Assembly: GCA_963827655.1 (NCBI GenBank)
Contig: CAWHCF010000009.1
Span: 1-64,000, forward strand
Direction of reading: 5' to 3'
DNA length: 64,000 bases
Origin: an uncultured Acidobacteriota bacterium
GTDB taxonomy: Bacteria; Acidobacteriota; UBA6911
Shown here piece after piece: positions 1 to 64,000 of the stretch (the stretch's first letter is position 1; each line of letters begins with the position of its first letter). The translations under genes and the position numbers were made by a program. The notes below the pieces were generated by a model, which had not been told where the DNA came from, ran no database searches, and was given only the letters and a program-made list of their open reading frames with translations.

Positions 1-495
1 ATATAGCGAGAAAGCTCAAACGTTGCTGGCATCACGCCAAAAGAAGCACGCTCTCGATCGTCCGAGGTTGGAGTTCCATCATACGCTGAAGCTGAAGCTG
101 AACTCGACAATCTCCGGTCCACATTCACGAAGCCTTCTCCTAGCTCGGCACATGTGAATTGAGGCTGGGACCAGCAGACATCTCAACTCCATCAACCCTT
201 TGATAGGCAAAAATGGAGTAGGCGATCTCTTTGTTCGGAGCAAGGAAAGCTGAGCCAGAAAAAACGGAGTTGAGAGCTGTCTGATTGCAAGTTGACACGC
301 GAGCAGCAGGAAACCGTAATGCAGACTATGTCCTTGGACCGAACGCTGGGACACCGCACCGATGAGGGGGGGGGGGGGGGGGCGTCGGGACCTAGATATT
401 TGAGCGCTAATCCAAACGCCATGACCGTGAGTATGACCATTACATCGGTTGTTTTCATTATTTGTTGGCGGTTTTGGCGATTTTTTTTTTTTTTT

Positions 496-575
<80 letters not shown>

Positions 576-970
576 CGCGCGGATCAGGCTGTGGGTGTAG
601 CTGGATTTATGACCTATGGGCTTCTCTCCATCTATGGATGATGAATTCTACTAAAGATCGACAAGCTGAAAAGCCAGAAGATTTCGTGGGACATTTAAGA
701 AGGGCGAGCCCTCAGAACAGAGAAACGGCAATCCGTTAACGAAAAAACCTCCGATAGACTACAATCCATTTTTTCCGAAGTTTCCCCAAGCGCTCTAATT
801 TGGCGGTTTCAAAACGACTGCGATCGTCACCAAACCAAATGGCTTCTTCTGTACCGATTGAGCCTGGAGAGCAACTTGTGCAAATGCGCGTGTTGGAGGC
901 TGCCGTTACTATGACGTTACGGCTAAAAAGCTCGTGCACGGAATCCACTCCGCTAAGTTATTGAAAGGAT

Positions 971-1046
971 TGGTGGGCGCCACAGGACTCGAACCTGTGA
1001 CCCCTGCGGTGTGATCGCAGTGCTCTACCCACTGTGCTAGGCGCCC
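971..1046 (-). tRNA. Mirror copy of tRNA-Val(CAC) in the fold-back arm, with D-arm errors
   Basis: Reverse complement of 3937-4012 with mismatches around 1029-1036. Confidence 0.6.
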
Positions 1047-2487
1047 GACCAGCGTGATTTCTTTTAGCACCTCGCGCTCCATTTGTAAACCCGCGCGATC
1101 TCTTGCGGTTCCTCGAGCTCAAGATCGACTGCCATCGGATCGAATACGGGCGCTTTCGCTCGCCTGGTACGGTTGAAGGAATGACGCGCGGAAAATCGCG
1201 TGTGGCCAGCCTCTGTGAAGACGCGAACATTTATGGTAACGAGCAGGATCCCCGGGTATCGTCATGAATCATTCTGGCGCACCGGTTACGCTCTTCGTCA
1301 TGACATTTCTGCTCGCTACTGCGCTGGGCGTTTTTGCGGCTGGAGATCCTATCTCGGTCACTGGACCGGTCTATCCGCCAGCCGCGGTCGCGGGCGGAAC
1401 CGTCGTAGCTACGCTTCACGTTATCGCAGGCTCTGTTACGCAAGTGGAAATCCTTGCGGGAGAAGAGCCCTTCGCGACCTCCCGCGCGTGACGCGCTCCG
1501 AAGCTGGCGCTTTAAGCCCGGCAAGGTCACCGAACGTATTCCCGTGGTGCTAAACTTCCGAAATCCTGGCCTGTTCGCCCTCGGTCCGAACTCGCCGGTC
1601 CTTCGAAAATCGCACGGTCCGAGCGACGTGCCGATCCCCCGTCCACGTGGTTAACCCGTGCATCCGCAACCAGGATCCGAAGAAAGTGTGATATTACGCC
1701 TCGAAATCGACGACTCTGGAAACGTATCCGATATTAACGGAGTTAAACGGCCGGAGGGCTGACCGGCCCTTGCACGAAAGCTGTGCGCGCGTGGAAATTC
1801 GCTCCCCGCTCGAGACCAGTCGGGACGGCAAGCCCGGTCTCAGGCCTTCGCAGTCTGCGTCTTCCGTCATCCAGTACTGTAGTTCGCGGTCGGTTACAGT
1901 TTTCGCCGTTTCTACGAGTCTTCGTAGAGGTTGATTCTGTTCCAGCCGGAACTAACCACGAAGACTGGAAGACACGTAGAAACCCGAAGCATGAGGCTGT
2001 GGACGGTGGGAGATCGAACCCCCGGCCTCCGCATTGCGAACGCGTCCTGAGCATCAACTGAAGTATTCCACGATAAACCAACTAGCAGGCTGGAACCCAG
2101 GACTCAAAAATGGCCTCAATTATTTTTGTCATTATTTATCTCAAATGGCTGGTATACCGGAGTACAATGCGATTGCACTTACCATGCACTTACGGACGCC
2201 ACTGGGGAGCCAACTCAGGAGCTAATAAAGGGGCGGACATTGCCGACGAAGTTGACTAACGCACTCCTGAAAAGAAATCATGCTGCAAGAGAAGCCTTAC
2301 GAAAATCCGGGACTTGGAACTGAAGGGGCTTATCCTCCGCGTTCAGCCCTCTGGTATTGGGACCTACATCTGCCAGTACGCCCGAACCAAGCGCATCACA
2401 ATTGGGCCAGGCCGAACCCGATTACCCTCACCCAGGCCAGGGACAAGGCGAAGCAACATCTGGCGGATTCAGTACTCCGCCGCCATC

Positions 2488-2731
2488 GGATCGCGCCGAG
2501 TACTGAATCCGCCAGATGTTGCTTCGCCTTGTCCCTGGCCTGGGTGAGGGTAATCAGGTTCGCCTGGCCGATTGTGATGCGCTTGGTTCGGGCGTACTGG
2601 CAGATGTAGGTCACGATGCCCGAGGGCTGAACGCGGAGGATAAGCCCCTTCAGTTCCGAGTCCCGGATTTCGTAAGGCTTCTCTTGCGGCGTGATTTCTT
2701 TCAGGAGTGCGTTGGTCAATTTCGTCGGCAA
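2488..2731 (-). pseudogene. 5' end (arm-DNA-binding domain) of a P4-like tyrosine integrase, cut by the palindrome centre
   Basis: MPTKLTNALLKEITPQEKPYEIRDSELKGLILRVQPSGIVTYICQY..RITIG..ITLTQARDKA is typical of the integrase N-terminal arm-binding domain; lies beside a tRNA 3' fragment. Confidence 0.8.
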
Positions 2732-2924
2732 TGTCCGGCCCTTTTTGAGCTACTGCGTTAGCTTCCCAGTGGCGTCCGTAAGTGCATGGTAAGTGCAATC
2801 GCATTGTACTTCGGTATACCACCGTAAACAATAAAGAATGATGATATGGCTCGAAACCAGCGTCAGTCCTGGGTTCCAGCCTGCTAGTTGGTTTATCGTG
2901 GAATACTGCGGTTTATGCTCAGGA

Positions 2925-2973
2925 CGCGTTCGCAATGCGGAGGCCGGGGGTTCGATCCCCCCACCGTCCACCA
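2925..2973 (+). mobile_element. att site: 3' half of tRNA-Ala(CGC)
   Basis: CGCG-TTCGCAA-TGCGG anticodon arm, GGGGG-TTCGATC-CCCCC T arm, ACCGTCC-A-CCA acceptor strand with U70. No D arm or 5' acceptor strand upstream. Confidence 0.8.
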
Positions 2974-3090
2974 GATCTCATGCTTCGGGTTTCTACGTGT
3001 CTTCCAGTCTTCGTGGTTAGTTCCGGCTGGAACAGAATCAACCTCTACGAAGACTCGTAGAAACGGCAAGAACCTGTAACCGACCGCGAA

Positions 3091-3712
3091 CTACAGTACT
3101 GGATGGCGGAAGACGCAGACTGCGAAGGCCTGAGACCGGGCTTGCCGTCCCGACTGGTCTCGAGCGGGAGCGAATTTCCACGCGCGCACAGCTTTCGTGC
3201 AAGGGCCGGTCAGCCCTCCGGCCGATTTAACTCCGTTAATATCGGATACGTTTCCAGAGTCGTCGATTTCGAGGCGTAAGATCACACTTCCCTGTCCGAT
3301 CACGTTTGCCGGATACACGGGTTCAACCACGTGGCGGGGCAACGCCACGTCGCTCGGACCGTGCGACTTTCGAAGGGCCGGCTGAGTTCGGACTGACGGC
3401 GAACAGGCCAGGATTTCGGAAGTTCAGCACCACCGGAATACGTTCGGTGACCTTGCCGGGCTCAAAGCGCCAGCTTCGGAGCGCGTCACGCGCGGGGGTC
3501 GCGAAGGGCTCTTCTCCCGCAAGGATTTCCACTTGCGTAACAGAGCCTGCGATAACGTGAAGCGTAGCTACGACGGTTCCGCCCGCGACCGCGTCTGGCG
3601 GATAGACCGGTCCAGTGACCGAGATGGGATCTCCAGCGGCAAAAACGCCCAGCAAGATAGCGAGCAGAAATGTCATGACGAAGAGCGTAACCGGTGCGCC
3701 AGAATGATTCAA
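3091..3712 (-). CDS. Energy transducer TonB-like protein with two TonB C-terminal domains (frameshift ~3340)
   Basis: Signal/TM N-terminus, then PVYPPDA..GTVVATLHV..ARDALRSWRFEP and EPVYPAN..GSVILRLEIDDSGNVSDI..KAVRAWKFAPAR across ORFs 3323-3733 and 3091-3348. Confidence 0.7.
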
Positions 3713-3936
3713 GACGATACGCGTGGGATACACCCGGGCTGGTAACGATGAAGGTGCGCGTCTTCACAGAGGCTGGCCACACGCGATTTTCCGAGCGTCA
3801 TTCCTTCAACCGTACCAGGCGAGCGAAAGCGCCCGTTCGATTCGATCCGATGGCAGTCGATATTGACTCGAAAACTGCAAGAGATCGCGCGGGTTTACAA
3901 ATGGAGCGCGAGGTGCTAAAAGAAATCACGCTGGTC

Positions 3937-4012
3937 GGGCGCCTAGCTCAGCTGGTAGAGCACTGCGATCACACCGCAGGGGTCACAGGTTCGAGTCCTG
4001 TGGCGCCCACCA
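3937..4012 (+). tRNA. tRNA-Val(CAC)
   Basis: GGGCGCC acceptor pairs with GGCGCCC; AGCTCAGCTGGTAGAGC D arm; CTGCG-ATCACAC-CGCAG anticodon arm; GGTTCGAGTCC T loop; encoded CCA. Confidence 0.95.
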
Positions 4013-4865
4013 ATCCTTTCAATAACTTAGCGGAGTCGATTCCGTGCACGACTTTAGCCGTAACGTCATAGTAACGGCAGCCTCCAACACGCGCGTTCAC
4101 AAGTTGCTCTCCAGGCTCAATCGGTACAGAAGAAGCCGACGATCCTTATCTTTGGTGACGATCGCAGTCGTTTTGAAACCGCCGAATTTATGCACTTGGG
4201 AAGCTCGGAAAAAATGGATTGTAGTCTATCGGAGGTTTTTTCGTTAACGGATTGCCATTTTCTGTTCTGAGGGCTCGCCCTTCTTAAATGTCCCACGAAA
4301 TCTTCTGGCTTTCAGCTTGTCGATCTGAGGTAGAATTCATCATCCATAGATGGAGAGAAGCCCATGGTCATAAACGCAGCTACACCCAAGCCCCCGGCGC
4401 CGCCGGCCCCGCCAAAACCGCCAACAAGATGAATGGGTACGACCGATGTAATGGTCATACTCAGGTCATGGCGTTTGATTAGCGCTCAAAATCCTAGGGT
4501 CCGACGTGCCGATGTCCCACGTTCGGTCCAAGGGGTTAGTCTGGACTACGGTTTCCTGCTGCTCGCGTGTCAACTTGCAATCAGACAGCTCTCAACTCCG
4601 TTTTTTCTGGCTCAGCTTTCCTTGCTCCGAACAAAGAGATCGCCTACTCGATTTTCCCTATCAAAGGGTTGATGAATTGGGCCGTGTACTGGTCCGCCTC
4701 GTCACATGTGCCGAGCTCGTAGAGCTTCATGATGTCAACCGGAGATTGTCGAGTTCAGCTTCAGCTTCGGTATGATGGAACTCCGACCTCGGACGATCGA
4801 GAGCGTGCTTCTTGGTAGAATCTCCGACGTGATCCCAGGAACCGTTCTGAGCTTTCTCGCTATAT

Positions 4866-5790
4866 TCAACTCGTGACCGGATCAGGAAAGCGATAGCGGG
4901 CGACGATGACGGTCACGTTATCTCTACCGCCACGTTGCAGGGCGAGTTCGACGAGCGTGCGGCAATCCTCCTCGGCCCCTCCATTTCGCTGGAGCACGCT
5001 CGCAATCAGATCGTCCGTGACCATTTCGGTCAGACCGTCCGTGCATAGCAACAGGCAGTCACCGTCGGCCAGCTGAAGTCTCTGCACCTCCGCCTTGAGG
5101 TCCTGGCCGTGCCCGCCGAGGGCCTGGGTCAGGATGTGGCGCAACGGGTGGGACGCGGCCCCCGCTGGTGTGATTTGTCCCAGGTCCAGCAGTGTCTGGA
5201 CGAGCGTATGATCCCGGGTGAGCCGTTGCAATTCGCCCTTCCGGTAGAGGTAGGCGCGCGAATCCCCGACTTGGACGACAAAGAGGTCGGCTCCCAGACT
5301 GTAGGCGAGGGTCATCGTAGTCCCCATGCCGGACAGCGTCCGATCCTCGCGGGCCCGGCGGGCGATTTCGGCATCGATCTTGCGGTAGTACCGAGTCGCC
5401 CGCTTCATTGTCTTCTTGCGCCCGGGTGTCGTCGATCCGAAGGATCCAGTCCGGAACCTGGAGCACCAGATTCACCAGCGTGCTGATGGCCAGCCGGCTA
5501 GCCAGTTCACCGCCTTCTGCGCCACCGATACCGTCGGCGACCACAAAACCATAGCCCGTCTCCTCGGACCGGCCCGGCGCCTCCCCTTCCGGCAGGCTGG
5601 TCAACAGCACGTCCATATAGCGACCTAACCGGGCGACCAGATAGTGATCCTCATTGGCGGCGCGAACTTTTCCCCTGTCGGAAAGGGCGGCGGCGTCAAC
5701 TCGAACCAGCGACGAGAATGGACGAGCCGGCGCGGTTACCCCACTCTGGACCGGGAAGTCGCCGGTATCGGCGTTTGGGTCAACGGACAT
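4866..5790 (-). CDS. PP2C/PrpC-family Ser/Thr protein phosphatase (frameshift ~5410)
   Basis: SDRGKVRAANED, VADGIGG, GMGTT, VGDSRAY, LTRDH, LLCTDGLT, GGRDNVT motifs split over ORFs 5059-5880 and 4866-5408. Confidence 0.9.
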
Positions 5791-6081
5791 TAAGCGTTCC
5801 TTTGCCTCGATGCGATGTCCTGCGGCCGTGAAAGGCCAGGGCGGTTCAGCCGGTCGCTGATGCCAATTGTGTGCGCGCACCTTGGATCGGCGAATCCAAA
5901 ACGAATGGTCGGAGTCGCGTTAGATCGAGTTACCGGCACTCAGGCCGTGATGGCTGCCCGGAGGCTTGCCACTGTCGAGGCGGTCGTCGAACGGTGGCGA
6001 GTCGCTGGAGACGTCGATTCGAATCCGTTTCCGCTCCTGGAACTTCTCGACGCGGCGAGCCGCGATGTCACCGGGCGCCGA

Positions 6082-6555
6082 CTACTTCAATGCGCCGGCC
6101 AACAGCGAAGCCACATCCGCGCCTCCCTTGGACCCTACAAATTGCGTAAGCAGAGGCACGAATTTACCGACCATATCAGGTGAGAGGCCAAGCTTTTGGA
6201 AAGACGCAGCGGCGGGGGCCAGGCCGCCCGCCGCGCCCGGAAGGGCGCTTCCCAGCCCGGCGAGGCCGCCCGCCGAAGGCGCAGCCTTCAGCAGTCCGTC
6301 CATGCCCGGCACCGCTGCCGCCACCTGGCTGAATTGATCAGGTTTAAGCCGGCTTTTCGCCAGGCCGAAGAGTGCACCCGCTCCGCCAGTTGCTTGCTTC
6401 GGAGTGACGTTGAGATCCTTGGTGAGCATGCCTACCAACTCCGGGCTCGGAGTCTTCTCTGGCGTCATGGCAGGAGCCTGACCCAAGGCGGCCGGCACAG
6501 ACGACGCGAAAACGCACAGCACGAAAAGGACACTCCTAAGTCCGCTCACAATCAT
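6082..6555 (-). CDS. DUF2780-family secreted protein
   Basis: Signal peptide, then LNVTPKQATGGAGALFGLAKSRL..VPGMDGLLKAAP..FQKLGLSPDMVGKFVP. Confidence 0.75.
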   Translation of the reverse strand: MIVSGLRSVLFVLCVFASSVPAALGQAPAMTPEKTPSPELVGMLTKDLNVTPKQATGGAGALFGLAKSRLKPDQFSQVAAAVPGMDGLLKAAPSAGGLAGLGSALPGAAGGLAPAAASFQKLGLSPDMVGKFVPLLTQFVGSKGGADVASLLAGALK

Positions 6556-6925
6556 GGTTCCTCCTTACAGATTCAACAGAACCAACTCCGTAACGGTTCC
6601 GGGCACTTCCGGTCCCCTGCATCACGTCCTGGCCGCTCATCTGCCGGAACTTCGCCCCCGATTTGTTCCTCCTGTTTCGCTTCCTCCCCGTTTGCGTTAT
6701 CGGCGGCTACCAGTACGACTAGTTGATGCAAACAGGTTCGAGTCTACACCAATCATGACTGTCGGGTCCTCTGAAATAGCCACAGGGAACGCTGGGAAGC
6801 AGGGTTGAGATCACATCTTTATTCCATTGATCCTTCGAACGAATCGTGACGAAGCTTTGCCACGCAATCGGAACGAAATAATCTCCGCGTGGGGCGTAGC
6901 ATCCAGGTTCGTAGGGCCGATTCGT

Positions 6926-9900
6926 TCAGAAGTGCAGCTTCAGCACCAACTCAAACACTCGGGGATCGAACGCCCGCGTGATGGTGCCAAAGGCCGCGGT
7001 GCCGAAACTCGTGTTCGGAGCGGTCAGGGGCGGCGTGTTGGTAACGTTGAACGCTTCGACGCGGAACTCCGCCCGAAACTGTTCCTTGATCGGGAAAGTC
7101 TTGCCCAGCATGACATCCAAGGTCTGGTAGCCGGGACCCACGACGGGATTGCGCGAGCTGTTGCCGATCGTGAACTGTGGCGCCTGGGTGAACGCCGCGG
7201 TGTTGAACCATCGGGCAGTGCTGCGCTCTTCCGAGGGAAGCGCCGGGTCTCCCGATGCGATTCGGCCGCTGGATGCCAAATCCCGCGAACGCATTGAGAT
7301 TGGTCGCTTGGGTCACGGCGAGCGGACTTCCGGATTGCAGCCGAACGATTCCGGCCAGTTGCCAGCCGCCGGCCAGGGCGTTCTTCCAGCCGTCAAGTTC
7401 CAGCGGCGCCCCTGGCCCAGCAGGAAGTTCCCAGACGAACGATCCGGCGAACACATGTGGAATACTGCCGGTGGAATCATCTTTCTCCAGACGCCGATTG
7501 TAGCTGTCCGCCGCCTGGAACGATGCGGCCGGTCCGGTAAGGATTGCTGCATCAAAGACGGCGCCGGCGTCGTCGATCAGCCTTGAAAACGTGTAGGCGG
7601 CGCTGAAGGTCAGACCATCCGAAAAGCGCCGCTCCAGGCGGGTCTGGAGGGAGTGATAGGTCGAATGCCCTACATTGTTGCGGTAGAGGGCGACCGTCGT
7701 AAAGCGGGGATAGGGCCGGAGCAGCTGCTGGCGGGCGATCGGTGGCGCCGCCGAGTGACGATGATGCAGGGATCTCACCGAAAAACGGATTCGGCACCTG
7801 TTGGGTCAACGCTGAACCGAGCGCGAGTTGCTCGTCGGTGAGCTGGTTCAGGTTGACATCGGGAACTCCCAGGTTCGTGAGTTTGGAACCCAGATACCCT
7901 ATCTCCATGCTCCAGTGCTCGCCATAGGTCTTCTGAAAAGAAAGATTCCACTGCTGGGCGTATCCGCTCTTTTGATTCCTCTCCACGCCAAAGACACCCT
8001 GCCCGAGACCGCTATCCGGATTGGGATCCATGACCTGCACGGACGGGCCGCGCGAGAGCACGAACGCGGGATTGATGTTGTCCAGCGAACGCTGGCCCGC
8101 GGTTTGGATAAACGGGAAGAACGGCGTCGTAAAGGGCGTGGTGATACCCGCTTGTTCGATCCAGGTCATGCCGTATCCGGACCGAATGATGAAGCTGTCG
8201 CTGAGCCGGAAGGCAAATCCGACTCGGGGAGCGAAGTTCAGCTTCTCCAGCTCTCGCGCGGCTCGCGGGCTGCCCATCCTTCCCGAGAAAGTCGAGCTTC
8301 TGGGTTTGAAGATTGAAGACGGCGCCGCGATCATCCACGACGGTGGATGGAAAGTTCAGCGTGTAGCGAACGCCGAGGTTCAATGTCAGCCTGTCGCTGG
8401 CCTTGAAGTCGTCCTGAAAGAAGAACTCGGCAATCTGCGCGCGCGGCTCCAGAAACTCCTGCTGGATGTCGATCGTGAAGTTTTGCACCTGCCCTAACAG
8501 AAACGATGCGAAGCTGTTGCCGGTTCCGGTCACCGGCGTTCCGGTAGCCGACAGGTTGGCCGTCAGAATGTTGGTGAACTGGAACGAACCGGTCGGGCTG
8601 GGCGGCTGCAGGACATCGAGTCGCTCGATCCGCCAGTCGCCGCCCAGTTTCAGGCTATGGCGGCCGCGCAGCCAGGAAAAGTTGTTTACGAGTTGAGTCA
8701 CGGAAGTGGTGAATTCGGCATTGCCGTTGGCCTGGGGTCCCAACTGCTGCAGACCCACAACATCGTAGGTCGGGAGCGTATCCGAAAACGCGGATGCCGG
8801 AATGTTGGGAATTCCCGATACCTCCGATGCCGGCCTGCCCGGTTCGCAACGATGCGCGATCGAATCCCCGCCGCGTATATCCGAACCGAAGCTGATTCAC
8901 CTGGGTTCCCGACAAGCGTCCAGTTGTGCTCCAGAGCAATGCTGTCGGCGCGAGTCAGGGTGTCGCCGACGACGCCGGTCGTGATAATGCCGCTCCCATC
9001 GGGCAGCGGCGTAACCGGCTGAGAGTCATCCCGCAGGTACTCGTATCGGCCGAAGATTCGCTGAGTCGAGTTCAGATTGCGGTCCAGGCGCACGCCGAAC
9101 TGATCCTGACCGGTCCTCTCATTCCCGACGAGGACATAGTTATTGGCCGTCGCCTCCTGCCCATTGATGAACACATTGGGTGCGGGATAGCGGTCCACCA
9201 CGTTTCGGACGGCCGAGTCGAAGCGGTTCAAGGGGATTGTGTCGTTGGCAAACCGGTCGCGGACGAATCCTGAACCGGTCTGGCGTGTCGTCGTCGGATC
9301 GAAGATCGGGTGTGCTGAAGATCCCCTGCCGCTGCAGCGACGTGGGAACCGTGCTGGTCCGCACGGTGCCGGTTTGCAGCCGCGTTCCCTGGTAGTCGAC
9401 GAAGAAGAAGGTCTTGTTGCGCTGAATCGGACCGCCGAACACGAAGCCGTACTGGTTGCGCCGGAACCGCGGCTTGGGCCCGGTGGTTGCGAAGAGGTTA
9501 CGCGCGTTGAGCGCTTCGTTGCGAAAGAACTCGAACAGCGCTGCCGTGGAAATCATTCGATCCAGACTTGTGATTGACCATGATCACGCCGCCGTTCGAG
9601 CGGCCATACTCTGCCGAGTAGCTGTTGGTCTCGACGCGGAACTCTTCGATGGCGTCGACTACCGGGAAAGTAGGCGACCTGTCCGGGTTCCGGCTGAAGC
9701 ACGCTGATGCCGTCGTAGATATACTCACTGACGCGCGGCCGGCTGCCGTTGATCCTGGGTAGCGTCGAAGCCGGCGGGAGCATGACCCCGGGAGCCAGCG
9801 CAATCAGGGGAATGAAGTTGCGTCCATCGAGCGGCAGGGTAACCACTTCTGCGCCGTCCACCGTGAAACTCACGGTCCCGCGGCTGGATTGGAGCAAAGG

Positions 9901-10278
9901 AGCCTCGGCGGTGACGTTCACGGATTCCGTGACGCTCCCGACCTGGAGCGCGAGATCGAGTACCACCTGGTCTCCAACCCGCAAGACGACACCCTCTCGC
10001 CGCAACGCCGAAAAACCGGTTTTGGTAACTATGATCGTGTACGTGCCTGGCTGAAGGGCGAAGAAGTGATATCGTCCATCGTCGCCCGTGACAACGGACT
10101 GTTCCGCCTCCGTGTTCACGTTGAGCAACCGGACGTCGGCTCCGTCGACGGCCAGTCCCGCGGGATCGCTGACCAGCCCGGAAAGCTCTACTTTGGTCGA
10201 CTGCGCGTGAAGCTCTGTCTGGAGGTCGGCCAACACCATCATGACAAGGACACTGCCAATCCAGCTTGCACGACGCAT
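6926..10278 (-). CDS. Oar-like TonB-dependent receptor with N-terminal carboxypeptidase-regulatory-like domain (multiple frameshifts)
   Basis: Consecutive minus-strand fragments: SGLVSDPAG..GRYHF..LPLDGRNF, DAIEEFRVETNSYSAEYGRS, FFRNEALNARN, QDDFK..LTLNLGVRY, NFAPRVGFA, FRVEAFNVTN..LKLHF (terminal Phe). Confidence 0.9.
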
Positions 10279-10330
10279 GAACCTCTCCCCTGTCTATGGT
10301 TCAGCAGGCCTGACGCGGTGTTTAAATCTA

Positions 10331-10358
10331 AATCGTCAATCGTAAATCGTCAATCGTT
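10331..10358 (+). repeat. Heptamer tandem repeat (AATCGTN x4)
   Basis: AATCGTC AATCGTA AATCGTC AATCGTT. Confidence 0.7.
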
Positions 10359-10359
10359 A

Positions 10360-10375
10360 GTCGTGTTACCACGAC
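10360..10375. promoter_or_regulatory. Perfect 6-4-6 palindrome in the divergent TBDR/regulator intergenic region; candidate operator
   Basis: GTCGTG-TTAC-CACGAC. Confidence 0.35.
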
Positions 10376-10458
10376 AGCGTCGTGATACAATAACACACTC
10401 GGTCAAGGGAAACTATTTACGGAGGTGTTGTCGATGATGCATCGCACGCGCTGGTCTT

Positions 10459-10527
10459 TCTTCGTGTCGTTGCGTCTTAGTGGTACTGTTTTGCCAGCGC
10501 TAACCACGAAGACACGAAGACGCCAAG
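10459..10527. repeat. REP-like inverted pair (ACCACGAAGACACGAAG type)
   Basis: TCTTCGTGTCGTTGCGTCTTAGTGGT ... ACCACGAAGACACGAAGACGCCAAG; related copies at 2991-3020, 27326-27404 and 45367-45390. Confidence 0.7.
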
Positions 10528-10544
10528 TGCAGCTGAGAAAATAA

Positions 10545-11663
10545 ATGGGCCGCGTACAGACCAATCTCGCCACAATTCGCAAGGCCCGCGGCATTGGCGC
10601 CGCGGAGCTCGCCCGGAAGGTGGGGGTAACCCGGCAGACCATTTACGCGATCGAAGCCGGAACCTATGTGCCCAACACCGAAGTGACGCTCCAGCTTGGG
10701 CGCGAGCTTGAAGTCACCGTCGAGGAACTGTTTTCGCTTCCAGGAGAGCGGCGGGAAAAAACGGCCACGGTTACTGCCGAATACCTGGGACAAAGCGCGC
10801 CCGGCAATGGGCAGGCCGTGCGCGTTTCACGCGTGGGCACGAAGTGGGTCAGTGTGCCTGTCGATGCTCGCCCCTATCATCTTCCTGAAGCGGACGCCGT
10901 GGTTACCGGTTCCGCCGTTCGTTCTCACAAGGCAAGGCTGTGTCTCTTCTCCGAGGACGAGACCATGCGCAACAAGATCGTCCTGGCTGGTTGCGACCCG
11001 GCGACGAGCCTGCTGGCCCGCATGGTGGAAAGACTCAGCGGCATCGAGATCGTTCATGCGCCGGCATCGAGTCAACTGGCGCTCGATTGGCTGAAGGAGG
11101 CAAAGGTGCACATTGCCGGATCGCACCTGCAGGATCCCGATAGCTCCGAGTTCAACCTGCCGCTCATACGTCGTCAGTTCCCGAATCGGGACATGGCGGT
11201 TGTCACCTTCGCGCGCTGGGAGGAGGGATTCGTCCTGGCTCCAGGCAATCCCAAGCGCATCCGTGGCATCGAAGATCTGGAAAGGAAGAATGTCACGTTG
11301 ATGAATCGCGAACGCGGATCCGGGAGCCGGGCGTTACTCGATGGCCTGATTCGCAGCTCCGGCCTGGCGATAAAGAGTGTTCGGGGGTATGAACGGGTTG
11401 CGTTCGGTCACCTGTCGGCCGCCCATGCAGTGCTGGCCGGTGAGGCCGACTGCTGCATAGCCACCCGGTCCGCCGCTCAAACGTTCGGGCTCGACTTCGT
11501 GCCGCTGCGCAGCGAGCAGTATGACTTCGTTCTTCACCGCGAAACGCTGCGGCTCGCGGCCGTCGAAGCTCTTTGTGATGCGCTGCAGCGGGCGACACTG
11601 CGCCGGAAACTGGAGACACTCGCCGGATACGACACCTCCCAGACCGGAGTCGTTCGTGCTTAA
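10545..11663 (+). CDS. XRE HTH regulator fused to a molybdate-type periplasmic-binding-protein-like domain
   Basis: N-terminal [35 protein letters not shown]; C-terminal [39 protein letters not shown]; directly upstream of modA. Confidence 0.85.
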
Positions 11664-12421
11664 GGCAGCACGAAGCTGGCTGGCGGCCTTGCTGTGCGGT
11701 GCGATCAGTATGGCTGGGTCCTGCCGGTCACGGCAGGACCAGACGGTCGGCATCGCCGTTGCGGCGAACTTCGCCGAAGCGGCGAAGGAGATCGCGCAGC
11801 TTTTCCAGAAGGCGACCGGCTACCGAGCGATTTTGAGTTTTGGCTCCACCGGGCAGCTGTTCACCCAGATAACCCAGGACGCTCCCTTCGAGGTACTGCT
11901 GGCGGCGGACCAGGAAACTCCAAGGAAGGCGGTGGCGGCGGGCTTGGGATTGGAGGACAGCGTCTTCACGTATGCGGTCGGCAAAATCGTTCTTTTCAGC
12001 GCGAACCTCGATCTGACGAATGGCGAAGCGGTTTTGCGCACGGGAGAATTCGAAAAAATCGCGATCGCCAATCCGTTGACGGCGCCTTACGGAGCAGCGG
12101 CGCTGGAGGTTATGAAATCGCTCGGACTCTACGAGAGGCTGGTCGGAAAAATCGTGCAGGGTAACAACATCGCCCAGACATTTCAATTCGTCGAGACCGG
12201 CAACGCAGAACTTGGATTCGTGGCGCTGTCTCAGGTTGGCGGCAAGGACGCTAAATCAATGTGGATCGTTCCGGACAATCTGTATTCCCCGATACGCCAG
12301 GACGCGGTGCTGCTGAAGAAAGGCGCCGGCAACGAATGCGCGCGCGGGTTCATCGCCTTTCTCAAAACACCCGGATGCGCTCAAAGTCATCGAGAAGTAC
12401 GGTTATGCGGGGACGCCGTAG
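11656..12421 (+). CDS. modA: Molybdate ABC transporter substrate-binding protein (one extra base near 12370)
   Basis: [45 protein letters not shown]; canonical tail [11 protein letters not shown] lies in the shifted frame. Confidence 0.9.
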
Positions 12422-12438
12422 GACCTGGAGGGAAACGT

Positions 12439-13122
12439 ATGTTCGAATCCGGCGAACTTTGGCGTCCAATATGGTTGACGCTGCTGCTGGCGTCGATCAC
12501 TACGATTCTACTTCTCATCGTGGGAACGCCAATCGCGTGGTGGCTGGCGCGATCCCGAGCGCGTTGGAAAGAGGCCGTCGCGGCCATCGTTGCCCTCCCG
12601 CTCGTGTTGCCGCCCACGGTTCTGGGATTTTATCTTCTCCTTGCGCTGGGACCCAGCGGACCTGGCGGGTGGATTGCGCGCCTCTTTGGTGGACGGTCGC
12701 TTGCGTTCACGTTCGAGGGCCTCGTGATCGGTTCCGTACTCTATTCGATGCCGTTCGTCGTCCAGCCGATTCGCAATGCCTTCGAGGCCATGGGCGAACG
12801 CCCTCTTGAAGTCGCCGCGACCTTGCGCGCCCGCCCCTGGGATACGTTCTGGACGGTCGCCATCCCTCTCGCTCGTCCCGGCTTCATGACTGGAGCCGTG
12901 CTGGGATTTGCGCACACGGTCGGAGAATTCGGAGTGGTTCTGATGATCGGCGGGAGCATACCCGGCGAGACAAAAGTGCTCTCGACCGCCATTTACGATT
13001 ACGTGGAATCCTTGCAGTGGGGGCAGGCGCACGTCCTGGCGGGAGGCATGCTCGTCTTCTCCTTCGCGGTTATCCTCTCCATGATGCTGCTCGAGAATCG
13101 GACGCGACGGCGCCGGATATGA
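12439..13122 (+). CDS. modB: Molybdate ABC transporter permease
   Basis: [33 protein letters not shown]; GGAGGG RBS upstream. Confidence 0.95.
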
Positions 13123-14300
13123 AGCGTCAAGACTCCGTGATCAGCGTGAGGTTCAGAGGCGTCCTGGGCAAGTTCGAACCGGATGTCGGATTCGAAGTTC
13201 CAATGCATGGAATCACCGCTCTCTTTGGGCCCTCGGGTTCGGGCAAGACGACAGTCCTTCGTTGTGTGTCAGGCCTGGCACGTTTGCCGGGCCAGATCGT
13301 GGTCGGAGGCGAAGTGTGGCAGGACGGGAATCTGGTATTTCGCGAACCGTACCGCCGCCCGATCGGATATGTCTTCCAGGAACCGAGTCTCTTCCCCCAT
13401 CTCTCGGTACGGAAGAATCTGGTCTATGGACGCCACCGCGCGCTGAAGGCAGGCGCTCCGGAGGAGATCCGATTTGACGATGTGGTTGGACTGATGGGGA
13501 TCGGGCATCTGCTTGATCGCGCGACAGCGGCATTGTCGGGCGGCGAGCGCCAGCGCGTAGCGATCGGCCGCGCGCTTCTCGCCCAGCCTCGGCTTCTTTT
13601 GATGGACGAGCCCCTTTCCGCCCTCGATCGTAGCAACAAGGAAGAAATTCTTCCTTACTTCGAAGCGCTTCACGAAACACTCGCCCTGCCGATTCTCTAC
13701 GTGAGCCACGACATCTCCGAGGTGGAACGCCTTGCGGATACTCTGGTGCTGCTGGACCAGGGAAAGGTCATTGCGTCCGGGCCGTTGGCCGATGTGCTGG
13801 CCGACGGGCGGTTGCCGATTGCGCGCAGTCCTGAAGCCGCCACGGTCGTGGAAGCCTCGGTCACAGGTTTCGATTCCCAATACGGCTTGACGGAAATGGA
13901 TGTGGACGGCGAAGTCCTTCTAGTTCCTGGACGCGTCGGCGAAAAAGGAAGAATGCGCCGGATCCGGATCGCGGCTGCCGACGTGAGTCTGGCTCCGGAT
14001 CGTCCGTCTCGAACGAGCATTCTCAATATTCTTCCCGCGCGCGTGAAAGATATTCATCTCGTGGACGATGCTCAGGTCAATATCGTCATCGCAATCGGGC
14101 ACCTCGAGACGGGAACTAGATTGCTTGCGCGTATCTCCAGACGTGCCTATGAGACGCTCGGCTTCGTTCCTGGGCAGGATGTCTACGCCCAGGTAAAGGC
14201 CGTATCACTGATCGCGGCGGGACGTTCCTTCACGCCGGAGAACCGCGCGGCGCCAGCGGAATCGGCCGACGCGGAAGACACGGCGCAGCTCCACTCGTAA
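13119..14300 (+). CDS. modC: Molybdate ABC transporter ATPase with C-terminal TOBE domain
   Basis: [44 protein letters not shown]; ATGA overlap with modB. Confidence 0.95.
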
Positions 14301-14467
14301 GTCGCAAGGGGGGGTGGCCTGCTCGCGGTCGTTGTCGGAGTGGATGCTCCGTGCGAATCGTTTGCTACCGTCGTGAGGAGCTTCTGCGTTAAGCGAGATC
14401 GGTTAAGCTTCACCGTGGGTATCAGAGCAGGTCGGAAGTTAAATCCTTCACCTAAAGGAGGTGGCCG

Positions 14468-14677
14468 TTGGGAATTAGCGCGAGAAATCAACTCAAGGGA
14501 AAGATCTCGGACGTACTGCTGGGAGATGTCATGGCGCACATCACTGTGCGGGTCGGACAAAATCTGATCGAATCTGTTATCACGCGTCGAAGCGCTGATG
14601 AGATGAAGCTGAAAAAAGGCGATGCCGTCACGGTGACCGTTAAGGCCACCGAAGTGATGATCGCCAAACCCGAATAA
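14468..14677 (+). CDS. Mop/TOBE molybdate-binding protein
   Basis: ISARNQLKGKI..ESVITRRSADEMKLKKGD..VKATEVMI; AAGGAGG RBS. Confidence 0.92.
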   Translation: MGISARNQLKGKISDVLLGDVMAHITVRVGQNLIESVITRRSADEMKLKKGDAVTVTVKATEVMIAKPE

Positions 14678-14965
14678 CCAGTCCACAACGCGGCGAGGAT
14701 GGTCTGCGCTCAGCGCTTCGGCGACGACGACATCGAACGGAGCGCGAGCGGGCGAACGAGACCATCGGTCGGCTTGCGGCAAGCGCCTGGACCCGCGCGA
14801 CGAAGCCCTCGCCCGCAAGGGAATCCGTGCGGGCTCTGGGTGGATCAACCGCACAACGTCTTCGATTCCGTTCTGACCTGTTGGCAGGTACGAGCAGTCC
14901 GGCTGGTTTGAAGGAGGTGACGAAGGTCTTCACAACTACTTTGGTGAGGGCGCTGTGCAAGCTGT

Positions 14966-15517
14966 TCACGCCCGGACGAATTCAACGAATCCGCGCAGGA
15001 ACTGTTCCAGTTGCTTCTTGACAGCCTCATCCATGATCTTGCCCTGTGCATCGAAAACAGTTTGTGCGCGTGATACTAGAAGACGTCCCCCAAACCAGGG
15101 CTTGGTTCCAAGCGTACGCAAAACGGGGAGCCACGCAATCTGACTCAAACTCGTTCCAGAATTTCCCGGACTGGCCCCCATGACGGCGACCGGTTTTCCT
15201 CCAAAAACGGTCTTGATGTCGGACGTAGGTCGGGAAAGCCAATCCACCGCGTTTTTCAAAACACCCGGTATTGAGTTGTTATATTCCGGCGTCGCGAGAA
15301 GCAAACCGTCGGCCTCGGCAATCGCTTTCTTTAATTCTGCAACGGGTCCGGGAATGCCTTCGGCAGCTTCCACGTCCCCGTTGTACAAAGGAATGCCTTC
15401 GATACTTTCAATTCTCAGTTCTGCGCTGTTCGGCATCAACTCTAGTGCCGCTCGAAGCAGAGCCGTATTGAACGAGCCACGTCGCAGACTCCCGGAGATT
15501 CCTATTATTCTCGACAC
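14966..15517 (-). CDS. NADPH-dependent FMN reductase
   Basis: GISGSLRRGSFNTALL, TPEYNNSIPGVLKNAVDWLSR. Confidence 0.92.
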   Translation of the reverse strand: MSRIIGISGSLRRGSFNTALLRAALELMPNSAELRIESIEGIPLYNGDVEAAEGIPGPVAELKKAIAEADGLLLATPEYNNSIPGVLKNAVDWLSRPTSDIKTVFGGKPVAVMGASPGNSGTSLSQIAWLPVLRTLGTKPWFGGRLLVSRAQTVFDAQGKIMDEAVKKQLEQFLRGFVEFVRA

Positions 15518-15624
15518 GATATTGTTCCTTTCAGGCAGCAGAGCATCTTTGTTGACCAGGGGCCAGGGGTTCTTCCTCGACTATCAATTTGAATTAATTC
15601 ACTGGCAGCCTCACCAGGACCTGA

Positions 15625-17535
15625 TCACGCCATTTCCGACCCGAGGCAAGAACGGACCGCGCGAAGGCCGCCGATGGCAAAGATGAGCGGATAAAGCTTC
15701 TCGAAGTACCACAGCTTCGCGAAATAGAGACCGATCGGCGCGGCGGGAAACGAGCGCCCGTAATCGGTCGCCGCCGCCAGCCAGTTCACTGCGCGTAGCG
15801 CCGAAGGTCGTATGCGCTCCGCACTTGACGCTTCGCATATCGAGGCAAGGGCTTGCAGCGCGAGGGAAGTCTCCTCAATAGACGAGGGGGCGCCGCGCGC
15901 TCCGCCCCATCCTCCGTCGGAATTCTGGGCCGAAAGCAGCCACTGTTCCGCCCGGCTGGTCAACCCTTTCGTCTGGTATCCCTGGCGCTCCAGTTGCCGA
16001 AGGGCAATCATCACACGGGCGGTCCCGTAGGTCGGGTTCTCCTCGGCTTCCGAGTGCTGGTTGCCGAACCACAGCGGAACCCAGGCTCCATCGGCGCCCT
16101 GCGCCTTCTCGAGATAACGAATTCCGCGCGCGATGGCCGCCCCGACTTGCCGCGCCAGCGCATCCGGCAGGTCACCGCTCCAGAGCGACCACGCAAGCAA
16201 GGCGTGCGCCGTGAGATCCGGACTGCTGCGGTCGAATGGAAGATGGCCCCAGCCGCGGCAGAAGGTCGGCATCCCTCCATCCCGGTTTTGCAGCTCGAGC
16301 AGCCAGCGAACGCCGTTTCCGGCCGAGGCGCGCACCGACTCATCCGCAGTTCCCAGGTTTCGAAGGGCCACCAGAGCCCCGGCCGTGTCATCCGCATCAG
16401 GCACACCTCCGGGCAGATTGGTCCAGGCCCAGCCTCCCGGCGGAGCCCCGGTATAAGGATGTGGGCGGCAATACTGTTGGCCGAGCAGCCAATGCCGCAA
16501 TCGCCCGCGCTCATCGGGTTCAAGAGCCTGAGGTTCAAGTGCCGGGGCTGAGCTCAAGACATTGATGGCCAGCGTCGTCACCCAGGTCGAAAGATTCGTG
16601 TCGATCGGCCAACTGCCGTCGGGGCGCGCCGAGCGGCGAAGGAACTCGACGCCTTTCCGGACGACCGGATGATCGCGACGCCCGGATGCAACCAGGCTCA
16701 TGACGACGAAGCTGGTTAACGGTACCGCTTCCAGGAACCCGCCGCCTTCGGGTTGGATGCTCGTGAGGACTTTCAGCGTGCGCTCGCGCGCAAGCCGGCG
16801 CAGGACCCGAGCCAGTGGATTGCGCGTCGGCCGGTGATCGTGACGAGCCTGGCCGATGGCGATGAGCGCGGGGAGTGCATAGCTCACGACCGGGAGTCGC
16901 AGCCAGCGAAAAAAGCCCTGGGGGAATGCCGCCAGCTCAAACGGAAGTTGCGGGACTCGCCGCCAGCCGTCCCTCGGAGGTCCCAGGCGGCCTGCGAGGG
17001 CCAGTACCATCAAGATCGGGACGGAAAAGGTGCGGTCCTTCCCGTATCGGCGGGCGATTGCTCGCGCCAGCGTTTCCGGTGTAAGGCTCCCGGTCACGGC
17101 CGTCAACCAGCTCTCGGCAGACTGAAGGACAGTGGCACAACGATCGTCATTTCCCGCCGCCAACCCCAGGGCAGACCAGCAGAGGGCCGTGGTGCTGATG
17201 TTGCTGACGCTGCGGATCGTATCGCCCCACCCCCCGTCGAGGTTCTGTGTCCGCGCAAGCCATTCGAGTCCGTCGCGGACGTGGTGCTCATGGCATGCAG
17301 ATCCCGGGGTAACGGCGCGACTGTCATCCAGGCTCAAAGCGATCACGGCCGTCGCCGTGGAAAGAGGACTGCTCGCCAGCTCGCCTTCCCAGTATCCCTG
17401 AGGATTGCGGCTCTCGAGCAGTCGCTGGATGAGATTGTGCAGTGTCGCGTCGAGGGCGGACGATTGCAGGTCCGGAGTTCGAAGGGGAGCCGCGCTTCGC
17501 GGATTGGGTTCTCGATCGTCGTCGAACATCGGCAT
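15625..17535 (-). CDS. Squalene-hopene-cyclase-like class II terpene cyclase
   Basis: QW-type repeats (QNLDGGWG, QNRDGG, QNSDGGWG), GGWAW..GGVPDADDTAG containing the DxDD motif, 636 aa. Confidence 0.85.
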   Translation of the reverse strand: MPMFDDDREPNPRSAAPLRTPDLQSSALDATLHNLIQRLLESRNPQGYWEGELASSPLSTATAVIALSLDDSRAVTPGSACHEHHVRDGLEWLARTQNLDGGWGDTIRSVSNISTTALCWSALGLAAGNDDRCATVLQSAESWLTAVTGSLTPETLARAIARRYGKDRTFSVPILMVLALAGRLGPPRDGWRRVPQLPFELAAFPQGFFRWLRLPVVSYALPALIAIGQARHDHRPTRNPLARVLRRLARERTLKVLTSIQPEGGGFLEAVPLTSFVVMSLVASGRRDHPVVRKGVEFLRRSARPDGSWPIDTNLSTWVTTLAINVLSSAPALEPQALEPDERGRLRHWLLGQQYCRPHPYTGAPPGGWAWTNLPGGVPDADDTAGALVALRNLGTADESVRASAGNGVRWLLELQNRDGGMPTFCRGWGHLPFDRSSPDLTAHALLAWSLWSGDLPDALARQVGAAIARGIRYLEKAQGADGAWVPLWFGNQHSEAEENPTYGTARVMIALRQLERQGYQTKGLTSRAEQWLLSAQNSDGGWGGARGAPSSIEETSLALQALASICEASSAERIRPSALRAVNWLAAATDYGRSFPAAPIGLYFAKLWYFEKLYPLIFAIGGLRAVRSCLGSEMA

Positions 17536-17611
17536 GTGCGTTTCGATCTGCGTGACGATTTAGCAATGGCGCGCCTGGAGCGCGGGCCCGGCACGGCTCA
17601 TGAAGATCGGT

Positions 17612-18496
17612 TCACAGGGTCAGATGACCGAGCGAAAGCAGCGCGTAGTAGGTGTATTCGCAATCGAGAATGTCGTCCTGCCAATTGCCGTAGAACCCGC
17701 CCCGGTTGGTCCAGAGTGTGTCGATGAAGTCGAGGCACGACTCCTTGAACTCCTCAAACGAGACTTGCATGCCCGCCAGAGCATGCAGTGCCGTCGCGGT
17801 CGAAAGCAGGTCCGGTATGGGTGCGACAGGAGAGGCAAAGAAGCCGCCTCCCGGATGGCGGCGGGAGAGCAGCCACTGCTCGAGTCCCGGCCCCGGGGTT
17901 TGTCCCAGATGTCGCAGAAGCATGACTGCGGCGGCCGTGGAAGGGGTCAGCCCGAAAGCCTGCTCACTCTGATTGGCGAAACCGCCATCTGCAGCTTCCA
18001 TTCCCCGGAGGCACGCAATCATGCGGGCCGGATCGGGCATCTCCAGACCCAGGTCCTGATATGCGCCCAGTGCCAGGAAGCAGCCATAGACGCTGCCGTG
18101 CTCTGCGTCGGGGTCTGCGTGGTAACCTCCCTCACCGGTGCGGTGGCTTTCGAGTCGATCGCGGATCTGTTGTTTCGGCGCATCTTCCCGCAGGCCGCGC
18201 GGCAGATCCGCCCAGGCGCGCGCCAGACAGGTGAGATGAACAAAGTCGAGCGTGGATCCATCGCCGAACGTGCGGAGATACGCGGCCACTTCCCGGGACG
18301 GAAGGTCGTAGCCTAGTGCGATGAGACTTTCCAATCCGAAGACCGTGTAGTAGAGATCGCTTTCCCCGGCGCGGCCGCTGAAACCGCCATCCGCGCTCAG
18401 CTGGCCCAGAATGAACCCGGTCACGAGCTCGCGCGCGTCACCGAGCGCCTTCGGCGCGAGCCGCGCGACCTGCAGCATTTCTAGCCTCAAACTCAC
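17612..18496 (-). CDS. Prenyltransferase/squalene-oxidase-repeat protein (single barrel, no DxDD)
   Basis: Repeats ADGGFSG..DLYYT, DGGFAN, GGGFF..PDLLST, GGFYG..DCEYTYY. Confidence 0.8.
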   Translation of the reverse strand: MSLRLEMLQVARLAPKALGDARELVTGFILGQLSADGGFSGRAGESDLYYTVFGLESLIALGYDLPSREVAAYLRTFGDGSTLDFVHLTCLARAWADLPRGLREDAPKQQIRDRLESHRTGEGGYHADPDAEHGSVYGCFLALGAYQDLGLEMPDPARMIACLRGMEAADGGFANQSEQAFGLTPSTAAAVMLLRHLGQTPGPGLEQWLLSRRHPGGGFFASPVAPIPDLLSTATALHALAGMQVSFEEFKESCLDFIDTLWTNRGGFYGNWQDDILDCEYTYYALLSLGHLTL

Positions 18497-20162
18497 TGCA
18501 CCAGCCTTTGATCTCCATGCTGAAAATCTTGCCGACCACCCGGCGCAGCAAACCCTTCAGACTCGGATTCTTGAGCTGCACGAGCGAGCGTACCGCCTGT
18601 TCCTTGTAGGATTCCATGAGCCCGCGGGCCCGCTCTTCCACGCCCAGTTCCGTGATCAGCGCGCGGAGGCGCCCATCCTCGGCCGCCAGGGCGGGGTCGC
18701 GCCGCCAGGCCCGTTCGACCAGCATCCGGTTTTCCCCTTTGGTCCGTTCGTAGGCCAGGGCCAGCGGAAGAGTGGGACGAAAAGCCGTGAGATCGCCGGG
18801 AGCCTGATTGGTCTCCAGGTCGTCCAGATCGTCGCGGATCTGATACGCAATTCCGAGCGCCTCGCTGTACTGGGAGAGCACGCCAAGGATTTCGTCTCCA
18901 GCGCCCGCATAGGCCGCGCCTAGCTGCAGAGCGACTTCGAATGCCGGCGAGGTTTTCTGGCGGAAAAGCTCGAAGACTTGTCCCGGGTTCAATGGATGCG
19001 GAGCCTGCGCCCAACAAAGTTCTGCCCCCTGACCTTGACAGAGGGAGCGGTGTCCCGTCGCCGCGATGCGGACCATGCGGGCACGTATCTCGGCCGCCAC
19101 ATCGCTCGAGGCGAGCAGCCGGTATCCTTCCCCCAGCAGCAGGTCGCCCACGTTCAGCGCCACAGGAATACCATGTTCGGCGTGCAGAGTCTTCACGCCA
19201 TAGCGAAAGTCGTCGCCGTCCTCAATATCGTCGTGGATCAGCGAAGCCTTGTGGAAGCATTCAACCGCGATGGACAGCCGGCGAATGTCCTCGGGCAAGG
19301 GGGCGTCTGTGTCTTCCTGGAGCGCTTTGAAGGCGCAGATGGACAAGAACGGGCGCCACCGTTTGCCGGCTCGGGCGAGCCATTCGCGGGCAATCTCTTC
19401 CGTCTTCCCCTGCGCCGGAGCGCCGAATACCTGATCCAACGCCGGTGGCTCGAACCAGGATTGGACTTCGGCCCTCAGGGCGCCCAGGTCCAGGCGGCGA
19501 GTCCTGTCGTCGCTGGTCAAATGGATCACGTCCCAGACCCAGTCAAGATCCACCGTCGTATCCCGGCAATCGTCCTGCAGCAGAGGTATGGCAATTCCCG
19601 GGATCGCGGCCGCTTCCATATAGGGAAAAGCGCGCTCGAGCACAGAAAGGCAACTCACTCCGACGATGGCATCGATCTTTCCGGTCTGAATCAGGGCCAT
19701 GACGATGGCTGAGCCTTCAGCCACCAGGACCGCATAACCGAGTCGCTCGGCCTCCTCCTGGAGATCCTGGATTGAGCATAACCCGCACTGCTTGCAGAGC
19801 AGCCCGAACTCATCAAACGGCGCAGGGCATTTTTCTTCGACTCTCAGGCACTTGGGAAGGAGAAGAAGCCGGCGCTCGAATGGAACCGGAGCGAGGTGTT
19901 CCCGCCAGGCTTCGTTGCTTAGCACGACGGCCAGGTAATCACGGTACTTCGGATCGAGGTTGAGCCGATGGCAGAGTTCCTCCGAATGGTTGCGAAGTTC
20001 CTCCAGCGAGAGCGGAGGAACCGGGCGGACTTGTTCGACATACCCGATCACGGCCTCCTTGACCCGGTCGCGCTCACCGCGTGTCTGTGGGATGTTTGCC
20101 TGCGGTGTGCGGTAAGTCTGAACCGGAACCGGTCGTGGGATATTCAAAATTGGAATCTGCAT
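18438..20162 (-). CDS. Polyprenyl diphosphate synthase with N-terminal Cys-rich DUF116-like domain
   Basis: GKRWRP, FARM ASLIHDDIEDGD..R, GQGAEL, KT, SARM YQIRDDLDD; N-terminal LLLPKCLR..CPA..CKQCGLC..GVSC..DDC; GAGGAG RBS before ATG 20162. Confidence 0.9.
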   Translation of the reverse strand: MQIPILNIPRPVPVQTYRTPQANIPQTRGERDRVKEAVIGYVEQVRPVPPLSLEELRNHSEELCHRLNLDPKYRDYLAVVLSNEAWREHLAPVPFERRLLLLPKCLRVEEKCPAPFDEFGLLCKQCGLCSIQDLQEEAERLGYAVLVAEGSAIVMALIQTGKIDAIVGVSCLSVLERAFPYMEAAAIPGIAIPLLQDDCRDTTVDLDWVWDVIHLTSDDRTRRLDLGALRAEVQSWFEPPALDQVFGAPAQGKTEEIAREWLARAGKRWRPFLSICAFKALQEDTDAPLPEDIRRLSIAVECFHKASLIHDDIEDGDDFRYGVKTLHAEHGIPVALNVGDLLLGEGYRLLASSDVAAEIRARMVRIAATGHRSLCQGQGAELCWAQAPHPLNPGQVFELFRQKTSPAFEVALQLGAAYAGAGDEILGVLSQYSEALGIAYQIRDDLDDLETNQAPGDLTAFRPTLPLALAYERTKGENRMLVERAWRRDPALAAEDGRLRALITELGVEERARGLMESYKEQAVRSLVQLKNPSLKGLLRRVVGKIFSMEIKGWCSEFEARNAAGRAARAEGAR

Positions 20163-20193
20163 GCGCTCCTCGCCTGAGAGTGCGTCCGCTTCC

Positions 20194-21387
20194 TTAGGTA
20201 TACGCGCCGAAACCAAAGAACCAGTGCTTCTTGGCAAATCGATAGGCCCAGTGCTCCTCGGGTACTTCATTTCCGGGATTATGCTGACTGTTTCGCCCGG
20301 TCAGCCCGCCCAGCTCGACCAGAGCAGTTCCTCTCTGGGTGGTATCCCGGGCGCCATGCCGGAGGACGAGGTCCTGCACCAGGTCGGGGCGCTCCAGAAC
20401 GATACAGCCGCGCGTCGCGCCTGCCGCAGTCTCGCGGAATTCGCGCAGGAACGAAGATCCGTTCATGGTCTCGAAAAGGCCTCGGCCATCATGGATCGTC
20501 TCCTTGGCGAACTGGATGATCGGGCAGGGCTCGATATCCCCGTAGGGACTGATGTGGTGGCTGACTCCCGTCGCCATCGGGCAGAGCGCCTGGCCCTGAT
20601 CGTCCCAATAGGCATCGACGATGGCGATCGGCAGCCGGGCCCGCATGCGCACGATAAACCGGCGCACCTGGAGCACCTGTTCCGGAGTGAGCGCGAGCTC
20701 CGGAGACGCTTTGGGACCGATCACACGGTAGGTGTGGAACCAGACGTAGTGAACGCCGAGTCCGACCAGCCGGCGAAGCCAGGCCTCCGAGACCAGGTCG
20801 TCGATGTTGGTCCGGCAGACGCTGGTTGCGACCCCGGTGATCAGGCGGTTGCGCCGGCAATTCTCCAGGCCGGCCAGAGTCCGATCGAGCACCTGCGCGC
20901 GGCCGCGGCGCTCGTCGCTCACCGCGGCAGTCCCCTCGATGCTGACCAACGGACTGGCATTCCCGACGCGGCGCAATTCGCGCGCGACTTCGTCGCTGAT
21001 CAGCTGGCCGTTCGTGAAAATCTGAAAGTAGCAGTCCGGGTGCGCCTCCAGAATCCGGAAAAGCTCGGGATGCAGGAAGGGTTCGCCGCCGAGAATGCCG
21101 AAGTAGCTGTTGCCATGTCGCTTCGCATCGTTGAGCAGGCGGTTCATGTCGTCGAGCGAAATGAACTGCCGCGGCGCCTCCACGTCCACCCAGCACCCCT
21201 GGCAGCGGAGCTGGCAGCTATTGATGATCGAGATGAAGAGAAAAGGGGGAAAGTGCTCGCCGCGGCGCAAGCGCTTCTTGTAGAGCTGGACCGAACGCAT
21301 CCCTTTGTAGCCGAAGTTATAGGCAAACTTCCACACCAGCCGTCTGTCCGGTTCGGTCATCATGCGGCGCGCGAAGCTGAGCATCAT
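20194..21387 (-). CDS. Radical SAM protein with C-terminal SPASM/twitch-like Cys
   Basis: SCQLRCQGC (CxxxCxxC), GGEPF, FTNG, CPMA..HISPYGDIEPCP..GC. Confidence 0.92.
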   Translation of the reverse strand: MMLSFARRMMTEPDRRLVWKFAYNFGYKGMRSVQLYKKRLRRGEHFPPFLFISIINSCQLRCQGCWVDVEAPRQFISLDDMNRLLNDAKRHGNSYFGILGGEPFLHPELFRILEAHPDCYFQIFTNGQLISDEVARELRRVGNASPLVSIEGTAAVSDERRGRAQVLDRTLAGLENCRRNRLITGVATSVCRTNIDDLVSEAWLRRLVGLGVHYVWFHTYRVIGPKASPELALTPEQVLQVRRFIVRMRARLPIAIVDAYWDDQGQALCPMATGVSHHISPYGDIEPCPIIQFAKETIHDGRGLFETMNGSSFLREFRETAAGATRGCIVLERPDLVQDLVLRHGARDTTQRGTALVELGGLTGRNSQHNPGNEVPEEHWAYRFAKKHWFFGFGAYT

Positions 21388-21418
21388 AGGACGGACCCAC
21401 CCGTTATACTTTGATTCA

Positions 21419-22288
21419 TCATTCCGAAATTCCCTGTCCCGCGTCTGCCAGCGCGGCCTCTGATCTGACCTTCGCGGCTTCCGCCTTCGCTCGGATCTGG
21501 TCGAGAGAAGGGAGCGACGCCAGCACCTCCGGCGGAATATCGAGCTTTTGCTGGAGCTGAATCAGGCATCGCTGCCGCTCCTTCAAAGCGCGCTCCTCAT
21601 CCCGCTCCTTGGAGAACCTGGACTTGGCGCGTGTGCTCCGGTCACGCAGCGCGGCATAGATGTCCCCGCCGAGCAGGGCGGAAATATCGACTTTCATCGC
21701 TTCGCGGCGAACATCTTCGGTATTCACTTCATCGCCGTTGATGGGGCTGTGCCGGTATTTCGGGAACAGGATGGCCACCTCGGGACAGACGCGCGAACAG
21801 GCCGGACAGTCGGTCTTGCAGTTGCTCTGGTTCTGCACGCGGATCTTCCCTTCCGGCGAGACCGCGTACACCTCGAACAAACAGAAGCTCAGGCACTGCA
21901 TGCAATTCGTGCAGCGCGAATAATCGATGACCGGGAACCAAGGTTTCCAGGCACGGGGCTGAGGCGGCTGCGATTCGGTGCGCAACTGCTCCGCGATGGC
22001 GAGGACGTTGTCCGGTCCTAAACCCTCGATGTCATGAAACTGAACCCGAACCGCTCCCCGGTCATCGATTGCGAGCGCAGGATTCTGCTGCAGGAAGCGG
22101 CCCAGCACCAGAAGGGATCCGCCTGCTGCCGGCAGCGCCAGCGATCCGTTCCCGCGAGCGCACGAAACCGGGAAGCCCTTCTCCAGCAGACCCCGGAGAA
22201 TCAGGCCGCGGTCGGCCTGCGGGAGAGGCCGGCTGCCGGTACCCTCATAGAGAATTACCTGCCACGGGGTGCTGGTGGGCCGGGTCAC
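21419..22288 (-). CDS. 2x[4Fe-4S] ferredoxin-domain protein
   Basis: CTNCMQCLSFC and CKTDCPACSRVCP; GTG start overlaps the upstream TGA. Confidence 0.85.
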   Translation of the reverse strand: MTRPTSTPWQVILYEGTGSRPLPQADRGLILRGLLEKGFPVSCARGNGSLALPAAGGSLLVLGRFLQQNPALAIDDRGAVRVQFHDIEGLGPDNVLAIAEQLRTESQPPQPRAWKPWFPVIDYSRCTNCMQCLSFCLFEVYAVSPEGKIRVQNQSNCKTDCPACSRVCPEVAILFPKYRHSPINGDEVNTEDVRREAMKVDISALLGGDIYAALRDRSTRAKSRFSKERDEERALKERQRCLIQLQQKLDIPPEVLASLPSLDQIRAKAEAAKVRSEAALADAGQGISE

Positions 22289-22638
22289 GATTGTTCCTCC
22301 TCTTCCGCGACCAGCCTCCCGACAACACTTTCTGCGCTCTCGGTCCTCATATTGAGGATCTGGACCCCCTCCTGCGCCAGCGGCGCCTCGGCCGCGGCGA
22401 AGAGCCATCGGACCGCGCGCGGGTAGCACGCGACGATTTTCAGCGGGCCGCTCCCTAGCTCCTTGAGCGCCGGATCATGGCGCGCGGACAACTCACATAG
22501 ATCAGGTACCGCATCGAAGGCCTGGCCGGAAGCCGCCAGACGGTCCAGTACTTCGCGCTTCACGTCCGCCGGTACCACTTCGGCATAGGCGCAATGGCAA
22601 TAGAGAATCCGCGCTCCGGGTTGCTTCACGTCACCCAT
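22285..22638 (-). CDS. Small Cys-containing protein resembling the HdrA N-terminal Fe-S domain
   Basis: ILYCHC..DLC..IVACYPR..LF..ILNMR compared with HdrA VxVCHCG..xCS..VAACxPR..F..ANIR. Confidence 0.6.
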   Translation of the reverse strand: MGDVKQPGARILYCHCAYAEVVPADVKREVLDRLAASGQAFDAVPDLCELSARHDPALKELGSGPLKIVACYPRAVRWLFAAAEAPLAQEGVQILNMRTESAESVVGRLVAEEEEQS

Positions 22639-22667
22639 AGAACTCCGCAAAACTCAGATTCCCGTGG

Positions 22668-22838
22668 TAGTGTGGCTCAGACATTCTTCCGAGCACCCTG
22701 TGGCGACGGGCCATTGGCCCGTCGCAAGTAACGTAATCGGCATGCCTTAACCTTAAAAAGTTCAGTAGTGCCCCTCGGGAGCCGGACGGGCTTGATAGCC
22801 CGTCCGCACATATACCGGGAGGTTTTGCGACAATCTCT
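22668..22838. mobile_element. MITE-like repeat A copy 1 (related to the IS1182 end), two perfect hairpins
   Basis: Near-identical to 25948-26108. Hairpins GCGACGGGCC-ATT-GGCCCGTCGC and CGGACGGGCT-TGAT-AGCCCGTCCG. End GGTTTTGCGACAATCTC. Confidence 0.75.
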
Positions 22839-22937
22839 GATGACCCGCGCATTCTTCTCACGGCTGCGTCTACTCTCTCGGTCCTTCGTGCCTCAACTGC
22901 TCCACAATACGCTACTCGTAATTGCGAACAGCAGTAT

Positions 22938-23405
22938 TCAGCCATCCGCTCTTTCCTGCTTTTCCAGCATCTTGTCAATGGTGGCGTCCAGTATCGCGAC
23001 GTAACCGTGTACGTCCACACTGCCGGGATCGGGCTCTCCGCGGGCCTGGTAGAGCCATCCAAGGTAGGGATTCGAATCAATCAGCGTGATGTCCTGTGCG
23101 AGTTCGGCGCTGCTCCCGGCGAATTCGCCCCTGATGACCGAATAGACGTCCGTGATTGCTTTGAACCCTTCGATCCAACCTATCGTCTGGCCGACCGTCA
23201 CCGGCTCGCCTTCCTTTACTTTGAATTCCAGCTCCACCAGATCACCGAGCATCCGGGTCGCGAACTTGGTCAGGCCCACCCGCACCAATCCGCCGGCATT
23301 CCGGGCAATCCAGTAGTGCGATGCCGTGTACAAAAGATCCACAGGCAAACGGGTCGAGAAGCGCGACCGTTTGTAGTAGACAGTTTCAGGTGGAGCTGGC
23401 TGCAT
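22938..23405 (-). CDS. GcvH-like lipoyl carrier protein
   Basis: YTASHYWI..VRVGLTKFA..LGDLV, IEGFKAITDVYS (lipoyl Lys retained), SNPY.GWLY. Confidence 0.85.
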   Translation of the reverse strand: MQPAPPETVYYKRSRFSTRLPVDLLYTASHYWIARNAGGLVRVGLTKFATRMLGDLVELEFKVKEGEPVTVGQTIGWIEGFKAITDVYSVIRGEFAGSSAELAQDITLIDSNPYLGWLYQARGEPDPGSVDVHGYVAILDATIDKMLEKQERADG

Positions 23406-23436
23406 GGCTGCATCCCACGGTTCCCCGAGGCCGGCA

Positions 23437-24570
23437 TTATAGCGTAAGTTCGTGGAGGGCCCAAACCATCCTGGCCAGGTCCGGCGCTTCCGTAAGGTGA
23501 GACCAGGAAAAGCGAATCGCCCCGTCCATCCGCCCGCGGTCCAGTCCCATTGCGCTCAACACGTGGCTGCAGGTGTAGCTCTGGGACGTGCAGGCGGCTC
23601 CGTTCGAGACGGCCACGAGGTCTTTCCAGGCCTCGATCACGACCTCCGCATCGAGATCCGGAAAAGACAGGTTCAGAATGTTCGGCGTCCGGCGCTCCGG
23701 ATCGCCGTTGATCCGCGGATGAAATGGTTCCAGGGCTGCCATCAGCCGTCCGCCGAATTCGCGGCAGGCTTGAGCACGGTTCTCGCACTCCTCGAGCGCC
23801 AGTTCGGCGGCCAGACCCAGGCCCGCGATCAGATGGACCGGAAGGGTTCCCGACCGCAGGCCACGCTCCTGACCTCCTCCATACATCAACGGAGCGAGGG
23901 GGGGCCGTTCGCCATTGCGCCGCCGGGCCACAAGCGCTCCCACTCCTTTCGGCGCGTGAATCTTGTGACCGCTGATACTGATCAAATCGATTCGGCGATT
24001 CCGCAACGACTCGACGTCCTTGCCGAAGCCCTGAGCGGCATCCGCGTGAAAGTAGACGGGAGACTGGTCCAGAAGTTCGGCAATTCTGGCCAGCGGCTGA
24101 ATGACGCCGGTCTCGTTGTTCACGTGCATGACTGAAACCAGGAGGGTATCGCTGCGGAGAGCCGAGAGGACCGAGGCGGGATCAATCCAGCCGCCCGCAT
24201 TCGGTTCGACCAGCGTGATCTCGAAACCTTGCTCCCTCAATTGGGCCAGGGGCTCCAGGACGGCGTGATGCTCGATGCGCGTGCTGACAATGTGGCGCCG
24301 GCCGCTGCGCAACCCATGCGGGGCGAGTCCCAGAAGCGCCAGGTTGTTGCTCTCGGTGGCTCCGCTGGTGAACGTCACTTCGCCGCGCGAGGCCCCGACC
24401 ACCTGCGCCACCTGGTCGCGAGCTTTCTCGACGGCGCGGCGGGCACGAATGCCGTACTCGTGAGTTCGGCTGCCGGAGTTGCCGAACTCTTCTGCAAGGT
24501 AGTGGGTGACCACGGCGTAGACCCTGGGATCAATCGGAGTGGTCGCCGCGCAATCGAGATAAACTGCCAT
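23437..24570 (-). CDS. Cysteine desulfurase (IscS/DndA-like)
   Basis: YLDCAATTP, FTSGATESNN, SGHKIHAPKG (PLP Lys), SNGAACTS..SHVL (catalytic Cys). Confidence 0.92.
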   Translation of the reverse strand: MAVYLDCAATTPIDPRVYAVVTHYLAEEFGNSGSRTHEYGIRARRAVEKARDQVAQVVGASRGEVTFTSGATESNNLALLGLAPHGLRSGRRHIVSTRIEHHAVLEPLAQLREQGFEITLVEPNAGGWIDPASVLSALRSDTLLVSVMHVNNETGVIQPLARIAELLDQSPVYFHADAAQGFGKDVESLRNRRIDLISISGHKIHAPKGVGALVARRRNGERPPLAPLMYGGGQERGLRSGTLPVHLIAGLGLAAELALEECENRAQACREFGGRLMAALEPFHPRINGDPERRTPNILNLSFPDLDAEVVIEAWKDLVAVSNGAACTSQSYTCSHVLSAMGLDRGRMDGAIRFSWSHLTEAPDLARMVWALHELTL

Positions 24571-24712
24571 CACGTCCTGATTCTCCGGGTTTCTGTCCCA
24601 CACAGGATACCCGGGTGATTGCGCAATGTTATCCTGTGTCGCGGTCTTTTCAAATAGGCTGAGATGCGCTCACTTCCGGAAACGCGAGCCGGCGAGCACT
24701 GGAGCTCTCCAA

Positions 24713-25444
24713 GTGGTCCGACTGCTTGATCAAACCCTCTCCTCGCCGGAGGAGAATCTGGCGCTCGACGAAGCGCTCCTTGTAGAGCTCGAGTGCGCCG
24801 TCGACGAGGGGAGGAAGCCTCTTTCCTGCGAGACCCTCCGGTTGTGGGAGAGCCCGGTGCCCTTTGTCACGCTCGGCGCCGGCAGTAAAGTGCGGGACGA
24901 GGTCGATCGCGAACTATGCCATGCCGATAGACTCCCGATCCTGCGCCGCTGCTCCGGGGGTGGAACTGTGGTGCTGGGTCCCGGCTGCTTGAGTTTCACC
25001 CTCATTCTCTCGCTGGAACTTCGTCCCGAGCTGCGCGATGTGCGCGCCAGTTACGACAGGCTGCTGGGCGCGCTGGCACAGGCGTTCGCTCTCGAAGGCC
25101 TCGCGCGCGCGGGCCCGTCGGACCTGGCCTACCACGGGCGGAAGTTTTCAGGAAATGCCCAGATGCGGAAGAGCTCCAGCATGCTCCATCATGGAACGAT
25201 TCTGTACGGCTTCGACCTCGATCTCGTCGACCGGTACCTGCCGGTGCCGAGGTTGATTCCGCGGTACCGTCGCGGGAGATCCCACCGCGATTTTCTGTGC
25301 AATCTTCCTCTGAACGCCCGACAGGTCCGCGCGGTACTCGCGCGCGCTTTTGAAGCCAATGCCGCGAGCGATGCGGAACTGCCGGAGTACTCCCGGTTGG
25401 TGGCGGAGAAGTATGCCCGATCGAGCTGGATCGAGCGGCGATGA
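24713..25444 (+). CDS. Lipoate-protein ligase/octanoyltransferase-family catalytic domain (no accessory domain)
   Basis: ENLALDEALL, LRLWE, RRCSGGGTV, KFSGNAQ, HHGTILY; GGAG RBS before GTG 24713. Confidence 0.88.
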   Translation: MVRLLDQTLSSPEENLALDEALLVELECAVDEGRKPLSCETLRLWESPVPFVTLGAGSKVRDEVDRELCHADRLPILRRCSGGGTVVLGPGCLSFTLILSLELRPELRDVRASYDRLLGALAQAFALEGLARAGPSDLAYHGRKFSGNAQMRKSSSMLHHGTILYGFDLDLVDRYLPVPRLIPRYRRGRSHRDFLCNLPLNARQVRAVLARAFEANAASDAELPEYSRLVAEKYARSSWIERR

Positions 25445-25516
25445 ATCGGGACCTCCGGTGCGCTCACGGGTTTCTGGGTAGACCTGTGAAGCCGGGTTTC
25501 ATGTTAAACTTGCGTC

Positions 25517-25876
25517 ATGATGCGCCGACGAGCTACTCGAAACGTCGCCGACCCCGGGAGCGATCTGTTGCTCTTTGAAGGATTCGACTGTGTGGGCGCG
25601 CTCAAGGCGCTGGGCGAGGACACGCGAGTGCGCATCATGGGTCTCTTGCTGGAAGCGCCCCTTGGCGTCTGTGAGATCGCGCGCCGTCTCGGCACGACCC
25701 ACTACAACATATCCAAACATCTGCGCATCCTGCGCGAGGCGGGGCTGCTGGACGTCGAAAGGCACGGCCGGGAGCGTCTCTACATGGTGCCTGAGAGAAT
25801 CCGGCGCGGCCGAAGAGCGCACGCTAAAGTGCTGGACCTGGGTTGCTGCAGCTTTCAATTCGATCAACGGTCCTGA
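25517..25876 (+). CDS. ArsR/SmtB-family regulator with C-terminal vicinal Cys pair
   Basis: LKALGEDTRVRIMGLL..VCEIA..ISKHLRILREAGLL..R.GRER.Y; tail LDLGCC. Confidence 0.9.
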   Translation: MMRRRATRNVADPGSDLLLFEGFDCVGALKALGEDTRVRIMGLLLEAPLGVCEIARRLGTTHYNISKHLRILREAGLLDVERHGRERLYMVPERIRRGRRAHAKVLDLGCCSFQFDQRS

Positions 25877-25947
25877 GAAGCTGGAAAAAAATTGGGGACT
25901 GGGCTCAGTCGGCAGAGACGCATAACACAAGCCCAAGGTTCTTGTAC

Positions 25948-26108
25948 TAGCGTGGCTCACACATTCTTCCGAGCACCCTGTGGCGACGGGCCAGTGGCCC
26001 GTCGCAAATAACGTAATCGGATGCCTTAACCTTCAGTTGTGCCCCTCGGGAGCCGGACGGGCTTGATAGCCCGTCCGCACATGTATCGGGACGTTTTGAG
26101 ACAGTCTC
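25948..26108. mobile_element. MITE-like repeat A copy 2
   Basis: Same sequence and orientation as 22668-22838; end GTTTTGAGACAGTCTC. Confidence 0.75.
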
Positions 26109-26222
26109 CGAATTCATCTGTACCATCAACCACGCCTGACGGGCGTGGCTACTTTCTGCCGGCTCTTCGAGCCTCTCCAATTTCTTCACACCTCCTGAGG
26201 CCCGGACTTCGCGCTCACCTTC

Positions 26223-27302
26223 TCACCGGACGCCGAAGTCGGGAGGCTCGTCCTCATCGGCACACGCGGCGTCGCGGACCTTGGGTGCGAGAAAGACAAA
26301 CGCCGCGCCGGCCTCTCCCTTCGACAGCATCTGCCAATCATGCACGTTGAGCGGGGTCAGCTCACCGCGGCGAAACACGTTCCCGTAGTCGTCCGCTACC
26401 TGTGCCAGCGGCCCTCGATAGACGGCGTGATGAGTTTTCGCTTTCGAGCGGTGACCCGGTTTCGTGGCCCGGATACGAAATTCGCGCATGGGCACTCCCG
26501 CAACGACGAAGTACGCCGTCTGTGAAAGCGTCTCGAGCTCGACTTCGACAAAGCCGGCCTGAGTGAGCTCCACCACCATTTCGGTCGCGGTAGGGACATA
26601 CTCCACGGCCATTGCCGGACCTGGGAGCGACAGCTTTTCATCGTTACCGGGGTAATCGCCCGCCAGTCCGTGGATCTGGATGCTGCCCCCGGGCCGCAAT
26701 GCCCGCAGCGCTTCCGGGATCAGTCGATCGCGATGGACTGCGTTAGGGCTGGCGTTGAGACTACCCTCCAGCGCCACTTCGTGCAGTGTGTTCGCTTCGT
26801 GAGGAATCTTGTCGGGAAAGGCTTCGCCCAGACGGTGCGACCAGATCAACCGCGGTTTCGAAACGACGACGGGCGGGTTGAGCGCCTCGATTGGAATGGT
26901 CGCATCGCCCCGCTCGGGGATGTCTTCGTGAAAGACATAGATTTCCCACAGCATGCGATCCGGATCGGAAACCCAGAACTTCGTCTGACGGGCATAGCAA
27001 CACTCGACTCCTTCCTCCCGCCTGGTGCCGATGCCGGCAGCTTCGAGGCGCCTTTGCACCTCCACCAGCTCGTCCGCGTTTCGCACACGCAAACCGACGT
27101 GATTCACGTTCCCGCCCGGCTTGCCGGGGATCAACGATAGTATGAGCGGAGGTTCGGCAAGTTCGAACTTGGCATAATCCCCTCGAACCTTTGCCGGCTC
27201 CACGCCAAGCAGCACTCGGTAGAACGCAACCGATCGTGTGAGGTCGGTCACAGTCAGCGAGGCATGGAACTTCAGAAGCGAGTCGTGAACCGGTCCTGCC
27301 AT
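26223..27302 (-). CDS. ArsI/CadI-family VOC metalloenzyme fused to a degenerate ArsM-like C-terminal region
   Basis: KFHASL, YAKF, NHVGL, ECCYARQTKFWVSDPD..WEIY; then ALRALRPGG..AGF.. and AVYRGPLAQVADDYGNVFRRG. Confidence 0.8.
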   Translation of the reverse strand: MAGPVHDSLLKFHASLTVTDLTRSVAFYRVLLGVEPAKVRGDYAKFELAEPPLILSLIPGKPGGNVNHVGLRVRNADELVEVQRRLEAAGIGTRREEGVECCYARQTKFWVSDPDRMLWEIYVFHEDIPERGDATIPIEALNPPVVVSKPRLIWSHRLGEAFPDKIPHEANTLHEVALEGSLNASPNAVHRDRLIPEALRALRPGGSIQIHGLAGDYPGNDEKLSLPGPAMAVEYVPTATEMVVELTQAGFVEVELETLSQTAYFVVAGVPMREFRIRATKPGHRSKAKTHHAVYRGPLAQVADDYGNVFRRGELTPLNVHDWQMLSKGEAGAAFVFLAPKVRDAACADEDEPPDFGVR

Positions 27303-27325
27303 AGTATCCTCCAGATTGATAGGTG

Positions 27326-27404
27326 TCTTGGCGTCTTCGTGTCTTTGTGGTTAGCCCCCCGAAACAAATACCACCAGGATACAAAGACACGAAGAAACAC
27401 CAAG
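27326..27404. repeat. REP-like inverted pair overlapping the MFS 3' end
   Basis: TCTTGGCGTCTTCGTGTCTTTGTGGTTAG ... ACCACCAGGATACAAAGACACGAAGAAACACCAAG. Confidence 0.65.
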
Positions 27405-28613
27405 AATCTTTGTGTGCCCGGGGGAGGATGACACGGACGGCAAGGAGACTCGCAGCGCCGCAACGCCCAGCGCAGCTATCGCCGGCGCCAGCATCCAAAG
27501 CGCAGGCATGTAGGAGCCTGTCAGCTCCGCGCACTTGGCGAACAGGAGCGGACCCAGTGCTGAAGCCAGCACCGTCAGCATCTGGGCGGCGCCCTGGATT
27601 CTGCCGAGGTGTGCGGCGCCGTAGGCGCGCCGCCAGATAGCAAAGAAGATCACGGTAATCATGCCGCCGGAAAGCCCCATCAGCGCCGCAAAGACCCATA
27701 AACCGGACAGTGCCGTGAGCAGCGGAAACACGGCCAGAGCCAAAGCGTATGCGGCCAGGGCAAGCGCCAGGATACGCTGCATCGACCAACGCAGCGTGAG
27801 AAACCCGCACCCGAGTTGACCGAACAGCGCGATGAGCGCCGAGCCGGCGAGAAACTGGTGGTACGTCTCGCGGTTGAAGCCACGCTCGGCAAGCACCGCT
27901 TCATTGAACAACCCCAGACCCGAGGAGACGAGACCATACAGCGACGTGGCGCCACCGAAGACCCAGAACGCAGGAGTGGTCAGCGCGTCCGACAACGACA
28001 GCCCCTCGGCTGTTCCGTTCGGCTGCAAACCCGGATCGCTCTTGCCGGGTTCACGAGCGAAGAATAGCACGACCGGCGCCACGAACAAGGCCAGCGCCCA
28101 TGCGATCGCGGCCCACGCGTCGCGCCAGCCCCGGTCACGAACCAGGCTGCCGACGATCGTGAACGCGCCGGCGAAGAACAGGCTCAGCAACACGGAGTAC
28201 ACGCCCATGGCCAGGCCCACACCGCGGTCGAAGCCTTTGCCTACCACCGTGATGCTCGCAACTGAAAGCGCGCTCTGGCCCAGCGCGCGGGTGGCGAGAA
28301 CGAGAAGGAACAAGAACAGGATGCCGCCTGAGAGCCCGCTCATCTGCCAGACGGTCAGGCTCAGGAGCGCCGTGATCAATACCGTGGTCAGGCGCAAACC
28401 GAAGCGATCGAAGATCCGGCCGACCGGAAGGCAGACGACAGCTCCGAGCAGCGTGGCCCAGAGATTGAGGTGCGCGTAAGATATCCGATCCAGATGCAGG
28501 TCCCGCAGCAGTGGCTCTGTGATGAGGCCCAGGCCCTGAGTTCTGCCGGGCAGGGTCGCGACCATGATCAGCGCTCCGACAACGACATTGATCCAGGCGC
28601 TGATCCGGCGCAT
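27351..28613 (-). CDS. MFS transporter
   Basis: About 12 hydrophobic segments, GRIFDRFGLR motif A, YGAAHLGRIQG. Confidence 0.9.
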   Translation of the reverse strand: MRRISAWINVVVGALIMVATLPGRTQGLGLITEPLLRDLHLDRISYAHLNLWATLLGAVVCLPVGRIFDRFGLRLTTVLITALLSLTVWQMSGLSGGILFLFLLVLATRALGQSALSVASITVVGKGFDRGVGLAMGVYSVLLSLFFAGAFTIVGSLVRDRGWRDAWAAIAWALALFVAPVVLFFAREPGKSDPGLQPNGTAEGLSLSDALTTPAFWVFGGATSLYGLVSSGLGLFNEAVLAERGFNRETYHQFLAGSALIALFGQLGCGFLTLRWSMQRILALALAAYALALAVFPLLTALSGLWVFAALMGLSGGMITVIFFAIWRRAYGAAHLGRIQGAAQMLTVLASALGPLLFAKCAELTGSYMPALWMLAPAIAALGVAALRVSLPSVSSSPGHTKILGVSSCLCILVVFVSGG

Positions 28614-28616
28614 AGC

Positions 28617-29402
28617 TTAGCGGAAGAAGGTCATCGTCTTGCCGTACTCGGCATAACGATCCTTGAGCCATTCGGCGAACTCTGCATAGTGCCGTTCGCG
28701 CTGATCGCCGCCGTCGCTGAACGCGTTGTAGCTCAGATAAAGCAGGCGCCGCGACCGGCTCGATCGGTTGGGCAGCGAACGATGCGGGGTATACCCGCTG
28801 AAGACGGCGACATCCCCCGGCTCCAGGCAAAGGAGCACACCGGTTGAGGGATCGACGGCATCGTCCGGCAACTGGTGATACATGCCGTCCCGGGGCGACA
28901 TGCAACCGCGGCGATGATAACCAGGAAACACTTCCGTCGCACCGTTCTCATGATCGCAGGGATCGATGGCGACGATGGCGGTGACGAAGCTGGTGGGAAA
29001 AGACTCCCAGGCAATGTAGTCCTGATGAAGGCGGTAACCGTCCGCGCCCGGAAGTTTGAAAATCAACTTGTCCTTGAACAGGCAGGCTCGCTCGCCATAA
29101 AGCTGCCCGACGAGCTCGAGCAGCACTCGGCTGCGGGCGATGCGTTCGCAAGCGGGGCTGAGATCGATTACGGGGTCGAAGCAGTCGAAGCGGCACTCGC
29201 CGGTCTGGAAGTGATTCTGCCAGCGGCAACGAATGTTGTCGCTATCGATGAGATCGATGCGCTGGTAGAGACGGACTGCTTCCGCATCGAGCTCGGAAAT
29301 CTCTCCGGCGGACAGGACACCACGGACGATGACGAAGCCATCCTGGACATATTGCCGGATCGCCGCATCCTCCAGCCGCCGCTCAGTCGCCGCCTTGAGC
29401 AT
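28617..29402 (-). CDS. Phytanoyl-CoA dioxygenase (PhyH)-family Fe(II)/2OG enzyme
   Basis: QDGFVIVRG, KDKLIFKLPG, LHQDY (HxD), NGA..PG.H, LEPGDV..F..PHRS.PN.S..RR. Confidence 0.9.
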   Translation of the reverse strand: MLKAATERRLEDAAIRQYVQDGFVIVRGVLSAGEISELDAEAVRLYQRIDLIDSDNIRCRWQNHFQTGECRFDCFDPVIDLSPACERIARSRVLLELVGQLYGERACLFKDKLIFKLPGADGYRLHQDYIAWESFPTSFVTAIVAIDPCDHENGATEVFPGYHRRGCMSPRDGMYHQLPDDAVDPSTGVLLCLEPGDVAVFSGYTPHRSLPNRSSRSRRLLYLSYNAFSDGGDQRERHYAEFAEWLKDRYAEYGKTMTFFR

Positions 29403-29427
29403 GGCAAACTTTCCTTTCGCTCCTGGC

Positions 29428-31620
29428 TCAGAAGGTCAGCCCCATGGTAATCCCGAACTGGCGCGGCGCCCCCATTTCCCCGACAAATCCTGACGGCGCC
29501 AGAGCGCCGTAGGCAAACGCTATCGGGATGTACCGCGTGTCGAACGCATTCTTGACCCAGCCTTCGACGAACCCGTACCGCACGCGCACTCCGGCGCGGA
29601 AGTTCGCGAGGGAGTATGCCTCCTGAGCTCGACTGTTGGCGTCATTGTAATCGAAACCGCCGTTGAACCATACCTCGCCGCGCCCATAAAGGGTCACCGA
29701 TGGGCTGAGGATACGGGAGTACTGCGCGCCCAGTGTCGCCGTAAAGTCCGGAGTGCTGGGAAGTTTGTTTCCGGACACATCGAGGCCGCTGGAAGAGGTT
29801 CCGTCAGCGAAGCGCGCGTGCGTGTAACCGAAAACGCCGAAGAGATCGATGGCCGGGTGAGGCCGCGCAATGAGTTCCAGCTCGACTCCCTTGCTCCGGG
29901 CGCCGCCGATGTTTGCAATGTAAAACTGGGCCGGTACGGCCGGGTTGGGCAGGTTGAGTTGCAGCCCGCTCCAGTCGATGTAGAACACGGCCGCGTTGGC
30001 GGATACCTTGCCATCGGCCAGCAGGGTCTTGACTCCGCTTTCCACATGCCAGGCGTGCTCTTCGTCATAGGCTTCGTTGCCGGGCGGAGACGCCGCGTTG
30101 AAACCGCCGGCCTTGAATCCCCGGCCCGCCGAAGCATACACCATCCGGCCCGGCTGGAAGCGGTAGGAGGCTGCAAACTGCGGCGACACGTTGGAAAAGT
30201 CCTTTTCGGCCGACACGCTGCGGCCCGGACTGAAGGCCGGATCAAAGAATGTGTTCAGCACCGCTTCCTTGTCCTCATAATCGAAACGGGCGCCCAGGGT
30301 AATGTCGAAGTTGTCGCTGAACGTCGTCGTGACCTGGCCGTACACACCCACGCCCACGTCATCCAGGTCGGCCTCCGGCGAATGCTGGTTTATCGGGAAA
30401 TTCAGCTGAGGCGATAAGACGAACGGCGCAAAGCTGTTGATGGCGTCCTGTTCGTAGCTCTGGGTGAAGAAGAATATGCCGGTCTGCCATTTCATCGTAA
30501 CGCCGTCCGCCAGGCGCGCCGGCGCAGCGGTAGCCGAGGCAAAGCGCACTTCCTGAGTGAACTGGAAATCGGTCTCGCTGTTGTCACGAGTTATCAGAGG
30601 CGCGGGCGAGTAGTCCAGGTCGGTCACGTCCTGCGTCTTCCAGTGGACGAATCCTGTGGTGGTGGCGAAAGCGAAGCGCTGCCCTTCGCGGCGCGTCTGG
30701 ATGACCGTGGACAGCACGTCCCGGTTCGTGAAGCCTTCAAAGTCGCGGGCTGAGTGAAAGGGATTCTGCCGCAGGGCCTCCAGATCGTTGAGCGCGTAGT
30801 CGCCGTCGCGGTCGCGCTCTCCCGTGAGGATGACCCGCGCTTCCCATTCGCTGTTGGGCACCCACCAGAGTTGAGCCTTCCCGTAGGAGGCCGCGCGAGA
30901 GTCCAGGTCGTTACCCGTGACGTCGTTGAGCGTGAAACCCTCGCGCTCACCGTGCCCGATCGTCAGTCCCACACCCAGCTTGTCGGTTACCGGTCCCGAC
31001 ACACTTCCCCTCGCGTCCCAGTTCGAGTAGTTGCCCACCGGAACGATCACACTGCCGGCCCATTTCGACAGAGAGGGTCTCTGGGTGGTGATGTTGACCA
31101 GCCCACCGAGCGTGTTGCGGCCGAATAACGCGCTTTGCGGTCCGCGAACGAACTCGACCTGGCCGATGTCCAGGAACTCGATGTTGGACGAGTTCGTGTT
31201 GAGCTGGGGCACACCGTCGATATAGGTCGTGATCCCGGGATTCATCGGGCTCGAACTGATGCCGCGAAACCGGGCATTGCTCAGCTTGCGCGCCGTGAAC
31301 TCCGAAAAAAATGTGTTGGGCGCATATATGGAGGCGTCGCTTACCTTCAGGACGCCGGCGTTTTTCAGCACCGTCTCGGACACTCCGGTCACGCTGACCG
31401 GCAACCGCTGGGCGTCGTCCGGCTCCTTGTAAACGTGGACCGTTATCGGCGGCAGCCGGATCGGATCCGGTTCCTGCGCCGGCGCCGATTGTGCCAGCGC
31501 AGCAGGCGGGGCGCCCGTCCCGAGGACGCCGGAGATGAGGATGAGCAGGAGCAACGGGGTCGCATTTCCACGCAGGATTCGCATCGGCGCACGTTTTAAC
31601 ATGTGCGCCATTATGCACAT
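29428..31620 (-). CDS. TonB-dependent receptor (start uncertain, 31587-31620)
   Basis: Signal peptide, plug YIDGVP..VEFVRGPQSALFGRNTLGGLVNI, GFKAGGFN, C-terminal PRQFGITMGLTF. Confidence 0.92.
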   Translation of the reverse strand: MCIMAHMLKRAPMRILRGNATPLLLLILISGVLGTGAPPAALAQSAPAQEPDPIRLPPITVHVYKEPDDAQRLPVSVTGVSETVLKNAGVLKVSDASIYAPNTFFSEFTARKLSNARFRGISSSPMNPGITTYIDGVPQLNTNSSNIEFLDIGQVEFVRGPQSALFGRNTLGGLVNITTQRPSLSKWAGSVIVPVGNYSNWDARGSVSGPVTDKLGVGLTIGHGEREGFTLNDVTGNDLDSRAASYGKAQLWWVPNSEWEARVILTGERDRDGDYALNDLEALRQNPFHSARDFEGFTNRDVLSTVIQTRREGQRFAFATTTGFVHWKTQDVTDLDYSPAPLITRDNSETDFQFTQEVRFASATAAPARLADGVTMKWQTGIFFFTQSYEQDAINSFAPFVLSPQLNFPINQHSPEADLDDVGVGVYGQVTTTFSDNFDITLGARFDYEDKEAVLNTFFDPAFSPGRSVSAEKDFSNVSPQFAASYRFQPGRMVYASAGRGFKAGGFNAASPPGNEAYDEEHAWHVESGVKTLLADGKVSANAAVFYIDWSGLQLNLPNPAVPAQFYIANIGGARSKGVELELIARPHPAIDLFGVFGYTHARFADGTSSSGLDVSGNKLPSTPDFTATLGAQYSRILSPSVTLYGRGEVWFNGGFDYNDANSRAQEAYSLANFRAGVRVRYGFVEGWVKNAFDTRYIPIAFAYGALAPSGFVGEMGAPRQFGITMGLTF

Positions 31621-31667
31621 TTCGCCCCGGCACGCAAATTATTTGAGGATGTGGGCCATGCGACTAA

Positions 31668-31899
31668 GGGCTCGCGCAGAAATAACTTCACATTCTGGCG
31701 CGAGAGTGGGTGTCAATCATGAACCGGTTTCTGTTCGCTAAGCACGGTGAGGATCGCGCCCCTTCGGGCTGCGGCCCGCAGGCCCGCTGGCTTTGTTGCT
31801 CGCTCCTCACGTACCGCACCGGGTACGCATCGTCGCTCGCGCCTCGCCAGCGGGCCTGGGGGCCTGCAGCAGAATGCGAACCTATTTCTGCGCGAACCC
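31668..31899. mobile_element. MITE family B copy 1 (IS5-like TIRs, TAA target duplication)
   Basis: TAA|GGGCTCGCGCAGAAATAA ... CTATTTCTGCGCGAACCC|TAA; near-identical to 33791-34023. Confidence 0.88.
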
Positions 31900-33005
31900 T
31901 AAGCGGAGGCCATGCGATAAGTGGGCACCGGCCTTGCCGGCCGGAAATGCTCGGTATGCACGGTATCGGCGCGCGCGCCGATGCGTGAAGTCACGGCGGC
32001 AAGCGCATCAAGCACCGCCCGGTGCAAAGACTCGGGATCCGCCTCGGCACGCAGGTTCACAATAAGCTCGCCGGAGCTTAGTTCGTCCCGAAGCGTGTGG
32101 GATAGTTCGGCTGCGCGATCGTTACCGACCTGGTTGAGCACGGCGATGTCGCCGACATCCTCGTCCGGGGTGAGGACAACTTTGAAATGCGCCAGTTCGG
32201 GGCGTCCGGCCGCAAGATGACTGGTAACTTCATGCGCCAGGTCGGAGAGGAACTTGTTGCCATCGAAGCCCTCGGGTGCCGTCACATGGAAGGTACCGTT
32301 GAACCAGCCCAGCAGCGCTTCGCCTTCGGCATACAAATCGTAGTCCACGTCCGGCGCGACTCGCGTGTCCGACTCGGTGCTGCCGACGCGCTCGAACCAC
32401 CCTTCGAGTCCATCACGGGTTCTGGCGCTGACCAGAAAAACTTCAGCCGCGCCGTAGGTCGCTCGCAGCGCGTCTTCCAGCGACGATAGTTTCTCCTTTC
32501 CCAGGAGATCCGACTTGTTGATAACGATAATATCCGCTTCCTCCAACTGCTTGTGGTAGACGTAGAGCACCTTATCCGAGAATCCTTTGCCGGACTCGAG
32601 GCCGAGAATCCGGCGCGCGCGGATGGGATCCACAAGAACGCTTAACGGCGCGATGCGATAGTCATCTCCATACAGACGGCGCAGAGGATATTGCACGGAG
32701 GCGCGCAGATCGGTGCAGCTTCCCACGGGCTCGGCAAGAAACACGTCAGGCTTCGCCGCTTCGGTCAATCGTTCCGCGGCAGAGGTCAATGAATTGAACC
32801 GGCAGCAAAAACATCCGCCCGTGATCTCCTGGACCGGATACCCGTGAGAGTCCACCATCGCAGTGTCCACGAGACCGGTACTCTGATCATTGGTGATCAA
32901 CCCGACGCGCCGTCCTCTCGAGGTCAGATGTTCTGCCAGTCTGAGCAGGGCCGTCGTCTTCCCGGCGCCCAGGAAGCCTCCCACCATTATGTAATCAGCT
33001 TTCAT
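31899..33005 (-). CDS. COG0523/CobW-like G3E GTPase metallochaperone
   Basis: GGFLGAGKTT, ITNDQ, GGCFCC, AEPVGSC, QLEEAD..INKSD. Confidence 0.9.
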   Translation of the reverse strand: MKADYIMVGGFLGAGKTTALLRLAEHLTSRGRRVGLITNDQSTGLVDTAMVDSHGYPVQEITGGCFCCRFNSLTSAAERLTEAAKPDVFLAEPVGSCTDLRASVQYPLRRLYGDDYRIAPLSVLVDPIRARRILGLESGKGFSDKVLYVYHKQLEEADIIVINKSDLLGKEKLSSLEDALRATYGAAEVFLVSARTRDGLEGWFERVGSTESDTRVAPDVDYDLYAEGEALLGWFNGTFHVTAPEGFDGNKFLSDLAHEVTSHLAAGRPELAHFKVVLTPDEDVGDIAVLNQVGNDRAAELSHTLRDELSSGELIVNLRAEADPESLHRAVLDALAAVTSRIGARADTVHTEHFRPARPVPTYRMASA

Positions 33006-33334
33006 CGTTCGGTTCCTCCGTCGAATGCCGCGGCTAGTTGTGTTGGGAGTCAGGGGCCGCATCGATCCCAACTCTACCAACTCCATTTCGAAACTGCAAT
33101 CACCGCGGGATTCGATTCGTCACCTCCTTGTGCTCGGTGGTTATCCTCACGTTCGGCTCCGGGAGAAGAGCGTCGTTGGCCAGGCCCACCACAGCGAAAG
33201 CTAAAATCGTTTGCCTTCTGCCCGAAAGACTGTGTGAGAATTACCTGGTTCGTGCAAATTCGGAGTTCTTCGTGCCGGGTCAACGCCGGGTTCCGGGCCC
33301 ATGCACGAAGTCGATTTTTCGGAGACAGACTAGA

Positions 33335-33730
33335 ATGGCAGACCAGACTAAAGAGAATGCGGCGCCACTCAATATCTCGACCAGGCTTGCGTTTGATCGC
33401 ACGCGGCTAGCCCATGATCGAACCATGATGGCCTGGGTCCGAACGGCGACCTCGCTCATTACTTTCGGTTTCGCGATCTATAAATTCTTCCAGTTCGAAC
33501 TTAAGAGGACCGAGCCGGTTGACCGAATGATCGGGCCACGCGAGTTTGCGCTGATCATGATCAGCATCGGCCTTGCTTGCCTCACGATGGCGACCATTCA
33601 GCACCGGCGGGACAGGAACGCGCTGATAGCCATGGATCCCGAGATGCCCCGCTCGCTGGCGGCACTGCTCGCGGCCCTGGTCGCGATGCTGGGGCTTGTG
33701 GCCCTGACGGCGGTCATCCTCGGGCATTGA
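33335..33730 (+). CDS. DUF202/YidH membrane protein
   Basis: RTRLAHDRTMMAWVRTATSLITFGFAI plus three TM segments. Confidence 0.88.
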   Translation: MADQTKENAAPLNISTRLAFDRTRLAHDRTMMAWVRTATSLITFGFAIYKFFQFELKRTEPVDRMIGPREFALIMISIGLACLTMATIQHRRDRNALIAMDPEMPRSLAALLAALVAMLGLVALTAVILGH

Positions 33731-33790
33731 CAATCGTTCAAGGTCGGCGAGCTGCTCGGAGTAGTGTTGCTGGCTTGACATGCGATCTTA

Positions 33791-34023
33791 GGGCTCGCGC
33801 AAAAATAACTTCACATTCTGGCGCGAGAGTCGGTGGTCAATCATGAATCGGTTTCTGTTAGCCAACCACCCTGAGGATCGCGCCCCTTCGGGCTGCGGCC
33901 CGCAGGCCCGCTGGCTTTGTTGCTCGCTCCTCACGTACCGCACCGGGTACGCATCGTCGCTCGCGCCTCGCCAGCGGGCCTGGGGGCCTGCAGCAGAATG
34001 CGAACTTATTTCTGCGCGAACCC
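33791..34023. mobile_element. MITE family B copy 2 (TTA target duplication)
   Basis: TTA|GGGCTCGCGCAAAAATAA ... TTATTTCTGCGCGAACCC|TTA. Confidence 0.88.
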
Positions 34024-34076
34024 TTAGGAGTGTTTGGGCCACGTGAGACACGATCTCACTAATCGGAGAGTCTGAC

Positions 34077-34853
34077 ATGAGTTTCACATTTTCAGCGTTA
34101 TTGTTTGCCTTTGTTCTTTTTCTCGGCATGTTGCTGCTACTGGAAGTTGGCCGACGGATCGCGCTGCGACAGAAAATGAAGGAAGGCGACGGGGCGTCGG
34201 ATGGCTTTGGTGCTTTGGGAGGATCCGTCTTCGCCCTGTTGGGCCTGCTGATCGCGTTCACCTTCTCGGGAGCTGCCTCCAGGTTCGATGTGCGACGGCA
34301 CCTGGTCGTCGAGGAAACCAACGCTATCGGCACTGCGTACCTTCGGCTCGACCTGCTGCCGGCCCAGGCCCAAGCGCGGTTGAAAGAAGGTTTCCGGCAA
34401 TACCTGGACGCGCGGCTGGAAGCCTATCGAAGGCTACCAGACATTGCCGCGGCGAGAGAAGGACTTGCCAGAGCCACGACGTTGCAGGGCGAGATCTGGC
34501 GCCAGGCCGTCGCCGCCCTCCAGGAGGCAAACAATACCCCGGCTACGACTCTCCTTCTATCCGCTCTGAACGAAATGATCGACATCACGACTACCCGGAC
34601 TATGGCGGCCGAAATGCATCCGCCGATGATCATATTCGTGATGCTGGGGGGGATGATACTGGCGTCTTCCCTGCTGGCCGGCTACGGCATGGCAAGTATC
34701 AAATCGGGCAGCTGGATACCCAAGCTTGTCTTCGCGGCCAGCCTTGCGGTCGCCGTTTATGTCATCATCGACCTCGAGTATCCGCGCCTGGGGTTGATTC
34801 GAGTCGAGGGATTCGATCAGGCGCTCGTCGAGCTGCGACAAAGCATGAAGTGA
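34077..34853 (+). CDS. DUF4239/bestrophin-like membrane protein
   Basis: LLGLLIAFTFSGAASRFDVRR..EETNAIGTAYLRLDLL, IIDLEYPRLGLIRV. Confidence 0.8.
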   Translation: MSFTFSALLFAFVLFLGMLLLLEVGRRIALRQKMKEGDGASDGFGALGGSVFALLGLLIAFTFSGAASRFDVRRHLVVEETNAIGTAYLRLDLLPAQAQARLKEGFRQYLDARLEAYRRLPDIAAAREGLARATTLQGEIWRQAVAALQEANNTPATTLLLSALNEMIDITTTRTMAAEMHPPMIIFVMLGGMILASSLLAGYGMASIKSGSWIPKLVFAASLAVAVYVIIDLEYPRLGLIRVEGFDQALVELRQSMK

Positions 34854-34895
34854 GCCGCGCCTCTTCCCTTCTTGCGCACGAATTGCAGCACGAAA

Positions 34896-35015
34896 CTTAG
34901 TACCCGGTTTCATAAGGGCGGTAACTTATTTCCAGTGGTTTTTCGGGATGCAAACCGTGGTCGCGCGAGGCGAAGCAAGCTTCGCAAACCAAGACGGTAG
35001 CAAGCTTACCGCCCT
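34896..35015. repeat. Degenerate MITE-like end (CTTAGTACC.GGTTTCATA); inverted relative at 45504-45533
   Basis: 26/30 match to the reverse complement of 45504-45533; internal AGGGCGGTAA pairs with TTACCGCCCT. Confidence 0.55.
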
Positions 35016-35215
35016 CCAAAGACTCGCCCTTTGAATTCGTAGCTTGTTAAAGGTCCCTCGCCATCACCGGCGTTGAAGGGCGGGTCTGACGTCCACCAAA
35101 GAGCGGACTCCGCAAAGACCCCGAACCCGAGCCTCCCCTGCACTTGCAAGGGCCCCATTTAAAGAAAAAGCTTGACACACCACCGGCTCTGTCCCAAGAT
35201 TTGGTCCGCTAATGA

Positions 35216-35230
35216 TGAAATTCAATTTCA
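35216..35230. promoter_or_regulatory. Fur-box-like 7-1-7 palindrome, downstream of TTGACA (35172)
   Basis: TGAAATT-C-AATTTCA upstream of an iron-uptake operon. Confidence 0.65.
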
Positions 35231-35275
35231 ATTTCTATTTGATCGATTGCTCGGACCGATGCGGGGTGGTGACTG

Positions 35276-36520
35276 ATGGATCTCGACAGACTTAAGAATC
35301 GTCCCAAAGACGTGCGCGCGCGTGTCTGGATTTTCCGCGTCCACCTATGGGTTGGCATTACCATCGGACTCTATGCTTGCTTCATCGGAACCACCGGAAG
35401 CGTGCTGATGTTCCGGGGTCACTTCGAACGAGCGGCCAATCGTGATTGGCTTGCCGTCGAACCTGAGCCAGGGGCTCGCAGGCTCTCTACGGATGAAGTT
35501 GTTGCTCTGGTTCGTGAGCGCTCCCCCGAGAGTCGCATCATCGGGCTCATACTCCCGCAGGATGAAAACGGCAGTTTTCAGGTTACCATCCAGGTCTCCC
35601 AACCAGGCCCTGCTGCTCAACCAGGAACCGGCGGCTCCCGAAGCGGAAGTCCGGCAAGAAACCAGACTCTTTACATTCATCCGGAAACCGGAGCGCTGCT
35701 CGGAGCGAGTCAACCGGGTGGGGGTTTCTGGCAATGGATGCACGTCTTTCACGGCAGCCTTCAGGCGGGCCGGACCGGGCGGGTCATCAATGGTTATGCC
35801 GGTATTCTCATGGTCATCATGTGTCTGACCGGCCTGTGCATCTGGTGGCCCGGACTGCCGAGTTGGAAACGCCATCTTGGAGTTAATCGGAAGGCCGGGT
35901 GGAAGCGCCTGGTGTGGGAGCTTCATAGCGCCACGGGTTTCTGGTCTGTGCTCTTTATTCTCGTGCTCTCCCTTACCGGCATCTACTACACGTGGCCGGA
36001 TGCCTACCGCAATCTCATATCCAGAATCAGTCCCTTGACTCGGAATCAGCAGCCGCCAGCCGTGGCGTGGGACGGGACGGCCCGGCCCCTGACCATTGGC
36101 TCACTGGTCACGATCGCTGAAGAGACGCTTCCAGGCAAGAAGGTTTCCAGGGTCCGCATGTCTCCGGGGGGAAAACAGGCCATCCAGATGATGCTGCCGG
36201 AGAGTTCCTGGGAAGAATCGCGCAACGTCAATTCCATCTACTTGAATCCCTACACCGGGGAGGTGGTGAAGAAGGACCTCCTGCAGAATTGGACGCTGGG
36301 TGACCGGCTCCTTTCATGGGTCACGCCGATTCACTTTGGTACTTTCGGCGGGATTGCTCTCCGAATCTTGTATTTCGTGCTTGGTCTTTCTCTCCCGCTC
36401 CTGTTCATCACCAGCTATGTGATGTGGTGGAACCGCGTCGTCCGAAAACGTGTGTTCTCTCTAAGCGGAGCTGGCGAGCGCGGAGGCGAGATGGCGCCCA
36501 GCGAGGGTGAAGCGGCTTAG
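35276..36520 (+). CDS. PepSY-associated TM helix protein (iron-regulated)
   Basis: VHLWVG..TGSVLMF, HVFHGSL, TGLCIWWP, ELHSATGFW..LTG, PIHFGTFGG. Confidence 0.92.
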   Translation: MDLDRLKNRPKDVRARVWIFRVHLWVGITIGLYACFIGTTGSVLMFRGHFERAANRDWLAVEPEPGARRLSTDEVVALVRERSPESRIIGLILPQDENGSFQVTIQVSQPGPAAQPGTGGSRSGSPARNQTLYIHPETGALLGASQPGGGFWQWMHVFHGSLQAGRTGRVINGYAGILMVIMCLTGLCIWWPGLPSWKRHLGVNRKAGWKRLVWELHSATGFWSVLFILVLSLTGIYYTWPDAYRNLISRISPLTRNQQPPAVAWDGTARPLTIGSLVTIAEETLPGKKVSRVRMSPGGKQAIQMMLPESSWEESRNVNSIYLNPYTGEVVKKDLLQNWTLGDRLLSWVTPIHFGTFGGIALRILYFVLGLSLPLLFITSYVMWWNRVVRKRVFSLSGAGERGGEMAPSEGEAA

Positions 36521-36617
36521 AGGTAATTGCACAGAGACTGGGCCATGTGTTTCCCGAGCCCCTTTCGCATCGCGTACCCAACCCGGTCCATCAGGATTAT
36601 ATATTGAGAGGTGAAAG

Positions 36618-39082
36618 TTGAAAACCGGAAACCGCAGCGCAATGAACCGGCATAGAAGAAAGATCTCCAGAAAGAATCGAAATAAGTCCCATCAGGGCGG
36701 AGCGAAATATTGGATGGCGATGGGGACTCTGGCGGCGTGCACGGTCCTGCGCCCCGAAGAAAGCGCCGCGGCTCCTAAACCAAGAGGCGCCTATCAGATC
36801 GACGCATCCACAAGACTCATCACGGGTGGTTCAGGTGAGCCGATTTGACATCCCGGCCGGCACCTTGGACTCGGCGCTCAAGACCTTTGAGAGTGTGACT
36901 GGATTCCGGATAGTTCTCGCGAATGAAGGAATAGGAAACCTGGCGTCGCCGGGAGTTTCGGGTACCTTCACAACGGATCAGGCCCTGCAGCGACTGTTGA
37001 CCGGAACCGGCGTCGCGTACCGAATCACGGCTCCGGATACCATAACTCTGGAACTGCGTGGTCCCAGCGGGGCCGTGGAAGTAACGGCAATCAGCCCCGT
37101 CGTGACCGTGTCGTCGCCCAAGTATACGGGTCCACTCCGGACGGTGCCTCAGACCATCACGGTGATTCCCCAGACCGTCATCGAGGAACAGGGCGCCACA
37201 ACCTTGCGCGACGTGCTGCGCAATGTTCCAGGACTCACGATGACTGCCGGCGAAGGGGGAACTCCGGCAGGCGACAATCTAACGCTGCGCGGTTTCAGTG
37301 CGCGCAACGACCTTTTTGTCGACGGAGTGCGCGATATGGGTCCGACTTCCCGCGATCCTTTCAATATCGAACAGGTGGAAGTGGTCAAGGGTCCGGGATC
37401 GGCGTTCAGCGGCCGCGGTTCCACCGGAGGAACCATCAATCTGGTGAGCAAATCTCCCAGTCTTACGCCCTTCTACGGCGGAACGCTCAATTTCGGCAGT
37501 GACGAAACCAAACGCGCCACCGTGGATGTCAACCTTCCGGTGAAAGCACTCGGGGACCGCGCTGCATTTCGATTGAATCTGCTGGGCCATGATTCCGAAG
37601 TGGCCGGCCGTGATGCCGTGGAAAACCGGCGCTGGGGGGCGGCGCCGTCCCTGCTGCTTGGCCTGGGCCCGCAGACAAGGCTTACCCTGAGCTATTTCAT
37701 TATGGAGCAGGATAACCTTCCCGATTACGGTATTCCCTGGGTCACTGCAACTCACAACCTGCTGGTCGATTTTCGCGACCAGCCTGCGCCAGTGCCTCGC
37801 GATACGTTTTACGGGTTGAAATCTAGAGACCACGAAGAGACGAGATCCCACCTGGCGACGGGAAAGGTCGAGCACGATTTCAGCGATTCCCTTACTTTAC
37901 GCAATCAGGTCCGCTATGGACGTTCGACTCGCGACTCCGTAACCACCGCGCCCCGGTTCGCAAGCAACGATTCGCTGGTCATCAACCGCAACGGGCCCTC
38001 ATGGATCACGGAAGATGACATCTTCGATAACCAGACGGATCTGCGAGTTGGCTTCGAGACCGGCGAAATCAAACACACGCTTGTGACCGGCCTGGCGCTC
38101 AGCCGGGAGCAGAACATTCGCGTCACCCGGACCGTCGCAGGCGCCCCGCCTACCATGCTCTATAATCCGGATCCGGACGAGCCCTTCAACGGAACCACAA
38201 CGATCAGCCCGAATGTCGGAGACGTCACCGGAGATTCGCTCGCCGTTTACGCCTTCGACACCTTGAAACTTGGCAACCAATGGGAACTGAACGGTGGCGT
38301 GCGCTGGGACCGGTTTGCTGTCGACGGGGTCAATACGGCTGCCGTGCCGGTTGAGAGGACCGACAGGATGTTCGGTTTTCGTGGAGGTGTCGTATACAAG
38401 CCGAAGTCGAACGGCAGCGTTTATGCGGCCATCGGAAATTCGCTCGACCCCTCACTCGAGGGCCTTTCATACGGAACCGCCAATACGGCGATTGGTCCCG
38501 AGAAGACTTACAATCTCGAACTGGGCAGCAAGTGGGACCTCCTGGGAGAGAAGCTGTCGGTAAGCGGGGCCCTGTTTCAGCGTGGAAAAGACCAACGCCC
38601 GGACTCCTGGGCTGCTACCCGACGATCCGCCGCAGGTCCTGGAAGGAAGACAGCGCGTGAACGGAATCGAATTCGGCGCCGTCGGAAGCATCACGTCAGT
38701 CTGGAAGGTGTTTGGGGCGTATACGCTCCTGGATGACGACATTCTAGAGTCGAACGTGCCCGCGGAAGTTGGCAAACGGCTGATCAACACGCCCAGAAAT
38801 TCCGGCAATATCTGGACCACCTACGAGATGAGAGGGAAACTCAGCCTGGGCGGGGGCGCCCGATTTGTCGGCCGCCGCTTTGGAAACACGATCAACACGC
38901 GGTCAGTCGGCAGCTACTGGAGTCTCGATGCGATGGTCATGTTCCCGGTGAGCCGGCACCTCGATCTCCGGTTGAATCTCTACAATCTGAATAATGTTTA
39001 CTACTTTGACCGGCTTGCAGGCGGTCATCTCATTCCGGGCGTGGGACGGTCGCTTTCTCTCACGACGGGTTTTCGGTTCTGA
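36618..39082 (+). CDS. TonB-dependent siderophore receptor (Fiu/PiuA-like) with STN domain; frameshifts ~36826 and ~38580
   Basis: FDIPAGTL (STN), PQTITVIP, LRGF, VEVVKGPGS..GGTINLVSK, C-terminal LTTGFRF. Confidence 0.9.
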
Positions 39083-39166
39083 GCTGAAAGAGCGTCCGGG
39101 AGCGCGATTCCCTTCCCGTTTTCCCGGCGTTTCTTCGGCCAGGTTTGCATTTAGATAAAAGGTCAC

Positions 39167-39847
39167 ATGCTGGTGCAGATTCCCGAAGTCCTCAGGTTGC
39201 CCGAGGTCGCTCACTACAGGCAAGTACTGGATGAGGCGGACTGGATTGATGGCCGGGCGACGGCCGGGCCCCAATCGGCTCGGGCGAAGGACAACATGCA
39301 GCTTCCCGAGGAGCATCCCGCCGCGCGCCAGCTTGGCAGTGAACTGATCGCTGCGCTCGAACGCAATACCCTCTTCATGGCTGCGGCGCTGCCTTCGAAG
39401 GTATTCCCGCCCCTCTTCAACCGCTACCAGGCCGGCCAGGCTTTTGGCAATCACATTGACAATGCAATCCGCCAGGTGACCGGGACGCCGCATCGTATCC
39501 GCACGGATCTCTCAGCTACCCTGTTCTTGACTCCGCCGGACGAGTATGATGGCGGTGAGCTTATCGTCGAGGACACCTACGGGGTTCATAGCATCAAGCT
39601 GCCTCCGGGACACATGATTCTGTACCCGGCGAGCAGCCTCCACCGGGTGAATCCCGTGACCCGCGGAACCCGAATCGCCTCCTTCTTCTGGATCCAGAGC
39701 ATGGTTCGCGATGATGGCCGGCGCACTCTACTCTTCGACCTCGACATGGCCATCCAGCAGATCGTCGGCGACGTGCCCGACCATCCTGCGACTGTGCAGC
39801 TTACCGGCATCTATCATAATCTCCTGCGCCGCTGGGCGGAGGTTTGA
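39167..39847 (+). CDS. piuC: PKHD-type Fe(II)/2OG hydroxylase (PiuC/YbiX)
   Basis: [56 protein letters not shown]. Confidence 0.92.
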
Positions 39848-40137
39848 GCGGCTGGTTCTCGATCGACCGGGCCGTGTCAGGCGGGTGGATCGGACACTCC
39901 GCATTTCGCTCGCTCCTGTCCCCGGCGTGCGTGCAGGTCTTGCAGGAAGCACGCGAACCCCAAATCGAGTACACTAAGCGATCGGGTCCTGACCGGCCGG
40001 CGTCATCCTCTCTATGGGGGATGAAATCTGGCGGGCGGCTCACATGGCTGTCGATCTCACGGGGTTGAACAACGCAGTTGTAGTGGGCACGGCGCACAGG
40101 TGAGAATTCCATGCCAAACCATTAACCCGGGAGAATC

Positions 40138-40644
40138 ATGAAAACTGAAGAACTGCGCGCGTTGCAGGCGCCTCTTAAAGAAAGGTATCGCCAGGATCCT
40201 CAAGCCGCGTATATTACTCTTAAAGCCGAGGGCCGCCTGGGTGAACAGATTACCTGCAAAGTTGATACGGGACGAGCTTTGGTCGAAGCAGGACTCCATC
40301 CGGCCACAGGAGGCGATGGACTCAGCGCCTGTTCGGGGGACATGCTGCTCGAAGCGTTAGTGGCCTGTGCCGGAGTGACGCTGAGCGCGGTCGCTACGGC
40401 CATCGGTGTTGGAATCCGGGGCGGTGTGATTCGGGCGGAAGGTGATCTTGATTTCCGCGGCACAATGGGTGTTGCTAAAGAGACTCCTGTGGGATTTCAG
40501 CGCATCCGGCTTGGATTCGACCTGGACACCGACGGAACCGAGGAGCAGTTGGTGACGCTGATCCGTTTGACTGAACGCTATTGTGTGGTTTATCAGACGC
40601 TGCGCCGGCCTCCGGAGATCGAAGTCTCGCGCGGCGTACACTGA
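40138..40644 (+). CDS. OsmC-family protein
   Basis: GLHPATGG..CSGDMLLEALVACAG, LTERYCVV. Confidence 0.88.
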   Translation: MKTEELRALQAPLKERYRQDPQAAYITLKAEGRLGEQITCKVDTGRALVEAGLHPATGGDGLSACSGDMLLEALVACAGVTLSAVATAIGVGIRGGVIRAEGDLDFRGTMGVAKETPVGFQRIRLGFDLDTDGTEEQLVTLIRLTERYCVVYQTLRRPPEIEVSRGVH

Positions 40645-40704
40645 GGCGGAAACGAGGCTCGGACGGCGATTCTGGCAGTGCCAGTCGAGCGGAAGAGTGA
40701 AACG

Positions 40705-41979
40705 ATGGGACACTTGAGAAGACGAGAGTTATTGAAATCCACGCCCCTTGCGGCCGGCGTGCTTGCGGCCGCTCTCCCTTCCCTTTCTGCGGAAAAAGAC
40801 GTGGATTGGAACCTGGTGCGCGCCGATTTCCCGTGGCTCAAGCGCCGGCTCTGGCTCACCGCAGCGGACTATCACCCGCTAAGCATCCATTCGCTGTCCG
40901 CCATGGAACGGCACCTCCGATACAGGACCCACGGTGAGGGCGAGGGGAATTCCCCGTTCGCTGGCGAAGAACTCGAGACCAAGCGGTTGTTCGCCGAGCT
41001 GATCAACGCCAAGGCGAGCGAAATCGCATTTGTGCAAAGCACAACAGACGGGGAAAATATCGTGATCGCAGGAATGCGCCTGGGCGAGACCAAAGGGAAC
41101 GTCGTGATCGACGATCTGCACTACCAGGCGTCGAAGTTTATGTACCGCATGCTGGAGAAGGAGGGCCGGATCGAGCTGCGCGTGGTCCGGCACACCGAAA
41201 GAAACGGTTGCTGGGCCGTTCACCCCGAGGAAATGGAACGCGCTATCGACAAGAACACCAAGCTGGTTTCCCTGGCGCTGGTGTCCAACATTAACGGCTA
41301 TCTGCACGAGGTCCGGCGAACCAGTGAAGCGGCTCACCGTCACGGCGCATTTCTGTATGCCGACATTATTCAGGGAGCCGGTTCGACTCCGATTGACGTA
41401 CAGGCGATGGGAATCGACTTTGCAGCTTGCGGCGCCTACAAGTGGCTCATGGGGGACTTTGGTTTCGGGTTCCTGTACGTACGCGAGGATCTGCAGGAGA
41501 GAGTGGTAAAGCGGTCCCGGTGGGGCGTCCGCCAGTACACCAGTCCGAACAACACGCAGGCGGATTCTCAATTCGCGCTCCGTCCGGGCGCTGCGCGGTA
41601 CGAGACGGGCAGTTTCTCTTACATCGGCGGAACCTGCGCGCACGCTGCCCTGCGATACATTCGCGAGCTGGGCGTTGCCAATATTCGGGCACACGCGAAG
41701 CAACTCACCGAACGGCTACAGAAAGAACTGCCTCGGCTGGGTTACTCTCAGCTCACGCCGCCGGATAACGAGACGCCGATCGTGAGCTTTCGCGTGCCCG
41801 ATTACCAGAAAACTGCGGCCAAGCTAAAGAAAGCCTTCGCTGCGACGGTGATTGCATTGCGGAGGTGGGAGTTTACCGAGCCGACCGGCGAAGTGCGGAT
41901 CGTGCCGGGGATGAGAATTTCACCTTCGGTCTACAACAATCAGGCGGATATAGAGAGGTTGCTCGAGGCACTGGCTTGA
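40705..41979 (+). CDS. Class V PLP aminotransferase-fold enzyme with Tat-like signal
   Basis: LRRRELL signal, STTDG, DIIQGAG, GAYKWLMG, RISPSVYN. Confidence 0.85.
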   Translation: MGHLRRRELLKSTPLAAGVLAAALPSLSAEKDVDWNLVRADFPWLKRRLWLTAADYHPLSIHSLSAMERHLRYRTHGEGEGNSPFAGEELETKRLFAELINAKASEIAFVQSTTDGENIVIAGMRLGETKGNVVIDDLHYQASKFMYRMLEKEGRIELRVVRHTERNGCWAVHPEEMERAIDKNTKLVSLALVSNINGYLHEVRRTSEAAHRHGAFLYADIIQGAGSTPIDVQAMGIDFAACGAYKWLMGDFGFGFLYVREDLQERVVKRSRWGVRQYTSPNNTQADSQFALRPGAARYETGSFSYIGGTCAHAALRYIRELGVANIRAHAKQLTERLQKELPRLGYSQLTPPDNETPIVSFRVPDYQKTAAKLKKAFAATVIALRRWEFTEPTGEVRIVPGMRISPSVYNNQADIERLLEALA

Positions 41980-42097
41980 CCTTCACCCTGTTGCCCACGT
42001 CCGGCGCGCAGGCTAAAGCCATTGACCAGAATTCACCGCCCTCGCTTTATCTCGTTCTGGAGTGTCCGGGAAGAACAGTTGACAGTGCGGGAATCTA

Positions 42098-42343
42098 ATG
42101 AAACCTCGTAATCTATTCCGTTTCGTAGTGGGCGGCCGCCAGGAGACTTGTGAGGCATGCCAGCAGCCTTTTCCCTGCGGTTCGCTGCTTCAAGGGTGCT
42201 GGTGCCTGCAAATGAAGTTGTCTGCAGAGACGCGCCAGCGATTGCGAACCAAGTACCATCACTGCTTGTGCCGCGCTTGTCTGGAGAAAGCCGAGGCAGA
42301 GCGTGAAGGAATGGAGGAGTCTGGGCGGGCGCCGACCCTGTGA
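42098..42343 (+). CDS. Cys-rich CWC-family protein
   Basis: CEACQQPFPCG..GCWC..CLCRACL. Confidence 0.8.
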   Translation: MKPRNLFRFVVGGRQETCEACQQPFPCGSLLQGCWCLQMKLSAETRQRLRTKYHHCLCRACLEKAEAEREGMEESGRAPTL

Positions 42344-42413
42344 ACAGCCGTAGCTTCTCGATCGGGGCCTCGACAGCTTGCGACAGGAGCGGTCTTGCCA
42401 TCGCACGCGTATT

Positions 42414-42782
42414 TCAGATCGTCGGGTTGGCCTTCGGAAGGCCGGCGAGCTCGAGTACCGGCCGGATTTCGATAGTGCCCATGCGCGCGACTGGAATCCG
42501 AGCTGCTATGCCGATAGCCTCGTCGAGATCCCTCGCGGTGATCAAGAAGTAGCCGCCCAGCTGCTCGCGCGTCTCGGCGAACGGGCCATCGGTCACCAGA
42601 GCTTTGCCGTCGCGTACCTGGACGCTGGTCGCGGTCGAAGTAGGGTGCAACGGCGAGGCGGCCAGATAGTGCCCGCTCGAGGTGAGTTCCTGGGCCAGCC
42701 CCGCGGATTCAACGTAACAGTGTTCCCGCTCGGTCTCGCTCAGGGCCTGTTCGTCTAGGTAGACCAGCAACATGTATCTCAT
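42414..42782 (-). CDS. YciI-family protein
   Basis: MRYMLLVY..TDGPFAETREQLGGYFLI..IEIRP. Confidence 0.9.
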   Translation of the reverse strand: MRYMLLVYLDEQALSETEREHCYVESAGLAQELTSSGHYLAASPLHPTSTATSVQVRDGKALVTDGPFAETREQLGGYFLITARDLDEAIGIAARIPVARMGTIEIRPVLELAGLPKANPTI

Positions 42783-42999
42783 CGGTTTGCCTCCACACAA
42801 TAAGTCGAACGGAGAATGCCCGGATCGACACTCCGACGGAAATCTTTTATCATAGGAACATGCTCCCGGACGCCAACGCGGCTGTGGATGCGGTCTATCG
42901 CTCGCGTAGTCGAACGAAAGATTCTTCCCAGTGTAAAACTTATTCTTGCCGAATAAGCGAGTTTCGTGGCCACGACCGGTGGCCGTAAAGGAAGTTACG

Positions 43000-44368
43000 A
43001 TGAACGGACGGACTATCTTCCTGCTGGTTATGATTGCCTTTGCCGCAGCTGGGCAGTGGCGCGCCGATGCCGACAACAACACGTCGCACTCGGACGGCTG
43101 GCTCGCCGCTGCGCCGCGCGATGAGATTCGCCCGCAGTTCGATTACCTGCGCACGGGCGGACCGGATGGCAAAGGCTGTCTGGTTATCGCGGCGGATGAT
43201 CGCGAAGGGATGCACGGATACTGGAAGAAATCCTTCGCCGTGACAGGCGGCAGGCCCTACCGCTTCTTCGCGCTTCGCAAAGTCAAGAACGTCGCTTCGC
43301 CGCGCCGCAGTGTCGTGGCGCGCGTCGTCTGGCAGGGTGATGGCGGTAAACCGGTGCAGCGCGACCAGCCCGTTGTCAGCGGCTACCTGCCGGGCTTCCC
43401 GCCGACCGCCGAGCCTGAATACCCGACGGACAAGACGACGGCCGCGGACGGATGGCTGGAAGTCTCCGACACTTACATCGCGCCGAAGCAGGCCACTCGT
43501 GCTGTCGTCGAACTGCATCTGCAATGGGCGCCCCGAGGCAGGGTCGAATGGAGCAGAGTTTCATTTACCGAAACCGAACCGATGGCGCCGCGGAAAGTGC
43601 GGCTCGCCGCAGTACATTTCCGCCCGCAGCGAGACGCGGTTGGTGAGCGCACGCCCATGGGCAACTGCCGACTGTTTGAGCCATTCATCGCCGAAGGCTG
43701 GGCGGCAGGGCGCCGATCTCGTCGTGCTGCCCGAAACGCTGACTTACTACGGGCTGGGCACGAGTTACGTGGACGCGGCTCAGCCGATTCCCGGCCCGGC
43801 TACGGACTACTTCGGCGCGCTGGCGAAACAGCACAACTTGTACATCGTCGCCGGCCTGCTCGAACGCGACCGGCACCTGGTCTATAACGTCGCCGTGCTG
43901 CTCGGTCCTGACGGAAAGATCGCGGGCAAGTACCGCAAAGTCACGCTGCCGCGCGGCGAGATCGAGGGCGGACTTGCGCCGGGCAGCGAGTACCCGGTTT
44001 TCGAGACGCGGTTCGGCAAGCTGGGGATGATGATCTGCTACGACGGCTTCTTCCCGGAGATCGCGCGGCAGTTGACGGCCAACGGCGCGGAAATAATCGC
44101 ATGGCCGGTCTGGGGCTGCAACCCGCTGCTGGCTCAGGCCCGAGCCGTCGAGAACCATGTCTACCTGGTCAGCAGCACTTACGAAGACATCTCGCGCAAC
44201 TGGATGCTCACCGCGGTCTACGACCATTCGGGTCGCGCGCTGGCCCACGCCGAGAAGTGGGGCACGGTCGTAATCAGCGAAGTCGATTTGAATGAGCGGC
44301 TGCACTGGGCGAGTCTGGGCGACTTCAAGGCGGAAATTCCGCGCCATCGTCCGGCGGATCCGAAGTGA
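43000..44368 (+). CDS. Secreted carbon-nitrogen hydrolase (nitrilase family) with extra N-terminal beta domain; frameshift ~43700
   Basis: Signal peptide; triad motifs VVLPET, YRKV, MICYD; ARAVEN. Confidence 0.85.
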
Positions 44369-44426
44369 TGTCTCGGGTATGCCAGTACCGACAAGGCGTG
44401 CCCAGGATCACGGTTCGAACCCGGTT

Positions 44427-45338
44427 TCAAAAAAGCCCCAGGCTGCGCAGCCATTTGACGCAAAGCTGCGTCCAGCTCGATGGGAGCTTCTCGTTTTGGC
44501 GCACGCCGAAGTCGTGGTCGCCGGTCGCATAGATGTGCAGCTCGGCCGGGATGCCGGCGCGCTTCAAGGCCAGGTACATGAACACGCTGTTCTCGGCGTT
44601 GGAGCCCCCATGGCTCTCCCTGTCGTCGGAGGCATGGGTCAGCAGGATCGGGGGCGTATCGGCTGGAATGCGCAGACCGGGCCAGATTTCATCCTTGTCC
44701 CTGGCCTTCAGATATCCCGGATAACACACGACCGCGAAATCCGGCCGGCAGCTGACGTCGTCCACGGCGTCGATCCGTTCATAGGTGCGCTTCTCGAAAC
44801 TGGTGGCGGTTGCCACAGCTAGATGGCCGCCCGCCGAGAAACCGACAACTCCGATCCGCTTCGGGTCGATTCCCCATTCCGCGGCCTTGCTGCGGACCAG
44901 GCTCACAGCCCTTTGGGAATCGAGCAGCGGGCCCGACGCGGGCTCGCCTCGGACATCCCCGGGGCGACGCGGCACGCGATACTTGAGAATTATTCCGGTC
45001 ATGCCCAGGGAGTTCAGCCAGGCCGCCACTTCCTCCCCTTCGAGTTCCCAGTAAAGGTCCCAGTAGCCGCCTCCCGGATATATCAGCATCGCCGTTCCTG
45101 TGTTTTTATCCTTGGCCGGCTGATAGATCGTGAGGGTCGGCTTGCTGACATTGGTAATCAGCTTGGTTGGCCCGACGATTGGCGATGGATGAATGCGGCT
45201 GTATTCCTGCCCCGTGATGCCGACGTCTCCGGGAGTTTTCCCCGGCCAGACGTCCAGAACCAGTGGGTCGGCCGCGAATGCGGAAGAGGACACTAAAACC
45301 CAGACAATCGGCAAGATGGCGGAAGAGATTCGGTTCAT
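44427..45338 (-). CDS. Secreted alpha/beta hydrolase (esterase)
   Basis: YPGGGY, GFSAGG, RPDFAV..YP, LHIY..GDHDFG. Confidence 0.88.
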   Translation of the reverse strand: MNRISSAILPIVWVLVSSSAFAADPLVLDVWPGKTPGDVGITGQEYSRIHPSPIVGPTKLITNVSKPTLTIYQPAKDKNTGTAMLIYPGGGYWDLYWELEGEEVAAWLNSLGMTGIILKYRVPRRPGDVRGEPASGPLLDSQRAVSLVRSKAAEWGIDPKRIGVVGFSAGGHLAVATATSFEKRTYERIDAVDDVSCRPDFAVVCYPGYLKARDKDEIWPGLRIPADTPPILLTHASDDRESHGGSNAENSVFMYLALKRAGIPAELHIYATGDHDFGVRQNEKLPSSWTQLCVKWLRSLGLF

Positions 45339-45552
45339 TCGGTGCTGCTTGCTTTCGAAACAAATACCACTAGGACACGAAGACACTAAGGTTCGTTCGG
45401 GACTTCGCCCCGAACGAAGGCCCCTAATGAACGACAACATGTTTGTTCGAACGTTTCACCAAGCGCCTAAGAAACACTAAGACACATTAATGGCCGGCGA
45501 TACGTTACCGCATCTATGAAACCAGGTACTAAGGGTTTTTCCTTGCTGCTGT

Positions 45553-46323
45553 TCACTTCACGGCCTTCTCTGCGGGCTCGGGACACGAATTCCGGTCCAC
45601 AAAGAGTGTGCCTTCAAACCGGCTCAACACGGACGCCGGCAGCTCTGTCGTTGGCGTTGGCATTGCGAGCAGCCGGGTCAGTATGTCCCGCTTTAGAGCG
45701 AGGGGCACCATCGTGAATATGTGCGGGGCTGAGAGCATGGCCGGCAATGTCATGGTGATGCCTTTATTCGGGATGGCGCCATAATCTCTGAAGTTGGGGT
45801 CCTCCGAGAGTTGACGCTTGGACTGTTCAGCGATATCCACCACTCGGACCCAGGCAGGGTCCTTGAAGTCTGCTTGAAAAGGCTCGTTCAAGGCTAAATG
45901 ACCGGAGGTCCCGATTCCCTGGCAGAGAATATCCATGGGACCGGCCGCGCGCATCAGCGATTCGAAACGCCGTGCTTCGGCATAAGGATCTGGGGCATTG
46001 AACCGCACCAGGTTGAAACTCTTGGGATGAACTTTGTCATAGAGCTGGGTACGGGTCTGGTAACCGCACGTGAACCGTTCCGGAATGTTTGCATCCCAGA
46101 AATCGTCCATATTGAAACAAACCACGCGATTCCACTCGATTCGAGGTTCTTGGACCAGGGCATTCAGGAATGTGATCTGGCTTTCTCCGGCAGCGAAGAT
46201 CATGCGGATATCTTCTTGCCGTTTCAGGAGACTTCGCATCTTGTCGGCCACAGCCGCGGCCGACTTCTTTCCCAGATCGTTCTCGTCCTCACAGACGACA
46301 ATCTTTGTTCTTCCGTAGTGCAT
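45553..46323 (-). CDS. Glucosamine-6-phosphate deaminase/6-phosphogluconolactonase-family protein
   Basis: FAAGESQ, FNMDD, GIGTSGHLALNEP, LPASVL. Confidence 0.8.
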   Translation of the reverse strand: MHYGRTKIVVCEDENDLGKKSAAAVADKMRSLLKRQEDIRMIFAAGESQITFLNALVQEPRIEWNRVVCFNMDDFWDANIPERFTCGYQTRTQLYDKVHPKSFNLVRFNAPDPYAEARRFESLMRAAGPMDILCQGIGTSGHLALNEPFQADFKDPAWVRVVDIAEQSKRQLSEDPNFRDYGAIPNKGITMTLPAMLSAPHIFTMVPLALKRDILTRLLAMPTPTTELPASVLSRFEGTLFVDRNSCPEPAEKAVK

Positions 46324-46391
46324 TGTGGGCCACTGAATAACCCGAGCATCCTATCATCGGTGGACGCGCGTCGGGACGAGCGGGCGACGGG

Positions 46392-47752
46392 TTAGACAGC
46401 GGCTTTCGCAAGCGCGGCGCTGTGCTTCTGAATCTTCCGAATTGCTTCTACGATGTGGTCGATGTCGCGGCGGTCGGCCAGCAGCAGATTCTGCGTCATC
46501 CCTACTGTCGTCTCGCAGACCTGCCGGTTGCCTTTCAGTTCCTGGAAACTATCGCGATAGGCTTTGAGCCTTTGGGCGCTGAACAGGCGCTTGAATCCGC
46601 GCGAATTGATCGCCTCGTCGAGCAGGCCGTCGAAATATTGCTCGTGATAAACGCTGCTGGAAGGAATCCCTTCGGCGCCGAGCGCTCGGATGAACTTGTC
46701 GCGCGGCAGTCCGTTGAATTGTTGTGCGTCGTATCGCAACGGGTAGAGATGCCAGACCGCCCGGCTGTTTTCCGGCAAACGCGCGGGCTGAATGCCCGGA
46801 ATCTCTTTCAACTGGGAGGTCAGATATTCCGCGTTCTCGCACCGGCGCGCCGTTTCCTGCAACAAGCTTGTCGAACTGCTGCAAGAGGATCATGGCCTGG
46901 AACTGCTGCATGCGGTAGTTGCTGCCGCGGGTGAAATACGGGCGTTTGCCCTTGAAGCTTCCGGTGGCGCGTCCGACATTGTGGAAGGAGTGGCATCGGT
47001 CCAGGAGTTCATCGCTGTTGCCCGTTACCGCGCCGCCTTCGCCTGATGGCAGATGCTTGGAATTCTGGAAGCTGAAACAAGCGAGGTCGCCGAGTGTGCC
47101 ACACTTGCGGCCTTTGTATTCGGCCAGCCAAGCCTGGCAGGCATCCTCGATCACGGCGAGCTTGTGTTTGCGGGCAATCGCGTTGATTGGGTCCATGTCG
47201 CAAGGCATGCCGTAGATGTGTACCGGCAGGATAGCGCGGGTTCGTTCGGTGATCCGGCTTTCGATCGAAGCCGGGTCCATGGTAAGGGTGGCCGGGATCA
47301 GTATCTGCGAATACCGGCAGAGCTTTGTTAATCAGGATCGCGTTGTAGGTCGCGATGAACGTGTAGGGTGACACAATCACTTCGTCGCCGGCATCCACGT
47401 CCATAACCTGGAGGGCGACCAGCAACGCCGTCGTGCCGCTGGCCGTGGCCAGGCAGCGCTTGGCGCCGAGTAGTTTCGCGTAGGCCGTCTCGAATTCTGC
47501 CACGTGCCCCCCGTCGCCGCGGTACCATTGTCCGCTGCGCAAGACCTTGACGATCGCCGGTTCCCAGGATTGCTGCCATACCGGCCACTTGGGCCAGCCT
47601 CCCTGATGCACGGGAGCGCCGCCGAGCAGGGCCGGTTTTGCGGCATCGACGCCCATCGCCATAGGTGCCTTGCGAGCGCTCAGCCAGGTCAAGGCGGCAG
47701 AACCCGCCGTTGCATGCCGTATGAATCTACGCCTTGTGAGAGAGTCTTTCAT
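46392..47752 (-). CDS. DegT/DnrJ/EryC1/StrS aminotransferase with Tat signal; frameshifts ~47290 and ~46860
   Basis: LTRRRFI signal, SGTTAL, PYTFIAT, IEDACQA, FSFQNSKHL..GEGG. Confidence 0.88.
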
Positions 47753-47853
47753 GGGTGTACATCCCTCAGTTTTAAATTGAGCTGTCTTGGCTCTTGATGT
47801 CGATCTTACACGATGTATCCAGTCGACATCACGTCGAAAAACACTTTACAGGT

Positions 47854-49251
47854 TTACGCGATTCGAACCGGCACTCGGTGGATCGAGTTATTCCCGTAAC
47901 CGAGCTGATTCCACTCAGCCTCTTCGGGTTGTGCGCGGCCGGCCAGGTCCGTGGCACGGGCGCGCAAGACAATCTCACCGGGCTGCTGAATCCGGGTGAG
48001 CAGCTCCCACCACTGCCAGCTGTGTCGCTTCCGCTCGCTGACAAGACGCGCGTCCTGCCAGGCGCCACCTCCCACACTTACTTCGACGCGGGCGATCGGC
48101 GCGGCGCCTGACCAGGCGACACCACGGATGGTCAGCTCACCACGTGGCGCCACTTGTTGGGGGCTCGGGTCGGTAATCAGCGCGCGTACCTGCTGGAGCG
48201 TGACCGGCTCGCGGATTACTTGCCCGTCTCGTTTCCATTCGTACCAGTATTTTTCGGTCTGATAGTGGCCGGCAAACGGGCGATCGATGAGCTCGATTTC
48301 GGTGAGCCACTTGACCGACGCCACCGCGTACCAGCCTGGCACAATGAGACGCAGCGGATATCCATGCTGAATCGGCAGGGGTTCGCCGTTCATTGCATGC
48401 GCCAGCAGAGCATCAGCATCGCGAGCCTGATCGATCGGAAGGCTGCGCTCGAAATGGATTGGATCCGTGTGTCCCGCAACGGCGCCACCATCCGCGCCGC
48501 GGAACAGGACCTCTCGAGCGCTGGCGTGGATGCCGGCGCGATCGAGCACTTCCATCAGCGGTACGCCGATCCACTCCGCCGTGCTGACGGCGCCCAGGCT
48601 CCACTTCTCGCCCTCGATTGGCGGATTGAACAAAGTGCGGCCGTTGCCAGCGCATTCGAGCGTGACGACCAGTGTCTTCGACGGCATCTGACGAAGGTCG
48701 CGCACGCTGAGACTGAGCGGGCGCTCCACCAGGCCGCCAACCGCCAAACGAAAGGTCGATGGATCAAGATCGGGAATTTGAAAGTGATTGCGGACGTAGA
48801 AATGTGCGCTCGGCATGACGACCCCGCCGACGAGCGCCGGGATGGAGGTTTCACAATTTAGCGGATAGGCACGGTGCACGACCAGCCCGGCTTCGATTGC
48901 GTCCTGGCATGCTTCTTCCGGATCGACGGCCGGAACAGCTTCGCTGAGCGGCAGCGCCGCCCCGCAGCCGCCGCTGGCTACGACGCGGGTGCACGTCGAG
49001 GCGGGGTAGATGTCGAGGCTGCCGGCCATCTGGAAGGGCTGTAAGAACTCACGCAGCCTCTCCTCTTCGCCCGCTTCGACGATGAAGTACAAGGTGTGCT
49101 CGCCCTGGACGACCGCTTCACCTTGAATCTCGATACCGTACTGGCGGACGTTCGGGCGGCTCAGATAATTCAACAGCCAGGCTCCCGCATAGGGATCATG
49201 GGCAGGGCAATGTTCTGCCGCATGCTGATGCCTGACAACGAAGAGTGCCAT
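47854..49251 (-). CDS. Sulfite-oxidase-family molybdoenzyme with extra N-terminal domain
   Basis: FYVRNH, LECAGNGR, HGYPLRLIVPGWYAVASVKWL, GVAWSG, WN..GYGNN; ~120 aa N-terminal extension. Confidence 0.9.
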   Translation of the reverse strand: MALFVVRHQHAAEHCPAHDPYAGAWLLNYLSRPNVRQYGIEIQGEAVVQGEHTLYFIVEAGEEERLREFLQPFQMAGSLDIYPASTCTRVVASGGCGAALPLSEAVPAVDPEEACQDAIEAGLVVHRAYPLNCETSIPALVGGVVMPSAHFYVRNHFQIPDLDPSTFRLAVGGLVERPLSLSVRDLRQMPSKTLVVTLECAGNGRTLFNPPIEGEKWSLGAVSTAEWIGVPLMEVLDRAGIHASAREVLFRGADGGAVAGHTDPIHFERSLPIDQARDADALLAHAMNGEPLPIQHGYPLRLIVPGWYAVASVKWLTEIELIDRPFAGHYQTEKYWYEWKRDGQVIREPVTLQQVRALITDPSPQQVAPRGELTIRGVAWSGAAPIARVEVSVGGGAWQDARLVSERKRHSWQWWELLTRIQQPGEIVLRARATDLAGRAQPEEAEWNQLGYGNNSIHRVPVRIA

Positions 49252-49474
49252 GGCCGCCTCCGAGGCGATCTTACACTGGATTCGCTTTATGGGGCGTTTT
49301 ATCTCGAGCGCAACGGAAGGCCCTCAGGAGGCCAGCTGAGGTCCAGACGAGCGAGAGTGTATGCCGGCCGACGCGCCTGACAGAAGAGTGCGTCGGCCAG
49401 ACCGGACGGCTGGCGGCCAACGGCCGGAGTATACAACCCTGATCCTGACGGGCGAAGCTAGTTTACTACCGTTA

Positions 49475-50762
49475 TCAGGCGGCGCGTTTTTCCGGCTCCT
49501 CGCTCTTCTGGGCAAAACGCCTGCCCGCGTAGATGGCGCACCATACCATAGCCAGGACGACCGGGATGGTGAGCAGGCCCAGGTATCTTGCGGGAATGGC
49601 AAGCGCGGCAAGGGCCAACAAGACGAAGATTGCGGCCCCCTTGGCCAGGCGCTGGACGAACATGCTAGTGAAGGCCCGGGCTTTGTACTTCTCCTCCGGC
49701 GTGGTGACCGAATAGAGGGATTCGCGAGCTGTTTGCTGCACGGAGTAGTTCAGCCCATTGTCAGAAATGACCATGAAGCTGGCCACAAACAAGGTGGGAA
49801 CGGCAAGGAAGGCGGCTGAACTGGCAATCAAGGCGACGGGAAGAACGAGGAGCGCCGTGATGACGCCGAATTTCCGCATCACAAGACTCACGAGGAACAA
49901 CTGGACGATCACCGCGAGCATGTTCGCGATGAAGTAAACCTGCGCCATGAAGGCCTGGGTGTTGGTCACTCCAGAAATGGTCTCCGAGGCGAGTTTGAAC
50001 TGGTAGTCCATTATCTGTGAAGCGATCTCATAGGAGGCCATGATCCCGACGATGGCTGCCAGGTAGGGAGACCTTGCCACGAGCCGGAAGCCCTCGATCG
50101 CTTCCTGGAAGTCAAACCCCTTGCTTGCGGCCGACCTGCGCCTTCCGGCGTTCGCGCCCCAGGGCGCCGGACTGGACGAGCTTTTCGAGCAGGAATACCA
50201 CCAGCAAAAGAACCGCCATCATCCCCGCGGCCAGAACCAGCAGCCCATCCATCCCGATGGCCTTCAGGAACTCCCTTGCGAAGGTAATGCCGACCCATCC
50301 CCCGATGACGCCGCCGCTTCCCGCTATTCCGAAGAACCTCAGAGCTTGACTCGGTGTCGTGATGTCGGTGGCATAGGCCCAGAACGCCGCCACCAGCAGG
50401 GTGGATTCCAGGTCGCCGAGCAGGTAAAAAATCCAGATCGGTACCGGGCTTGATTCGTCGAGAATCTGGGTGAAGAGCAGGAAACTGAGGAGAAAGAACA
50501 AACAGAGAACGTAAACCAGCTTCCGGTTCATCCGGTCGTACAGATAGGTAAAGGCCACAACCCCGACGGCAGCCACCGCGATGTTCGCCAGCTTGGCGTA
50601 GAGCTCGAGGTCAGCGCCGAGCAATTCGATGAAGAGCCCGTTCTTGAGGGGTTTCAGGATCTGAAAGACTGCAATTACCAGAAAGAAGAAGGAGAAAAGG
50701 AGCACGACGACAGGAATCTCCCTCTTTTCCAGGTCAAAGATTTCTCGAACAGGGTTAGCCAT
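49475..50762 (-). CDS. Npt1/Npt2 (TLC)-like MFS nucleotide transporter homologue; frameshift ~50110
   Basis: LKPLKNGLF, FWAYATDI..QALRFFG, NYSVQQTARESLY..EEKYKARAF. Confidence 0.75.
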
Positions 50763-51041
50763 GATGACCTCCTGGTCCGGAGTTGAGCTCAGCCTCGTTT
50801 GAGGCACACTTCGACTGTATTCCGTCGGCAAGCATTAGGCAAGTCGTATGCCGGATTGGGCGCCATCATTTTGCTTGCTCCTGATAGGATACGGATCGGT
50901 TGCTGAGGCTGAAAGCGCGGCGGCTTCCAGGTATACTTTGGCACGTTTGTCTGAATTGCTCGTAGACGAAAGCGACTGAGGCTATCATTGGGACGTGAAC
51001 GCCGCGACCTGCCACCTCATCGACAACGCCCTCAGGTAAGG

Positions 51042-51914
51042 ATGGATGCCATGAAGCACTTCGTCGGTCTGTTGATCGCCTTTGCTCTTCTGTCGGAAAC
51101 GCAGGCTCAGGACGTCAAACGCGACATCCGTTATGCCGATTCGACTCATCAGCGTCACGTGCTCGATATCTATTCGCCGCGTGGCGCCAAGAACCTGCCC
51201 GTGGTCTTCTGGATTCACGGCGGAGGGTGGCAGACGGGCGACAAGTCGAGCGTCCAGATCAAGCCACAGTATTTCATGGACAAAGGGATCGTCTTTGTCT
51301 CGACCAACTATCGGCTTCTGCCAGACGTCGACATGGGGACGATCGTGCGCGACATCGCCAAGTCGATTCACTGGGTGCATGACCATATCGCCGAGCACGG
51401 GGGCGATCCGCAGCGTCTGTTCGTCATGGGCCATTCCGCCGGCGCGCAACTCGCCGCGCTGGTTTGCATCGACGACCGTTATCTGAAGGCCGAGGGGCTG
51501 TCCCTGGCGATCATCAAGGGCTGCGTGCCCGTCGATGGGGACACCTATGACGTGCCGGCCATCATCGAGACGGCGGAGACCCGACGTCGGGTGCATGGTC
51601 TGCCGCAAGCGAAATTTGGTCACCGTGAGAAGTTCGGCAACGACGCGGCGAAGCACCGCGACTTCTCCGCCGTCACGCATGTGGCCAAGGACAAAGGCAT
51701 TCCTCCGTTCCTGATCCTGCACGTCGCCGAGCATCCCGACACGAGCGCGCAGGCGCAGCGTCTGGGCAACGTGCTGAAGGAAGCGGGCATCCCCGCCACG
51801 GTCTTCGGTGGCAGAGAGACCACCCACAACAAGATCAACGCCGACCTCGGCCTGCCCGACGATCCAGCCACCAAGGCGCTCGATGAGTTCGTGCGCGCGG
51901 CACTGAAGAGGTGA
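51042..51914 (+). CDS. Alpha/beta hydrolase (HSL/BD-FAE-like)
   Basis: LDIY, IHGGGW, NYRL, GHSAGA. Confidence 0.9.
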
Positions 51915-52271
51915 CCCGCTCCCAGCATCATCTTTTTCGTTGTATTGAGTGAGAAGGCACTGCCCTCCGGATGATTGACTTGATTCCCAGACCGAAGGGC
52001 CGCCCGGTTCAATGCAACCGATCGATAACGGAATTCCAGTACCTTTATTGGGCAGGTCCAAGCGATCAAAAACTCCGGCTGGCTGGTCCCCGATCCTGTG
52101 ATTCGAACCAAGGATCGGCAAGACCACATGTTGAAGGCGTAGATCGGGGGAACATCCTCAACCGATGTCTCAGCGTGATTCTATGCCGAGTTCTTCGCTG
52201 GAAGATATTGCGCCCGTCACGCCCTCGATGGCATGATGAGCGCCCGGAACTCACCACCTGGAAGGGTTTAC

Positions 52272-54005
52272 ATGCAGATCCAAGACACCGAAAATCGTCC
52301 GTCCCCAACCGCTCCCGATCACCGTGTCTCGGCTCTGAAGGACAGATGGAGTGTTTTGTGGTCATGTTGTGCGATTTTAGGGCTCTGCCTTGTCGTGGGC
52401 CTGCCGACAATTCGGCCGGACAACTACTTCTTAGGCGACGACTTCGGGCTGGTGCACCATCTACACAAGCTGCCGCTCTATCGATTTCTGTCTTATTTCG
52501 CTTCGGATTGGACCGAAGGTATCTACGGATTCACGCTGGATGAGCTGCGGCCTTTTTTAGCCTTTACATACTGGCTGGATAGCCGGCTCTTTGGAGCGGC
52601 GAACGCGCAGGGCTACCACGCGACTAATGTCGTTCTGCACATGCTGAATGGTCTGCTGGTACTGGCGATCGCTCGGTCTGTCGCACCAGGGCAGAAAGCC
52701 GTCGCGCTTCTGGCGGCCTCGATATTCGTGCTCATGCCAAGCCACGCCGAACCGATATCGTGGATCAGCGGCCGAGTCGATTCAGTTGCGGCGCTGTTCT
52801 ACTTGGCCGCGTTCTTATGTTTCGTCCGGTTTCGTCTCCGACAACACCGCGCATGGTTCGTTGCTACACTCGTCATCTTCATTTGTGGTCTGTTTGCGAA
52901 ACAGTCACTAGTTACCTTTCCAGTACTCATCCTGGCTTATGATGTCGTGTTTGGGCCCACCCTCCAGGGCTCAACACGTACCGGCGTCATTTCACGATAT
53001 GCGTCTCATGTGCCGTTTTTTCTGCTGCTGGTGGCGTATCTGGGGCTTCGGCACTATCTTTTTGGTAATGCTATTCGTGAAAGCCTCCTCACGTTGACGG
53101 CCTTCAAAGAGTTCGCTTCCCGACAATACTTTTACGTCACGAAGCTCTTCCCGATTGCGGACAATGCCTCGTCTGAGACCAGATTGTGGCTGACAATCAT
53201 AATGGTGCTCGTGCTGGCGGCGTGCGGATGGTCTCTGTTCGTTTCACGCTCCAGGTATGGGCCGGTGATTCGACGTTTGATTTTCTTTGGCGCGATTTGG
53301 TACGCGATCACCATTGCTCCAATGGTTGTGACCTACAGTTCTGCGCGTCATCTCTATCTGACCTCCGCAGGACTAAGCATCGCGCTCGCATCACTGATTT
53401 TGCCGGGGAGGTTGCGCGACAAGATTCCATGGACGGCCGGGCGCATCATAGCGGCCGCCGTGCTTGTTTTGCTCAACGGCCTCGCGCTGAAGTGGAACAC
53501 GGGGAAATGGATTGAGAACGGTATCGAGTCGCAAAAATTCGTAACCGCTCTGCCTCCCTTGCTTCGATCTCTCCGCCCTGGGAGCCTCGTTCTCATCGAT
53601 ATTCCCGAGACGAACCGTGGCGCCTGGTTCTGGTCCTGGGGACTCCCGTTCGCCTTAGAGAAGCCTTTCTTGCCTGAAGACTTATACCCCCAGTTTGCGA
53701 TCGTAGAACGTCCCGCCGTATACTGTTGTCCGCAGAACCAGTGGTGGATGGCCAAAGAGACGGCGCTTACCCGACTACTGAACTCGCCTGACCCACACGA
53801 AGTGACCTCCATTTTGCCCGTGCCCCATGCACTCGGGTCTCTCGTGCTCCGAACACGAGGAGTGAATGGCCCGGCATTAAGGCTGAAAATTGAAAGCGCG
53901 ATCGGGAGGCCTCTCGAGAGCGTCTCTACCAACTTCACCTATCCTGAAGCCCAGCAGGTGATGGGGATTCTCCTCGAGCCCTTCAACGCAGCAGTGAGTC
54001 CATAA
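52272..54005 (+). CDS. Polytopic membrane protein of the GT-C/mannosyltransferase-like type
   Basis: FLGDDF, LRP, YHATNVVLH, PSHAEPISWISGR, FAKQ, RHLYL. Confidence 0.7.
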   Translation: MQIQDTENRPSPTAPDHRVSALKDRWSVLWSCCAILGLCLVVGLPTIRPDNYFLGDDFGLVHHLHKLPLYRFLSYFASDWTEGIYGFTLDELRPFLAFTYWLDSRLFGAANAQGYHATNVVLHMLNGLLVLAIARSVAPGQKAVALLAASIFVLMPSHAEPISWISGRVDSVAALFYLAAFLCFVRFRLRQHRAWFVATLVIFICGLFAKQSLVTFPVLILAYDVVFGPTLQGSTRTGVISRYASHVPFFLLLVAYLGLRHYLFGNAIRESLLTLTAFKEFASRQYFYVTKLFPIADNASSETRLWLTIIMVLVLAACGWSLFVSRSRYGPVIRRLIFFGAIWYAITIAPMVVTYSSARHLYLTSAGLSIALASLILPGRLRDKIPWTAGRIIAAAVLVLLNGLALKWNTGKWIENGIESQKFVTALPPLLRSLRPGSLVLIDIPETNRGAWFWSWGLPFALEKPFLPEDLYPQFAIVERPAVYCCPQNQWWMAKETALTRLLNSPDPHEVTSILPVPHALGSLVLRTRGVNGPALRLKIESAIGRPLESVSTNFTYPEAQQVMGILLEPFNAAVSP

Positions 54006-54136
54006 GCTCGCGAATTTTGAGCCCACCCGGCGTCCTGCGGAGTGGAAAAATCCAAAGCTAACCTTTGCGGGCTACGATGCAGCCGCCCGGGCCGGCGGCG
54101 GCCCGAGGCGGCCACCTGTGCCGTGGATCGCGTTAA

Positions 54137-55470
54137 AGAGATCGCAAGAACGCGTCGCCCGGTTCATGTGCGGACGGGCTATCAAGCCCGTCCGGCCTCC
54201 GAGGGCAGTACTAAAATCAGGGGATTTAGCCCTGTGGCGGCACTATAAGACCTCTATTTTGGCTCAAGATCCCGCTGTGCTTCGTTCTTCCCTCAGCCTA
54301 TGTTGAGCTGCCCGGTCGCCCATCGGGGGTACATCTTGCCCAAATTCACGACTGCACACAGCAACGCCCACTGGGCTTTGACTTTTTCCAGGCCACGCAC
54401 CGTCCAGCGCCGAAATCCCATCAGCTGCTTGATCCAGGCAAAGATCGGCTCGACGATGCCCATCCGTTTTTTTATAAGCTGACTCTTTTGTTTGTCCTTC
54501 TGTTTTTCCTTTTGACGCAAAATGACTTCGTAATAAGGACTGACATCGAGCTTTCGTCCTTGCTGGTCCTTGCTACACTGCCACCGCACGGGACATTCCT
54601 TGAAGCTCCGGCAGCGATACCTGCGAACTGCATAGCGCTTGTCGGGGGACTTGCTCATTCCTTCAAAGGTAAGCACTTCCCCAAGGGGACAGGTCCAACA
54701 ATCTTTCTCTCTCTCATAGACAAACTTCGATGAGTGAAACTCCCCGCCTCGTTCTGCTTGCGTCTCCAGTTCCTTGAGGCTGACCAGTACCTCTGTCTGT
54801 CGTTCTTCCGCTTTGGCCAACTGTTCCCCGGACAAGTAACCTGAATCGGCCACCGTTTCCTGTGCCACCGACCCTACCGTCTCAACCACGGCCTCGATCA
54901 TCGGCATCAGTTGAAACTTGTCATTCTGATCCGTCGTAACATCGGCCGCCACGATGATGTCCGCCTTACTGTCCACTACCACCTGCGCGTTATATCCCAG
55001 TCTTATCCCTTCCTGGGTCTTCATTACTTCAGCTTCCCGCTCTCCAGGATGCATCTGATCCCGTTCTTCTTTCTCTAATTCGGCAAGCTTGGCTCGGATC
55101 GTTTGCTGTAACTTAACTTTCTCCTGCAATTCCTCAGGCAACCGATATTCCTCTGCCCCTGGCTCTTGCGCCCCCTCAACCTCTCGCATTACTCGAGTCA
55201 GAAGGTCCTCCACGCGTGCCAGCGTCTTCTCCAGCTTCCTCTTCTTCCACATCTCCCGCGTCGACGATTGCGAGGCCAGCTTCGTCCCGTCCACCGCGTT
55301 GAGAACCATGTCCACCAACTCTGCCTTTATCGCTACTTGAATCGTCTTGCGAAATACCTGCTTCAGCGGCTTTCGGTTATCCCGCCAAAACCTTCACAGC
55401 GAACTGTGATCCGGTTAAGGCATACCGGTTAGCCACATCAAGCTCATGCTGCCGCGCATGGTCTGTGCCA
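54137..55470 (-). mobile_element. IS1182-family element remnant: transposase 5'-truncated with in-frame stops; 3' end near 54137
   Basis: LMWLTGM*PDHSSL*RF, VDGTK, GYNAQ, ADSGY, CPLG..YRC..CPVR..C, VEPIFAWIK..GFRRW..RG. Confidence 0.88.
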
Positions 55471-55511
55471 AGCGCTCGCTGACACGTGGATTGCTCCTGT
55501 ACGCTGCTCGT

Positions 55512-56408
55512 TCAGGAAGATACCTGATCCCGCACGAGCTCGCCGAATAGCTCCGGCCTGCGCGTGCGTAGCGCGTAGTTGGCCAGCGCCCGCTCGCGCG
55601 CCAGCAGCATCGGATCAAGGTCGGCGACGATCATCTCCTCCTGTATGCGCTCCCTTTGAGCGCTGGCCAGAAGGTCCCCGTTGGGTCCCCAGATCATAGC
55701 GACGCCGGCGTGGTGTGGTTGGTTTTCGTGATCCTTGGGGTAGTTGTCCAGAGTTCCGGCCCGACCGGCCTGGTCGGTTAACACGGCGAAGCAGGCGTTT
55801 TCGCGGGCTCGCAGAGCGTACACGGCGACGAAATCGTGGGAATGCCGACGCGCCGCCGCTTCTCCTTCAGGCGTATCTGGCCAGGGCTTGAAACGGGCAG
55901 CGTGGGGCATCAGGAGCACCTCGGCCCCGCGCAGGGATAGCACGCGGCCTACCTCGGGAAACTGATTGTCGTAGCAGATGACCGTGCCCACTTTACAGGG
56001 TCCCACGTCGAACACGTGAATGTCCCGGCCGCCCTTGTAGTAGTTCACCTCGTCACGCGAAAGGTGCAGCTTCCGCTGCTTGCCGATGTAGCCATCGGGT
56101 CCGACCAGGATCTGCGTGTTGTAGACAATGTCGCGTTCTTTCTCGCTGAGTCCGACGGAGAGCACCAGACCATGACGCCGGGCGAGCTCGCTCAGCTTGC
56201 GGGCGCTCGGACCCTCCGGCACGGGCTCGGCCAACTCCCAGGTCTTAGGGGTACAGTGGCCGTGGACCACCAGTTCGGGAAAGAGCACAAGATCAGCCTT
56301 CGCCGCTGCCGCGCGCTCGCACCAGCCGTCGATGGCGGCCAGCACGCGCTCCGGTTCGCCCAGAAACCCATTCATGCTCACGGCCGCCACACGGGTCACT
56401 TGCATCAT
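55512..56408 (-). CDS. Carbon-nitrogen hydrolase (nitrilase/amidase family)
   Basis: LVLFPE, QRKLH, ICYD, RARENA. Confidence 0.9.
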   Translation of the reverse strand: MMQVTRVAAVSMNGFLGEPERVLAAIDGWCERAAAAKADLVLFPELVVHGHCTPKTWELAEPVPEGPSARKLSELARRHGLVLSVGLSEKERDIVYNTQILVGPDGYIGKQRKLHLSRDEVNYYKGGRDIHVFDVGPCKVGTVICYDNQFPEVGRVLSLRGAEVLLMPHAARFKPWPDTPEGEAAARRHSHDFVAVYALRARENACFAVLTDQAGRAGTLDNYPKDHENQPHHAGVAMIWGPNGDLLASAQRERIQEEMIVADLDPMLLARERALANYALRTRRPELFGELVRDQVSS

Positions 56409-56868
56409 GAAATCCTCTCCTTCTTGGGGCAGTCGCGCTCACGTCCAACACGAGACGCAACCGTCTGGATCTGTCTCTACGGCACCCAATCGCTGCCGGC
56501 TCAAGCTATTGAACAGGCTACGGGAATTTACACCACATCTCAACTGCTTGTCGCGAGGTTCCGCCAACTTTCCACAGCAATCGGGCTGGCGGCTGCAAAG
56601 TGCATCCAAAAATGCAGCCAGGATCGGCGGCGATCTGCGCTGCCCGACAGCGCGGGCACGCCTATGTGCCACAGATACGACAACAAAACTGGTAGAGCTG
56701 GATCACAGGGGCTATTAGAATAGCCGTATGAACATGGGGTTGGAACACATGATGCGGTTGGCCAAGGCCCGGGCGCGTCAGTCCCTTGCCCACGGATGAT
56801 CGAAGTGGCAATGAGGTCCGTAATCTTGTTGGCCACGCGCGCGCTCGACACTGTGTATAGTGCGAGAG

Positions 56869-57729
56869 ATGTCTACGTCGGAAAAGAATCTGCGATCTCT
56901 GGAAGCTGGCATCGTCACCGATTTCAAGGATCGGATGAGCTATGCAGGCTACCTCTGCCTCGATGGGTTGCTCTCCCAGCAGCGGCCGCTTTCCCGGCCA
57001 CCGCACCACGATGAAATGCTGTTCATCATCCAGCATCAGGTCGCGGAACTCTGGATCAAGCTGCTGATCCACGAGTTGGAGGCAGCGATCCGTTATGTGC
57101 AGCAGGACCAGCTCGATCCCTGCTTCAAGATTCTGTCGCGTGCCAAGCTCATCCAGATGCAGCTCTTTGACCAATGGGCCGTATTGGAAACGCTCACTCC
57201 ATCCGAATACATGGAATTCCGCGGAGTGATCGGCCATGCTTCCGGCTTTCAGTCGTATCAGTACCGCAAGTTTGAGTTTCTACTGGGAAACAAGAATCGG
57301 GGCACGCTCCAGGTCTTTACCCATGTTCCGGAGATCCATCAGGATTTGCAGAAGACGCTTGAGTCGCCCAGCCTTTACGATGAATTTCTGCGACATCTCA
57401 AGCGGCGCGGCCTTGCTGTGCCCCAAGCCTGCGTCGAGCGTGACTGGTCCGAGCCTTATCAGAAAAATGATGAATTGATAGAGGTTTTGAGGGACATTTA
57501 TGAGCATCCACGCGAACACTGGGACGCATATGAAATGTGCGAAAAGCTCGTGGATGTAGAAGAGTACTTCCAGCTCTGGCGCTTTCGCCACATGAAAACC
57601 GTCGAGCGTATTATCGGTTTTCGCCCCGGCACCGGAGGCTCATCCGGCGTTGGCTTTCTGCGTCAGGCGTTGGAATTGACTTTTTTCCCCGAACTGTTTG
57701 CCGTCCGCACAGGACTGAAGCAACGATGA
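56869..57729 (+). CDS. kynA: Tryptophan 2,3-dioxygenase
   Basis: [46 protein letters not shown]. Confidence 0.96.
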
Positions 57730-57736
57730 GCCAGCA

Positions 57737-58948
57737 ATGAGCCGTAGTATTGTCGAAGCCGTTGCTCGCCTTGGCCCCTGTGCGCTTACGGAAGAATCCG
57801 TGCAGCAGCACATCGCGCCGTTGTTTTCCCGCGTGCTGGCCGGTGATCGCATCTATCTCGCCAATCATTCTTTGGGCCGTCCTCTCGACGTTATGGCAGA
57901 GGACCTGCGCGAAGCGACTTTGCTTTGGGAAACAAAGCTCGGCGACGCATGGGATGCGTGGCTGGCGGAACAGGAAGCCTTTCGCGCCCGCATCGCCCAG
58001 CTCATCCATGCTCCGCGTGTGGATTGCATTGTGCCCAAAACATCTGCCGGACAGGGCCTGCGTGCTGTGTTGAATGCGCTGTCCGGAACGCCGCGCGTCT
58101 TGAGCACGCGTGGAGAATTCGATTCCATAGACCTGCTGCTGAAACAGTATGCGTCGCTTGGACGTATCGAGGTGCACTGGGTCGAACCCGATGCTGACGG
58201 TCTGTTTACCGTGCCAGGAATGATGGAGCATCTGGGGGATGGAGTCGATCTTGTCGTGATCTCCCAGGTCATGTTCATGAACGGACAAGTCGTGCATCAT
58301 CTGGACCAACTCGCCGATGCTTGCCACACCGTCGGCGCAAAGCTGTTGGTCGATTCCTATCACGCTATCGGCGTCTTTCCTGTGGATGTCGCCGCCATGC
58401 GGACCGATTTCGCGATTGGTGGTAGTTATAAATATCTTCGCGGTGGTCCCGGCGCGTGTTTTCTTTATCTGTCGCCGGAAATCCTTGCCGGCGGATTGCG
58501 TCCGCTCGATACAGGTTGGTTCGCGCGCGAAAATACATTCGGCTATGAGCGGCCTGACCCGCCATTGCTGCGTGCAGGCGGCGACGCTTTTCTCGAATCG
58601 ACGCCTCCTGTGCTCACCTACTACCAGGCACGCAGCGGGCAGCACTTTACGCTGGCCATGGGTATGGAACGACTGCGTGACTACGGACGAAAACAGCTCA
58701 ATCAGTTGAAGCGTTATCTTGCCGATGCAGGCATAGACGCAATTGGCGGCGATGCCGACCACGGCGCATTTCTCTCTGTTCGGCATAGGAATGCCGGCGA
58801 TCTTGCGATAAAGACAGCAGAGAACAATGTCATCACCGACGCTCGCGGTGAATGGCTGCGCCTGTGCCCCGATTGCCTCACGCGGGAGGAGGAGCTGCGA
58901 ACAGCGGCTTCTGTCTTGCAACGGGAGCTGGAACAACTGCATCGCTGA
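57737..58948 (+). CDS. kynU: Kynureninase-like class V PLP enzyme
   Basis: YLANHSLG, GGSYKYLRGGPG, GWF, STPP; directly after kynA. Confidence 0.75.
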   Translation: MSRSIVEAVARLGPCALTEESVQQHIAPLFSRVLAGDRIYLANHSLGRPLDVMAEDLREATLLWETKLGDAWDAWLAEQEAFRARIAQLIHAPRVDCIVPKTSAGQGLRAVLNALSGTPRVLSTRGEFDSIDLLLKQYASLGRIEVHWVEPDADGLFTVPGMMEHLGDGVDLVVISQVMFMNGQVVHHLDQLADACHTVGAKLLVDSYHAIGVFPVDVAAMRTDFAIGGSYKYLRGGPGACFLYLSPEILAGGLRPLDTGWFARENTFGYERPDPPLLRAGGDAFLESTPPVLTYYQARSGQHFTLAMGMERLRDYGRKQLNQLKRYLADAGIDAIGGDADHGAFLSVRHRNAGDLAIKTAENNVITDARGEWLRLCPDCLTREEELRTAASVLQRELEQLHR

Positions 58949-59083
58949 GCGCCGTCAAACCCTCAGGCCCATTGCTTTCAAAGCCTGTTCGAAAGGTTCA
59001 GGCGCCATGGTGGCCAGTCATGAAACGGATCATAGCTCGACCGCTTGCGGCCCGAGAAGTGAGAGAGTCTTCGCCATCGAGTT

Positions 59084-59854
59084 ATGCAGACGTCGATAAC
59101 TTCAGCCGTTGAAGATCCGTCATGCCTTCGATCCTTCTGTGCCTGCTCCCGCGTGCTGATACGGATCGTTCTTTGGCTGCTGCCTGTTCTCTGTGCCGCC
59201 CGGCTGCAGGCAGAGGATACCCGCAATGAATTCTGGCCGGAGTTTGATGCCTATCTCAAACTGAATGAGAAGTCCCGTCTGTTCTTTATGTATAGCGCCA
59301 CCAAACTGGATCAGCGGGCGACGCATGCCGACGGCACGCTCGGAGGGCATTTGGACTTCTACACGTTACCACTGTTCGGGCGGAGGCTGCTGCAGCATCG
59401 CGCCGATGTAGCCAGGAGCAAGTCGTTCATGTTGCGGGCCGGTTATCTCTTTTCCCGGACTCCCTCCGGCAGCACCGACCCATTTACGGAACACACGCCG
59501 ACCGTCGAGACTCACTGGCGCTTTTCCCTCCCGGGGTCCATGCTGCTGACGGATCGCAATCGTGCGGACTTCCGGTTCGTGGACGGCAACTACCAGCCTC
59601 GCTACCGCAATCGGCTCAAGCTGGAACGAACGTTCAAGGCTGGACGCCTGGATGTCACTCCATTTGCTCATGCGGAGGCGTTCTATGACTGGAGGTTTGA
59701 CAAATTTCACCGCTTCCGCTATGCGGCGGGAGCAGAAGTAACCCTGGGGCGGCACGTGATCTTGGAAGGTTACTATTTGAGGCAAAGGGACACGGTCTCT
59801 TCGCCGCACCACGTCAACGCCATGGGGCTTGCTCTGCAATTCTATTTCCCCTGA
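59084..59854 (+). CDS. DUF2490-like outer-membrane beta-barrel protein (start uncertain)
   Basis: Amphipathic beta strands, RNRADFR..RYRNRL, aromatic C-terminus. Confidence 0.7.
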   Translation: MQTSITSAVEDPSCLRSFCACSRVLIRIVLWLLPVLCAARLQAEDTRNEFWPEFDAYLKLNEKSRLFFMYSATKLDQRATHADGTLGGHLDFYTLPLFGRRLLQHRADVARSKSFMLRAGYLFSRTPSGSTDPFTEHTPTVETHWRFSLPGSMLLTDRNRADFRFVDGNYQPRYRNRLKLERTFKAGRLDVTPFAHAEAFYDWRFDKFHRFRYAAGAEVTLGRHVILEGYYLRQRDTVSSPHHVNAMGLALQFYFP

Positions 59855-59899
59855 AGCTGGAGGACGAACCAATCCAGATCAGATCACCAACAGAGATCA

Positions 59900-60410
59900 C
59901 CCCCCGGGCTGCGACGGACGGATGCCCTTCGAGAACGGAATGCTCTCGGAGATGCTGTTGAAAACGGCTATAATGCGTTTTTGCTTCGGCAAGTGGCACC
60001 TCAATCCGTCGGAGGAAAGCACTCCGGCGGGGCGCGTGTCACCGCTGGCCGCTGGGTCGCGCGCTTCTACGGCTTCCTCGGCGGCGAGACCAATCAGTGG
60101 TTCCCCGACCTGACCTACGACAACCATTCGGCGCCGCAGCCAAAGACGGTCGAAGAGGGCTACCATTAGAGCGAAGACCTGGCGGACAAGGCGATCCAGT
60201 TCATCCTCAACGCGCCCGACAAGCCCTTCTTCCTGTACTATGCGACCAGGGGCCGCGCACGCGCCGCATCAGGTCGGCCCGGACTGGATCGAGAAGTACA
60301 AAGGCAAATTCGACATGGGCTGGGACAGGTACCGCGAGGCGTGTCAGAAGAAGTTGGGGATCTTCCCAGCCAACGCTGGGCTTTCGCGGCACGATCCCGA
60401 CGGGCCGGCT
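59900..60410 (+). pseudogene. Arylsulfatase (AtsA-like) internal remnant
   Basis: GKWHL, FYGFLGGETNQW, GYH*SEDLADKAI, PFFLY, HAPHQ..KYKGKFDMGWD spread over three frames with a stop; no start or end. Confidence 0.85.
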
Positions 60411-60495
60411 CCTGCCCGCATTCGGCGGCTTGATAAAGATGTTACGCAGGCAGTCAGCAAAGTCAGACGTTGAAACTAGAGAGGAAGGAATCAAA

Positions 60496-61299
60496 ATGAA
60501 CCCAGAGAATCGGAGAAAACTTTTCGCGGGCCTCTTCGCCGATCAGGCCGCCAGATGCGGAGCTCCCTTCGTGACGGCCTTGCTGCTGCTGAGCTTGCCC
60601 CTGCCCGCTCAACAGCCCGATGCTGCTGCCAAGCAGCAGATGATCCAGGAGAGGGTAGCAGCCCTGAAGCAGTCGCTGGCTCAGAACCAGGCGGCGCTGA
60701 AGCAGTATACCTGGACGGAAACCACCGAGATCAGCTTGAAAGGGGAGGTGAAGAAGCGGGAACAGAAGGAGTGTCACTACGGCCCGGATGGCAAAGTCCA
60801 GAAGACACCGATCGCTGGAGGAGAGCCACCCGCACAAGACCAGCAGCAGGCCGGGGGGCGGTCGGGCCGCCGGGGCGGGGCCGTGAAGAAAAAGGTCGTC
60901 GAGAACAAGGTGGGAGATCTGAAGGACTACATGGAGAATGTGGCCGCGCTGGTTCACGAATATGTGCCGCCCGATCCCGCCAAGATCCAGGCTGCCGCCA
61001 AGGGTGGCAAAGCCGCGCCCGAGCGGAGCGCCGAGGGAGGACTGACGGCGCTTACCTTGACAGACTATGCCAAAGCAGGCGACAAGCTCTCACTCGGTTT
61101 CGACGCGGTGGCGAAGAAGATCCGGAGCTACAACGTTGCTTCATACCTGGACAAGCCGGAAGACGCGGTCACGCTGCGGGTGAGCTTCGACAGCCTGCCC
61201 GACGGCACCAATTACCCGAAGGAAACGGTGCTGGATGCCAAGGCCAAACAGATCCAGGTAAAGATTAGCAACTCCGGGCACAAGAAGGCCGGATCCTGA
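60496..61299 (+). CDS. Secreted hypothetical protein
   Basis: GAGGAAGG RBS, signal peptide, open frame with GC3-rich codons. Confidence 0.75.
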   Translation: MNPENRRKLFAGLFADQAARCGAPFVTALLLLSLPLPAQQPDAAAKQQMIQERVAALKQSLAQNQAALKQYTWTETTEISLKGEVKKREQKECHYGPDGKVQKTPIAGGEPPAQDQQQAGGRSGRRGGAVKKKVVENKVGDLKDYMENVAALVHEYVPPDPAKIQAAAKGGKAAPERSAEGGLTALTLTDYAKAGDKLSLGFDAVAKKIRSYNVASYLDKPEDAVTLRVSFDSLPDGTNYPKETVLDAKAKQIQVKISNSGHKKAGS

Positions 61300-61416
61300 T
61301 CGAAAAACCTCCAGACGTCCTTTTCCTGTATCCTCCTTTGAACTTACTTGCACTTGTCGAGTTAAAACGTTTGCGACAATCGGCAGGCCGGGCATGTCTG
61401 GTTGTTGTTGCTTCTT

Positions 61417-61700
61417 TCACCTTGCAACAGCGGCTCTCCCCGCGACGAAGACAGTCTTCCAATCGGTCTTGATATTCACCACCGTAGAGCCGTTCTTCTT
61501 TGCGGCGTCGAGCGAGAGGTTGTCCTTCTCCGCGTAGGCGAACTCGCGCGCCTCGTCATCGTGGTTGATCAGGAGTTGGAACGAAGGCCCCGTACACCCC
61601 TTCGAGTACTCCATCATCGCGATGTCGCCTGCATTGCCAACGTTCCCGCCCGCAAAGATGGGGCGCCGATCTGGCGCTGCTCCCACCTCTTTACCTTGGT
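61417..61700 (-). pseudogene. C-terminal remnant of a HAD-family hydrolase
   Basis: RRPIFAGGNVGNAGDIAMMEY..LINHDDEAREFAY..VNIKTDWKTVF without an N-terminal DxD. Confidence 0.65.
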
Positions 61701-61807
61701 CGGTTGCTGGACTCCCGTCGATAGAAATCACCAGCAACGTACGTGCTGGCAGAAGGAACGACGCCAGCAGAACGAGAACAGGCAACTTGCTCAAGCTCCG
61801 CGGGCTC

Positions 61808-62983
61808 CTAACCCTTCAATTGCAAATTCCTTGTCAGGTCCAGGTTATATGAATACTGGCTCATGTCCACCTTTGCACCGTAAACGAGCAGAGGAATCCG
61901 AGACTCGTGACGCGAACCATGCGAGCGTACCTTTACGGGCTCTCTGCCTTTTTCAAGCTCGCCGAACACATAGTCCTTCTTCGCCAGTACGAAAAGATCC
62001 CCAATCCGGTCCGGATAGAGATGAAACTCGGCGGCAGCTCTTCTCGAGTCGAAGACTTCTTCAACACCTTCTGTTTGCGTGAGAATCTCAATTGCTCTGG
62101 ACTTGTCGCTGATCCGGTCCAGATACACGTAGCAGGCCCCGCCGAGATTGCTGTGATGTGTCCTGTGGGCATCGCGAATAATCGGGATCGCTTCCGATAG
62201 AATTGATTTTTCCCGCAGGATCAGCGCGGGATTAATGCCCTCGCGCTTGGCGTTCATTCCATGATCGGCTGTCAGATAGATTTCAATGCGAGGGTGGTCA
62301 TCGACAATGTCCGCCAGCATCTTGTCCAGTCGATGCAGGTGCTCGAGAGAAGGACTCTCCTCGGGACCATAGGTGTGCATCATATAGTCGGTAGTCGAAA
62401 TGTACATCAGATCGACAGAATCGCTCTTCAAAATCAGACGGGCCGCCCGGAAGGTCCAGTAGTTCACGTCGGCCGAGTACATCTTCTCTTTCTGCCCGAT
62501 GCGCTGGATCCACTCCGACTCCGGCTTCTCCGCGGAAACAACGATGTCCGCCCCGCGGGAGCAAAGCGTCCGCACCTTGTCCTTAGAACTGACCAGTGCA
62601 GTTCGCAACCCGAACTTCTTTGCCTTTTCGAAGATTGTAGGCTTCAGGAGAAACTCGGCCGACTCCATCTCAGATGAAGTTTTCGTGCGTCGGTCGTAGT
62701 GATAGTTCGTGGTAATGCCATGCTCGATTGGAAAGGAACCGGTCACGAGTGAAGCGTTATTGACATTCGTCACCGATGGAATCACACAAAGCCCGGCTTT
62801 CAGCCCTCCCTCCTTACCTATGCGCTTCAGGTTCGGCATGTCGCTCGCTTCCAGATAGTCCATCCCGAATCCGTCCACCAGTACGATGACTATCTTTCTA
62901 CCCGGGTGGCGGCTCTGACCTAAAGCAGTGGCAGCGAGACTTGCGAAGATGAAATGGCGTCTGGTCATCGGTCTCCGTTCCAC
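61808..62983 (-). CDS. Alkaline-phosphatase-superfamily protein, phosphonoacetate-hydrolase-like, with Tat signal
   Basis: TRRHFI signal, VDG, PSVTNVNNASLVTG, TTDYMMH, TADHGM, RSHG. Confidence 0.82.
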   Translation of the reverse strand: MERRPMTRRHFIFASLAATALGQSRHPGRKIVIVLVDGFGMDYLEASDMPNLKRIGKEGGLKAGLCVIPSVTNVNNASLVTGSFPIEHGITTNYHYDRRTKTSSEMESAEFLLKPTIFEKAKKFGLRTALVSSKDKVRTLCSRGADIVVSAEKPESEWIQRIGQKEKMYSADVNYWTFRAARLILKSDSVDLMYISTTDYMMHTYGPEESPSLEHLHRLDKMLADIVDDHPRIEIYLTADHGMNAKREGINPALILREKSILSEAIPIIRDAHRTHHSNLGGACYVYLDRISDKSRAIEILTQTEGVEEVFDSRRAAAEFHLYPDRIGDLFVLAKKDYVFGELEKGREPVKVRSHGSRHESRIPLLVYGAKVDMSQYSYNLDLTRNLQLKG

Positions 62984-63102
62984 GGTGAACCATCCTTTTC
63001 CCGATTCAACGCTCGATTACGACAAAGCCGGACCTTCGAGGGTTGAAATATGCCATTTAACGTTCAACCAGGAGCGCCGGTCACGGGCCATACACTCGCG
63101 GA

Positions 63103-63915
63103 TCAGCGAGTCCGGCTCACGTCGCGGATCGCCTGAATAATGAGCTCAGGTTGATCGCGCTGGATGAAGTGTCCACTCTTTTCAGCGAGTCGAAACTCCC
63201 CGTGCGTTGAGCGCTTCGCGAGATCCTCCTGAAACTCTCTCCAAATGCGATCCCATGCCGCAAACTGCTCTTCGGTCATTCGGTTTGTTTGCGAGTCGCT
63301 TCCGTCACGCGCCTTGCGTGGAAACGGAGTTCCGCGACCGATCACGATCAACGGAAGCTCCGTTCGCCATTCCAGCCGCTCACCCGGTTTCACAAAAAAA
63401 CCAAGCCGCGCAGTCACGTCGGTAAGGCCCGGCCCCTGGGGATCGAGTTCATGCAGCCGCAGTGCTTGTTCCTCATGGGACGAATCCACGAACACCAGTC
63501 CGGCCGCTTCGCGCGGATATCTTGTTACGAAGCGCCGGGCATAGAACCCCGAGTTCGAATGACTCACCAGGATGAAAGGCCCTTTCTCGCCCGACGCTTC
63601 GAGCCACGCGTGCAGATCGTCTACGACTTCATCAACCGATTGCAGTTTGACAGGCGCCTTGTCGCTCTCGCCAAAATTGGCGTGATCATAACTGCACACC
63701 CGCGTGAAACTCGCTACGGCAGGTTGGATCGTTGCCCAATCCTGGGCTGTTCTCCCGCCGGCCGGAATCAGTACCACCGTTGGTGAACGCGTAGCTTCTC
63801 CGTCGCAGTAGACGGACAAGCGACGATCTCCAATGCCGATCATCCGCTGTTCACCGAATGCCGCAATCGAGGTGGCCAGCAGGCTGGCGATGATGAGGAG
63901 AGAGACCCGGAGCAT
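63103..63915 (-). CDS. Alpha/beta hydrolase
   Basis: RVCSYD..GESD, VSHSNSG, GLVFVDS, SGHFIQ.DQP. Confidence 0.85.
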   Translation of the reverse strand: MLRVSLLIIASLLATSIAAFGEQRMIGIGDRRLSVYCDGEATRSPTVVLIPAGGRTAQDWATIQPAVASFTRVCSYDHANFGESDKAPVKLQSVDEVVDDLHAWLEASGEKGPFILVSHSNSGFYARRFVTRYPREAAGLVFVDSSHEEQALRLHELDPQGPGLTDVTARLGFFVKPGERLEWRTELPLIVIGRGTPFPRKARDGSDSQTNRMTEEQFAAWDRIWREFQEDLAKRSTHGEFRLAEKSGHFIQRDQPELIIQAIRDVSRTR

Positions 63916-64000
63916 GCTGATTTTATAGCGCACAGGGACAAGAGAACACATTGCAAGTGACCCACTGGGCCATTGACGCGGATAGGCGGAACAAAGAGTC

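Follow-up and report, generated by a model that had tools for sequence, protein, structure and literature searches.

A conserved terpene-cyclase operon in a soil acidobacterium, putatively for a non-squalene cyclic polyprenoid, beside a separate organoarsenic-type module

The locus studied here, part of a 64,000-nucleotide stretch of DNA (the window), is best read as two units in the genome of a soil acidobacterium, a terpene operon and a separate organoarsenic-type module. The operon probably directs synthesis of a non-squalene cyclic polyprenoid with the help of Fe-S, radical and sulfur-handling proteins, and the ArsI module would stand apart from it; we infer every chemical step from what was observed, namely the genes present, their motifs, their synteny and their co-occurrence across genomes. 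Dozens of genomes from several phyla share this gene order, and the arrangement is therefore far beyond chance. The original prediction had joined a terpene cyclase core to lipoyl-carrier and sulfur machinery and to an arsenic or metal module; its observation is confirmed and its interpretation partly supported.

Layout and rearrangement of the locus

Pfam and NCBIfam scans recovered every gene listed in the original prediction, on the strand given, and the tight packing was confirmed. The features are:

15625-17535, minus: SHC-like class II terpenoid cyclase, 636 aa (SQHop_cyclase_N and SQHop_cyclase_C, DxDD)
17612-18496, minus: prenyltransferase-beta-like alpha/alpha toroid, 294 aa (Pfam Prenyltrans 5e-12)
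18438-20270, minus: DUF116::trans-polyprenyl diphosphate synthase fusion (DUF116 9e-35, polyprenyl_synt 4e-40)
20194-21387, minus: radical SAM enzyme with SPASM/twitch-type relatives, 'variant 1' (Pfam Radical_SAM)
21419-22288, minus: 2x[4Fe-4S] ferredoxin-domain protein (Fer4 families, Pfam)
22285-22650, minus: orf121, small 4-Cys protein (no Pfam family)
22647-22852, no strand: MITE-A dispersed repeat (140 blastn HSPs in genome)
22938-23405, minus: GcvH-like lipoyl-carrier protein (Pfam GCV_H 9e-19)
23437-24603, minus: cysteine desulfurase, IscS/NifS/DndA-like (Aminotran_5 1.5e-67)
24626-25444, plus: LplA-like lipoate-protein ligase, catalytic domain only (LplA-B_cat 1e-29)
25517-25876, plus: ArsR/SmtB-family regulator (HTH_5 7e-13)
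25948-26111, no strand: MITE-A, second copy, same orientation (blastn)
26223-27302, minus: ArsI/CadI-type VOC domain with ~220-aa C-terminal domain (NF041414)
27351-28613, minus: MFS transporter (MFS_1 1.3e-20)
28617-29402, minus: PhyH-family Fe(II)/2OG oxygenase (PhyH 5.9e-28)
29428-31620, minus: TonB-dependent receptor, TBDR (Plug and TonB_dep_Rec_b-barrel)
31664-31898, no strand: MITE-B dispersed repeat (263 blastn HSPs in genome)
31899-33086, minus: COG0523 GTPase, CxCC motif (cobW 6.8e-26)

The orf121 stop overlaps the ferredoxin start as GTGA, with a GGAGGA site before it. Synthase and toroid genes share 59 nt, both here and in a second locus (L005). The longest-ORF start of the ferredoxin gene lies too far upstream and a GTG at 22288 is used instead; that of the DUF116 fusion is probably also too far upstream, M37 at 20162 being the probable start, since residues 36-39 are where the majority of orthologue alignments set in. 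A 149-aa ORF at 22631-23080, the one additional ORF separating GcvH from orf121, was rejected as a gene, its 3' part being a ~200-bp dispersed repeat.

The operon is conserved in Verrucomicrobiota, Planctomycetota and Acidobacteriota, and in single MAGs labelled Myxococcota and Actinomycetota. Synteny was counted in the 38 GcvH-seeded loci that extend 9 kb or more downstream: COG0523 is present in 34, between GcvH and orf121, orf121 and Fer4 in 35 each, radical SAM and the DUF116 fusion in 33 each, the toroid in 29 and the cyclase in 19. Seeding with the cyclase gave 32 loci with both flanks, 17 with the toroid and 16 with the fusion; 13 held no other cluster gene inside the flanks, and at least two of these lone-cyclase MAGs carry the remaining cluster genes on another contig, as judged by record names. 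In a sample of 301 genomes from the phylum, cyclase and DUF116 fusion mark an identical set of 11; 8 of these 11 also encode the GcvH-like protein, and none of the remaining 290 does. The core usually carries the GcvH-like protein, the COG0523 GTPase and the cysteine desulfurase, and the predicted coupling of these genes to a terpene core is borne out by their co-occurrence elsewhere.

In this genome the usual COG0523 slot is occupied by the MITE-A copy, which contains GC-rich hairpins at 22703-22725 and 22783-22806 and whose second copy is 88% identical over 173 nt to 22668-22840. MITE-B, many of whose HSPs are at 94-98% identity and for which no Rfam match was found, has a second direct copy at 33779-34022, and the repeats flank the displaced COG0523 gene. 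The cluster has been rearranged here by small mobile repeats. The COG0523 protein, the sole such match in the genome, keeps the conserved GGCFCC and groups in a quick tree with that of L154 (97*) in the terpene-cluster clade, apart from the ArsI-module paralogues; on these sequence grounds it is assigned as the orthologue of the cluster-embedded COG0523, displaced from its operon.

The six-gene core and its accessory proteins

Judged from the sequences, conservation centres on a core of six genes, encoding a 4-Cys protein, 2x[4Fe-4S] ferredoxin, radical SAM enzyme, DUF116::polyprenyl synthase, toroid and DxDD cyclase. The 4-Cys protein, orf121, has 1813 homologues, and C18, C20, C52 and C75 are invariant; 'HdrA-like' names from JGI are attached to 2 of 120 homologues among the matches listed. 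Fused orf121-ferredoxin forms exist, Fer4 families being present in many of the 57 longer homologues, and orf121 is the predicted partner of the ferredoxin, in which CxxCxxCxxxC, CxxxCxxCxxxCP and both the N- and C-terminal extensions are conserved. The radical SAM enzyme has C58xxxC62xxC65 and five more invariant Cys (32 sequences), every NCBIfam match being far below its cut-off. Two unrelated radical SAM types occur at this position, SPASM-type and a ~520-aa 'variant 2', and the accessory module follows the type: GcvH is present in 9/9 SPASM-type loci versus 0/7 loci with the ~520-aa enzyme.

The DUF116 part of the fusion has six invariant Cys, and the synthase half contains DDIED and DDLDD motifs. 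Chain-length signals conflict: the synthase half scores best against short-chain NCBIfam models, and the residues before the first Asp-rich motif resemble those of long-chain enzymes. The toroid profile (31 orthologues) matches GGTase-II beta (4e-10), FTase beta (~1e-6) and class II cyclases (~1e-6). Its orthologues have no conserved Cys and the protein stops short of the His ligand region, suggesting a toroid without a conserved Zn site, judged by the Zn ligand positions.

The GcvH-like protein falls below the TIGR00527 cut-off (62.2 versus 115.85) and keeps the lipoyl Lys, E79, G80, K82 and A83 of its EGFKA being invariant in 32 sequences; a canonical GcvH, 28% identical to it, is encoded elsewhere in the genome. 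It forms a cluster-specific subfamily. The desulfurase passes TIGR03235 (495.5, cut-off 480), and the IscS and NifS models stay below their cut-offs. A NifS-like gene flanks the cluster in Verrucomicrobiota as well, and other loci of that phylum have desulfurase-like and cyclase matches together, on the strand opposite to GcvH. The lipoate ligase, divergent from the desulfurase and the sole LplA-family match in the genome, had been predicted to belong to the cluster; it adjoins it in only six other loci (L047, L083, L088, L154, L155, L156), five acidobacterial and one labelled Planctomycetota.

Proposed pathway and the nature of the product

Unit 1 would comprise 15625-24603 and the displaced COG0523 at 31899-33086. 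The synthase half of the fusion would make an all-trans, head-to-tail prenyl diphosphate, the toroid may bind the chain or hand it over, and the DxDD cyclase would perform a protonation-driven cyclisation to a polycyclic isoprenoid that is not squalene-derived. The radical SAM enzyme may modify substrate or product, with electrons supplied by the 4-Cys protein and its ferredoxin and by the Cys-rich DUF116 domain. The accessory module of cysteine desulfurase, lipoylatable GcvH-like protein and COG0523 GTPase may provide sulfur, a metal and a dithiol arm for redox or carrier duty, and would serve either to build and repair Fe-S centres or to feed sulfur into the chemistry. Genes for sulfur or thiol handling recur next to the cyclase in other loci, which also favours this reading.

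The product may contain sulfur, but a sulfur-bearing cyclic terpenoid seems unlikely. Desulfurase sulfur, as a persulfide on the GcvH-like lipoyl arm or an Fe-S centre, would then enter the isoprenoid either when the radical SAM enzyme sacrifices a cluster or when sulfur captures the last carbocation of the cyclase reaction, with COG0523 and the desulfurase rebuilding the spent cluster. The trio's association with the SPASM-type enzyme and its five extra Cys favour this, as do a co-oriented NifS-like gene immediately upstream of the cyclase in L096, a DCC1-like thiol-disulfide oxidoreductase in the same place in 15 Verrucomicrobiota loci, and the dedicated ligase with the cluster in Acidobacteriota. 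However, the six-gene core occurs without the trio in variant-2 loci, whose radical SAM enzyme lacks the MiaB-type three-Cys auxiliary motif, and in G270 (93% complete), where the SPASM-type core is present and the GcvH-like protein was not found, so the accessory module is not obligatory. Moreover, no known sulfur-inserting family reaches its cut-off in the NCBIfam scan, and plain Fe-S maturation accounts for the same genes. The predicted sulfur, metal or arsenic modification of the product is not supported.

The non-squalene reading draws on the cyclase, a single-copy gene matching SQHop_cyclase_C (1e-34) and SQHop_cyclase_N (1.3e-19), whose D380-A-D-D383 aligns with the DxDD of SHC from A. 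acidocaldarius (1gsz); VPDADDT is conserved in at least 95% of 103 orthologues. Ordinary hopene synthesis is not matched, as predicted: the cyclase reaches 94.9 bits on TIGR01507 (cut-off 431.1), HpnH scores 31.7 against 225 in the NCBIfam scan, and a search of this 90% complete genome found no squalene synthase family member (PF00494).

A divergent hopanoid-like pathway, in which squalene from elsewhere is cyclised, the radical SAM enzyme replaces HpnH and the synthase supplies FPP, is improbable. In its favour, hopanoid clusters contain a prenyl synthase, SHC and HpnH, and SHC is the best solved relative of the cyclase (2e-21). PF00494 genes are present, and canonical SHC is lacking, in each of the five other cluster genomes tested, so a squalene substrate is possible in them; canonical SHC occurs in 0/11 cluster genomes versus 56/290 others, which is not significant because ~2 would be expected by chance. 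Against this pathway stand not only the scores and the missing PF00494 but also the position of the other genomes' PF00494 genes, away from the operon, and the 11/11 co-occurrence of cyclase and DUF116 fusion. Two papers (PMC7306690, PMC12414744) also place the cyclase clade outside SHC. Its sister group there is the epoxy-polyprenyl cyclases, enzymes that act on head-to-tail chains, and its genomic context is said to suggest a non-squalene precursor. The prediction that no characterised pathway has this combination stands within the literature searched; the clade is already listed in those papers as 'SHC-like, function unknown'.

The neighbouring ArsI module

Unit 2 (ArsR, ArsI-fusion, MFS, PhyH and TBDR) would form a module apart, of a kind tied to organoarsenicals or metal stress. 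The ArsI-fusion passes NF041414 (130.6, cut-off 116) and can be aligned with ArsI of T. curvata (5c4p), its CC pair and its His and Glu ligands being matched; ArsR has a C-terminal Cys-Cys pair and scores 71 on NF033788 (cut-off 55). The best NCBIfam match of PhyH, methylphosphonate hydroxylase, reaches 102 bits against a cut-off of 500. Among 80 ArsI-fusion loci, PhyH is present in 70, MFS in 63, ArsR in 33 and TBDR in 7, five of the latter being Acidobacteriota/Blastocatellia records. PhyH-MFS-ArsI-fusion(-ArsR) is thus a conserved module of its own.

Cluster genes have the module as a neighbour in the window and in L154, L155 and L156, and in L157 it sits within the operon, with GcvH on one side and COG0523 on the other; in L162 ArsI adjoins a weaker cyclase-like match (46% identity). 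Clusters of Verrucomicrobiota and Planctomycetota lack it. Adjoining the cluster in a few Acidobacteriota and lying inside it in L157, it has a real but lineage-specific link to it; in some Acidobacteriota the two units have been joined physically and perhaps also in their regulation. The predicted inclusion of an arsenic/metal module in the system is not supported beyond this link.

That terpene core, lipoyl/sulfur machinery and ArsI/PhyH/MFS/TBDR form one pathway making or handling an arsenic- or metal-modified cyclic terpenoid is very improbable. Besides the adjacencies, it has in its favour that dithiols such as dihydrolipoate bind As(III), that six Planctomycetaceae loci pair ArsI and ArsR with a related COG0523 paralogue, and that the cluster is present in ~3.6% and the ArsI-fusion in ~0.3% (1/301) of the sampled genomes of the phylum. 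Against it, ArsI, PhyH and MFS occur in 0/148 cyclase- or GcvH-seeded loci, the ArsI-fusion is in 0/10 of the sampled phylum's other cluster genomes, most of the 80 module loci have no cluster beside them, and adjacency may stem from shared ancestry (window and L154 being sisters) or a shared island or regulator.

The terpene operon, for which a non-squalene cyclic polyprenoid is the probable product, thus represents a cluster that is uncharacterised yet widely conserved.

Gene content and rearrangement of the locus

ORF listing and family scans of the window bear out the gene list of the original prediction, with a minus-strand operon (the terpene cluster), a divergent gene pair and a second minus-strand run arranged as follows.

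23437-24603, minus strand: cysteine desulfurase, IscS/NifS/DndA-like
22938-23405, minus strand: GcvH-like protein
22285-22650, minus strand: orf121, a protein of 121 aa with no Pfam family
21419-22288, minus strand: 2x[4Fe-4S] protein (ferredoxin)
20194-21387, minus strand: radical SAM enzyme
18438-20270, minus strand: DUF116::polyprenyl synthase fusion
17612-18496, minus strand: Prenyltrans toroid, 294 aa
15625-17535, minus strand: cyclase, 636 aa, with both squalene-cyclase domains
divergent from the minus-strand run, plus strand: LplA-like ligase and ArsR regulator
beyond ligase and ArsR, minus strand: second run of COG0523, TBDR, PhyH, MFS and ArsI-fusion genes

The start codon of the ferredoxin gene is a GTG, preceded by GGAGGA and overlapping the stop of orf121 in the sequence GTGA; there is also a 59-nt overlap between the synthase-fusion and toroid genes, which recurs in the homologous locus L005. 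A 149-aa ORF between the GcvH-like gene and orf121 was discarded as spurious; it covers a copy of MITE-A, a ~200-bp dispersed repeat with 140 blastn HSPs genome-wide. Promoter and terminator scans gave no signal above shuffled controls, and an Rfam scan of the window returned two tRNAs only (974-1046, minus strand; 3937-4009, plus strand), with no match in the COG0523-TBDR spacer. The NADPH-dependent FMN reductase gene (PF03358; 14966-15517, minus strand) found 107 nt downstream of the cyclase is not counted as a cluster member, no homologue being present near the other loci. Convergent on the cluster are a fused solute-binding/permease gene and a gene for an ABC ATPase with a TOBE domain (molybdate/sulfate-type importer; 11521-14300, plus strand), and DUF202, Bestrophin-like and PepSY_TM/cytochrome b561-like genes lie upstream of COG0523 (33038-36520).

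Metatranscriptome contigs from four soil/rhizosphere runs (at least 95% identity) span pieces of most genes, hinting at expression weakly at best, since such libraries can hold DNA and high depths fall on dispersed repeats. One run yielded a contig that joins 31900 to 26135; this joint has one short side and adjoins repeats.

The COG0523 protein (cobW domain PF02492, 91.4 bits versus 20.7; CxCC motif, GGCFCC, conserved in orthologues) is the only family member found in the window's genome, and its gene lies 8.5 kb from its usual slot, which in the window is filled by a MITE-A copy (22647-22852). A second MITE-A copy lies between ArsR and the ArsI-fusion (25948-26111) and a partial one at 54158-54215; the repeat has two GC-rich hairpins, and its genome-wide matches share 75-94% identity. 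Direct copies of another dispersed repeat, the ~235-bp MITE-B, flank COG0523 together with the DUF202 gene (31664-31898 and 33779-34022); MITE-B gives 263 HSPs genome-wide, many at 94-98% identity, and has high depth in the soil metatranscriptome contigs. In a quick tree, the window COG0523 groups with that of the acidobacterial locus L154, inside the terpene-cluster clade, from which the Planctomycetaceae copies next to ArsI and ArsR stand apart as a clade of their own. At 16000-32000 the GC content is 0.61-0.65, and most of the remaining window lies at 0.55-0.61, which hints weakly at an acquired island.

Conservation of the operon and its variants

Relatives of the cyclase number more than 515 in species-representative genomes, mostly of Verrucomicrobiota, Planctomycetota and Acidobacteriota. 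The usual operon order is desulfurase, GcvH, COG0523, orf121, ferredoxin, radical SAM, DUF116 fusion, toroid and cyclase. The 38 GcvH-seeded loci with at least 9 kb downstream carry COG0523 in 34 cases, orf121 and the ferredoxin in 35 each, the radical SAM and the DUF116 fusion in 33 each, the toroid in 29 and the cyclase in 19; the predicted coupling of a terpene core to GcvH, COG0523 and desulfurase genes does recur in synteny elsewhere. Seeding with the cyclase (32 loci with both flanks) recovers the toroid in 17, the DUF116 fusion in 16, the ferredoxin in 13, orf121 in 12 and GcvH in 7, and in 13 of the 32 no other cluster gene is nearby. In an even sampling of the window's phylum (301 genomes, including the unpublished G049 and G024), the cyclase, scored as present at E <= 1e-60, and the DUF116 fusion occur in exactly the same 11 genomes; the GcvH-like protein occurs in 8 of these 11 and in none of the other 290.

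In a second form of the operon (variant 2), an unrelated enzyme of ~520 aa, whose best family match is TIGR04013, below cut-off, stands where the SPASM-type radical SAM otherwise lies. This form is found in Phycisphaerae, Sedimentisphaerales and some Planctomycetaceae and Acidobacteria (loci L008, L023, L027, L029, L035, L037 and L080; for example L027:5853-7388), and GcvH, COG0523 and desulfurase genes (the trio) are absent from these loci. Where at least 9 kb upstream is available, GcvH is present in 9/9 loci with the SPASM-type enzyme and in 0/7 with variant 2. One genome of the phylum sample, G270, carries the SPASM-type enzyme in a core of just six genes; a search for a GcvH-like protein there found none. 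Because the variant-2 loci and G270 do without the trio, the operon core consists of six genes, with the sulfur/lipoyl/metal trio as a frequent accessory. The variant-2 enzyme was also considered as a MiaB-type methylthiotransferase; this was dropped, as its N-terminal part has one conserved Cys only beyond the CxxxCxxC motif.

PQQ_2/BamB-like beta-propeller genes adjoin the cluster in 28 loci (for example L008:2632-5064 and L134:16747-19206), directly upstream of orf121 in L008, L023, L035, L040 and L080 and after the toroid in L134. This family is very numerous in PVC genomes, and the recurrence may for that reason be due to chance.

Among the core proteins, orf121 (1813 homologues, some fused to the ferredoxin) has four invariant Cys, the DUF116 domain has six, and the SPASM-type radical SAM has five in addition to its CxxxCxxC motif. 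Sequence and profile searches against solved structures gave no significant match for orf121 or DUF116, and generic ferredoxin domains only for the ferredoxin. Profile searches with the toroid match GGTase-II beta and FTase beta; the Zn site of protein prenyltransferase beta subunits is formed by Asp, Cys and His residues, and a role as a Zn prenyltransferase was rejected, since orthologues do not share the Cys and the sequence is too short to reach the His region. The DUF116::synthase fusion was already noted in 2015, with no function assigned (PMC5898192, section 3.6).

Proposed pathway, sulfur theme and hopanoid comparison

On balance, the operon probably encodes a non-squalene cyclic polyprenoid pathway that includes a radical SAM step and has an electron chain of its own; the trio would provide Fe-S supply or sulfur chemistry.

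The sulfur theme is carried by several genes. The window desulfurase passes the DndA model TIGR03235 (495.5 versus 480), no dndBCDE partner was detected in the locus by Pfam scan, and the gene's conserved partners are those of the terpene cluster. In Verrucomicrobiota a NifS-like gene adjoins GcvH. In the Opitutae MAG locus L096 it lies directly upstream of the cyclase (8720-10045 and 6827-8713, both minus strand, 7 nt apart), the co-oriented pair being divergent from the run that leads from GcvH and COG0523 to the toroid. In 15 Verrucomicrobiota loci (for example L022:9489-9914), the gene directly upstream of the cyclase encodes a DCC1-like (DUF393) small thiol-disulfide oxidoreductase with a C-terminal hydrophobic segment, which pairs with the cyclase even where the latter is otherwise alone.

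The GcvH-like protein falls below the cut-offs of TIGR00527 (62.2 versus 115.85) and NF002270 (75.8 versus 117), and a canonical GcvH is present on another contig of the window's genome. The lipoyl-lysine context of the cluster's GcvH-like protein, E-x-x-K-A, is kept across 32 sequences, with E79, G80, K82 and A83 invariant and F81 nearly so. The LplA-like ligase is the only LplA-family gene found in the genome, which also has ordinary LipA and LipB; its predicted partnership with the cluster holds in part, as it adjoins the cluster in six other loci (L047, L083, L088 and L154-L156) and in those six only. This arrangement recalls the sHdr-LbpA system of sulfur oxidisers, which has a dedicated lipoate assembly by sLpl(AB) and LipS1/LipS2: both have a GcvH-like lipoyl protein that is not part of glycine cleavage, together with a dedicated ligase, radical SAM and HdrA-like Fe-S proteins, in a sulfur-metabolism context. 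However, HdrB/HdrC (CCG) domains and FAD-HdrA are absent from the 17 locus proteins by Pfam, the window's genome has the ordinary LipA/LipB route, and the partners are terpenoid enzymes.

That the sulfur enters the product, giving a sulfur-bearing cyclic terpenoid, is possible on this evidence but unlikely. A more specific form, in which the operon makes a sulfur-containing polycyclic polyprenoid of an undescribed bacterial lipid or cofactor class that is tied in some Acidobacteriota to organoarsenical handling, we hold to be quite unlikely. In such a scheme, the dedicated desulfurase would mobilise persulfide or sulfide, to be borne on the lipoyl arm of the cluster-specific GcvH-like protein. 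The multi-cluster radical SAM enzyme would then attach it to the isoprenoid, or it would trap the carbocation with which the cyclase ends its reaction; COG0523 would re-metallate the Fe-S centre once spent. The resulting thiol lipid, or its dithiol carrier, might in some Acidobacteriota be linked to the handling of trivalent organoarsenicals through the ArsI-fusion, PhyH and MFS proteins encoded alongside.

The cyclase is a beta-gamma didomain protein in which both Pfam squalene-cyclase domains are found and D380ADD383 aligns to the DVDD of A. acidocaldarius SHC (1gsz); the VPDADDT motif is kept across 103 orthologues. Like hopanoid (hpn) clusters, the operon groups a prenyl synthase with a DxDD beta-gamma cyclase and a radical SAM enzyme, and a polycyclic membrane lipid is its likely kind of product. 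A divergent squalene/hopanoid pathway is kept alive by five other cluster genomes, each of which was found to contain PF00494 genes and no canonical SHC; we nevertheless judge it improbable for this operon. Unlike their hopanoid counterparts, the cyclase scores only 94.9 bits on the squalene-hopene cyclase model TIGR01507 (cut-off 431.1) and 124.7 on TIGR01787 (322.7), and the radical SAM 31.7 bits on the HpnH adenosylhopane synthase model TIGR03470 (225.05). The operon also adds Fe-S proteins, the DUF116 fusion, the toroid, GcvH and COG0523, and neither the locus nor the window's genome contains HpnCDE/SQS (no PF00494 match at 90.3% completeness); no second cyclase was found in the genome either. 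The original view that this is not ordinary hopene synthesis is thus upheld. Canonical SHC occurs in 0/11 cluster genomes and 56/290 others; this difference is not significant, and the genomes are related.

[quoted passage not shown] 2020 (PMC7306690). We infer that the window cyclase probably belongs to this clade, which it resembles in taxa (PVC, Acidobacteriota), in length, in keeping its catalytic residues and in a genomic neighbourhood that speaks against squalene. Both papers treat the cyclase only; in the parts consulted they name none of its Fe-S, radical SAM, GcvH, COG0523 or desulfurase partners and make no mention of the ArsI link. As in the epoxy-polyprenyl pathways, exemplified by Lon15 of longestin and AtoE of atolypene (PMC12414744), a dedicated synthase would supply a regular head-to-tail polyprenyl chain for cyclisation by a class II enzyme; whereas those pathways depend on O2 for epoxidation, the operon has no epoxidase, an SHC-type DxDD motif, and Fe-S and radical SAM partners. 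A verrucomicrobial SHC-containing gene cluster from a soil metagenome is simply labelled 'hopanoid' in one paper (PMC8692599).

The arsenic/metal module and significance of the operon

The ArsI-fusion passes NF041414 (130.6 versus 116), and its N-terminal 127 residues align to T. curvata ArsI (PDB 5c4p) and retain the vicinal Cys pair as well as the His and Glu ligands. It differs from that C-As lyase in having His instead of Gln as first metal ligand, in a fused extra domain of ~220 aa and in travelling with PhyH and MFS genes, which are present in 70 and 63, respectively, of 80 ArsI-fusion loci (ArsR in 33, COG0523 in 11, TBDR in 7). By these counts ArsI/PhyH/MFS is a module of its own, and as such it is widespread, mainly in Planctomycetota (L150-L229), often with ArsR and sometimes with its own COG0523 paralogue. 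In the phylum sample the fusion occurs in the window's genome only. The single terpene and arsenic system originally envisaged stands as far as physical linkage goes: the module adjoins terpene/GcvH genes in the window and in acidobacterial loci L154, L155 and L156, and in L157 GcvH and COG0523 enclose it, all on one strand. As a fully integrated arsenic-terpenoid system it is very improbable, the module being independent and absent from all 148 cyclase- or GcvH-seeded loci.

Literature searches found no published characterisation of the operon, in line with the original statement that no characterised pathway combines these genes. SHC-like cyclases form a large clade in PVC bacteria, Acidobacteriota and others, and their unknown substrate is described as the missing piece for working out the evolution of triterpenoid cyclases and their substrates (PMC12414744, 2025, Conclusions). 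The conserved partners defined here supply a concrete gene set, comprising the fused Fe-S/prenyl synthase, the toroid, the radical SAM with its electron chain, and the sulfur/lipoyl/metal module. Leads for regulation or function come from the link to the ArsI module, specific to the acidobacterial lineage, and from the recurrent desulfurase or thiol-oxidoreductase gene beside the cyclase. The operon may yield a membrane lipid not described before, one that might serve as a biomarker for phyla abundant in soil and water. Several of the lineages that carry the operon are presumably anaerobic, so it would be an oxygen-independent route to polycyclic isoprenoids.
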